Shown here in pieces: positions 1-64,000 of a DNA stretch of 64,000 nucleotides; position 1 is the first letter of the stretch, and the number at the start of each line of letters is the position of its first letter. Where the stretch lies: positions 104,472,001-104,536,000 of the forward strand of contig NC_086097.1 in the NCBI RefSeq assembly GCF_963921235.1, read 5' to 3'. Both the position numbers and the translations under genes were made by a program. The notes beneath the pieces are model-generated. The model was given only the letters and a program-made list of their open reading frames with translations, made no database searches and was not told where the DNA came from. Origin of the DNA: Mobula hypostoma (lineage: Eukaryota).

Positions 1-1845
1 ATAACATCACCAATGACCACCCCACCCCACCTCACATCACATCACCAATGACCACCCCATCCCACCTCACATAACATCACCAATGATCACTCCACCCCAC
101 CTCACATAACATCACCAATGACCACTCCACCCCACCTCACATAACATCACCAATGACCACCCCATCCCACCTCACATAACATCACCAATGATCACTCCAC
201 CCCACCTCACATAACATCACCAATGACCACCCCATCCCACCTCACATAACATCACCAATGATCACTCCACCCCACCTCACATAACATCACCAATGACCAC
301 CCCACCCCACTCCACTGGCACATCACATCACCAATGACCACCCCACCCCACCTCACATCACATCAACAATGATCACCCCACCCCCACCCCACCTCACATC
401 ACATCAACAATGATCACCCCACCCCCACCCCACCTCACATCACATCACCAACAACCACCCCACCCCAGCTCACATCACCAATGACCAACCCACCCCACCC
501 CACATCACCAATGACCACCCCACCCCACCTCACATCACCAACAACCACCCCACCCCAGCTCACATCACCAATGACCACCCCACCTCACATCACATCACCA
601 ATGACCACCCCACCTCACATCACATCACCAACAACCACCCCACCCCAGCTCACATCACCAATGACCACCCCACCTCACATCACATCACCAATGACCACCC
701 CACCCCACCTCACATCACATCACCAATGATTACCCCATCAGACCTCACATCGCCAATGACCAGCCCACTACACCTGACATCACCAATGACCACCCCACCC
801 CACCTCACATCACATCACCAACAACCACCCCACCCCAGCTCACATCACCAATGACCACCCCACCCCACATCACATCACATCACCAATGACCACCCCACCC
901 CACCTCACATCACCAATGACCACCCCACCCCACCTCACATCACATCACCAATGACCACCCCACCCCACCTCACATCACATCACCAACAACCACCCCACCC
1001 CAGCTCACATCACCAATGACCACCCCACCCCACCTCACATCACATCACCAACAACCACCCCACCCCAGCTCACATCACCAATGACCACCCCACCCCAGCT
1101 CACATCACCAATGACCACCACACCCCACCTCACATCACATCACCAATGACCACCCCACCCCACATCACCAATGACCAACCCACCCCACCCCACCAGCACC
1201 TCACATCACCAATGACCACCCCACCCCACCTCACATCACATCACCAATGATTACCCCATCAGACCTCACATCGCCAATGACCACCCCACCCCACCTCACA
1301 TCACATCACCAATGATTACCCCATCAGACCTCACATCGCCAATGACCACCCCACCCCACCTCACATCACATCACCAATGATTACCCCATCAGACCTCACA
1401 TCGCCAATGACCACCCCACCCCACCTCACATCACATCACCAATGATTACCCCATCAGACCTCACATCGCCAATGACCAGCCCACTACACCTGACATCACC
1501 AATGACCACCCCACCCCACCCCACATCACATCACCAATGACCACCCCACCCCACCTCACATCACCAATGACCACCCCACCCCACCCCACCTCACATCACC
1601 AATGACCACCCCATCTCACCGGCACCTCACATCACCAATCACCACCCCACCTCACCTCACATCACCAATCACCACCCCACCCCACCTCACATCACCAATG
1701 ACCACCCCACCCCACATCACATCACCAATCACCACCCCACCCCACCTCACATCACCAATGACCACCCCATCTCACCCCACCTCACATCACCAATCACCAC
1801 CCCACCCCACATCACATCACCAATGACCACCCCACCGCACCTCAC
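1..1845. repeat. C/A-rich irregular tandem repeat (~30-45 bp units, core CACATCACCAATGACCACCCCACCCCACCT); runs off the window start
   Basis: Directly visible tandem units with variable CACAT/CCCCA sub-repeats. Confidence 0.95.
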
Positions 1846-2152
1846 GTAGAGCCACTGCCTTACAGCACCAATGACGCTGGTGCAATGTGTGTACAGCTTT
1901 CCCTTCTCTCCGTGACCATGGGGCTTTCCTCCAGCTGTCCAGCTCCTTCTCACATCCTAAAGAGGTGCCGGCTGCTGGGGCAATGAGCCCCATCTAGTGT
2001 AGGTGAGGAGATCAGTGTGGGAAGGGTGCAAATGGGACAGAGAGAAAATAGATTATGGGGAATGAGATTGGAATGGGGCAAATGGGAAGGAGAGAAAATA
2101 GGTTGGGGAATGAGATGGGGGCGCCTACGTGAAGCAGCAATAACTGAGTCAC

Positions 2153-2290
2153 CTCGGTGAATACACTGGCCTCCCATTTCGGTGCCACTCCACATGAAGA
2201 GACGGTGAGGCATTCACTCTGCACAGTAAACTGGCTGTTTCCCCAGGCCGGGCCTCCACAGACACAGGGTCCCCTCGATCTATCTGTAAC
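2153..2290 (-). CDS. PAPLN: Papilin exon, first half of the first Ig-like domain: (R)LQIDRGDPVSVEARPGETASLLCRVNASPSLHVEWHRNGRPVYSP(R)
   Basis: Pyrimidine tract + CAG acceptor (2293-2291), GTGACT donor (2152-2147), 138 bp, phase 2/2; Ig C..W pattern; phase matches the Kunitz exon. Confidence 0.88.
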
Positions 2291-2623
2291 CTGATGAGAG
2301 AGGGGTGAATCAGAGATCAGAAAACAGCTCAGCTGAGAGTATGGCACACTGGCACTGGAGATCACGGGGTACAGAGACACGCTAGGTTGGAGAGGTGACG
2401 ACAGGGTTTGCTAGTGCGTGTGTACAGGGCTTGGGGGTGGGGGTGTGTGTGTGTACAGGGGGTGCGGGTGTGTGTGTGTGTACGTGGGTGGGGGTGTGTA
2501 CATAGAGCACGTAGCGTGTGTTTGTAGCTGTGCGATCTCAGGCTGCAGATACAATGCTTGCATGCACGTGGGAGAATACACGTGGTGTATAGGGGTGCAG
2601 CATGTGGGGGCTATCTATGTGAA

Positions 2624-3346
2624 AGGTCCCTTGTCCAGGTGTGGAGAGGGGTCCCACATGGATTTACCTATAGGCAGGCAGCTCGCGCTCAGAGGGAGAG
2701 GGGTCCCTTGTCCGGGTGTGGGGATGGGTCCCTTGACCAGGTGTGGAGAGGGGTCCCCCGTGGATTTGACTACAGACAGGCAGCTCGTGCTCAGAGGGAG
2801 AGGGGTCCCTTGTCCGGGTGTGGGGACAGGTCCCTTGTCCAGGTGTGAGGAGGGGTCCCACGTGGATTTACCTATAGGCAGGCAGCTCGCACTCAGAGGG
2901 AGAGGGGTCCCTTGTCCGGGTGTGGGGACGGGTCCCTTGTCCAGGTGTGGAGAGGGGTTCCCCGCGGATTTGACTACAGACAGGCAGCTCGCGCTCAGAG
3001 GGAGAGGGGTCCCTTGTCCGGGTGTGGGGACGGGTCCCCCGTGGATTTACCTATAGACAGGCTGCTCGCACTCAGAGGGAGGGGGGTCCCTTGTCTGGGT
3101 GTGGGGACATGTCCCCCATGGATTTGACTATAGACAGGCTGCTCGCACTCTGAGGGAGAGGGGTCCCTTGTCCGGGTGTGGGGACGGGTCCCTTGTCTGG
3201 GTGTGGGGACATGTCCCCCATGGATTTGACTATAGACAGGCTGCTCGCACTCTGAGGGAGAGGGGTCCCTTGTCCGGGTATGGGGACGGGTCCCCCGTGG
3301 ATTTACCTATAGACAGGCTGCTCGCGCTCAGAGGGAGAGGGGTCCC
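2624..3346. repeat. GC-rich minisatellite with 77/102-bp units (8 copies), overlapping the 3' end and donor of the Kunitz exon
   Basis: Anchor GATTT recurs at 2661, 2763, 2865, 2967, 3044, 3121, 3223, 3300 (spacings 102,102,102,77,77,102,77). Confidence 0.93.
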
Positions 3347-3607
3347 TGCTGGATGAATGCCCATGTTGTTTCTGCCGCTCTATGTGAGGAGTCCACCAGT
3401 GGGGCCGTTCCTCTGGACCACCTTCCAATGCAGTCCTCTTGCACTGACGCAGACACTCATCCTCCGTCTCAAAGTTGTTCCGATTTCCAAGACAACTGCC
3501 ATACCAGAAGCGGTTACAGACGGCAGACTCGGGGATGAAAAACCAGCGGACGGTCCAGTCTGTACATGGGCCATTGGCGAACAGGAGCTGGCAGTGGGCC
3601 GGGTATG
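3307..3607 (-). CDS. PAPLN: Papilin exon, Kunitz/BPTI domain plus linker: (P)YPAHCQLLFANGPCTDWTVRWFFIPESAVCNRFWYGSCLGNRNNFETEDECLRQCKR...SEREQPVY(R)
   Basis: Six Kunitz cysteines with FWYGxCxGNxNNF motif; CAG acceptor 3610-3608, AG|GTAAAT donor at 3306; 301 bp, phase 1/2, consistent with both neighbouring exons. Confidence 0.92.
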
Positions 3608-3681
3608 CTGTGGACAGGCAGGAAGCAGCAGATTAACGTAGCCTTCACCCTGACAGCCCTCACTGCACATTGCAACCAAAC

Positions 3682-4672
3682 TCCCCCACCCCACGGATCC
3701 CCACCCCACAGATCTCCACCCCAACAAACCACCACCACACTGAACCCCCACCCCACAGATCCCCCACCACACCAAACCCCCACCCCACTGAACCCCCACC
3801 CCACAGAACCCCACCACACAGATCCACCACACCGAACCCCCACCCCACAGATCCCCCACTGCACCGAACCCCCACCCCACAGATCCCCCACCACACAGAA
3901 TGCCCACCCCACAGATCCCCACCCCAACAAACCCCCAGCACACAGATCCCCCACCCCACCAAACCCCCACCACACAGATCCCCCACCCCAACAAACCCCC
4001 AGCACACAGATCCCCCACCCCACCGAACCCCCAGCACACAGATCCCCCACCACACAGATCCCCCACCCCACAGATGCCCCACCACACCGAACCCCCACCA
4101 CACAGATCTCCACCCCACTGAACCCCCACCCCACAGAACCCCACCACACAGATCCCCCACCATACTGAACCCCACCCCACAGATCCACACCACACCACAC
4201 CGAACCCCCACCCCACAGATCCCCTACCACACAGATCCCCCACCCCACCGAACCCCTAGCACACAGTTCCCCCACCCCAACAAACCCCCAGCACACAGAT
4301 CCCCCACCCCACAGAACCCCACCACACAGAACCCCCACCCTACCGAACCCCCACCCCACAGATCCCCCATCACACCAAACCCCCACCCCACAGATCCCCT
4401 ACCCCACAGATCCCCCACCCCACTGAACCCCCACCCCACTGAACCCCTACCCCACAGATCCCCCACCACACCAAACCCCCACCACACAGATCCCCACCAC
4501 ACTGAACCCCCACCCCACAGATCCCCCACCACACAGAACGTCCACCACACCGAACCCCCACCACACAGATCCGCACCACACAGATCCCCACCACACCGAA
4601 CCCCCACCCCACAGATCCCCCACCACACCGAACCCCCACTCCACAGAACCCCCGCCCCACAGATCCCCCAAA
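3682..4672. repeat. C-rich degenerate tandem repeat (CCCCACCCCACAGATC / CACCACACCGAACC modules)
   Basis: Visible 15-20 bp modules in tandem; yields low-complexity G/W/V and P/H/T ORFs. Confidence 0.93.
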
Positions 4673-4884
4673 GCACTGAGCTGTGACCTCACCTTAACCC
4701 TTGTTTCAATACACTCTATCTCAGCAGCTCCCCGGCTCTGAAATTTCCAATGCTGTCTCTGTGACACATTACGGTATTTTCTCAGATTGAGGTGTTACAT
4801 AAATGCTGGTGTTTGTAAGTGTTACTAACTAGCCCACTCTGGAGCGCTCATGTAGAGGGAGATGAGGGTCGTGGCTATAAGGCC

Positions 4885-6199
4885 ATTATGCCATAAGATA
4901 TAGGAGCAGAAGTAGGCCATTTGGCCCATTGAGTCTGCTCCACCATTCAATCATGGGCTGATCCAATTCTTCCAGTCATCCCCACTTCCCTGCTTTCACC
5001 CCATACCCGTTGATGCCGTGGTTAATCAAGAACCTATCTATCTCTGCCTTATATGCACCCAATGACTTGGCCTCCACAGCCGAATGTGGCAACAAATTCC
5101 ACAGATTTACCACCCTCTAACTAATCTCTCCGCATCTCTGTTCTCAACATCACACCCCTGCTCTTATATTCTAGACCTCTAGAAACGAATGCCAACATTG
5201 CATTCGCCTTCTTCACCACTGACTCAACCTGGAGGTTAACCTTTAGGGTATCCTGCACAAGGATTCCCAACTCACTTTGCATCTCTGCTTCTTGAATTCT
5301 CTCCCCATCGAAATTATAGTCTGCCAATTTATTTCTCCCACCAAAGTGTGTGACCATACACTTTCCCACAAAGTATTTTATTTGCCACTTCTTTGCCCAT
5401 TCCCCTAAACTATCTAAGTCTCTCTGCAGGCTCTCTGTTTCCTCAACACTAGCCACTCCTCCACCTATCTTTGTATCATCAGCAAATTTAGCCACAAATC
5501 CATTAATCCCATAGTCCAAATCATCGACATACATCGTAAAAAGTAGCGGTCCCAACACCAACTCCTGTGGAACTCCCTGGTAACCGGCAGCCAGCCAGAA
5601 TAGGATCCTTTTATTCCCACTCCCTGTTTTCTGCTGATCAGCCAATGCTCCACCCACACTAGTAACTTCCCTGTAATTCCATGGGCTCCTATCTTGCTAA
5701 GCAGCCTCACATGCGGCACCTTGTTAAAGGCCTTCTGAAAATCTAAGTACACTACATCAATTGCATCTCCTTTGTCTACCCTGCTTGTAATTTCCTCAAA
5801 AAACTGCAGTAGGTTTGTCAGGCAGCATTTTCCTTTCAGGAAACCATGCTGGCTTTGGCCTATCTTGTCATGTTCCTCCAGGTACTCAGTAATCTCATCC
5901 CTAACAATCGATTCCAACCACTTCCCAACCAGTGATGTCAGGCTAACAGGTCTATAGTTTCCTTTCTGCTGGCTCCCACCCTTCTTAAATAGCAAAGTAA
6001 CATTTAAAATTTTCCAGTCATCCAGTACAATGCCAGAATCTATCGATTCTTGAAAGATCAGTGTTAATGCCTCTGCAATCTCTCCAGCTACTTCCTTCAG
6101 AACCCGAAGGTACATTCCTTCCAGACTTATCCACCCTCAAACCATTAAGCTTCCTGAGCACATTCTCCGTTGTAATTTTCACTGCACAAACTGCACTTC
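4885..6199 (-). mobile_element. CR1-clade LINE fragment (RT to 3' UTR), frameshifted and internally deleted
   Basis: ORFs with NYRPVSLTS, QHGF, YLDFQKAF, GVPQ, KFADDTK; CR1-type 3' end near 4890. Confidence 0.9.
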
Positions 6200-6246
6200 T
6201 GTGCGGGAATCACAGACAGTAAGCACACATATCAAGATCTACTTAC

Positions 6247-6376
6247 GGTGGTTGGGCCCGTCTCTGCACCCTTCACCACTTGGTCCCTGGGCCAAGGAGG
6301 CCTCATCCCGACAGCAGCCGTACATGGAACTCCTGCACTCATCTGGCGGACTGCTCTGGGCCATCACTCTCGGATC
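6247..6376 (-). CDS. PAPLN: Papilin exon, Cys-rich repeat: DPRVMAQSSPPDECRSSMYGCCRDEASLAQGPSGEGCRDGPNH(P)
   Basis: TAG acceptor 6379-6377, GTAAGT donor 6246-6241; 130 bp, phase 0/1; C-x4-YGCC...GP.GEGC motif. Confidence 0.9.
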
Positions 6377-7418
6377 CTACACCAGGGGTGACAAGGCAGT
6401 GCTGGTCAATATTTTCACCACCCCAGCTGCCTTTATTGGCATCACCTTCCTTTGTGTGGGGTGTGACTGGAGTGCACCCCACTGAGTAGCTTCACCAGGG
6501 TTCCCAGTGAACCACTGGAATATAGGGAAATGTCCCAAGTCACTGCACACAAGGCTTTAGGGTCTCCTCAATGAGAAGGGAGAAATTGCATGAGGTGGAC
6601 GAGTGCAGGGAGGTAGTGAGTGGGAGCAGAAAGTTTGGATCATGGGACGTGGGGGTCTGGAGAGGGGGAGTGTTGAGGGGTGGGAATCAGAGGAGGGAAG
6701 ATCTGGGAAGATTGCCTGGGGTTAGTAGATTGAGCAGAGGGATGTCAGGCCACAGGAAGCTTTGAAGATGGGATCACATTAAAGTTTCTGAGCTGTCAGA
6801 GTTGAGAGCTGGAGTAGGGTTAGGTAAGGGCAAGGATGGAGATGCTTGATCAGTGGTGGGGAGGATGGGATCACTGGTCACAGGTGGATGATTCAGGGTG
6901 GGGTTAGCTGGGGGGATTCAGTGAGATAGGGTGGAGCATTTGCCTGGATGTGGGTGGGTGGAGTTTGGCTCAGTGGGTAAGCCTGATGGGGTGGGAGTGC
7001 AGGGCTGGTCAAAAGTGTGTGAATGAGCGATTCACAGTGGGATTGGGGTTTGGTGGGCTGGGGTAAAGTTGAGTGGATTGGGGTAGCTTCAGTGAGCCAG
7101 GGTGGGGCAGGGTGAAGTTGGGTTAGAGGAGCAGCAGTGCCAATGCACTAAGGTGGACACCACAGTTCCTGGGCCCAGTTACTGGTGCCCAGTCAGTCTG
7201 GTTATTGCCGACCTCCCCTGGACCCTGGACCCTGGACCTGGTCACGGCTGGTGACAGTGACCTTCATGAAGAGTGGGTGTGAGGTTCAGTGAAGCTGTCT
7301 CCATTGATTTGACAGGGTCCTGTGTAGACACTTTCTCAACATGGGGTGCTGCACTGCGTATGTTCCATCTCCATCGGAAGTCCTTGCCCAGATGACCCAT
7401 GGTCTGCCTATCTGCGTC

Positions 7419-8400
7419 ACATAGAAAATGGAACAGTACCGCACAGCTCAGGCCTTTCAGCCTAGCCCACAATGTTATGCCAAACCAATTAAACCAATGA
7501 TTCCTTAATAATCTAATCCCTCTTCACCACACATTGATCATATCCTCCTCCCCCACTTCTCTACACATTCATGAGCCTCGCTAAGTCACTTAAATGCTCC
7601 TATGCTATCTATCTCCATGTCTATCCCTGACAGTGATTTACGTGTAAAAAAACCTTGCCCTACACATTTCCTTTTAACCTGATCCCTCTCACCTGAAATA
7701 AGTGCTCTCCAGTAACAGAAACATAGAAAGCCTACAGCACAATACAGGCCCTTCGGCCCACAAAGCTGTGCCAAGCATGTTCTTACCTTAGAAATTACCT
7801 AGGGTTACCCATGGCCCTCTATTTTTCTGAGGTCCATGTACCTGTCCAGGAGTCTCTTAAAAGACCCGATCATATCCGTCTCCACCACCGTCGCTGGCGG
7901 CCTAGTACTGCACACTCCAAAACCAGGGAGAATATTCTGGCTCTCCTCTCTATGCCTCTCATAGTTTTCTCTATCAAATCTCCTCTCCACATCTGCCACT
8001 CTGGAGAAAAGGACCAGCTTCTCCTTATAGAACATGTCCTCCAAATCTGACAGCATCCTGGTAAACTATTTCTGAATCCTTTCCAAAGCCTCCACATCCT
8101 TCCGATAATGAGGCAACCAGAATTCAATGCAAGACTCTAAATATGGCCTAGCGGCTGTAGCATAGCTTCCTAGTTCTTGAACTCAAAGCCTTGACTAACA
8201 AAGGCAAACAGGCCATACACCTTCTACTATCCTACTTGGACCCTGCTCAAAAATCCAATTCCCAGGAAGGTTTCTATTAATCTTCTTACCATAGACATGA
8301 GACCCTCCAGTCTACAATTTCCAAGATTATCCCTTCTTCCCTTCTTGAACAATGGAACAAATTAGCTTCCAGCCAGTCCTCCAGTACCCTGACCTTTTAT
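7419..8400 (-). mobile_element. Cluster of short degraded CR1 3'-end fragments
   Basis: CR1-type tails at ~7419 and ~7716; ORF remnants such as SFKRLLDRYM and IEFKN-like segments. Confidence 0.65.
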
Positions 8401-8435
8401 GCCCTGATTTATCAAGAATCTGACAACCTCCGCCT

Positions 8436-9865
8436 TAATACATAGAACATAGAACAGTACAGCACAGTACAGGCCCTTCAGCCCACAATGTTGTGCCGAC
8501 CCTCAAACCCTGCCTCCCATATAACCCCCCCCCCACCTTAAATTCCTCCATATACCTAACTAGTAGTCTCTTAAATTTCACTAGTGTATCTGTCTCCACC
8601 ACTGACTCAGGCAGTGCATTCCACGCACCAACCACTCTCTGAGTAAAAAACCTTCCTCTAATATCACCCTTGAACTTCCCACGCCTTACCTTAAAGCTAT
8701 GTCCTCTTGTATTGAGCAGTGGTGCCCTGGGGAAGAGGCGCTGGCTATCCACTCTATCTATTCCTCTTATTATCTTGTACACCTCTATCATGTCTCCTCT
8801 TATCCCCCTTCTCTCCAAAGAGTAAAACCCTAGTTCCCTTAATCTCTGATCATAATCCATACTCTCTAAACCAGGCAGCATCCTGGTAAATCTCTTCTGT
8901 ACCCTTTCCAATGCTTCCACATCCTTTCTATAGTGAGGCGACCAGAACTGGACACAGTACTGCAAGTGTGGCCTAACCAGAGTTTTACAGAGCTGCATCA
9001 TTACATTGCGACTCTTAAACTCTATCCCTCGACTTATGAAAGCTAACCCCCCATAAGCTTTCTTAACTACTCTATCTACCTGTGAGGCAACTTTCAGGGA
9101 TCTGTGGACATGTACCCCCAAATCCCTCTGCTCCTCCACACTACCAAGTATCCTGCCATTTACTTTGTACTCTGCCTTGGAGTTTGTCCTTCCAAAGTGT
9201 ACCACCTCACACTTCTTCGGGTTGAACTCCATCTGCCACTTCTCAGCCCACTTCTGCATCCTATCAATGTCTCTCTGCAATCTTAGACAATCCTCTACAC
9301 TATCTACAACACCACCAACCTTTGTGTTGTCTGCAAACTTGCCAACCCACCCTTCTACCCCCACATCCAGGTCGTTAATAAAAATCACGAAAAGTAGAGG
9401 TCCCAGAACAGATCCTTGTGGGACACCACTAGTCACAACCCTCCAATCCAAATGTACTCCCTCCACCACCACCCTCTACCTTCTGCAGGCAAGCCAATTC
9501 TGAATCCACTTGGCCAAACTTCCCTGGATCCCATGCCTTCTGACTTTCTGAATAAGCCTACCATGTGGAACCTTATCAAATGCCTTACTAAAATCCATGT
9601 AGATCACATCCACTGCACTACCCTCATCTATATGCCTGGTCACCTCCTTAAAGAACTCTATCAGGCTTGTTAGACACGATCTGACCTTCACAAAGCCATG
9701 CTGACTGTCCCTGATCAGACCATGATTCTCTAAATGCCCACAGATCCTATCTCTAAGAATCTTTTCTAACAGCTTTCCCCACCACAGACGTAAGGATCAC
9801 TCGTCTATAATTACCCGGACTATCCATACTACCTTTTTTGAACAAGGGGACAATATTCGCCTCTC
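8436..9865 (-). mobile_element. CR1 LINE, 5'-truncated, relatively young
   Basis: 345-aa ORF (GVPQGSVLGPLLF, KFADNTK, LVRPHL, FFTQRVV) plus upstream YMDFSKAFDKVPH; CATAGAA-type tail. Confidence 0.93.
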
Positions 9866-12505
9866 CAGTTTCAGTACAACCTTTCTTAGATAAGGGGCCA
9901 AAAACTGCTCACAAAACTCCAAGTGAGTCCTCACAGTCCTTTATATAAACCTTATGGCCATATAACAATTACAGCACGGAAACAGGCCATCTCAGCCCTT
10001 CTAGTCCATGCCGAACACCTACTCTCACCTAGTCCCACCGACCTGCACTCAGCCCATAAACCTCCATTCCTTTCCTGTCCATATACCTATCCAATTTTAC
10101 TTTAAATGACAATATCGAACCTGCCTCTACCACTTCTGCTGGAAGCTCATTCCACACAGCTACCACTCTCTGAGTAAAGAAGTTTCCCCTCATGTTACCC
10201 CTAAACTTTTGCCCCCTAACTCTCAACTCACGTTATAAAGCCTCAACATCACATTCTTGCTTTTACCTTCTAGTCCTCTCAAAATTTATGCTAACACTGC
10301 ATTTGCCTTCCCTACCACTGATTTAAGACCATAAGATCATATGATATAGGAGCAGTAGGCCATTCAGCCCATCGAGTCTGCTCCACCATTCAATCATGGG
10401 CTGATCCAATTCTTCCAGTCATCCCCACTCCCCTGCTTTCACCCCATACCCTTTGATGCCCTGGCTAATCATGAACCTATCTATCTCTGCCTTAAATGCA
10501 CCCAATGATTTGGCCTCCACAGCCGAACGTGGCAACAAATTCCACAGATTTACCACCCTCTGACTAAAGTAATTTTTCCGCATCTCAGTTCCAAATGGAC
10601 ATCCTTCAATCCTGAAGTCATGCCCTCTTGTCCTAGAATCCACTAACATAGGAAATAACTTTGCCATATCTAATCTGTTCAGGCCTTTTTACATTCAGAA
10701 TGTTTCTATGAGATCCCCCCTCATTCTCCTGAACTCCAGGGAATACAGCCCAAGAGCTGCCAAATGTTACTCATAGGGTAACCCTTTCATTTCTGGTATC
10801 TTTCTCATGAATCTTCTCTGAACCTTATCTAATGTCAGTATATCCTTTCTAAAATGAGCCCAAAACTGCACACAATACTCCAAGTGTGGTCTCACGAGTG
10901 TCTTACAGAGCCTCAACATCACATCCCTGCTCTTATATTCTATACCTCTGGAAATGAATGCCAACACTGCATTCACCTTCTGCACCACTAACTCAACCTG
11001 GAGGTTAACCTTTAGGGTATCCTGCACAAGGACTCCCAACTCCCTTTACACCTCTGCATTTTGAATTCTCTCCCCATCTAAACAATAGTCTATCCACTTA
11101 TTTCTTCCAGCAAAGTGCATGACCATACACTTTCCAACATTGTATTTCATTTGCCACTTCTTTGCCCATTCCCCTAAACTATCTAAGTCTCTCTCCAGGC
11201 TCTCTGTTTCCTCAACAGCCCACTCCTCCATCTATCTTTGTATCATTGGCAAATTTAGCCACAAATCCATTAATCCCGTAGTCCAAATCATCGACATACA
11301 TTGTAAAAAGCAGTGGTCCCAACACTGGCCCCTGTGGAACTCCACTGGCAGCCAGCCAGAACAGGATCCCTTTATTCCCACTCTCTGTTTTCTGCCGACC
11401 AGCCAATGCCCCACCCATGCTAGTAACGTCCCTGTAATTCCATGGGCTCTTATCTTGCTAAGCACTCTCATATGCGGCACCTTGTCAAAGGCCTTCTGAA
11501 AATCCAAGTACACCACGTCTACTGCATCTCCTTTGTCTACCCTGCTTGAAATTTCTTCAAAAAATTGCAATAGGTTAGTTAGGCAGGATTTTCCTTTTGG
11601 CCTATCTTGTCATGTGCCTCCAGACAGTCCATAATTTCATCTCTAACCTGCAAGTTAATCTTTAGGGAATTCTGCATAATGACTCCCAAAGTCCCTTTGC
11701 ACCTTTCATTTTTGATTTTTTTCCCGTTTAGAAAACAGTCTATGTCTTTATTCCTTCTACCAAAGTGCATGACCTTACACTTCCTGACATTATATTCCAT
11801 CTGCCACTTCTTTGCCCATTCTCATAATCTATCCAAATCCTGCAGACTCCCTTCTTCCTCAATACAACCTGCCCTTCCACCTATCTACATGTCGTCTGCA
11901 AACTCGGCCACAAAGCCATTAATTCCGTCATTCAAATCATTGATATATAACATAAAAAGAGGCAGCCCCAACACTGACAACTGCGGAACACCGTTAGTCA
12001 CCGGCAGGCAATCATTGCTTCCTATCAACCAGCCAATGCTCTATCCATGTTAGTATCTTTCCTGTAATACCATGGGCTCTTATCTTGCTAAGCAGCCTCA
12101 TGTGCTGTGTCAAAGGCCTTCTGAAAAACCAAGTAAACAACATCAATTCTCCCTTGGCTATCCTGCTTGTTATTTCCTCAAAATAATTTTTATATCTCTA
12201 TCAAACCTCCCCTCGTTCTCCAGAGAATGACGTCCTAACCTATAACTCTATTCCCTATAACTCAGGTCCCAAGGTCCCAGTAACATCCTTGTAGATTTCC
12301 TCTGCACTCTTTCTATTTTATTGATACCTTTCCTGTACGCGGGTGACCTAGAACTGTACACCAATGTCTTATACTTCAACCTAACATCCCAACTTCTGAA
12401 CTCAGTACTCTGATTTATGAAGGCCAATGTGCCAAGAGTCCTCTTTACAACCATATTTACCTGTGATGCCACTTTCAAGGAATTATGCATCTGCATTCCC
12501 AGATC
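9866..12505 (-). mobile_element. Stack of nested CR1 fragments (3' ends at ~9960 and ~10325; further pieces to 12505)
   Basis: Several CR1 ORF2 remnants in the ORF track; 10325-11580 closely resembles 4885-6199. Confidence 0.85.
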
Positions 12506-12507
12506 AA

Positions 12508-13625
12508 TGGTATAACAGGAAAACCCATGGTATGTCAGGAAAGATACCAACATGGATAGAAGATTGGATGACTGGCAGGAGGCAAACAGTGGGGATAAAG
12601 GGGATCTTTTCTGGTTGGCTGACGATGATTAGTGGTGTTTCACAGGGGTTGGTGTTGGGGCCACCTCTTTTCATGTTCCATGTCAATGATTCGGATGATG
12701 GAATTGATGGCTTTATGGCCAAGTTTGTGGACAATGCAAAGGTGGGTGAAGGGGCAGGTGGTGTTGAAGAAGCAGGGAGTCTGCAGAAGAACTTAGACAG
12801 ATCAAAGAAATGCCAATGCAATACAGTGTAGGGAAGTGTATAAGTCATGCACTTTGGTAGAAAGAATAAAGACGTAGACTATTTTCTGAACAGAGAGAAG
12901 ATTCATATATCAGAGGGGAAAAGGGACTTGTGAGACCTTGTGCAGATTTCCTGAAGGTTAACTTGTAGGTGGAATTGGCGGTAAGGAATGCAAATGCTAT
13001 GTTGGCATTCATTTCAAAATGACTAGAATATCAAAACAAGGATGTAATGCTGAGACTTTATAAGACAATGGGCAGACCACACTTGGAGTATTTTGAGCAA
13101 TTTTGGGCCCCTTAGCTAAGAAAGAATGTGCTGGCATTGGGGAGGGTCCAGAGGAGGTTAATGAGAATGATGTTGGGAATGAAAGGGTTAACATAAGATT
13201 TGATGGCTCTGGACCCGTACTCATTGGAGTTCAGAAGAATGAGGGAGAATCTAATTGAAACCTATCGAATATTGAAAGGCCTAGTTAGAATGGACATGGA
13301 GAGGATGTTTCCTATAAGGAGAGAGTCTAGGACCAGCGGGCACAGCTTCAGAATAGAAGGATGTCCCTTTCAAACAGAGATGCGGAGGAATTTCTTTAGC
13401 CAGAGGGTGATGAATCTGTTGAATTCATTGCCACAGGCAGCTCTGGAGGCCAAGGCATTGGGTATATTTAAAGTGGAGGTTGATAGGTTCTTGATTAGTC
13501 AGGGTTTCAACGGTTACAGGAAGAAGGTAGGAGAAGGGGGGTTAAGAGGGAAAATAAATCAACCATAATGGAATGGTGGAGCAGACTCGATAGGCTGAAT
13601 GGACTAATTCTGGTCTTTTTTTGGT
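12508..13625 (+). mobile_element. CR1 LINE fragment, plus strand, degraded
   Basis: ORFs with GVSQGLVLGP, KFVDNAK, YSLEFRRMR, FFSQRVMNL; 3' UTR near 13560-13625. Confidence 0.88.
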
Positions 13626-13992
13626 TCTAATGCACTCCTCAGTGCCCTATCATTCGCTCAGGTAGTCCTACCCTGGTTTGTCCTCCCAAAGTCATACTAG
13701 TCTGAATTAAGTTCCATCTGCCCTTTTTCAGCCCATTTTTCTACCTGGGCCAGATCCCACTGCAACATTTGATAGCCTTCCTCACTGTCATCCCCAAATT
13801 TGCTGACCTTCTATAGTTCCCTTCTGGCCACCATTCCAAGCCTTGCACACACTTCCTTCAACTTCTTGACTAAATTAAATACCTCTCTTGTCATCCAAGG
13901 TTGTTGCCATCCGTGTCATTCCCTCTTTCTAGTACAAACTGGTCCTGGTTGGAGCATGTGTAGTCCTAAACCAAACTCATGTAATGGCTTGA

Positions 13993-16540
13993 CAGTGGAG
14001 GACGTGCTCAGTGTGATGACTTTACAGTGGAAGATGTGCTCAGTGTGATGACTTTATAGTGGAGGACGTGCTCAGTGTGATGACTTTATAGTGGAGGACG
14101 TGCTCAGTGTGATGACTTTACGGTGGAGGACGTGCTCAGTGTGATGACTTTACAGTGGAGGACGTGCTCAGTGTGATGACTTTACAGTGGAAGATGTGCT
14201 CAGTGTGATGACTTTACGGTGGAGGACGTGCTCAGTGTGATGACTTTATAGTGGAAGATGTGCTCAGTGTGATGACTTTACAGTGGAAGATGTGCTCAGT
14301 GTGACGACTTTACAGTGGAGGATGTGCTCAGTGTGATGACTTTACACTGGAAGATGTGCTCAGTGTGATGACTTTACAGTGGAGGATGTGCTCAGTGTGA
14401 CGACTTTACAGTGGAGGATGTGCTCAGTGTGATGACTGTACGGTGGAAGATGTGCTCAGTGTGACGACTTTACAGTGGAGGATGTGCTCAGTGTGACGAC
14501 TTTACAGTGGAGGATGTGCTCAGTGTGATGACTGTACGGTGGAAGATGTGCTCAGTGTGATGACTGTACGGTGGAGGACATGCTCAGTGTGATGACTTTA
14601 CAGTGGAAGATGTGCTCAGTGTGATGACTTTATAGTGGAAGATGTGCTCAGTGTGATGACTTTACAGTGGAGGACGTGCTCAGTGTGATGACTTTATAGT
14701 GGAAGATGTGCTCAGTGTGATGACTGTACGGTGGAGGACGTGCTCAGTGTGATGACTTTATAGTGGAAGATGTGCTCAGTGTGATGACTTTATAGTGGAA
14801 GATGTGCTCAGTGTGATGACTTTACAGTGGCGGATGTGCTCAATGTGATGACTTTACACTGGAAGATGTGCTCAGTGTGATGACTGTACGGTGGAGGACG
14901 TGCTCAGTGTGATGACTTTATAGTGGAAGATGTGCTCAGTGTGATGACTTTATAGTGGAAGATGTGCTCAGTGTGATGACTTTACAGTGGCGGATGTGCT
15001 CAATGTGATGACTTTACAGTGGAGGACGTGCTCAGTGTGATGACTTTATAGTGGAAGATGTGCTCAGTGTGATGACTTTACAGTGGCGGATGTGCTCAAT
15101 GTGATGACTTTACAGTGGAGGACGTGCTCAATGTGATGACTTTATAGTGGAAGATGTGCTCAGTGTGATGACTTTACAGTGGAGGACGTGCTCAGTGTGA
15201 TGACTTTATAGTGGAAGATGTGCTCAGTGTGATGACTTTACAGTGCCGGATGTGCTCAGTGTGATGACTTTACGGTGGAGGACGTGCTCGGTGTGATGAC
15301 TTTACAGTGGAGGATGTGCTCAGTGTGATGACTTTACAGTGGAGGACGTGCTCAGTGTGATGACTTTACAGTGGAGGACGTGCTCAGTGTGATGACTTTA
15401 CAGTGGAGGACGCGCTCGGTGTGATGACTTTACAGTGGAAGACGTGCTCAGTGTGACGACTTTACACTGGAAGATGTGCTCAGTGTGATGACTTTACAGT
15501 GGAGGATGTGCTCAATGTGATGACTTTACAGTGGAGGATGTGCTCAGTGTGATGACTTTATAGTGGAAGATGTGCTCAGTGTGATGACTTTACAGTGGAC
15601 GACATGCTCAGTGTGATGACTTTACAGTGGAGGATGTGCTCAGTGTGATGACTTTACACTGGAGGACGTGCTCAGTGTGATGGCTTTACAGTGCCGGATG
15701 TGCTCAGTGTGATGACTTTACAGTGCCGGATGTGCTCAGTGTGATGACTTTACAGTGGAGGACGCGCTCGGTGTGATGACTTTACAGTGGAGGACGTGCT
15801 CAGTGTGATGACTTTATAGTGGAAGATGTGCTCAGTGTGATGACTTTATAGTGGAAGATGTGCTCAGTGTGATGACTTTACAGTGGCGGACGCGCTCGGT
15901 GTGATGACTTTACAGTGGAGGACGTGCTCAGTGTGATGACTTTATAGTGGAAGATGTGCTCAGTGTGATGACTTTATAGTGGAAGATGTGCTCAGTGTGA
16001 TGACTTTACAGTGGCGGACGCGCTCGGTGTGATGACTTTACAGTGGAGGATGTGCTCAGTGTGATGACTTTACACTGGAGGACGTGCTCAGTGTGATGAC
16101 TTTATAGTGGAAGATGTGCTCAGTGTGATGACTTTACAGTGGCGGACGCGCTCGGTGTGATGACTTTACAGTGGAGGACGTGCTCAGTGTGATGACTTTA
16201 CACTGGAGGACGTGCTCAGTGTGATGACTTTATAGTGGAAGATGTGCTCAGTGTGATGACTTTACAGTGGAAGACGTGCTCAGTGTGATGACTTTACAGT
16301 GGAGGACGTGCTCAGTGTGATGACTTTCTAGTGGAAGATGTGCTCAGTGTGATGACTTTACAGTGGCGGATGTGCTCAGTGTGATGACTTTACAGTGGAG
16401 GACGTGCTCAGTGTGATGATTTTATAGTGGAAGATGTGCTCAGTGTGATGACTTTACAGTGGCGGACACGCTCGGTGTGATGACTTTACACTGGAAGATG
16501 TGCTCAGTGTGATGACTTTACAGTGGAAGACGTGCTCAAT
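13993..16540. repeat. 32-bp minisatellite, ~80 copies (CAGTGGAGGACGTGCTCAGTGTGATGACTTTA)
   Basis: Constant 32-bp period with substitution variants only. Confidence 0.97.
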
Positions 16541-16546
16541 ACTCAC

Positions 16547-16652
16547 AGAGATCAGTTCACCTTCATCAAGAAGATCATCAGTTGGATGCCTTGGACACCC
16601 GAGCTGGTTAAACCCTCTCGCAGACGTCAGTCCATCTGGACAACAACCGTAC
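16547..16652 (-). CDS. PAPLN: Papilin exon, Cys-rich repeat: (R)YGCCPDGLTSARGFNQLGCPRHPTDDLLDEGELIS
   Basis: CAG acceptor 16655-16653, GTGAGT donor 16546-16541; 106 bp, phase 2/0, matching both neighbours. Confidence 0.88.
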
Positions 16653-17564
16653 CTGAGCATTTCAGACAAACACATAATCCAATAAACATGGGCGTGTTTG
16701 AACGGGATTGTGAAGTGTTCTACTTCTCACTGACTCTGGGCAGGCAAAAACCTCTATACATTGCTGGGGTGGAAAGGAGGCTTCATCATCGCAGAACAAC
16801 TTGTGGACGACAAGTGTTGTCCTGAGGACTGTTCTTTGATGATATGCTTTGCCTTTTTAATCCCAGTTAGGGCTGCAAGTCTTTCATTTGGAATCATTTG
16901 TTTCCAGTGTCTCTAGCATTCAGTAACAGTTTGAAATGAAAGAGGAGATTGGTATCTTGAGGTGTTCGCCGAGCTTGAAGGTTAGGTTGCAAACATTTTG
17001 TCGCCATTCAAGGAGCCATCAATAGTACACAACAGTGTTTACGCTCACAATGACTGATAACCAGAGATACAGATCAGCAGAGATCACCCAGCTATCTGGT
17101 CAGCTGGGACCCACAGAGACCAGTGACCAGTGCGATGAGAACAGCGAGTCGGCACCAATATAAACACGGACTCTAGGCAGAAACAATGCTCGGCTGTGCA
17201 CTGATAATGTCACCTTCAGGCTCAGCAAACAGCCCTACAAACAATGGGGCAGTGTCCTTGTGCCAGGGTGGGAGACAAGCCAGAGTTTGTCAGGGCACTC
17301 TCTGATGACCCATCCACCACCGGAAACCAAGCTGAGGCAGGGCCATTAAAGAGGTGAAATTTGAATAATTAACAAAAAAATTCAGTAGGAGGGATTGTAA
17401 ACAAGGATCCTCCACTGTCCACAGAAACATACTGACTAGAGCACGAGTAGGCCATTCAGCTGAGTCTGTTCCACTGTTCAACAGATCATCCCATGCTCTT
17501 CCCACCACCATCCCCCAAAGCCTTTTGTGCCTAGAAATCTGCCCACTTAGGTTCCACACCCATA

Positions 17565-18930
17565 CAGTGGCATGCAAAAGTTTGGGCACCCCAGTCAAAA
17601 TTTCTGTTGCTGTAAATAGATAAGCGAGTAAAAGATGAACTGATTTCCAAAAGGCATAAAGTTAAAGATGGCACATTTCTTTAATATTTTAAGCAAGATT
17701 ACTTTTTAATTTCCATCTTTTACAGTTTCAAAATAACAAAAAAGGGCCCGAAGCAAAAGTTTGGGCACCCTGCATGGTCAGTACTTAGTAACACCCCCTT
17801 TGGCAAGTATCACAGCTAGTAAACGCTTTCCGTAGCCAGCTAAGATTCTTTCAATTCTTGATTGGGGGATTTTTGCCCATTCTTCCTTGCAAAAGGCTTC
17901 TAGTTCTGTGAGATTCTTGGGCCGTCTTGCATGCACTGCTCTTTTGAGGTCTATCCACAAATTTTCGATAATGTTTAGGTCAATCCACCATGGTGCTTAA
18001 CAGTTGGAGAGGTGTTCTTTTCATGAAATTCTGCACCCATTTTTTCTCCAAATATACCTTTGCTCATTGCAGCCAAAAAGTTCTATTTTAACTTCAACAG
18101 TCCACAGGACTTGTTTCCAAAATGCATCAGGCTTGTTTAGATGTTCCTTTGCAAACTTTTGATGCTGAGTTTTGTGGTCAGGATGCAGGAAAGGTTTTCT
18201 TCTGATGACTCCTCCATGAAGGTCATATTTGTGCAGGTGTTGCTGCACAGTAGAACAGTGCACCACCACTCCACAGTCTGCTAAATCTTCCTGAAGGTCT
18301 ATTACAATCAAACGGGGGTTTTGATTTGCCTTTCTAGCAATCCTATGAGCAGTTCTCTCGAAAGTTTTCTTGGTCTTCCAGACCTTAACTTGACCTCCAC
18401 CATTCCTGTTAACTGCCATTTCTTAATGACATTATCAACTGAGGAAACGGCTATCTGAAAATGCTTTGCTATCTTCTTATAGCCTTCTCCTGCTTGTGGG
18501 CATCATTTATTTTAATTTTCAGAGTGCTAGGCAGCTACTTAGAGGAGCCCATGGCTGCTGATTGCTGGGACAAGGTTTGAGGAGTCAGGGCATTTACAAA
18601 GCTTTGAAATTTGCATCACCTGGCCTTTCCTAACGATGACTATGAACAAGCCATAGCCCTAACAAGCTAATTAATGTCTGAGACCTTGGTAAAAGTTATC
18701 TGAGAGCTCAAATCTCTTGGGGTGCCCAAACTTTTGCATGGTGCTCCCTTCCTTTTCTCACTCGAAAATTGTACAAAACAAAAATAATAAACTAATCTTG
18801 CTTAAAATGTTGAAAGGAATGTTTCATCTTTAACTTTATGACTTTTGGAGATCAGTTAATCTTCTACTCACTTAACTATTCACAGTAACAGAAATTTTGA
18901 CCGGGGTGCCCAAAATTTTGCATGCCACTG
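17565..18930 (-). mobile_element. Tc1/mariner DNA transposon (IR/DR-type ends), defective transposase
   Basis: TA-CAGTGGCATGCAAAAGTTTGGGCACCC ... GGGTGCCCAAAATTTTGCATGCCACTG-TA; inner repeats at ~17755 and ~18720; transposase remnants (WKQVLWT, KIELFG, AKGGVTKY); catalytic core deleted near 17980. Confidence 0.93.
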
Positions 18931-20223
18931 TATGTAGGAAGAGTTCCACACATTCACCAGCCTTCGGGTAAAGAAATTCCCCTTACCTGTATCCTGAGAC
19001 TGTGGCCCACTGTACTAGACCATGCATCCAGTTTGTCTACTTCTGCAACAATTTTAACTGTTACAATAATGTTTACTTTAAAGACTACAGGGCCAGTCAA
19101 ACTAACATCTCCTGATTGAAGAGCCCCAGCAGCTCAGGAACTGTTTGCTGAACCTTCACTGCTGAGCCCTGCCCTGTCCGGTCTCTCCCAGTCTCAAGCC
19201 TCCCATCCTGCGGCATCTGAATTAGAATCAGGTTTTCTATCACTGACGTGTGTCGTGAAATGTCTTGTTTTGCAGCAGCAGAACAATGCAAGGCATAAAA
19301 ATTATTATGAGACACAAAAATAAACTGCAAAAGACACATCACAAGGTCTGAAAGGTGCTTCTTGAAGCATTATGAGGTCTGTAGTCTCCTTTTCAATGGT
19401 AGTAAGGCACCGTTTCAAACTCGGAGCCTTTCTGTGTCTGGTCTGGCACACAGTGAAGCCTCACCACCTTCTACAGATCCCAGCTCCTGTTGCTCAGTGC
19501 TCAGGTCAAATGCTTCACCACAGTTTACCACTTTTGGGGACTATATATGTGTACCCCTACATCGCTCTGATCTACCACACTCCCCAGACCTTTGCATTCA
19601 CTGTCGAAACCCTGCTTTGCTTTAACTGACCAAAATACAACACTTCTGCAATGAAGGACAACAGAACATTTGTTCCCAGCGATTGGTGTACCTCTGAATG
19701 TCTAAACTTTCCCCAATAATAATGGTCTTCTTTCTGCCAGGATGTAAACCGCAGTCAGCCCTGTTGCATGGCAGAGGTTGTACCCACCATGCTGGCTGAG
19801 AGACAGCACCATTATTCACTGAGGAAGACCAGCAGTATCAGGTGACTGGGGAAGGTCATGTGACACTGGAACCGAGCAACAACCCTAGGCTTTGTTTGGC
19901 TGATGTAGGAAATCTCCCAACCCTCTACCCCCATCAAGTTAGCCCAGGCATTTCAGCAGGGTCAGTGGCTGGGAGTTCAGTGCTTGAACCAGGGGAAAGG
20001 CAGTGGGCTGGTGAAAGAGGCTGTAACACCTACACTGCTCCCAGCTTCCATGACTGCCAACAGGACCCACTGCCCCACAACAATAAGGTCCAAAGATGGT
20101 CCCTCTTCAAGCCGGGAGATTGCCTGAGCTCAGATACTGGCAGCAAACGGGAAAGAACCAACAGGGTGTCAGTGAGGAGTTCAGGGCCTCTACCAATACT
20201 CAGAGTCATTGAAATTTGTGTTA

Positions 20224-22393
20224 AGAAACATAGAAACATAGAAAATAGGTGCAGGAGTAGGCCATTCGGCCCTTCGAGCCTGCACCGCCATTTATTATGA
20301 TCATGGCTGATCATCCAACTCAGAACCCCGCCCCAGCCTTCCCTCCATACCCCCTGACCCCTGTAGCCACAAGGGCCATATCTAACTCCCTCTTAAACAT
20401 AGCCAATGAACTGGCCTCAACAGTTTGCTGTGGCAGAGAATTCCACAGATTCACCACTCTCTGTGTGAAGAAGTTTTTCCTAATCTCGGTCCTAAAAGGC
20501 TTCCCCTCTATCCTCAAACTGTGACCCCTCGTTCTGGACTTCCCCAACATCGGGAACAATCTTCCTGCATCTAGCCTGTCCAATCCCTTTAGGATCTTAT
20601 ACGTTTCAATCAGATCCCCCCTCAATCTTCTAAATTCCAACGAGTACAAGCCCAGTTCATCCAGTCTTTCTTCATATGAAAGTCCTGCCATCCCAGGAAT
20701 CAATCTGGTGAACCTTCTTTGTACTCCCTCTATGGCAAAGATGTCTTTCCTCAGATTAGGGGACCAAAACTGCACACAATACTCCAGGTGTGGTCTCACC
20801 AAGGCCTTGTACAACTGCAGTGGTACCTCCCTGCTCCTGTACTCGAATCCTCTCGCTGTAAATGCCAGCATACCATTCGCCTTTTTCACCGCCTGCTGTA
20901 CCTGCATGCCCACTTTCAATGACTGGTGTATAATGACACCCAGGTCTCGTTGCACCTCCCCTTTTCCTAATCGGCCACCATTCAGATAATAATCTGTTTT
21001 CCTATTTTTGCCACCAAAGTGGATAACTTCACATTTATCCACATTAAATTGCATCTGCCATGAGTTTGCCCACTCACCCAACCTATCCAAGTCACCCTGC
21101 ATCCTCTTAGCATCCTCCTCACTGCTAACACTGCCGCCCAGCTTCGTGTCATCCGCAAACTTGGAGATGCTGCATTTAATTCCCTCATCCAAGTCATTAA
21201 TATATATTGTAAACAACTGGGGTCCCAGCACTGAGCCTTGCGGTACCCCTCTAGTCACCGCCTGCCATTCTGAAAAGGTCCCGTTTATTCCCACTCTTTG
21301 CTTCCTGTCTGCTAACCAATTCTCCACCCACACCAATACCTTACCCCCAATACCGTGTGCTTTAAGTTTGCACACTAATCTCCTGTGTGAGACCTTGTCA
21401 AAAGCCTTTTGAAAATCCAAATATACCACATCCACTGGTTCTCCCCTATCCACTCTACTAGTTACATCCTCAAAAAATTCTATGAGATTCGTCAGACATG
21501 ATTTTCCTTTCACAAATCCATGCTGACTTTGTCCGATCATTTCTCCGCTTTCCAAATGTGCTGTTATCACATCCTTGATAACTGACTCCAGCAGTTTCCC
21601 CACCACCGACGTTAGGCTAACCGGTCTATAATTCCCCGGTTTCTCTCTCCCTCCTTTTTTAAAAATTGGGGTTACATTAGCCACCCTCCAATCCTCAGGA
21701 ACTAGTCCAGAATCTAACGAGTTTTGAAAAATTATCACTAATGCATCCACTATTTCTTGGGCTACTTCCTTAAGCACTCTAGGATGCAGACCATCTGGCC
21801 CTGGGGATTTATCTGCCTTCAATCCCTTCAATTTACCTAACACCACTTCCCTACTAACATGTATTTCACTCAGTTCCTCCATCTCACTGGACCCTCTGTC
21901 CCTTACTATTTCTGGAAGATTATGTCCTCCTTAGTGAAGACAGAACCAAAGTAATTATTCAATTGGTCTGCCATGTCCTTGCTCCCCATAATCAATTCAC
22001 CTGTTTCTGTCTGCAGGGGACCTACATTTGTCTTTACCAGTCTTTTCCTTTTTACATATCTATAAAAGCTTTTACAGTCCGTTTTTATGTTCTCTGCCAG
22101 TTTTCTCTCATAATCTTTTTTCCCCTTCCTAATTAAGCCCTTTGTCCTCCTCTGCTGAACTCTGAATTTCTCCCAGTCCTCAGGTGAGCCACTTTCTCTG
22201 GCTAATTTGTATGCTTCTTCTTTGGAATTGATACTATCCCTAATTTCTCTTGTCAGGCACGGGTGCACTACCTTCCTTGATTTATTCTTTTGCCAAACTG
22301 GGATGAACAATTGTTGTAGTTCATCCATGCAACCTTTAAATGCTTGCCATTGCATATCCACCGTCACTCCTTTAAGTGTCATTTGCCAGTCTA
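20224..22393 (-). mobile_element. CR1 LINE, 5'-truncated, young, with an intact RT-to-C-terminus ORF
   Basis: 520-aa ORF (KSPGPDG, NYRPVSLTS, LDFQKAFD, KFADDTK) plus a 168-aa upstream ORF2 piece; AGAAACAT tandem tail at 20224. Confidence 0.95.
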
Positions 22394-22399
22394 TTTGCC

Positions 22400-22940
22400 A
22401 GAAGGATGCCATTAAGCTGGAAAGAGTGCAATAAAATTCATGAGGACATCACTGCATCTGGAGAGTGCGAGGTAGAACAGGTGGAAACTTTCCCCAGAAT
22501 ACAGGAGACTTTATAGAGGTTTATGAAATTGTGTGGTATAGATAAAGTAGATACACACAGTCTTTTTCAGTCTAAAGGACACAGGTTTAAGATGAGAGAG
22601 GAAAGATTTTCATCAAACATAGCATAGTACAGCACAGCCTAGGCCACTCAGCCCACAATGTTGTGCCAGCCCTTTAACCTACTCAAAGATCAATCTAATC
22701 CTTACCTCCGACATAACCATCCATATGCCTATCTAACAGCCTCTTAAATGTCCCTAATGTATGTGCCTTCACCACCACCCCTGATAGGGCATTCCACGCC
22801 TGTGTAAAAAAACTTTCCTCAATATCTGCCTGCATCTTCCTCCCAATACCTTAAAGTTACAGCCCATTATATCAGCATTTCCACCATGGGGAAAGGTCTC
22901 TGGCTGTCCACTCTGCCTGTGCCTCTTATCACCTTGCGTA
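22400..22940. mobile_element. Two degraded CR1 3' fragments in opposite orientations (+ ~22400-22610, - ~22617-22940)
   Basis: KDAIKLERVQ remnant on +; CR1-type tail at ~22617 on -. Confidence 0.6.
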
Positions 22941-23377
22941 TCAGGCAGTGGGCTTCACACTCACCCCACCCTCTGAGTGAAGATGTTTTCCCTTCAATCT
23001 TTCACCTTTCAACTTAAATCTTTCATGTCATCGTAGTATTTTCCCCAAACTTTACAGGGACTAAAAGAGTAACTTCCAAGCACCTTCAGTTCACTGAAGA
23101 GTTTCATCATTAAGAGCCGGATGCCTCTTCTCTCAATCTTCCACCATTTTCCTTTCCCAATCTTCACCCTCTGAGGCAATTATTTTGATCAGCTGTTCAC
23201 ATTTTAAAGAGGCAAGTTTTTCACACATCGTGTGGAATGAGCTGCCAGAGGAAGTGGTACAAGTGGGTACAACCACAATGAATAGAGGGATAAAGGTCAA
23301 ACACAGGGAAATGGAGCTACACACATAAGCGTTGCTGGTGAATGCAGCAGGCCAGGCAGCATCTCTAGGAAGAGGTA

Positions 23378-23414
23378 CAGTCGACGTTTCAGGCCAAGAC
23401 CCTTCGTCAGGACT
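23378..23414 (-). ncRNA. Minimal type I hammerhead ribozyme
   Basis: Minus strand reads AGTC-CTGACGA-AGG(GTCTTGG)CCT-GAAAC-GTC-GACT: intact core boxes, stems I and II pair, minimal stem III. Confidence 0.8.
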
Positions 23415-24650
23415 AACTGAAGGAAGAGTTAGTAAGAGATTTGAAAGTGAGAGGGGGAGGGGGAGATCTGAAGTGATAGGAAAAGACAGGAGGGGGAGGG
23501 ATGGAGCCAAGAGCTGGACAGGCGATTGGCAAAAGGGATATGAGAGGATCATGGGACAGGAGGCCCAGGGAGAAAGAAAAGTGGGAGGGAGGAAATCCCA
23601 GAGGATGCACAAGGAGTATAGCGAGAGGGACAGAAGGAGAAAAAGGAGAGAGAGAAAAAGAATGTGTGTATATAAATAAATAACGGATGGGGAGGTGGGG
23701 CACTAGCGGAAGTTAGAGAAGTCAATGTTCATGCCATCAGGTTGGAGGCTACCCAGAGGTGTTGTTCCTCCAACCTGAGTGTGGCTTCATCTTTACAGTA
23801 GAGGAGGCCGTGGATAGACATATCAGAATGGGAATGGGATGTGGAATTAAAATGTGTGGCCACTGGGAGATCCTGTTTTCTCTGGCAGACAGAGCGTAGA
23901 TGTTCAGCAAAACGATCTCCCAGTCTGCGTCAGGTCTCGCCAATATATAGAAGGCCACATCGGGAGCACCGAATGCAGTATATCACCCCAGCCAACTCAC
24001 AGGTGAAGTGTCACGTCACCTGGAAGGACTGTCTGGGGCCCTGAATAGTGGTGAGGGAGGAAGTGTAAGGGCATGTGTAGCACTTGTTCTGCTTACAAGG
24101 ATAAGTGCTGGGAGGGAGATCGGTGGGGAGGGATGGGGGGGACGAATGGACAAGGGAGTCACGTAGGGAACGATCCCTGCGGAAAGCAGGGGTAGGGGAG
24201 GGAAAGATGTGTTTAGTGGTAGGATCCCGTTGGAGGTGGCGGAAGTTACGGAGAATTATATGTTGGACCCGGAGGCTGGTGGGGTGGTGGTGAGGACAAG
24301 GGGAACCCTATTCCTAGTGGGGTGGCCGGAGGATGGGGTGAGAGCAGATGTGCATGAAATGGGGGAGATGCGTTTGAGAGCAGAGTTGATGGTGGAGGAA
24401 GGGGAGCCCTTTCTTTAAAAAAGGAGGACATCTCCTTCGTCCTGGAATGAAAAGCCTCATCCTGAGAGCAGATGTGGCGGAGACGGAGAAATTGCAAGAA
24501 GGGATGGCAGTTTTGCAAGTGACAGGGTGAAAACAGGAATAGTCCAGATAGCTGTGAGAGTCAGTCTGCTTATACAGTAGTAGACATCAGTAGATAAGCT
24601 GTCTCCAGAGATAGAGACAGAAAGATCAAGAGAGGGGAGGGAGGTGTCAG

Positions 24651-26126
24651 CCACGGTGGGCTTCACAGCTGAACAAGTGAGAAGACAGCTGAAACATCTC
24701 AACCCAAGCAAGGCTGCAGGACCGGATGGTGTCAGTACCAGGGTGCTCAAAGCCTGTGCCCCTCAGCTATGTGGAGTACTTCGCCATGTATTCAACCAGC
24801 AGCCTCAATGACTACAGACCGGTGACATTGACCTCCCACATCATGAAGACCCTGGAGAGACTTGTTCTGGAGCTGCTCCGGCCTATAGTCAGGCCACAGT
24901 TAGATCCCCTCCAGTTCACCTACCAGCCCCGACTAGGAGTTGAGGATGCCATCGTCTACCTGCTGAACCGTGTCTACGCCCACCTGGACAAGCCAGTGAG
25001 CACCGTGAGGGTCATGTTTTTTGACTTCTCCAGTGCGTTCAACACCATCCGCCCTGCTCTGCTGGGGGAGAAGCTGACAGCGATGCAGGTGGATGCTTTC
25101 CTGGTGTCATGGATTCTTGATTACCTGACTGGCAGACCATTGTACGTGTGCTTGCAACACTGTGTGTCCGACAGAGTGATCAGCAGCACTGGGGCTCCAC
25201 AGGGGACTGTCTTGTCTCCCTTTCTCTTCACCATTTACACCTCGGACTTCAACTACTGCCATAGTCTTGTCATCTTCAGAAGTTTTCTGATGATTCTGCC
25301 ATAGTTGGATACATCAGCAAGGGAGATGAGACTGAGGACAGGGCTACTGTAGGAAACTTTGTCACATGGTGTGAGCAGAATTATCTGCAGCTTAATGTGA
25401 AAAAGACTAAGGAGTTGGTGGTAGACCTGAGGACAGCTAAGGTACCAGTGACTCCTGTTTCCATCCAAGGGGTCAGTGTGGACATGGTGGAGGATTACAA
25501 ATACCTGGGGATACGAATTGACAATAAACTGGACCGGTCAAAGAACACTGAGACTGTCTACAAGAAGGGTCAGAGCCGTATCTATTTCCTGAGGAGACTG
25601 AGGTATTTTAACATCTGCCGGACAATGCTGAGGATGTTCTATGAGTCTGTAGTGGCCAGTACTATCATGTTTGCTGTTGTGCGCTGGGGCAGCAGGCTGA
25701 GGGTAGCAGACACCAACAGAATCAACAAACTCATTCGTAAGGCCAGTGATGTTGTGGGGATGGGACTGGACTCTCTCACAGTGGTGTCTGAAAAGAGGAT
25801 GCTGTCCAAGTTGCATGCCATCTTGGACAATGTCTCCCATCCACTACATAATGTACTGGGTGGGCACAGGAGTACATTCAGCCAGAGACTCATTCCACCG
25901 AGATGCAACACAGAGCGTCATAGGAAGTCATTCCTGCCTGTGGCCATCAAACTTTACAACTCCTCCCTTGGAGGGTCAGCCAATAGGCTGGTCCTGGACT
26001 TATTTCCTGGCATAATTTACATATTACTATTTAACTATTTATGATTTTATTACTATTTATTATTTATGGTGCAACTGTAACAAAAACCAATTTCCCCCGG
26101 GATCAATAAAGTATGACTATGACTAT
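24651..26126 (+). mobile_element. Rex1/Babar-like (L2/CR1 group) LINE, 5'-truncated, inserted in the Penelope element
   Basis: DYRPVTLTSHIMKTLERL, FDFSSAFNTI, GAPQGTVLSPFLF, YKYLGI; ends AATAAA + (GACTAT)n; Penelope sequence resumes at ~26127. Confidence 0.85.
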
Positions 26127-27223
26127 GAAATGGACCAGGTAAACTTGAGGGCAGGGTGAAAGTTGGAAGCAAAATTAATGAAGTCAATGAGCTCAGCATG
26201 TGTGCAGGAAGCAGCACCAATGCAGTCGTCGATGTAGGGAAGGAAAAGTGGGGGACAGATACCAGAATAGGTTTAGAACATAGATTGTTCCACAAAGCCA
26301 AAAAAAAGGCAGGCATAGCTAGGACCCATACGGGTGCCCATAGCTGCACCTTTAGTTTGGAGGAAGTGGGAGGAGCCAAAGGAGAAATTATTAAGAGTAA
26401 GGACTAATTCCGCTAAACGGAACAGAGTGGTGGTAGAGGGAACTGGTTGGGTCTGGAATCCAAAAAAAAGCAGAGAGCTTTGAGACCTTCCTGATGGGGG
26501 ATGGAGGTATATAGGGACTGGACATTCATGGTGAAAATAAAGCGGTGGGGGCCAGGGAACTTAAAATCATTGAAAAGTTTCAGCGTGTGAGAAGTGTCAT
26601 GAACATAGGTAGGAAGGGATTGAACAAGGGGGTTAAAACAGTGTCAAGGTATGCAGAAATGAGTTCAGTGGGGCAGGAGCAAGCTGAGACAATGGGTCTA
26701 CCTGGACAGGCAAGTTTGGAGATCTTGGGTAGGAGGTAGAAACAGGAAGTGCGGGGTGTGGGAACTATAAGGTCGGTAGCAGTGGATGGGAGATCCCCTG
26801 AGCGGATAAAATCGGTGATGGTGTGGGAGACAATGGCCTGGTGCTCCTTAGTGGGGTCACGATCAAGGGGTAAATAAGAGGAGGTATCCGCGAGTTGTCG
26901 CTGTGCCTCAGAAAGGTAAAGGTCAGTACGCAAGACTACAACTTGGTAGGTTTTATAGTAAAGTTAGGATTAGTGCGGAGGGAGTGGAGAGCAAAGTGCT
27001 CGGAAGGAGTGAGGTTGGAATGAGAACAAGGTACGGTGAAGTCCAGACGGTTGATGTTCAGGTATGCAACTTGGTTAATGTGGACAAGTTGGTAGGATTC
27101 TGATTTTGAAACTCTATGAACTAATCACTTTGAGTTTAAATTTATGAAACTTTCAATCTTTTATGTATGAAGGATACTTTCAAATTAAAAGACAGATTGT
27201 GGGCAGTGGCCTGCTTTCCTTAC

Positions 27224-27485
27224 CTGCTTTTGTAGCAGGGGATGAGAGGGCAGCCTGCCCCACCCGGGCCCCTGGCTGCAGCGTAACCATCTGGGCAACA
27301 CCCGTAAGTTTGTGTGTTACAGTCCAACACCCTTGACAGCAGGTCCTGCTGTGACTCGGTCCTCGATGGGTTGTTCAATGGGGAATCTGATTCAGAGACG
27401 TAATATTGAAACCATGAGAGCTCCGACTCCTGTGGAGCAGATGAGGCCGGGAGGAGATTTGTCTCAGCTTGAACAGGCAGCAATT
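27224..27485 (-). CDS. PAPLN: Papilin exon, spacer plus first Cys-rich repeat: (E)LLPVQAE...LDCNTQTYGCCPDGYAAARGPGGAGCPLIPCYKS(R)
   Basis: Pyrimidine tract + CAG acceptor 27488-27486, AG|GTAAGG donor; 262 bp, phase 1/2. Confidence 0.87.
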
Positions 27486-28489
27486 CTGAGGATAACCGAG
27501 TTGAAAGAAAGAAGAAATGTTGGAAAATGTTGCTTTTTAGTTGGATGAATTTGCAAAGGCTTGCGCTTTTTATAGTAACTTTTACAACCCAGGAGACCAC
27601 AAAATGCTTTTGAACTTATTTTGAAAGAATCCTCAAGGTTGACATGACCTGCTTCACTTCTTGTCTACATTTCAATGTCTATCACTTACAACAGCAGGAT
27701 GACAAAGATCAAACTGTGATCTTCGTATCTTAGTCTGGAGAGCCGGTTCAAGATTCAGGATTGTGTGCAGCAGTGGAAAGGAGAACAAAATGATCGTTAC
27801 ATGATGCAGCATAAAGGACATGAAACAAAAACATAACTAAAAATATAAAAACAATCCCATCAAACACAATGTCCAGGTAGACTGGTGCAATGCTAAGTGA
27901 TGTGTGGTGGGTGGGTTGGTTGGTGGAGTTGTTGCTCAGTCTGACAGACATGTAGAAGTGGTTCAGTTGTCTGGAAGATCTAACGTATGCTGTCCAGGTC
28001 TCGCAAGCTTGAAGTGGGTATAACAGTCCAGCACCCCCCTCGGTTTGGTTAGCACGCTAGAGCCGTATTTTAATATTCACTTGTTGACTTTGTCCTCAGT
28101 GTTTACTGATCAGACAGTGCTGTCAACGCTACACGACAGGGAGGATGTGATGCCCTGTAGAGGGGGCAAAGGAGATTTATTGGGGATCCTGTCTGGGATG
28201 CAGCATTTCAATTTATTTTGCTTTCCTTGGCATGGAAGACTCTGAAGGGATATGTCTGAGGTTTACAAGATTTTCAGAGGCATAGATAGGATGGATTTGC
28301 AACTGTTCCCCCGAGCAGAGGTATCCGGTGTCCAAAACCAAATGACATGGGTTGAGGGCAAAAATAATTGGTTTATTATTGTCACAGCACAGCACAGGAC
28401 AGGACCACCAGGCTCTTTTGTCCTCAACATTCTGAGGTGCAATTTAAACCTTTGATCTGCACAGCATCCATGCAGATCACTTCAAACAT

Positions 28490-29990
28490 TAGACCGTAAG
28501 ACACAGGAGCAGAATTAAGCCATTTAGCCCATTGAGTCTGCTCCACCATTCAATCATGGCTGATCTTTTATTTCCCCTCCTCAGCCTCATTCTCCAGCCT
28601 TATTACCTTTGATGTTGCGTCCAATCAAAAACCTATCAAGCTCTGCCTAAATACCTCCATAGCTGCCTGTGGTAATAAATTCCACAAATTCACCACCCTC
28701 TGGCTAAAGAAATTTCACTGCAGCTCTGTGTTAAATGGACGTCCCTCTATCCTGAGGCTGTTCCCTCTTGTACTAGACTCTCCCACCATGAGAAAGGTCC
28801 ATTCCACATCTACTCTGTCTAGGCCTTTCAACATTCAAAAGGTTTCAATGAGATTCTCCATCATCCTTCTGAATTCCACATGTTCCTCATCCCTTTCATT
28901 CCCAGAATCATCCTTGTGAACCTCCTCTGGACCCTCTCCAATGCCAGCACATCTTTTCTAAGATGAGGGGCCCAAAACTGTTCATAATAGTCAAGGTGAG
29001 GCCTCACCAGTGCCCTTCCAAGCCTCAGCATCACATCCCTGCTCTTGTATTCTAGACCTCTTAAAATGAAAGATAACATGGCATTTGCCTTCCCCACCAC
29101 CGACTCAACTTGTAAGTTAATCTTTAGGGTGTTCTACACAAGGACTTCCAAGTCCCTTTGCAGCTCAGATTTTTGGATTTTCTCCCTGTGTAGAAAATAG
29201 TCTGCACATTTATTTCTACAACCAAAGTTCATGACCATGCATTTTCCAACATTATATCTCATTTGCCACTTTATTGCCCATTCTCCTAATCTAAGTCCTT
29301 CTGCAGCCTTCCTGTTTCCTCAACACTACCAGCCCCTCCACCAATCTCCATATCATCTGCAAACTTGGCAACAAAGCCACCTATTCCATTATATAAATTA
29401 TCGATATACAGCATAAAAAGAAGCGTGTGAAACACCACTAGTCACTGACAACCAACCAGAAAAGGATCCTTTTATTCCCACTCTCTGCCTCCTACCAGTC
29501 AACCAATGCTCTAACCAGGCCAGTAACTTCCTGTAAAACCATGGGCTCTTAACTTGGTTAGTAGCCTCATGTGTGGCAACTTGTCAAAGGCCTTCTGAAA
29601 GTCCAAATATACAACATCCACTGCAACCCCTTTATCTACCCTACTTGTAATCTCCTCAAAGAATTCCAACAGGTTCATCAGGCAGGATTTTCCCTTAAGG
29701 AAACCATGCTGACTTTGTCCTATCTTGTCCTGTGTCACCAAGTACTCCATCACCTCATCCTTAACAATTGACTCCAACATCTTCCCAACCGCTGAGGTCA
29801 GGCTAACTGGTTGACAATTTCCTTTATGCTGCCTTCCTCCTTTCTTAAAGAGTGGACTGACATTTGCAATCTTTCATTCTTCTAGCACTTTCACCATTCA
29901 ATAGGTTTCAGTGAGGTCACCCCTCATTCTTCTGAATTCTGGTGAACACTGGCCTGGAGCCATCAGACACTCTCCATAAGACAAGCCGTT
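28490..29990 (-). mobile_element. CR1 LINE fragment, degraded
   Basis: ORFs with QHGFLKGKSC, YLDFQKAFDK, LVRPHL, LERVQRRFTRMI; 3' tail at ~28490. Confidence 0.88.
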
Positions 29991-30289
29991 TGATCGTTTG
30001 CAAGGTCCCCAGAATGTGGTGCCCTAAAGTCCTCCCTCTTGCAGCACACTCCAGCCGTGTGGCACTCACTCTGTCCACCAGAGGCACGGGTGAGCCTCAG
30101 TGTCTTCTGGCTCGTGGCTGGTGAAGCAAGGATGGCAACTAAATACTTTGTTAATCACTCTTTTTCTGGCAAACGATTATCACAAGTAATACGTGGAGGC
30201 AATTCGATGTGCCAGAACTGAGGCAAGGCGGCGGGCCGGTTGCCGAGAGCAGGGAAGAGTGCGAAAGGTTGGGCACAGGCCGAATCGAG

Positions 30290-30795
30290 GCCCCAGAGTG
30301 TATCAACGAGACTGAACACGATGTGGACGGAGGTTTACAGGCAGAGTCGAAGCCCCAGGGCCCAGGGCCCAGAGTGAATCGACAAGACTGAACACGATGT
30401 GGATGGAGATTTACAGGCAGAGTCGAAGCCCCAGGGCCCAGGGTGTATCAACGAGACTGAACACAATGTGGATGGAGATTTACAGGCAGAGTCGAAGCCC
30501 CAGGGTCCAGGACCCAGAGTGAATCGACAAGACTGAACACGATGTGGACGGAGGTTTACAGGCAGAGTCGAAGCCCCAGGGTCCAGGACCCAGAGTGAAT
30601 CGACAAGACTGAACACGATGTGGACGGAGATTTACAGGCAGAGTCGAAGCCCCAGGGTCCAGGGCCCAGAGTGTATCAACGAGACTGAACACGATGTGGA
30701 TGGAGATTTACAGGCAGAGTCGAAGCCCCAGGGTCCAGGACCCAGAGTGAATCGACAAGACTGAACACGATGTGGACGGAGGTTTACAGGCTGAA
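30290..30795. repeat. ~76-bp minisatellite, ~7 copies
   Basis: GACTGAACACGATGTGGA(C/T)GGAG...GCAGAGTCGAAGCCCCAGGG recurs (e.g. 30541 and 30617). Confidence 0.9.
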
Positions 30796-31226
30796 TCGAG
30801 GCAGCAAAGTCCAGCCTATCCATATAGCACAAGCCGTTGTTCGGACAGAGATTTAAGTGCCGGGACAGATTGAAAAGATCGGTGTGTCGAGGTAGGGACC
30901 GGTTCAGATTGTTGCTGTGTCTAAACGGAGAGTTAAGTGCCAAGCTGGATTGAAAAGGTCGGTGTGTTAGGACCTGAGGTGAGGTAGGGGCTGGTTCAGA
31001 TCACTGATCCACAATGTTTACTTGGCTCTGCGCTGAACGACGGGACTCTCTGTATGGACTTCAGTTCAGAAACACCATTCGCTTGTGGTTACTGCTTGCA
31101 CGATGCTTTTCTTCATTGCACACTGGGTGTTAGACATCTTTTTTCAGACATATGGGGTTTGCTTTTGGGTGTCTTCATTTCGTGGCTGCCTGTAAGGAGA
31201 TGAATCTCAAGGTTGTGTAAGGTATA

Positions 31227-33181
31227 CAGTGGCATGCAAAAGTTTGGGCACCCCTGGTCAAAATTTCTGTTACTGTGAATAGCTAAGCAAGTAAAAGATG
31301 ACCTGATTTCCAAAAGGCATAAATTTAAAGATGACACATTTCTTTAATATTTTAAGCAAGAAAACTTTTTTATTTCCATCTTTTACAGTTTCAAAATAAC
31401 AAAAAAGCAAAAGGGCCCGAAGCAAAAGTTTGGGCACCCTGCACGGCAGTACTTAGTAACACCCCCTTTGGCAAGTATCACAGCTTGTAAACGCTTTTTG
31501 TAGCCAGCTAAGAGTCTTTCAATTCTTGTTTGGGGGATTTTCGCCCATTCTTCCTTGCAAAAGGCTTCTAGTTCTGTGAGATTCTTGGGCCGTCTTGCAT
31601 GCACTGCTCTTTTGAGGTCTATCCACAGATTCTCGATGATGTTTAGGTCAGGGGACTGTGAGGGCCAAAGCAAAACCTTCAGCTTGCACCTCTTGAGGTA
31701 GTCCATTGTGGATTTTGAGGTGTGCTTAGGTTCATTATCCTGTTGTAGAAACCATCCTCTTTTCATCCTCAGCTTTTTTACAGATGGTGTGATGTTTCCT
31801 GCCAGAATTTGCTGGTATTTAATTGAATTCATTCTAGTAAATGTTCCCTGTGCCACTGGCTGCAACACAAGCCCAAAGCATGATCGATCCACCCCAGTGC
31901 TTAACAGTTGGAGAGGGGTTCTTTTCATGAAACTCAGCACCCTTTTTTCTCCATGCCTTTGCTCATTGTGGCCAAGAAGTTCTATTTTAACTGCATCAGT
32001 CCACAGGACTTGTTTCCAAATTGCATCAGGCTTGTTCCTCTGAACCTTTTGAATAGAACTTTTTGCCATGCAGGGTGCCCAAACTTTTGCTTTGGGCCCT
32101 TTTCCTTTTTTGCTATTTTGAAACTGTAAAAGATGGAAATAAAAGTTTTCTTGTTTAAAATATTAAATAAATGTGTCATCTATAACTTTATGCTTTTTGG
32201 AAATCAGTTCATCTTTTACTCGCTTAGCTATTCACAGTAACAGAAATTTTAGAACATAGAACATAGAATATTACTGCACAGTACAGGCCCTTCGGCCCAC
32301 AATGATGTGCCCACCCTCAAATCCTGCCTCCCATATAAGCCCCCACCTTAAGTTCCTCCATATACCTGTCTAGTAGTCTCTTAAACTTCACTAGTGTATC
32401 TGCCTCCACCACTGACTCAGGCAGTGCATTCCACGCACCAACCACTCTCTGAGTAAAAAACCTTCCTCTAATATCCCCCTTGAACTTCCCACCCCTTACC
32501 TTAAAGCCATGTCCTCTTGTATTGAGCAGTGGTGCCCTGGGGAAGAGGCGCTGGCTGTCCACTCTATCTATTCCTCTTAATATCTTGTACACCTCTATCA
32601 CGTCTCCTCTCATCCTCCTTCTCTCCAAAGAGTAAAGCCCTAGCTCCCTGAATCTCTGATCATAATGCATACTCTCTAAACCAGGCAGCATCCTGGTAAA
32701 TCTCCTCTGTACCCTTTCCAATGCTTCCACATCCTTCCTATAGTGAGGTGACCAGAACTGGACACAGTGTGGTCTAACCAGAGTTTTATAGAGCTGTATC
32801 ATTACATAGCGACTCTTAAACTCTATCCCTTGACTTATGAAAGCTAACATCCCATAAGCTTTCTTAACTACCCTATCCACCTGTGAGGCAACTTTCAGGG
32901 ATCTGTGGACATGTACCCCGAGATCCCTCTGCTCCTCCACACTTCCAGGTATCCTGCCATTTACTTTGTACTCTGCCTTGGAGTTTGTCCTTCCAAGGTG
33001 TACCACCTCACACTTCTCCGGGTTGAACTCCATCTGCCACTTCTCAGCCCACTCCTGCATCCTATCAATGTCTCTCTGCAATCTTTGACAATCTTCTACA
33101 CTACCTACAACACCACCAACCTTTGTGTCGTCTGCAAACTTGCCCCCACATCCAATTTTGACAAACTTTTGCATGCCACTG
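31227..33181 (-). mobile_element. Tc1/mariner copy (same family as 17565-18930) retaining the C-terminal DDE region, with a CR1 inserted in its right TIR
   Basis: TA-CAGTGGCATGC start and GCATGCCACTG-TA end; 228-aa ORF with WTD, QQDNEPKH, WPSQSPDLNIIENLW. Confidence 0.92.
32251..33153 (-). mobile_element. CR1 LINE 3' fragment nested in the Tc1 TIR; close relative of 8436-9360
   Basis: ORF from KFADDTKVGG to LDRYMEE; AGAACAT tail; AATTTT on both flanks (possible target-site duplication). Confidence 0.92.
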
Positions 33182-34068
33182 TACATACTTTGATAATAAA
33201 TGTACTTTGAACTTTGAACAGATTGCACACACAGATAACAATACACCCACAGGAGTGTTTCTTTCTTCCCCAGCTGTTTCACACAAGGAGTGAGATCAGA
33301 AGGAACTACTTACCGGAGGGAGAGAGGGAATCAATGTAGGGAATGGTCACAAACTCCTCCTCTGGATCAAATCCAGTAGGATCTTGGAAACTCGGAACAA
33401 CTGGAGGAATAAATGAAAAAGAATTTAACCAAGCATGCAGGTGGGAAAGAGTGTGTGTGTGGCACTGTACGTGTCACTGAACCTGGGCTCTCCATTGTGT
33501 GTTGATGGTGAAGTGATTTGGCTTACTATCACAGTTCTCTCAACACCAGGACAGCAGCAAACTCTTGGCAGATGATGGCCACTGTTGTCACAGCTATAAC
33601 ATGGGGGCCGCAGTGACCGTATGTGCATGGCAAGATCCCACAAGCAGCACCGCCACTAACCTGACAATCAGCGGCAGAGATTTGCGGGGTTCCTGGGAAG
33701 ACCTGTTGCCGTGTAAATGTCCAAGACCATGCATGCAGTTTCTGTTTAATGTCTCCCCAACCGCAGCCCCTCTGCTCCTCAGCCTTGGAATGGCACCGGA
33801 GTTAACCACCCCCATCATAGACCAAAACTCATCAACCACACACCAGAGGGGGAAGTGATATTGTCAGGGAGGTTACCATAGGGATGTGATCAGCAGAGGC
33901 AAGAGAGTATGTCACCTTCAGGACATGTATGTACCCCTTGCACACAGAGCTCACAGGAGCATGAACAGTGCAGGCAGTGCTCCTGATGTGGGATACCTGC
34001 CCTTCCAAGATTGCAGACACGATGGAGGTGAGCCTGTGGCAGAGGTCAGGGCACGGGACACAGCTCAC

Positions 34069-34219
34069 CTTGCGCCAGGTAGCAGGGCTGGGTGTTGCAC
34101 ACTTCCATCTCGCGTGGGTACCTCCTGGGGTCACACTTGCTTGGGTCCTGGTAGTTCCGTTCCTGGTCGTAGCAGATAACCTGTCGCTTCCTGTGGCCCG
34201 ACGCACAGCTCTTGGAGCA
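34069..34219 (-). CDS. PAPLN: Papilin exon, last TSP1 repeat: CSKSCASGHRKRQVICYDQERNYQDPSKCDPRRYPREMEVCNTQPCYLAQ
   Basis: CAG acceptor 34222-34220, G|GTGAGC donor; 151 bp, phase 0/1; ADAMTS-type TSP1 cysteine pattern. Confidence 0.92.
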
Positions 34220-35073
34220 CTGCAGGACAGTGACAGGCATGGGTCACACCAAGGGGACCTCGGACGGCTGTCCATCACACCAAGTGGACAGTGCCCGGTC
34301 CAGACTGAGACACACAGCTACAGCCAGCATCTCCTACACCTGGGGTGACCACCCTCCCAGAACAACCCTTACCACAACACCACGTCCTCCTACCTCAAAC
34401 ATCCTCTTATTCCACAACTCAACACCCCTCCAAAAACAAAAACACCTGACCTGCAGCAACAATTCCCTTCCCAAAGCACCTGTCCTCCTGTATTGTCCCA
34501 GAACACTGTTAGATCCAACTGTTTAATTTTCATTTTCTTTGGAGTTTAACAATTAACTATCTGCATACATTCTAAGCAGATCTTTTACGAGCTTATTTCC
34601 ACGACTGGAAATACAAAGCATCACCCTGGAGAGCTCTGGAAGTCTCTTTACTCCGCGTTACTTGAGTAAGTGCTCTCTCATTGGTTAATCTGCTACTGCA
34701 GTATTTGAATAATAGCTTTCCAATTGGTTAATTCTTATCTATAAATTTGAATGGAATTTCCTTTATGTCAGTGGTATAAAAACAGCTGTTCTGTGCTAGG
34801 TGCCATCTTAATCTCAGCTTTTCCTTCACTTGGCAGACCTCTGTCACTCTCTGTTCCAACTTCCCTTTGTTCTGCCAACTCTTAATAAAACGATCGTGAT
34901 GCCTCTTTCCTGACTTCAGAATGAAAAGCATCAGAATCCAGCAACACGCTCCTCCCACAACACCAGAGATGGTGGGCAGGGATGATCCAAGGGGACGGGC
35001 ACAGCAGGAGTTACAGTATTATCCATCTTTCCTTCCCAAGATCAGCACCACCATCCCAGAGCAGAGGACTCAC

Positions 35074-35247
35074 CAGGCCCCAGGCACCAACGTGCCAGGA
35101 GAAGACACGGCAGTGATTCCGAATGCAGGTCTGGACGGCAGCGGGCTTGGGCTGTGAGGAACAGGCCGAGTCTGGCAGCTGGTCCCCCTGCGGGGACATA
35201 CAGGAGACTGGCCGTGCCTGGAACCCTTCTCCACAGGACACTGAACA
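35074..35247 (-). CDS. PAPLN: Papilin exon, TSP1 repeat: CSVSCGEGFQARPVSCMSPQGDQLPDSACSSQPKPAAVQTCIRNHCRVFSWHVGAWGL
   Basis: CAG acceptor 35250-35248, GTGAGT donor 35073-35068; 174 bp, phase 0/0; CSVSCG and WxxxxW motifs. Confidence 0.92.
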
Positions 35248-35369
35248 CTGGGGTTGGAGGAAGATTCAACAATCAGAGAGGACAGCGCTCCTCAGTCCCT
35301 CCTGAGACACCCAATCTTTCCTCCCATCCACTACCCATACACACCTTTCCCAGCCCCAACACCTGACAG

Positions 35370-36140
35370 TTCCCCAGGGCCTGACCAAGTGCACCCCCTG
35401 GACTTCAGAGAAGTCACAGAGGCCTTTATAGAGAGATTTGCTTCATTGCTGGCCACTGGTGAAGTTCCAGAAGGGTGGAGGGTGGAGGGTTGCATTGATC
35501 ATGAAGGGAAGCAAGGATAAGCCAGTGAGCATGCCTTCAGTTGTAGGGAAATTATCAGAGGGATAAGATCTACTATTACTCAGACAGGCAAGGCCTGATC
35601 AGGAATAGTCAGCATAGTTCTGGAAGCTCATATCTGATGAATCGTTTGGAGTTTTTCAAAGAGGTAATTTTAGGGACAGATGAGGGTAGGGCAGTCGGTG
35701 TTGTATACATGGACTTTATTTCAGCCTTTGACAAGGTCCTCCATGGCAGGCTGATCTGGAAGGTTAGGTTGCACTGGATACAGGAGTTGCTCGCAAGGTG
35801 GATTCAGAATTGGTTCAATGATAGGAAACAGAGGGAGAAGCAGGTCACTTTTCCAGCTGGAGCCTGGGACGAGCAGGATGGCTCAGGGGTCAGTGTTGGG
35901 CCCTCCATTATTCATCATTTATGTCAATGATTTGGGTATGAATCTACATGGCACAATTAATAAGTTTGCCGATGAAAGCAGATTACAAGGAAATCTTGAT
36001 CAGTTAGGAAGGCGGGCTGAGGAATGGCAAATGGATTTCAACTCTGAGAATTCTAAGCTGATGCATTTTGGCATTCAAAACGGGGTAACAACTGTACAGT
36101 AATTGCAGGGCAGTGACAAGTGTTGTGAACAGGGTATGAC
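35370..36140 (+). mobile_element. Old degraded CR1 ORF2 fragment that runs into the satellite
   Basis: Remnants SPGPD, VPEGWR, YMDFISAFDKVLHGRL, QGSVLGPPLFIIYVNDL, KFADES, WQMDFN, MHFG. Confidence 0.85.
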
Positions 36141-39100
36141 CTTTGCGGAAAATGCAGGGCAGTGACGAGTGTCGTGAACAGGGTATGACCTGTACGGTAA
36201 ATGCAGGGCAGTGACGAGTGTTGTGAACAGGGTATGACCTGTACAGTAAATGCAGGGCAGTGAGGAGTGTTGTGAACAGGGTATGACCTTTACGGAAAAT
36301 GCAGGGCAGTGACGAGTGTTGTGAACAGGGTATGACCTGTACGGTAAATGCAGGGCAGTGACGAGTGTTGTGAACAGGGTATGTCCTGTACGGTAAATGC
36401 AGGGCAGTGAGGAGTGTTGTGAACAGAGTATGACCTGTACAGTAAATGCAGGGCAGTGACGAATGTCGTGAACAGGGTATGACCTGTACCATGAATGCAG
36501 GGCGGTGACGAGTATCGTGAACAGGGTATGACCTCTACGGTAAATGCAGGGCAGTGACGAGTGTTGTGAACAGGGTATGACCTGTATGGTAAATGCAGGG
36601 CAGTGAGGAGCGTCGTGAACAGGGTATGACCTGTACGGTAAATGCAGGGCAGTGACGAGTATCGTGAACAGGGTATGACCTGTACGGTAAATGCAGGGCA
36701 GTGACGAGTGTTGTGAACAGGGTATGACCTGTACGGTAAATGCAGGGCAGTGAGGAGTGTTGTGAACAGGGTATGACCTGTACGGTAAATGCAGGGCAGT
36801 GACGAGTGTCGTGAACAGGGTATGACCTGTACGGTAAATGCAGGGCAGTGACGAGTGTTGTGAACAGGGTATGACCTGTACGGTAAATGCAGGGCAGTGA
36901 GGAGTGTTGTGAACAGGGTATGACCTGTACGGTAAATGCAGGGCAGTGACGAGTGTTGTGAACAGGGTATGACCTGTACAGTAATTGCAGGGCAGTGACG
37001 AGTGTTGTGAACAGGGTATGACCTGTACGGTAAATGCAGGGCAGTGACGAGTGTTGTGAACAGGGTATGACCTGTACAGTAAATGCAGGGCAGTGACGAG
37101 TGTTGTGAACAGGGTATGACCTGTACGGTAAATGCAGGGCAGTGACGAGTGTTGTGAACAGGGTATGACCTGTACAGTAAATGCAGGGCAGTGACGAGTG
37201 TTGTGAACAGGGTATGACCTGTACGGTAAATGCAGGGCAGTGACGAGTGTTGTGAACAGGGTAAGACCTGTACGGTAAATGCAGGGCAGTGACGAGTGTT
37301 GTGAACAGGGTATGACCTGTACGGTAAATGCAGGGCAGTGACGAGTGTTGTGAACAGGGTATGACCTGTACGGTAAATGCAGGGCAGTGACGAGTGTTGT
37401 GAACAGGGTATGACCTGTACAGTAAATGCAGGGCAGTGAGGAGTGTTGTGAACAGGGTATGACCTGTACAGTAAATGCAGGGCAGTGACGAGTGTTGTGA
37501 ACAGGGTATGACCTGTACGGTAAATGCAGGGCAGTGAGGAGTGTTGTGAACAGGGTATGACCTGTACGGTAAATGCAGGGCAGTGACGAGTGTTGTGAAC
37601 AGGGTATGACCTGTACGGTAAATGCAGGGCAGTGACGAGTGTTGTGAACAGGGTATGACCTGTACGGTAAATGCAGGGCAGTGACGAATGTTGTGAACAG
37701 GGTGAGACCTGTACGGTAAATGCAGGGCAGTGAGGAATGTTGTGAACAGGGTGAGACCTGTACGGTAAATGCAGGGCGGTGACGAGTGTTGTGAACAGGT
37801 ATGACCTGTACGGTAAATGCAGGGCAGTGACGAGTGTTTTGAACAGGGTATGACCTGTACAGTAAATGCAGGGCAGTGAGGAGTGTTGTTAACAGGGTAT
37901 GACCTGTACAGTAAATGCAGGGCAGTGACGAGTGTTGTGAACAGGGTAAGACCTGTACAGTAAATGCAGGGCAGTGACGAGTGTTGTGAACAGGGTATGA
38001 CCTGTACGGTAAATGCAGGGCAGTGAGGAGTGTTGTGAACAGGGTATGACCTGTACGGTAAATGCAGGGCAGTGACGAGTGTTGTGAACAGGGTATGACC
38101 TGTACGGTAAATGCAGGGCAGTGACGAGTGTTGTGAACAGGGTAAGACCTGTACGGTAAATGCAGGGCAGTGACGAGTGTTGTGAACAGGGTATGACCTG
38201 TACGGTAAATGCAGGGCAGTGACGAGTGTTGTGAACAGGGTATGACCTCTACAGTAAATGCAGGGCAGTGAGGAGTGTTGTGAACAGGGTATGACCTGTA
38301 CCGTAAATGCAGGGCAGTGACGAGTGTTGTGAACAGGGTATGACCTGTACGGTAAATGCAGGGCAGTGAGGAGTGTTGTGAACAGGGTAAGACCTGTACG
38401 GTAAATGCAGGGCAGTGACGAGTGTTGTGAACAGGGTAAGACCTGTACGGTAAATGCAGAGCGGTGACGAGTGTTGTGAACAGGGAATGACCTGTACAGT
38501 AAATGCAGGGCAGTGACGAATGTTGTGAACAGGGTCAGACCTGTACGGTAAATGCAGGGCAGTGAGGAGTGTTGTGAACAGGGTATGACCTGTACGGTAA
38601 ATGCAGGGCAGTGACGAGTGTTGTGAACAGGGTATGACCTGTACAGTAAATGCAGGGCAGTGACGAGTGTTGTGAACAGGGTATGACCTGTACAGTAAAT
38701 GCAGGGCAGTGACGAGTGTTGTGAACAGGGTATGACCTGTACAGTAAATGCAGGGCGGTGACGAGTGTTGTGAACAGGGTATGACCTGTACAGTAAATGC
38801 AGGGCAGTGACGAGTGTTGTGAACAGGGTATGACCTGTACGGTAAATGCAGGGCAGTGACGAGTGTTGTGAACAGGGTATGACCTGTACGGTAAATGCAG
38901 GGCAGTGACGAGTGTTGTGAACAGGGTATGACCTGTACAGTAAATGCAGGGCAGTGACGAGTGTTGTGAACAGGGTATGACCTGTACGGTAAATGCAGGG
39001 CAGTGACGAGTGTTGTGAACAGGGTATGACCTGTACGGTAAATGCAGGGCAGTGACAAGTATCGTGAACAGGGTATGACCTGTACGGTAAATGCAGGGCA

Positions 39101-42100
39101 GTGACGAGTGTTGTGAACAGGGTATGACCTGTACGGTAATTGCAGGGCAGTGAGGAGTGTTTTGAACAGGGTATGACCTGTACGGCAAATGCAGGGCAGT
39201 GACGAGTGTTGTGAACAGGGTATGACCTTTATGGTAAACGCAGGGCAGTGACGAGTGTTCAGGGCAGTGACGAGTGTTGTGAACAGGGTAAGACCTCTAC
39301 AGTAAATGCAGGGCAGTGAGCAGTGTTTTGAACAGGGTATGACCTGTACAGTAAATGCAGGGCAGTGAGGAGTGTTGTGAACAGGGTATGACCTGTACAG
39401 TAAATGCAGGGCAGTGACGAGTGTTGTGAACAGGGTAAGACCTCTACAGTAAATGCAGGGCAGTGACGAGTGTTGTGAACAGGGTATGAGCTGTACAGTA
39501 ATTGCAGGGCAGTGACTAGTGTCGTGAACAGGGTATGACCTGTACAGTAAATGCAGGGCACTGACGAGTGTCGTGAACAGGGTATGACCTGTACAGTAAT
39601 TGCAGGGCAGTGACTAGTGTCGTGACGAGGGTATGACCTGTACGGTAAATGCAGGGCAGTGACGAGTGTCGTGAACAGGGTATGACCTGTACAGTAACTG
39701 CAGGGCAGTGACTAGTGTCGTAACGAGGGTATGACCTGTACAGTAAATGCAGGGCAGTGACGAGTGTTGTGAACAGGGTATAACCTGTACGGTAAATGCA
39801 GGGCAGTTACGAGTGTTGTGAACAGGGTATGACCTGTACGGTAAATGCAGGGCAGTGAGGAGTGTTGTGAACAGGGTATGACCTGTACGGTAAATGCAGG
39901 GCAGTGACGAGTGTTGTGAACAGGGTATGACCTGTACGGTAAATGCAGGGCAGTGACGAGTGTTGTGAACAGGGTATGACCTGTACGGTAAATGCAGGGC
40001 AGTGACGAGTGTTGTGAACAGGGTATGACCTGTACGGTAAATGCAGGGCAGTGAGGAGTGTTGTGAACAGGGTATGACCTGTACGGTAAATGCAGGGCAG
40101 TGACGAGTGTTGTGAACAGGGTAAGACCTCTACAGTAAATGCAGGGCAGTGACGAGTGTTGTGAACAGGGTATGAGCTGTACAGTAAATGCAGGGCAGTG
40201 ACGAGTGTTGTGAACAGGGTATGACCTGTACGGTAAATGCAGGGCAGTGACGAGTGTTGTGAACAGGGTATGACCTGTACGGTAAATGCAGGGCAGTGAC
40301 AAGTGTCGTGACGAGGGTATGACCTGTACGGTAAATGCAGGGCAGTGACGAGTGTTGTGAACAGGGTATGACCTGTACAGTAAATGCAGGGCAGTGACGA
40401 GTGTTGTGAACAGGGTATGACCTGTACGGTAAATGCAGGGCAGTGACGAGTGTTGTGAACAGGGTATGACCTGTACGGTAAATGCAGGGCAGTGACGAGT
40501 GTTGTGAACAGGGTATGACCTGTACGGTAAATGCAGGGCAGTGACGAGTGTTGTGAACAGGGTATGACCTGTACAGTAAATGCAGGGCAGTGAGGAGTGT
40601 TGTGAACAGGGTATGACCTCTACAGTAATTGCAGGGCAGTGACGAGTGTTGTGAACAGGGTATGACCTGTACGGTAAATGCAGGGCAGTGAGGAGTGTTG
40701 TGAACAGGGTATGACCTGTACAGTAAATGCAGGGCAGTGACGAGTGTTGTGAACAGGGTATGACCTGTACGGTAAATGCAGGGCAGTGACGAGTGTTGTG
40801 AACAGGGTATGACCTGTACGGTAAATGCAGGGCAGTGACGAGTGTTGTGAACAGGGTATGACCTTTATGGTAAACGCAGGGCAGTGACGAGTGTTATGAA
40901 CAGGGTATGGCCTGTACGGTAAATGCAGGGCAGTGACGAGTGTTGTGAACAGGGTATGACCTGTACAGTAATTACAGGGCAGTGAGGAGTTTTGTGAACA
41001 GGGTATGACCTGTACAGTAATTACAGGGCAGTGAGGAGTGTTTTGAACAGGGTATGACCTGTACAGTAAATGCAGGGCAGTGAGGAGTGTTGTGAACAGG
41101 GTATGCCCTGTACAGTAAATGCAGGGCAGTTACGAGTGTTGTGAACAGGGTAAGACCTCTACAGTAAATGCAGGGCAGTGACGAGTGTTGTGAACAGGGT
41201 ATCAGCTGTACAGTAATTGCAGGGCAGTGACGAGTGTCGTGAACAGGGTATGACCTGTACAGTAAATGCAGGGCACTGACGAGTGTCGTGAACAGGGTAT
41301 GACCTGTACAGTAATTGCAGGGCAGTGACTAGTGTCGTAACGAGGGTATGACCTGTACGGTAAATGCAGGGCAGTGACGAGTGTTGTGAACAGGGTATGA
41401 CCTGTACAGTAACTGCAGGGCAGTGACTAGTGTCGTAACGAGGGTATGACCTGTACAGTAAATGCAGGGCAGTGACGAGTGTTGTGAACAGGGTATAACC
41501 TGTACGGTAAATGCAGGGCAGTGACGAGTGTTGTGAACAGGGTATGACCTGTACGGTAAATGCAGGGCAGTGAGGAGTGTTGTGAACAGGGTATGACCTG
41601 TACGGTAAATGCAGGGCAGTGACGAATGTTGTGAACAGGGTGAGACCTGTACGGTAAATGCAGGGCAGTGAGGAATGTTGTGAACAGGGTGAGACCTCTA
41701 CAGTAAATGCAGGGCAGTGACGAGTGTTGTGAACAGATTATGAGCTGTACAGTAATTGCAGGGCAGTGACTAGTGTCGTGAACAGGGTATGACCTGTACG
41801 GTAAATGCAGGGCAGTGACGAGTGTTGTGATCAGGGTATGACCGGTACAGTAATTGCAGGGCAGTGACTAGTGTCGTGACGAGGGTATGACCTGTACGGT
41901 AAATGCAGGGCAGTGACGAGTGTTGTGAACAGGGTATGACCTGTACAGTAAATGCAGGGCAGTGAGGAGTGTTGTTAACAGGGTATGACCTGTACAGTAA
42001 ATGCAGGGCAGTGACGAGTGTTGTGAACAGGGTAAGACCTCTACAGTAAATGCAGGGCAGTGACGAGTGTTGTGAACAGGGTATGACCTGTACGGTAAAT

Positions 42101-45100
42101 GCAGGGCAGTGAGGAGTGTTGTGAACAGGGTATGACCTGTACCGTAAATACAGGGCAGTGACGAGTGTTGTGAACAGGGTATGACCTGTACCGTAAATAC
42201 AGGGCAGTGACGAGTGTTGTGAACAGGGTAAGACCTGTACGGTAAATGCAGGGCAGTGACGAGTGTTGTGAACAGGGTATGACCTGTACCCTAAATGCAG
42301 GGCAGTGACGAGTGTTGTGAACAGGATATGATCTGTACAGTAAATGCAGGGCAGTGAGGAGTGTTGTGAACAGGGTATGAGCTCTACAGTAATTGCAGGG
42401 CAGTGACGAGTGTTGTGAACAGGGTATGACCTGTACGGTAAATGCAGGGCAGTGAGGAGTGTTGTGAACAGGGTATGACCTGTACAGTAAATGCAGGGCA
42501 GTGACGAGTGTTGTGAACAGGGTATGACATGTACGGTAAATGCAGGGCAGTGACGAGTGTTGTGAACAGGGTATGACCTGTACGGTAAATGCAGGGCAGT
42601 GAGGAGTGTTGTGAACAGGGTATGACCTGTACAGTAAATGCAGGGCAGTGACGAGTGTTGTGAACAGGGTATGTCCTGTACGGTAAATGCAGGGCAGTGA
42701 GGAGTGTTGTGAACAGGGTAAGACCTGTACGGTAAATGCAGGGCAGTGACGAGTGTTGTGAACCGGGTATGACCTGTACAGTAAATGCAGGGCGGTGACG
42801 AGTGTTGTGAACAGGGTATGACCTGTACAGTAATTGCAGGACGGTGACGAGTGTTGTGAACAGGGTATGACCTGTACAGTAAATGCAGGGCGGTGACGAG
42901 TGTTGTGAACAGGGTATGACCTGTACAGTAATTGCAGGGCGGTGACGAGTGTTGTGAACAGGGTATGACCTGTACGGTAAATGCAGGGCAGTGAGGAGTG
43001 TTGTGAACAGGGTATGACCTGTACGGTAAATGCAGGGCAGTGACGAGTGTCGTGAACAGGGTATGACCTGTACAGTAAATGCAGGGCAGTGACGAGTGTT
43101 GTGAACAGGGTATGACCTGTACAGTAAATGCAGGGCGGTGACGAGTGTTGTGAACCGAGTATGACCTGTACGGTAAATGCAGGGCAGTGACGAGTGTTGT
43201 GAACCGAGTATGACCTGTACGGTAAATGCAGAGCAGTGAGGAGTGTTGTGAACAGAGTATGACCTGTACGGTAAATGCAGGGCGGTGACGAGCGTTGTGA
43301 ACAGGGTATGACCTGTACGGTAAATGCAGGGCAGTGACGCGTGTTGTGAACAGGGTAAGACCTGTACGGTAAATGCAGGGCAGTGACGAGTGTTGTGAAC
43401 AGGGTATTACCTGTACGGTAAATGCAGGGCAGTGACGAATGTCGTGAACAGGGTATGACCTGTACGGTAAATGCAGGGCAGAGAGGAGTGTTGTGAACAG
43501 GGTATGACCTCTACAGTAATTGCAGGGCAGTGACGAGTGTTGTGAACAGGGTATGACCTGTACGGTAAATGCAGGGCAGTGAGGAGTGTTGTGAACAGGG
43601 TATGACCTGTACAGTAAATGCAGGGCAGTGACGAGTGTTGTGAACAGGGTATGACCTGTACGGTAAATGCAGGGCAGTGAGGAGTGTTGTGAACAGGGTA
43701 TGACCTGTACAGTAAATGCAGGGCTGTGACGAGTGTTGTGAACAGGGTATGACCTGTACAGTAAATGCAGGGCAGTGAGGAGTGTTGTGAACAGGGTATG
43801 ACCTGTACGGTAAATGCAGGGCAGTGACGAGTGTTGTGAACAGGGTATGACCTGTACGGTAAATGCACGGCAGTGAGGAGTGTTGTGAACAGGGTATGAC
43901 CAGTACAGTAAATGCAGGGCAGTGACGAGTGTCGTGAACAGGGTATGACCTGTACAGTAAATGCAGGGCAGTGACGAGTGTCGTGAACAGGGTATGACCT
44001 GTACAGTAAATGCAGGGCAGTGACGAGTGTTGTGAACAGGGTATGACCTGTACGGTAAATGCAGGGCAGTGACGAGTGTTGTGAACCGAGTATGACCTGT
44101 ACAGTCAATGCAGAGCAGTGACGAGTGTTGTGAACAGGGTATGACCTGTACGGTAAATGCAGGGCAGTGACGAGTGTTGTGAACAGGGTATGACCTGTAC
44201 AGTAAATGCAGGGCAGTGACGAGTGTTGTGAACAGGGTATGACCTGTACGGTAAATGCAGGGCAGTGACGAGTGTTGTGAACAGGGTATGACCTGTACGG
44301 TAAATGCAGGGCAGTGAGGAGTGTTGTGAACAGGGTATGACCTGTACAGTAAATGCAGGGCAGTGACGAGTGTCGTGAACAGGGTATGACCTGTACGGTA
44401 AATGCAGGGCAGTGACGAGTGTTGTGAACAGGGTATGACCTGTACGGTAAATGCAGGGTGGTGAGGAGTGTTGTGAACAGGGTATGACCTGTACAGTAAA
44501 TGCAGGGCAGTGACGAGTGTTGTGAACAGGGTGTGACCTGTACAGTAAATGCAGGGCAGTGACGAGTGTCGTGAACAGGGTATGACCTGTACAGTAAATG
44601 CAGGGCAGTGACGAGTGTTGTGAACAGGGTATGACCTGTACGGTAAATGCAGGGCAGTGACGAGTGTTGTGAACAGGGTATGACCTGTACAGTAAATGCA
44701 GGGCAGTGAGGAGTGTTGTGAACAGGGTATGACCTGTACAGTAAATGCAGGGCAGTGACGAGTGTTGTGAACAGGGTATGACCTGTACGGTAAATGCAGG
44801 GCAGTGAGGAGTGTTGTGAACAGGGTATGACCTGTACAGTAAATGCAGGGCAGTGACGAGTGTTGTGAACAGGGTATGACCTGTACGGTAAATGCAGGGC
44901 AGTGACGAGTGTTGTGAACAGGGTATGACCTGTACGGTAAATGCAGGGCAGTGACGAGTGTTGTGAACAGGGTATGACCTGTACGGTAAATGCAGGGCAG
45001 TGACGAGTGTTGTGAACAGGGTATGACCTGTACGGTAAATGCAGGGCAGTGACGAGTGTTGTGAACAGGGTATGACCTGTACAGTAAATGCAGGGCAGTG

Positions 45101-48100
45101 AGGAGTGTTGTGAACAGGGTATGACCTGTACAGTAAATGCAGGGCAGTGAGGAGTGTTGTGAACAGGGTATGACCTGTACAGTAAATGCAGGGCAGTGAG
45201 GAGTGTTGTGAACAGGGTATGACCTGTACAGTAAATGCAGGGCAGTGACGAGTGTTGTGAACAGGGTAAGACCTCTACAGTAAATGCAGGGCAGTGACGA
45301 GTGTTGTGAACAGGGTATGAGCTGTACAGTAATTGCAGGGCAGTGAGGTAAATGCAGGGCAGTGACGAGTGTTGTGAACAGGGTATGACCTGTACGGTAA
45401 ATGCAGGGCAGTGACGAGTGTTGTGAACAGGGTATGACCTGTACGGTAAATGCAGGGCAGTGAGGAGTGTTGTGAACAGGGTATGACCTGTACGGTAAAT
45501 GCAGGGCAGTGACGAGTGTTGTGAACAGGGTATGACCTGTACGGTAAATGCAGGGCAGTGAGGAGTGTTGTGAACAGGGTGAGACCTCTACAGTAAATGC
45601 AGGGCAGTGACGAGTGTTGTGAACAGGGTATGACCTGTACGTAATGCAGGGCAGTGACAGTGTGTGACAGGTATGACCTGTACGGTAAATGCAGGGCAGT
45701 GACGAGTGTTGTGAACAGGGTATGACCTGTACAGTAAATGCAGGGCAGTGAGGAGTGTTGTTAACAGGGTATGACCTGTACAGTAAATGCAGGGCAGTGA
45801 CGAGTGTTGTGAACAGGGTAAGACCTCTACAGTAATTGCAGGGCAGTGACGAGTGTTGTGAACAGGGTATGACCTGTACGGTAAATGCAGGGCAGTGAGG
45901 AGTGTTGTGAACAGGGTATGACCTGTACGGTAAATGCAGGGCAGTGACGAGTGTTGTGAACAGGGTATGACCTGTACCGTAAATGCAGGGCAGTGACGAG
46001 TGTTGTGAACAGGGTAAGACCTGTACGGTAAATGCAGGGCAGTGACGAGTGTTGTGAACAGGGTATGACCTGTACCCTAAATGCAGGCCAGTGACGAGTG
46101 TTGTGAACAGGATATGATCTGTACAGTAAATGCAGGGCAGTGAGGAGTGTTGTGAACAGGGTATGACCTCTACAGTAATTGCAGGGCAGTGACGAGTGTT
46201 GTGAACAGGGTATGACCTGTACGGTAAATGCAGGGCAGTGACGAGTGTTGTGAACAGGGTATGACCTGTACAGTAAATGCAGGGCAGTGACGAGTGTTGT
46301 GACGAGGGTATTACCTGTACGGTAAATGCAGGGCAGTTACGAGTGTTGTGAACAGGGTATGACCTGTACGGTAAATGCAGGGCAGTGACGAGTGTTGTGA
46401 ACAGGGTATGACCTGTACGGTAAATGCAGGGCAGTGACGAGTGTTGTGAACAGGGTATGACCTGTACGGTAAATGCAGGGCAGTGAGGAGTGTTGTGAAC
46501 AGGGTATGACCTGTACGGTAAATGCAGGGCAGTGACGAGTGTTGTGAACAGGGTATGACCTGTACAGTAAATGCAGGGCAGTGACGAGTGTTGTGAACAG
46601 GGTATGACCTGTACAGTAATTGCAGGGCAGTGACGAGTGTTGTGAACAGGGTATGACCTGTACAGTAAATGCAGGGCAGTGACGAGTGTTGTGAACAGGG
46701 TATGACCTGTACAGTAAATGCAGGGCAGTGACGAGTGTTGTGAACAGGGTATGACCTGTACGGTAAATGCAGGGCAGTGAGGAGTGTTGTGAACAGGGTA
46801 TGACCTGTACGGTAAATGCAGGGCAGTGACGAGTGTTGTGAACAGGGTATGACCTGTACAGTAAATGCAGGGCAGTGACGAGTGTTGTGAACAGGGTATG
46901 ACCTGTACAGTAAATGCAGGGCAGTGACGAGTGTTGTGAACAGGGTATGACCTGTACGGTAAATGCAGGGCAGTGACGAGTGTTGTGAACAGGGTATGAC
47001 CTGTACGGTAAATGCAGGGCAGTGACGAGTGTTGTGAACAGGGTATGACCTGTACGGTAAATGCAGGGCAGTGACGAGTGTTGTGAACAGGGTATGACCT
47101 GTACAGTAAATGCAGGGCAGTGACGAGTGTTGTGAACAGGGTATGACCTGTACGGTAAATGCAGGGCAGTGACGAGTGTTGTGAACAGGGTATGACCTGT
47201 ACGTAAATGCAGGGCAGTGACGAGTGTTGTGAACAGGGTATGACCTGTACGTAAATGCAGGGCAGTGACGAGTGTTGTGAACAGGGTATGACCTGTACGG
47301 TAAATGCAGGGCAGTGAGGAGTGTTGTGAACAGGGTATGACCTGTACAGTAAATGCAGGGCAGTGACGAGTGTACGTAATGTGAACAGGGTATGACCTGT
47401 ACAGTAAATGCAGGGCAGTGACGAGTGTGTGAACAGGGTATGACCGTTACAGTAAATGCAGGGCAGTGACGAGTGTCGTGAACAGGGTATGACCTGTACA
47501 GTAAATGCAGGGCAGTGACGAGTGTCGTGAACAGGGTATGACCTGTACAGTAAATGCAGGGCAGTGACGAGTGTTGTGAACAGGGTATGACCTGTACGGT
47601 AAATGCAGGGCAGTGACGAGTGTTGTGAACAGAGTATGACCTGTACAGTCAATGCAGAGCAGTGACGAGTGTTGTGAACAGGGTATGACCTGTACGGTAA
47701 ATGCAGGGCAGTGACGAGTGTTGTGAACAGGGTATGACCTGTACGGTAAATGCAGGGCAGTGACGAGTGTTGTGAACAGGGTATGACCTGTACGGTAAAT
47801 GCAGGGCAGTGAGGAGTGTTGTGAACAGGGTATGACCTGTACGGTAAATGCAGGGCAGTGACGAGTGTTGTGAACAGGGTATGACCTGTACGGTAAATGC
47901 AGGGCAGTGACGAGTGTTGTGAACAGGGTATGACCTGTACGGTAAATGCAGGGCAGTGAGGAGTGTTGTGAACAGGGTATGACCTGTACGGTAAATGCAG
48001 GGCAGTGACGAGTGTTGTGAACAGGGTATGACCTGTACGGTAAATGCAGGGCAGTGACGAGTGTTGTGAACAGGGTATGACCTGTACAGTAAATGCAGGG

Positions 48101-51100
48101 CAGTGAAGTGTTGTGAACAGGGTATGACCTGTACAGTAAATGCAGGGCAGTGACGAGTGTTGTGAACAGGGTATGACCTGTACAGTAAATGCAGGGCAGT
48201 GACGAGTGTTGTGAACAGGGTATGACCTGTACAGTAAATGCAGGGCAGTGACGAGTGTTGTGAACAGGGTATGACCTGTACAGTAAATGCAGGGCAGTGA
48301 CGAGTGTTGTGAACAGGGTATGACCTGTACAGTAAATGCAGGGCAGTGACGAGTGTTGTGAACAGGGTATGACCTGTACAGTAAATGCAGGGCAGTGACG
48401 AGTGTTGTGAACAGGGTATGACCTGTACGGTAAATGCAGGGCAGTGAGGAGTGTTGTGAACAGGGTATGACCTGTACAGTAAATGCAGGGCAGTGACGAG
48501 TGTTGTGAACAGGGTATGACCTGTACGGTAAATGCAGGGCAGTGACGAGTGTTGTGAACAGGGTAAGACCTGTACGGTAAATGCAGGGCAGTGACGAGTG
48601 TTGTGAACAGGGTATGACCTCTACAGTAATTGCAGGGCAGTGCCGAGTGTCGTGAACAGGGTATGACCTGTACGGTAAATGCAGGGCAGTGAGGAGTGTT
48701 GTGAACAGGGTATGACCTGTACAGTAAATGCAGGGCAGTGACGAGTGTTGTGAACAGGGTATGACCTGTACGGTAAATGCAGGGCAGTGACGAGTGTTGT
48801 GAACAGGGTATGACCTGTACGGTAAATGCAGGGCAGAGAGGAGTGTTGTGAACAGGGTATGACCTGTACAGTAAATGCAGGGCAGTGACGAGTGTTGTGA
48901 ACAGGGTATGACCTGTACGGTAAATGCAGGGCAGTGAGGAGTGTTGTGAACAGGGTATGACCTGTACAGTAAATGCAGGGCAGTGACGAGTGTTGTGAAC
49001 AGGGTATGACCTGTACGGTAAATGCAGGGCAGTGACGAGTGTTGTGAACAGGGTATGACCTGTACAGTAAATGCAGGGCAGTGACGAGTGTTGTGAACAG
49101 GGTATGACCTGTACGGTAAATGCAGGGCAGTGAGGAGTGTTGTGAACAGGGTATGACCTGTACGGTAAATGCAGGGCAGTGACGAGTGTTGTGAACAGGG
49201 TATGACCTGTACAGTAAATGCAGGGCAGTGACGAGTGTTGTGAACAGGGTATGACCTGTACAGTAAATGCAGGGCAGTGAGGAGTGTTGTGAACGCAGGG
49301 CAGTGACGAGTGTTGTGAACAGGGTAAGACCTGTACAGTAAATGCAGGGCAGTGAGGAGTGTTGTGAACAGGGTATGACCTGTACGGTAAATGCAGGGCA
49401 GTGACGAGTGTTGTGAACAGGGTATGACCTGTACGGTAAATGCAGGGCAGTGAGGAGTGTTGTGAACAGGGTATGACCTCTACAGTAATTGCAGGGCAGT
49501 GACGAGTGTTGTGAACAGGGTATGACCTGTACGGTAAATGCAGGGCAGTGAGGAGTGTTGTGAACAGGGTATGACCTGTACAGTAAATGCAGGGCAGTGA
49601 CGAGTGTTGTGAACAGGGTATGACATGTACGGTAAATGCAGGGAAGTGACGAGTGTTGTAAACAGGGTATGAACTGTACGGTAAATGCAGGGTAGTGAGG
49701 AGTGTTGTGAACAGGGTATGACCAGTACAGTAAATGCAGGGCAGTGACGAGTGTCGTGAACAGGGTATGACCTGTACGGTAAATGCAGGGCAGTGACGAG
49801 TGTTGTGAACAGGGTATGACCTGTACGGTAAATGCAGGGTGGTGAGGAGTGTTGTGAACAGGGTATGACCTGTACAGTAAATGCAGGGCAGTGACGAGTG
49901 TCGTGAACAGGGTATGACCTGTACAGTAAATGCAGGGCAGTGACGAGTGTCGTGAACAGGGTATGACCTGTACAGTAAATGCAGGGCAGTGACGAGTGTT
50001 GTGAACAGGGTATGACCTGTACGGTAAATGCAGGGCAGTGACGAGTGTTGTGAACCGAGTATGACCTGTACAGTCAATGCAGAGCAGTGACGAGTGTTGT
50101 GAACAGGTTATGACCTGTACGGTAAATGCAGAGCAGTGACGAGTGTTGTGAACAGGGTATGACCTGTACGGTAAATGCAGGGCAGTGAGGAGTGTTGTGA
50201 ACAGGGTATGACCTGTACGGTAAATGCAGGGTGGTGAGGAGTGTTGTGAACAGGGTATGACCTGTACTGTAAATGCAGGGCAGTGAGGAGTGTTGTGAAC
50301 AGGGTATGACCTGTACGGTAAATGCAGGGCAGTGACGAGTGTTGTGAACAGGGTATGACCTGTACGGTAAATGCAGGGCAGTGAGGAGTGTTGTGAACAG
50401 GGTATGACCTGTACAGTAATTGCAGGGCAGTGACGAGTGTTGTGAACAGGGTATGACCTGTACGGTAAATGCAGGGCAGTGAGGAGTGTTGTGAACAGGG
50501 TATGACCTGTACAGTAAATGCAGGGCAGTGACGAGTGTTGTGAACAGGGTATGACCTGTACAGTAAATGCAGGGCAGTGACGAGTGTTGTGAACAGGGTA
50601 TGATCTGTACGGTAAATGCAGGGCAGTGACGAGTGTTGTGAACAGGGTAAGACCTGTACGGTAAATGCAGGGCAGTGACGAGTGTTGTGAACAGGGTATG
50701 ACCTGTACGGTAAATGCAGGGCAGTGACGAGTGTTGTGAACAGGGTATGACCTGTACGGTAAATGCAGGGCAGTGAGGAGTGTTGTGAACAGGGTATGAC
50801 CTGTACAGTAAATGCAGGGCAGTGACGAGTGTTGTGAACAGGGTATGACCTGTACAGTAAATGCAGGGCAGTGACGAGTGTTGTGAACAGGGTATGACCT
50901 GTACGGTAAATGCAGGGCAGTGACGAGTGTTGTGAACAGGGTATGACCTGTACGGTAAATGCAGGGCAGTGACGAGTGTTGTGAACAGGGTATGACCTGT
51001 ACGGTAAATGCAGGGCAGTGAGGAGTGTTGTGAACAGGGTATGACCTGTACGGTAAATGCAGGGCAGTGAGGAGTGTTGTGAACAGGGTATGACCTGTAC

Positions 51101-54100
51101 GGTAAATGCAGGACAGTGAGGAGTGTTGTGAACAGGGTATGACCTGCACGGTAAATGCAGGGCAGTGACGAGTGTTGTGAACAGGGTATGACCTGTACGG
51201 TAAATGCAGGGCAGTGAGGAGTGTTGTGAACAGGGTAAGACCTCTACAGTAAATGCAGGGCAGTGACGAGTGTTGTGAACAGGGTATGACCTGTACGGTA
51301 AATGCAGGGCAGTGAGGAGTGTTGTGAACAGGGTATGACCTGTACAGTAAATGCAGGGCAGTGACGAGTGTTGTGAACAGGGTATGACCTGTACAGTAAA
51401 TGCAGGGCAGTGACGAGTGTTGTGAACAGGGTATGACCTGTACGGTAAATGCAGGGCAGTGACGAGTGTTGTGAACAGGGTATGACCTGTACGGTAAATG
51501 CAGGGCAGTGACGAGTGTTGTGAACAGGGTATGACCTGTACGGTAAATGCAGGGCAGTGACGAGTGTTGTGAACAGGGTATGACCTGTACGGTAAATGCA
51601 GGGCAGTGAGGAGTGTTGTGAACAGAGTATGACCTCTACAGTAATTGCAGGGCAGTGACGAGTGTCGTGAACAGGGTATGACCTGTACAGTAAATGCAGG
51701 GCAGTGACGAGTGTTGTGAACAGGGTATGACCTGTACGGTAAATGCAGGGCAGTGACGAGTGTTGTGAACCGAGTATGACCTGTACAGTCAATGCAGAGC
51801 AGTGACGAGTGTTGTGAACAGGGTATGACCTGTACGGTAAATGCAGAGCAGTGACGAGTGTTGTGAACAGGGTATGACCTGTACGGTAAATGCAGGGCAG
51901 TGAGGAGTGTTGTGAACAGGGTATGACCTGTACGGTAAATGCAGGGCAGTGAGGAGTGTTGTGAACAGGGTATGACCTGTACGGTAAATGCAGGGCAGTG
52001 ACGAGTGTTGTGAACAGGGTATGACCTGTACGGTAAATGCAGGGCAGTGACGAGTGTCGTGAACAGGGTATGACCTGTACGGTAAATGCAGGGCAGTGAC
52101 GAGTGTTGTGAACAGGGTATGACCTGTACGGTAAATGCAGGGCAGTGACGAGTGTTGTGAACAGGGTATGACCTGTACGGTAAATGCAGGGCAGTGAGGA
52201 GTGTTGTGAACAGGGTATGACCTGTACGGTAAATGCAGGGCAGTGACGAGTGTTGTGAACAGGGTATGACCTGTACCCTAAATGCAGGGCAGTGACGAGT
52301 GTTGTGAACAGGATATGATCTGTACAGTAAAAGCAGGGCAGTGAGGAGTGTTGTGAACAGGGTAAGACCTCTACAGTAAATGCAGGGCAGTGACGAGTGT
52401 TGTGAACAGGGTATGACCTGTACGGTAAATGCAGGGCAGTGACGAGTGTTGTGAACAGGGTAAGACCTGTACAGTAATTGCAGGGCAGTGAAGAGTGTTG
52501 TGAATAGGGCATGACCTGTACGGTAAATGCAGGGCAGTGACGAGTGTTGTGAACAGGGTATGACCTGTACGGTAAATGCAGGGCAGTGAGGAGTGTTGTG
52601 AACAGGGTATGACCTGTACAGTAAATGCAGGGCAGTGACGAGTGTTGTGAACAGGGTATGACCTGTACGGTAAATGCAGGGCAGTGAGGAGTGTTGTGAA
52701 CAGGGTATGACCTGTACAGTAAATGCAGGGCAGTGACGAGTGTTGTGAACAGGGTATGACCTGTACGGTAAATGCAGGGCAGTGACGAGTGTTGTGAACA
52801 GGGTATGACCTGTACGGTAAATGCAGGGCAGTGAGGAGTGTTGTGAACAGGGTATGACCTGTACAGTAATTGCAGGGCAGTGACGAGTGTCGTGAACAGG
52901 GTATGACCTGTACACTAAATGCAGGGCAGTGACGAGTGTCGTGAACAGGGTATGACCTGTACAGTAAATGCAGGGCAGTGACGAGTGTTGTGAACAGGGT
53001 ATGACCTGTACGGTAAATGCAGGGCAGTGACGAGTGTTGTGAACCGAGTATGACCTGTACAGTCAATGCAGAGCAGTGACGAGTGTTGTGAACAGGGTAT
53101 GACCTGTACGGTAAATGCAGAGCAGTGACGAGTGTTGTGAACAGGGTATGACCTGTACGGTAAATGCAGGGCAGAGAGGAGTGTTGTGAACAGGGTATGA
53201 CCTGTACGGTAAATGCAGGGCAGTGAGGAGTGTTGTGAACAGGGTATGACCTGTACGGTAAATGCAGGGCAGTGACGAGTGTTGTGAACAGGGTATGACC
53301 TGTACGGTAAATGCAGGGCAGTGACGAGTGTCGTGAACAGGGTATGACCTGTACGGTAAATGCAGGGCAGTGACGAGTGTTGTGAACAGGGTATGACCTG
53401 TACGGTAAATGCAGGGCAGTGACCAGTGTTGTGAACAGGGTATGACCAGTACGGTAAATGCAGGGCAGAGAGGAGTGTTGTGAACAGGGTAAGACCTGTA
53501 CAGTAAATGCAGGGCAGTGACGAGTGTTGTGAACAGGGTATGACCTGTACGGTAAATGCAGGGCAGTGACGCGTGTTGTGAACAGTGTAAGACCTGTACG
53601 GTAAATGCAGGGTGGTGAGGAGTGTTGTGAACAGGGTATGACCTGTACAGTAAATGCAGGGCAGTGACGAGTGTTGTGAACAGGGTAAGACCTCTACAGT
53701 AAATGCAGGGCAGTGACGAGTGTTGTGAACAGGGTATGACCTGTACAGTAAATGCAGGGCAGTGACGAGTGTTGTGAACAGTGTAAGACCTCTACAGTAA
53801 ATGCAGGGCAGTGACGAGTGTTGTGAACAGGGTATGACCTGTACGGTAAATGCAGGGCAGTGAGGAGTGTTGTGAACAGGGTATGACCTGTACCGTAAAT
53901 ACAGGGCAGTGACGAGTGTTGTGAACAGGGTATGACCTGTACCGTAAATACAGGGCAGTGACGAGTGTTGTGAACAGGGTAAGACCTGTACGGTAAATGC
54001 AGGGCAGTGACGAGTGTTGTGAACAGGGTATGACCTGTACCCTAAATGCAGGGCAGTGACGAGTGTTGTGAACAGGATATGATCTGTACAGTAAATGCAG

Positions 54101-57100
54101 GGCAGTGAGGAGTGTTGTGAACAGGGTATGAGCTCTACAGTAATTGCAGGGCAGTGACGAGTGTTGTGAACAGGGTATGACCTGTACGGTAAATGCAGGG
54201 CAGTGAGGAGTGTTGTGAACAGGGTATGACCTGTACAGTAAATGCAGGGCAGTGACGAGTGTTGTGAACAGGGTATGACCTGTACGGTAAATGCAGGGCA
54301 GTGACGAGTGTTGTGAACAGGGTATGACCTGTACGGTAAATGCAGGGCAGTGAGGAGTGTTGTGAACAGGGTATGACCTGTACAGTAAATGCAGGGCAGT
54401 GACGAGTGTTGTGAACAGGGTATGACCTGTACGGTAAATGCAGGGCAGTGAGGAGTGTTGTGAACAGGGTATGACCTGTACAGTAAATGCAGGGCAGTGA
54501 GGAGTGTTGTGAACAGGGTATGACCTGTACGGTAAATGCAGGGCAGTGAGGAGTGTTGTGAACAGGGTATGACCTGTACAGTAAATGCAGGGCGGTGACG
54601 AGTGTTGTGAACAGGGTATGACCTGTACAGTAAATGCAGGGCAGTGAGGAGTGTTGTGAACAGGGTATGACCTGTACGGTAAATGCAGGGCAGTGACGAG
54701 TGTTGTGAACAGGGTATGACCTGTACGGTAAATGCAGGGCAGTGAGGAGTGTTGTGAACAGGGTATGACCAGTACAGTAAATGCAGGGCAGTGACGAGTG
54801 TCGTGAACAGGGTATGACCTGTACAGTAAATGCAGGGCAGTGACGAGTGTCGTGAACAGGGTATGACCTGTACAGTAAATGCAGGGCAGTGACGAGTGTT
54901 GTGAACAGGGTATGACCTGTACGGTAAATGCAGGGCAGTGACGAGTGTTGTGAACCGAGTATGACCTGTACAGTCAATGCAGAGCAGTGACGAGTGTTGT
55001 GAACAGGGTATGACCTGTACGGTAAATGCAGAGCAGTGACGAGTGTTGTGAACAGGGTATGACCTGTACGGTAAATGCAGGGCAGAGAGAAGTGTTGTGA
55101 ACAGGGTATGACCTGTACGGTAAATGCAGGGCAGTGAGGAGTGTTGTGAACAGGGTATGACCTGTACGGTAAATGCAGGGCAGTGACGAGTGTTGTGAAC
55201 AGGGTATGACCTGTACAGTAATTGCAGGGCAGTGCCGAGTGTCGTGAACAGGGTATGACCTGTACGGTAAATGCAGGGCAGTGACGAGTGTTGTGAACAG
55301 GGTATGACCTGTACGGTAAATGCAGGGCAGTGACGAGTGTTGTGAACAGGGTATGACCTGTACGGTAAATGCAGGGCAGTGAGGAGTGTTGTGAACAGGG
55401 TATGACCTGTACGGTAAATGCAGGGCAGTGACGAGTGTTGTGAACAGGGTATGACCTGTACCCTAAATGCAGGGCAGTGACGAGTGTTGTGAACAGGGTA
55501 TGACCTGTACAGTAAATGCAGGGCAGTGAGGAGTGTTGTGAACAGGGTAAGACCTGTATAGTAAATGCAGGGCAGTGACGAGTGTTGTGAACAGGGAATG
55601 ACCTGTACGGTAAACGCAGGGCAGTGACGAGTGTTGTGAACAGGGTAAGACCTGTACAGTAATTGCAGGGCAGTGAGGAGTGTTTTGAACAGGGTATGAC
55701 CTGTACGGTAAATGCAGGGCAGTGACGAGTGTTGTGAACAGGGTATGACCTGTACGGTAAATGCAGGGCAGAGAGGAGTGTTGTGAACAGGGTATGACCT
55801 CTACAGTAATTGCAGGGCAGTGACGAGTGTTGTGAACAGGGTATGACCTGTACGGTAAATGCAGGGCAGTGAGGAGTGTTGTGAACAGGGTATGACCTGT
55901 ACAGTAAATGCAGGGCAGTGACGAGTGTTGTGAACAGGGTATGACATGTACGGTAAATGCAGGGAAGTGACGAGTGTTGTAAACAGGGTATGAACTGTAC
56001 GGTAAATGCAGGGTAGTGAGGAGTGTTGTGAACAGGGTATGACCAGTACAGTAAATGCAGGGCAGTGACGAGTGTCGTGAACAGGGTATGACCTGTACGG
56101 TAAATGCAGGGCAGTGACGAGTGTTGTGAACAGGGTATGACCTGTACGGTAAATGCAGGGTGGTGAGGAGTGTTGTGAACAGGGTATGACCTGTACAGTA
56201 AATGCAGGGCAGTGACGAGTGTCGTGAACAGGGTGTGACCTGTACAGTAAATGCAGGGCAGTGACGAGTGTCGTGAACAGGGTATGACCTGTACAGTAAA
56301 TGCAGGGCAGTGACGAGTGTTGTGAACAGGGTATGACCTGTACGGTAAATGCAGGGCAGTGACGACTGTTGTGAACCGAGTATGACCTGTACAGTCAATG
56401 CAGAGCAGTGACGAGTGTTGTGAACAGGTTATGACCTGTACGGTAAATGCAGAGCAGTGACGAGTGTTGTGAACAGGGTATGACCTGTACGGTAAATGCA
56501 GGGCAGAGAGGAGTGTTGTGAACAGGGTATGACCTGTACGGTAAATGCAGGGTGGTGAGGAGTGTTGTGAACAGGGTATGACCTGCACTGTAAATGCAGG
56601 GCAGTGAGGAGTGTTGTGAACAGGGTATGACCTGCACGGTAAATGCAGGGCAGTGACGAGTGTTGTGAACAGGGTATGACCTGTACGGTAAATGCAGGGC
56701 AGTGAGGAGTGTTGTGAACAGGGTATGACCTCTACAGTAATTGCAGGGCAGTGACGAGCGTTGTGAACAGGGTATGACCTGTACGGTAAATGCAGGGCAG
56801 TGAGGAGTGTTGTGAACAGGGTATGACCTGTACAGTAAATGCAGGGCAGTGACGAGTGTTGTGAACAGGGTATGACCTGTACAGTAAATGCAGGGCAGTG
56901 ACGAGTGTTGTGAACAGGGTATGATCTGTACGGTAAATGCAGGGCAGTGACGAGTGTTGTGAACAGGGTAAGACCTGTACGGTAAATGCAGGGCAGAGAG
57001 AAGTGTTGTGAACAGGGTATGACCTGTACGGTAAATGCAGGGCAGTGACGAGTGTTGTGAACAGGGTATGACCTGTACGGTAAATGCAGGGCAGTGAGGA

Positions 57101-60100
57101 GTGTTGTGAACAGGGTATGACCTGTACAGTAAATGCAGGGCGGTGACGAGTGTTGTGAACAGGGTATGACCTGTACAGTAAATGCAGGGCAGTGAGGAGT
57201 GTTGTGAACAGGGTATGACCTGTACGGTAAATGCAGGGCAGTGACGAGTGTTGTGAACAGGGTATGACCTGTACGGTAAATGCAGGGCAGTGAGGAGTGT
57301 TGTGAACAGGGTATGACCTGTACAGTAAATGCAGGGCAGTGACGAGTGTTGTGAACAGGGTATGACCTGTACAGTAAATGCAGGGCAGTGACGAGTGTTG
57401 TGAACAGGGTATGACCTGTACAGTAAATGCAGGGCAGTGACGAGTGTTGTGAACAGGGTATGACCTGTACGGTAAATGCAGGGCAGTGACGAGTGTTGTG
57501 AACAGAGTATGACCTGTACAGTAATTGCAGGGCAGTGACGAGTGTTGTGAACAGGGTATGACCTGTACGGTAAATGCAGGGCAGTGACGAGTGTTGTGAA
57601 CAGGGTATGACCTGTACGGTAAATGCAGGGCAGTGAGGAGTGTTGTGAACCGAGTATGACCTGTACGGTAAATGCAGGGCAGTGAGGAGTGTTGTGAACA
57701 GGGTATGACCTGCACGGTAAATGCAGGGCAGTGACGAGTGTTGTGAACAGGGTATGACCTGTACGGTAATTGCAGGGCGGTGACGAGTGTCGTGAACAGG
57801 GTATGACCTGTACAGTAAATTCAGGGCAGTGACGAGTGTTGTGAACAGGGTATGACCTGTACGGTAAATGCAGGGCAGTGACGAGTGTTGTGAACAGGGT
57901 ATGACCTGTACGGTAAATGCAGGGCAGTGAGGAGTGTTGTGAACAGGGTATGACCTGTACGGTAAATGCAGGGCAGTGACGAGTGTTGTGAACAGGGTAT
58001 GACCTGTACGGTAAATGCAGGGCAGTGACGAGTGTTGTGAACAGGGTATGACCTGTACAGTAAATGCAGGGCAGTGAGGAGTGTTGTGAACAGGGTATGA
58101 CCTGTACAGTAAATGCAGGGCAGTGACGAGTGTTGTGAACAGGGTATGACCTGTACGGTAAATGCAGGGCAGTGACGAGTGTTGTGAACAGGGTAAGACC
58201 TGTACAGTAATTGCAGGGCAGTGACGAGTGTTTTGAACAGGGTATGACCTGTACGGTAAATGCAGGGCAGTGACGAGTGTTGTGAACAGGGTATGACCTG
58301 TACGGTAAATGCAGGGCAGAGAGGAGTGTTGTGAACAGGGTATGACCTCTACAGTAATTGCAGGGCAGTGACGAGTGTTGTGAACAGGGTATGACCTGTA
58401 CGGTAAAAGCAGGGCAGTGAGGAGTGTTGTGAACAGGGTATGACCTGTACAGTAAATGCAGGGCAGTGACGAGTGTTGTGAACAGGGTATGACATGTACG
58501 GTAAATGCAGGGAAGTGACGAGTGTTGTAAACAGGGTATGAACTGTACGGTAAATGCAGGGTAGTGAGGAGTGTTGTGAACAGGTATGACCAGTACAGTA
58601 AATGCAGGGCAGTGACGAGTGTCGTGAACAGGGTATGACCTGTACGGTAAATGCAGGGCAGTGACGAGTGTTGTGAACAGGGTATGACCTGTACGGTAAA
58701 TGCAGGGTGCTGAGGAGTGTTGTGAACAGGGTATGACCTGTACAGTAAATGCAGGGCAGTGACGAGTGTCGTGAACAGGGTGTGACCTGTACAGTAAATG
58801 CAGGGCAGTGACGAGTGTCGTGAACAGGGTATGACCTGTACAGTAAATGCAGGGCAGTGACGAGTGTTGTGAACAGGGTATGACCTGTACGGTAAATGCA
58901 GGGCAGTGACGACTGTTGTGAACCGAGTATGACCTGTACAGTCAATGCAGAGCAGTGACGAGTGTTGTGAACAGGTTATGACCTGTACGGTAAATGCAGA
59001 GCAGTGACGAGTGTTGTGAACAGGGTATGACCTGTACGGTAAATGCAGGGCAGAGAGGAGTGTTGTGAACAGGGTATGACCTGTACGGTAAATGCAGGGT
59101 GGTGAGGAGTGTTGTAAACAGGGTATGACCTGTACTGTAAATGCAGGGCAGTGAGGAGTGTTGTGAACAGGGTATGACCTGCACGGTAAATGCAGGGCAG
59201 TGACGAGTGTTGTGAACAGGGTATGACCTGTACGGTAAATGCAGGGCAGTGAGGAGTGTTGTGAACAGGGTATGACCTCTACAGTAATTGCAGGGCAGTG
59301 ACGAGTGTTGTGAACAGGGTATGACCTGTACGGTAAATGCAGGGCAGTGAGGAGTGTTGTGAACAGGGTATGACCTGTACAGTAAATGCAGGGCAGTGAC
59401 GAGTGTTGTGAACAGGGTATGACCTGTACAGTAAATGCAGGGCAGTGACGAGTGTTGTGAACAGGGTATGACCTGTACGGTAAATGCAGGGCAGTGACGA
59501 GTGTTGTGAACAGGGTAAGACCTGTACGGTAAATGCAGGGCAGTGACGAGTGTTGTGAACAGGGTATGACCTGTACGGTAAATGCAGGGCAGTGACGAGT
59601 GTTGTGAACAGGGTATGACCTGTACGGTAAATGCAGGGCAGTGACGAGTGTTGTGAACAGGGTATGACCTGTACGGTAAATGCAGGGCAGTGACGAGTGT
59701 TGTGAACAGGGTATGACCTGTACAGTAAATGCAGGGCAGTGACGCGTGTTGTGAACAGTGTAAGACCTGTACGGTAAATGCAGGGTGGTGAGGAGTGTTG
59801 TGAACAGGGTATGACCTGTACGGTAAATGCAGGGCAGTGACGAGTGTTGTGAACAGGGTATGACCTGTACGGTAAATGCAGGGCAGTGAGGAGTGTTGTG
59901 AACAGGGTAAGACCTGTACAGTAAATGCAGGGCAGTGACGAGTGTTGTGAACAGGGTATGACCTGTACGGTAAATGCAGGGCAGTGACGCGTGTTGTGAA
60001 CAGTGTAAGACCTGTACGGTAAATGCAGGGTGGTGAGGAGTGTTGTGAACAGGGTATGACCTGTACAGTAAATGCAGGGCAGTGACGAGTGTTGTGAACA

Positions 60101-63100
60101 GGGTAAGACCTCTACAGTAAATGCAGGGCAGTGACGAGTGTTGTGAACAGGGTATGACCTGTACAGTAAATGCAGGGCAGTGACGAGTGTTGTGAACAGG
60201 GTAAGACCTGTACGGTAAATGCAGGGCAGTGACGAGTGTTGTGAACAGGGTATGACCTGTACGGTAAATGCAGGGCAGTGACGAGTGTTGTGAACAGGGT
60301 ATGACCTGTACGGTAAATGCAGGGCAGTGAGGAGTGTTGTGAACAGGGTATGACCTGTACGGTAAATGCAGGGCAGTGAGGAGTGTTGTGAACAGGGTAT
60401 GACCTGTACAGTAAATACAGGGCGGTGACGAGTGTTGTGAACAGGGTATGACCTGTACAGTAAATGCAGGGCAGTGAGGAGTGTTGTGAACAGGGTATGA
60501 CCTGTACGGTAAATGCAGGGCAGTGACGAGTGTTGTGAACAGGGTATGACCTGTACGGTAAATGCAGGGCAGTGAGGAGTGTTGTGAACAGGGTATGACC
60601 TGTACAGTAAATGCAGGGCAGTGACGAGTGTCGTGAACAGGGTATGACCTGTACAGTAAATGCAGGGCAGTGACGAGTGTCGTGAACAGGGTATGACCTG
60701 TACAGTAAATGCAGGGCAGTGACGAGTGTTGTGAACAGGGTATGACCTGTACGGTAAATGCAGGGCAGTGACGAGTGTTGTGAACCGAGTATGACCTGTA
60801 CAGTCAATGCAGAGCAGTGACGAGTGTTGTGAACAGGGTATGACCTGTACGGTAAATGCAGGGCAGTGACGAGTGTTGTGAACAGGGTATGACCTGTACG
60901 GTAAATGCAGGGCAGTGAGGAGTGTTGTGAACAGGGTATGACCTGTACGGTAAATGCAGGGCAGTGAGGAGTGTTGTGAACAGGGTATGACCTGTACGGT
61001 AAATGCAGGGCAGTGACGAGTGTTGTGAACAGGGTATGACCTGTACGGTAATTGCAGGGCAGTGACGAGTGTTGTGAACAGGGTATGACCTGTACGGTAA
61101 ATGCAGGGCAGTGACGAGTGTTGTGAACAGGGTATGACCTGTACGGTAAATGCAGGGCAGTGACGAGTGTTGTGAACAGGGTATGACATGTACGGTAAAT
61201 GCAGGGAAGTGACGAGTGTTGTAAACAGGGTATGAACTGTACGGTAAATGCAGGGTAGTGAGGAGTGTTGTGAACAGGGTATGACCAGTACAGTAAATGC
61301 AGGGCAGTGACGAGTGTCGTGAACAGGGTATGACCTGTACGGTAAATGCAGGGCAGTGACGAGTGTTGTGAACAGGGTATGACCTGTACGGTAAATGCAG
61401 GGTGGTGAGGAGTGTTGTGAACAGGGTATGACCTGTACAGTAAATGCAGGGCAGTGACGAGTGTCGTGAACAGGGTGTGACCTGTACAGTAAATGCAGGG
61501 CAGTGACGAGTGTCGTGAACAGGGTATGACCTGTACAGTAAATGCAGGGCAGTGACGAGTGTTGTGAACAGGGTATGACCTGTACGGTAAATGCAGGGCA
61601 GTGACGACTGTTGTGAACCGAGTATGACCTGTACAGTCAATGCAGAGCAGTGACGAGTGTTGTGAACAGGTTATGACCTGTACGGTAAATGCAGAGCAGT
61701 GACGAGTGTTGTGAACAGGGTATGACCTGTACGGTAAATGCAGGGCAGAGAGGAGTGTTGTGAACAGGGTATGACCTGTACGGTAAATGCAGGGTGGTGA
61801 GGAGTGTTGTGAACAGGGTATGACCTGCACTGTAAATGCAGGGCAGTGAGGAGTGTTGTGAACAGGGTATGACCTGCACGGTAAATGCAGGGCAGTGACG
61901 AGTGTTGTGAACAGGGTATGACCTGTACGGTAAATGCAGGGCAGTGAGGAGTGTTGTGAACAGGGTATGACCTCTACAGTAATTGCAGGGCAGTGACGAG
62001 CGTTGTGAACAGGGTATGACCTGTACGGTAAATGCAGGGCAGTGAGGAGTGTTGTGAACAGGGTATGACCTGTACAGTAAATGCAGGGCAGTGACGAGTG
62101 TTGTGAACAGGGTATGACCTGTACAGTAAATGCAGGGCAGTGACGAGTGTTGTGAACAGGGTATGATCTGTACGGTAAATGCAGGGCAGTGACGAGTGTT
62201 GTGAACAGGGTAAGATCTGTACGGTAAATGCAGGGCAGTGACGAGTGTTGTGAACAGGGTATGACCTGTACGGTAAATGCAGGGCAGTGACGAGTGTTGT
62301 GAACAGGGTATGACCTGTACGGTAAATGCAGGGCAGTGAGGAGTGTTGTGAACAGGGTATGACCTGTACAGTAAATGCAGGGCGGTGACGAGTGTTGTGA
62401 ACAGGGTATGACCTGTACAGTAAATGCAGGGCAGTGAGGAGTGTTGTGAACAGGGTATGACCTGTACGGTAAATGCAGGGCAGTGACGAGTGTTGTGAAC
62501 AGGGTATGACCTGTACGGTAAATGCAGGGCAGTGAGGAGTGTTGTGAACAGGGTATGACCTGTACAGTAAATGCAGGGCAGTGACGAGTGTCGTGAACAG
62601 GGTATGACCTGTACAGTAAATGCAGGGCAGTGACGAGTGTCGTGAACAGGGTATGACCTGTACAGTAAATGCAGGGCAGTGACGAGTGTTGTGAACAGGG
62701 TATGACCTGTACGGTAAATGCAGGGCAGTGACGAGTGTTGTGAACCGAGTATGACCTGTACAGTCAATGCAGAGCAGTGACGAGTGTTGTGAACAGGGTA
62801 TGACCTGTACGGTAAATGCAGGGCAGTGACGAGTGTTGTGAACAGGGTATGACCTGTACGGTAAATGCAGGGCAGAGAGGAGTGTTGTGAACAGGGTATG
62901 ACCTGTACGGTAAATGCAGGGCAGTGAGGAGTGTTGTGAACAGGGTATGACCTGTACGGTAAATGCAGGGCAGTGACGAGTGTTGTGAACAGGGTATGAC
63001 CTGTACGGTAATTGCAGGGCAGTGACGAGTGTCGTGAACAGGGTATGACCTGTACAGTAAATGCAGGGCAGTGACGAGTGTTGTGAACAGGGTATGACCT

Positions 63101-64000
63101 GTACGGTAAATGCAGGGCAGTGACGAGTGTTGTGAACAGGGTATGACCTGTACGGTAAATGCAGGGCAGTGAGGAGTGTTGTGAACAGGGTATGACCTGT
63201 ACGGTAAATGCAGGGCAGTGACGAGTGTTGTGAACAGGGTATGACCTGTACCCTAAATGCAGGGCAGTGACGAGTGTTGTGAACAGGGTATGATCTGTAC
63301 AGTAAATGCAGGGCAGTGAGGAGTGTTGTGAACAGGGTATGACCTGTATAGTAAATGCAGGGCACTGACGAGTGTTGTGAACAGGGAATGACCTGTACGG
63401 TAAATGCAGGGCAGTGACGAGTGTTGTGAACAGGGTAAGACCTGTACAGTAATTGCAGGGCAGTGAGGAGTGTTGTGAACAGGGTATGACCTGTACGGTA
63501 AATGCAGGGCAGTGACGAGTGTTGTGAACAGGGTATGACCTGTACGGTAAATGCAGGGCAGTGAGGAGTGTTGTGAACAGGGTATGACCTCTACAGTAAT
63601 TGCAGGGCAGTGACGAGTGTTGTGAACAGGGTATGACCTGTACGGTAAAAGCAGGGCAGTGAGGAGTGTTGTGAACAGGGTATGACCTGTACAGTAAATG
63701 CAGGGCAGTGACGAGTGTTGTGAACAGGGTATGACATGTACGGTAAATGCAGGGAAGTGACGAGTGTTGTAAACAGGGTATGAACTGTACGGTAAATGCA
63801 GGGTAGTGAGGAGTGTTGTGAACAGGGTATGACCAGTACAGTAAATGCAGGGCAGTGACGAGTGTCGTGAACAGGGTATGACCTGTACGGTAAATGCAGG
63901 GCAGTGACGAGTGTTGTGAACAGGGTATGACCTGTACGGTAAATGCAGGGTGGTGAGGAGTGTTGTGAACAGGGTATGACCTGTACAGTAAATGCAGGGC
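36092..64000. repeat. 49-bp satellite, roughly 570 monomers in the window, continuing past its end (GTATGACCTGTAC(G/A)GTAAATGCAGGGCAGTGA(C/G)GAGTGTTGTGAACAGG)
   Basis: 49-bp period (e.g. GGGTATG at 36181 and 36230), highly homogeneous. Confidence 0.98.

Follow-up and report, generated by a model that had tools for sequence, protein, structure and literature searches.

A 49-bp satellite array adjoining a decayed LINE in the papilin gene of Mobula hypostoma, and its probable birth in place

The seed of a long tandem repeat is usually lost, so that its origin is hard to study (PMC3389668, in the part of the paper available). In the window analysed here, a stretch of 64,000 nucleotides of Mobula hypostoma starting more than 102 Mb into its sequence piece, a satellite of 49-bp units follows a LINE remnant, which raises the question of whether the array was born where it is now found, from the element to which it is attached. 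The array comprises the following features.

36081..64000, plus strand: 49-bp tandem array of at least 570 units, running past the window end
36081..36129, plus strand: unit 1, in the phase of the LINE, with 7 of 49 positions differing from the consensus and a diverged left edge colinear with the LINE; present also in a related organism (organism B)
36130..36181, plus strand: unit 2 (36130-36178) and the next CAG; the gapless match of organism B stops at 36181 in both of its runs
45322..49281, plus strand: region with 9 of the 12 units of odd length; one-base losses in runs occur in several of them
54525..63931, plus strand: internal duplications of blocks of about 52-56 units (2.5-2.7 kb), at lags of 52, 55, 107 and 159 units

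An array of 49-bp units longer than 27 kb had been claimed in an earlier note on this DNA and was borne out, as TRF returned a period of 49 from 36092 up to the window end and a script counted 570 unit starts within the 64-kb window, a lower bound because the array leaves it. The start of the first monomer needed correction from 36092 to 36081, the natural unit boundary. The spacing was exactly 49 nt in 557 of 569 intervals, the units fell into 129 types, the commonest accounting for 123 of 557, and no reverse-strand unit was found by the script within the array. Each unit differed from the consensus by 1.2-2.3 positions in every 2-kb bin, without a gradient along the array, and the mean pairwise difference among units was 5.4%, or 3.5-3.7% when the commonest variant sites were left out (3.7% without the two common sites), with 59 of the 79 distinct variants common to several units. 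Inner units are thus homogeneous within a long locus, unit 1 being the outlier. No Rfam match was returned for 33000-38000, and none of the observations points to a centromeric satellite.

The array grew partly by large multi-kilobase blocks. Units at a lag of 107 were identical in 41 of 56 cases and those at a lag of 52 in 30 of 52, and the longest exact run of repeated units was 20, whereas 30 shuffles gave runs of no more than 6; no short higher-order period was detected, lags 1-20 being near background. The two common unit variants occurred in all four combinations, which points to exchange between units. The odd-length units at 45322-49281 are possibly sequencing errors.

The remnant on the left of the array is as follows.

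35363..36080, plus strand: decayed CR1-type LINE ORF2 remnant (reverse-transcriptase region), putative parent of the array; frameshifted, with an internal deletion before KFAD..

The remnant ends in KFAD..WQMDFN..MHFG and passes directly into unit 1, without foreign sequence between the two. This colinear, unbroken run, already described from the letters, was confirmed by tblastn with the better-kept LINE at 8480-9868 of the window, which returned two colinear matches at 35559-35834 and 35869-36081 (E 2e-39; 56% and 42% identity), the last one stopping at H-F-G. A DNA alignment placed the 5' limit of the remnant at about 35363, and the Pfam RVT_1 model gave an E value of 5.5e-4, below the cut-off. 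The junction peptide retrieved 8 reverse-transcriptase (RT) proteins at 41-48% identity; the protein relatives found for the parent are RT proteins, mostly unnamed, and its ORF2 RT region is colinear with CR1-type copies. We take the element to be a CR1 from its motifs, the searches themselves showing a reverse transcriptase. Among batoid LINEs the L2/CR1/Rex group predominates (preprint 10.64898/2026.10.27.761883).

The exons that surround the two elements belong to papilin.

35074..35247, minus strand: internal papilin TSP1 exon (Pfam TSP1_ADAMTS, E 1e-11; 92% to residues 498-557 of stingray papilin)
2152..34219, minus strand: seven further papilin exons (tblastn; Pfam TSP1 and Kunitz)
34070-34219, about 33315-33400, about 27217-27504 and about 16547-16654, minus strand: first part of these exons (tblastn, Pfam)
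about 6248-6385, about 3306-3608 (Kunitz) and 2152-2292, minus strand: second part of these exons (tblastn, Pfam)

The eight minus-strand exons correspond, in order, to residues 498-942 of stingray papilin, and no exon of their own was found by tblastn within the window for residues 1-497. The exon at 35074-35247 has kept an intact acceptor at 35248-35249, which lies 833 nt from unit 1, the array being upstream of the exon. A papilin-like record of Mobula hypostoma, 572 aa long, starts inside this exon, beside the array, and shows 100% identity to several of the exons, whereas the papilin records of stingray, torpedo ray and skate measure 1096-1158 aa; no separate N-terminal model for the window species occurred among the 110 matches under 623 aa, which does not imply its absence. 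The intact acceptor and the full-length orthologues are sound grounds to infer that the LINE and the array would sit in a papilin intron, with the LINE antisense to the gene. The intronic location suggested earlier, with upstream papilin exons beyond the window, is supported by the same two observations. Within the coverage of our literature search, which left out most subscription journals and preprint supplements, nothing was found on papilin in Mobula, and the main text of the Mobula genome preprint holds no mention of it.

TRF located five further tandem arrays in the same gene, within 36 kb. As many kinds of sequence have been amplified in this region, the LINE origin of the array may be incidental.

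On the papilin strand the array is open over frames of up to 2569 codons, and all 20 stop-free frames of at least 400 codons lie on this strand, as if the units formed a coding repeat of the gene. We give this reading hardly any credence, since 49 is not a multiple of three, a consensus devoid of minus-strand stops is also obtained for 15% of shuffled units, and variants that create stops show no depletion (13 of 79, with 10.7 expected; p 0.44 for the summed count). A coding role was rejected, the long frames following from the stop-free consensus, and the array gives no indication of a function.

To identify the unit, we took the 80 bases downstream of H-F-G from each of ten LINE copies in the window and scored it against them, with letter shuffles, four of the copies being re-tested with 10,000 dinucleotide shuffles each. 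The two best comparators were as follows.

13606..13685, minus strand: decayed LINE copy; of all sequence outside the array, its colinear segment comes closest to the unit
19563..19642, minus strand: second comparator, same segment of another LINE copy (p 0.005)

With letter shuffles, four of the ten copies gave p<0.05, one of them through a gappy alignment, and five gave p above 0.29. Dinucleotide shuffles left two of four copies significant: the segment at 13606-13685 reached p 1e-4 and ranked first among 1800 background windows; the segment at 19563-19642 followed. The copy at 9119-9198 went from p 0.037 with letter shuffles to p 0.14 with dinucleotide shuffles, and its near-twin at 33 kb gave p 0.30. 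The resemblance of the monomer to the next piece of ORF2, which the earlier note had drawn from the copy at 9120-9200, therefore stands through the two segments listed above and not through that comparator; the alignment at the colinear position, whose lack of significance would have counted against the note, proved significant, as 0 of 10,000 shuffles reached the score of the copy at 13606-13685. Since the significance is confined to some LINE copies, the unit would belong to one subfamily of these LINEs, and it is itself well diverged.

Read in codons, the unit gives QGMTCTVN + RAVTSVV and the copy at 13606-13685 gives QGRTT*AN + RALRSAL. The unit thus amounts to 17 ORF2 codons less two bases, beginning at the Q that follows H-F-G..N and reaching the Q of Q-R-D-L-G, and its match to the next 17 codons of ORF2 includes indels. 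The unit was missed by a profile built on a mixture of the ten LINE copies, which reported 15 of 1000 shuffles, at 2.1 bits at best, and among 150 RT proteins, 98 of which had a scorable segment, none matched the unit translation well (best score 23). Neither the unit in metagenome contigs nor the LINE-segment motifs in viral and metagenome contigs were found, these collections being poor in animal DNA and uninformative for rays.

Public sequencing contigs from 4 of the 12 listed runs were aligned to 34900-36240; run X9 (organism C, share 0.06), with zero depth over units 2-3, does not contain the locus and was left out. Run X1 (organism A) may be the window's own source, with 0 differences from the flank across 719 and 454 bases, and is therefore no independent evidence. 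Over the units, its contig depths sum to 215,151-256,689 against a single-copy depth of 9.7-10.3, an excess of over 20,000-fold that is not a copy number, as overlapping short contigs can overcount up to 31-fold, and organism A would carry roughly 700-26,000 units. No contig of this run covers 36080-36094, so that the junction is unbridged in organism A, a hole which in itself proves nothing.

In organism B, represented by one sample with two runs (X5 and X7), 27 positions out of about 1000 in the non-coding flanks differ from the window, the flank divergence being 2.3-2.7% (about 97% identity). Each of its runs returned one junction contig, of 561 nt at depth 6.8 in one run and of 566 nt at depth 46.2 in the other, the same depth as the flanking single-copy contigs. 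The contig aligned without gaps to 36015-36181 with 12 differences, the junction being flanked by 66 and 101 letters, and continued after 36181 with a stretch of about 394 letters unrelated to the window at this place. The end of the match corresponds to exactly two units plus CAG, the codon that opens Q-R-D-L-G in the window LINE copy at 9 kb, and from this end point ORF2 would appear to resume in organism B past 36181. None of the B contigs of the two runs fitted two places, and the depth over the units was 1.3-4.5 times that of single copy. Organism B is without a satellite of this unit, and no reservoir occurs in the two runs. The comparison with a related species at the orthologous locus, which the earlier note had proposed, thus returned the LINE followed by exactly two units on a single-copy contig.

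These contigs bear on the suspicion of an assembly fault, either a mis-join between array and LINE or an inflated array. The uncovered stretch in run X1, the crowding of odd-length units at 45322-49281 and the public gene model beginning in the exon next to the array could all be read in that sense. The junction, however, stands on one contig in an independent species, and the great depth of the unit in run X1 makes the array real, although its length and inner order may still be wrong; an assembly artefact is therefore very improbable.

The colinear LINE homology, together with the single-copy contig that leads from the LINE into two units in an organism with no satellite elsewhere, indicates that the array was very probably born where it is now found, from a segment of the LINE ORF2. 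As the junction of organism B lies on one contig, it argues against a mis-join and against the insertion of an older satellite alike. A satellite formed from another LINE copy elsewhere could have entered by homologous exchange or gene conversion, and the first 11 bases of the inner unit are indeed nearer to the copy at 13606-13685 than the local left edge is. Such an entry is nevertheless improbable, since organism B has the same junction with its two units in single copy and no reservoir of units in the two runs, and the indel pattern of both units is common to the local LINE copy.

Granted birth in place, the two units of organism B may be either a seed that never expanded or the scar of a larger array, older than the split between A and B, that collapsed by deletion to its two edge units. 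Diversity among units, at 5.4% or at 3.5-3.7% with the commonest sites left out, is greater than the flank divergence of 2.3-2.7%, which at equal mutation rates speaks against a purely post-split origin and for the collapse, and so does the sharing of 59 of the 79 variants among several units. In both species, several left-edge sites distinguish unit 1 from unit 2, so that the first duplication predates the split, again as a collapse would have it. At the left edge organism B reads Y-T-V and the window C-T-V. Against it, unit 2 of organism B is nearly the A consensus (among the nine of 12 differences listed, it has the consensus at four of five sites and a common A variant at the fifth) and the match ends exactly in phase, as predicted for a pair that never expanded; no stray unit copies were seen at depth in organism B, and some of the window variants may be errors. 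Tandem arrays may moreover mutate faster than their flanks. The excess diversity would be due either to faster mutation of the array, in part to sequencing error, or to an array older than the split with a collapse in organism B. On balance, we are inclined to see the ancestral seed in the two units of organism B, the collapse being a serious possibility that we find less convincing. The earlier picture of an old LINE that seeded a young array with the parent still attached holds for the birth in place and for the attached parent, whereas the youth of the array is unproven, unit diversity being greater than flank divergence.

With the two-unit state taken as the seed, the course of events would start from an old CR1-type LINE copy, the one visible in the window, antisense in the putative papilin intron. 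A 49-bp piece of its ORF2 would then have become a simple tandem pair, the state seen in organism B and presumed for the common ancestor. Slippage, or an unequal exchange, between short ends that resemble each other may have produced the pair; such ends are proposed because both begin with the codon CAG in related copies; this microhomology is short and was read from other LINE copies, not from a one-unit allele. The first duplication thus probably took a microhomology-type route and was followed by block duplications. In the lineage of the window the inner unit, on this account, was amplified to the at least 570 copies observed, partly by duplication of blocks and with exchange between units, the left-edge unit being left unhomogenised. 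The resulting array would be neutral, non-coding and devoid of a function of its own.

A bolder version, which we consider doubtful, has the two-unit seed growing, after the split from a species about 3% distant, to hundreds of kb (upper bound about 1.3 Mb) and mutating faster than its flanks, thus making a giant intron or cutting the gene, with papilin acting as a local nursery of arrays, one of which copies an exon end with its splice donor. If true, this would be a dated and polarised birth of a vertebrate satellite, from 2 to 10,000 copies, and it might affect a conserved matrix gene.

The array accounts for the matching gene model that starts at its edge, and it raises the question of papilin splicing across it. 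With an attached parent and a two-unit relative, the order of steps, the growth rate and the mutation rate of the array become measurable with public ray genomes, and thanks to the two-unit orthologue the birth of the satellite can be tested for its direction and rate, which lifts the locus above a routine case. The kind of event is known, and the value of the locus is that of a clean test case.

Within the same literature coverage, nothing was found on this locus or on intronic satellite tandem repeats of elasmobranchs. The closest system is that of the squamate SINE-derived satellites, or sSats (Vassetzky, Kosushkin, Ryskov 2023; PMC10702118, in its available part), for which a parent attached on one side is described as a common pattern, in loci of up to 1000 units of 70-290 bp, with a pilot comparison of orthologous loci. 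As in the array described here, the tandem units represent a portion of a retroelement, the terminal unit is longer and runs into the parent, inner units are homogeneous in long loci and the orthologous loci of two species are compared. The sSats differ in having a SINE parent and units of 70-290 bp, whereas here the unit is 49 bp and comes from a LINE coding region; the parent encodes reverse-transcriptase motifs and is hence not a SINE, so that the array falls outside the strict sSat definition. Two rattlesnakes have equal sSat unit numbers in 74% of orthologous loci, some differing by 10 or more, while here 2 units stand against at least 570 (PMC10702118). An intact birth site with its parent attached is consequently less unusual than first claimed, attached parents having been published in that work, although the two-state comparison is unusually clean.

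Satellites derived from LINE ORF2 include chicken HinfI/SCR1, from CR1, Phodopus PROsat and seal Pvc 20 (PMC9659126, in its available part). Their unit is related to LINE ORF2, as here, and in chicken to CR1; as the review describes them, the link is the similarity of a LINE-containing unit, with no mention in the available text of a parent locus or a two-unit orthologue. The accessible portion of a parrot preprint (10.1101/2021.03.08.434498) describes no CR1-derived satellite. Human tandem repeats derived from transposable elements (TEs) are treated in PMC3389668, and the available part of PMC9659126 quotes 7276 human minisatellites from TEs. The Haber-Louis model, a microhomology-mediated duplication from 1x to 2x between short look-alike ends (PMC13167724 and PMC3389668, as far as available), has the same first step as proposed here; its evidence consists of 1x to 2x changes with rare 3x states (PMC13167724), whereas here 2x is set against hundreds or thousands. 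TE-derived satellites, including those with attached parents, are thus already known, and what is new is this locus, in which the small and the large state are both visible.

On the minus strand, which is the strand of papilin, stop-free frames cross the 49-bp satellite array (36075-64000), the longest of them reaching 2569 codons. These long frames arise because the consensus of the 49-bp unit contains no stop, and no selection on the minus-strand open frames was seen over 36075-64000. Both common variants of the unit create or destroy a CpG within the array (36081-64000), and the consensus carries the CpG form at both sites, whereas the LINE copy at 13606-13685 (minus strand), the best match to the unit outside the array, lacks the CpG at the second site. 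The CpG observed/expected ratio was 0.59 inside the array and 0.27 outside.

Five further tandem arrays were located, which together occupy 6628 bases within the window's first 36,000:

4-1845, 30/35-bp tandem array, intronic in papilin
2625-3347, 77/102-bp tandem array, in which the 3' end of papilin's Kunitz exon is duplicated together with its splice donor
3683-4670, 16-bp tandem array, intronic in papilin
13976-16538, 32-bp array of 80 units, starting about 10 bases past the splice donor of a papilin exon (about 16547-16654)
30288-30799, 76-bp tandem array, intronic in papilin

The array at 2625-3347 comprises eight copies of the Kunitz exon end, half of which (4/8) retain the AG/GT donor while the other four have lost it; the array could provide alternative donors. 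The papilin records of Mobula birostris are likewise fragmentary (P0023 and P0045, 171 and 232 aa), and papilin may therefore be a difficult gene for assembly or annotation throughout Mobula.

Other mobile elements were also present in the window:

17568-18930 and 31228-32250, a pair of related sequences with terminal inverted repeats, recognized by eye and apparently copies of a Tc1-type DNA transposon
24650-26130, a further non-LTR element of distinct type, Rex/L2-like by its motifs, inserted into an inverted Penelope-like stretch, with a weak reverse transcriptase match at 24948-25253

In another organism, the predicted protein P0142 (4625 aa) is built from a LINE ORF2 segment repeated 33 times in tandem, and this segment overlaps the same ORF2 region as the 49-bp unit. 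P0142 thus represents another putative array derived from LINE coding DNA.
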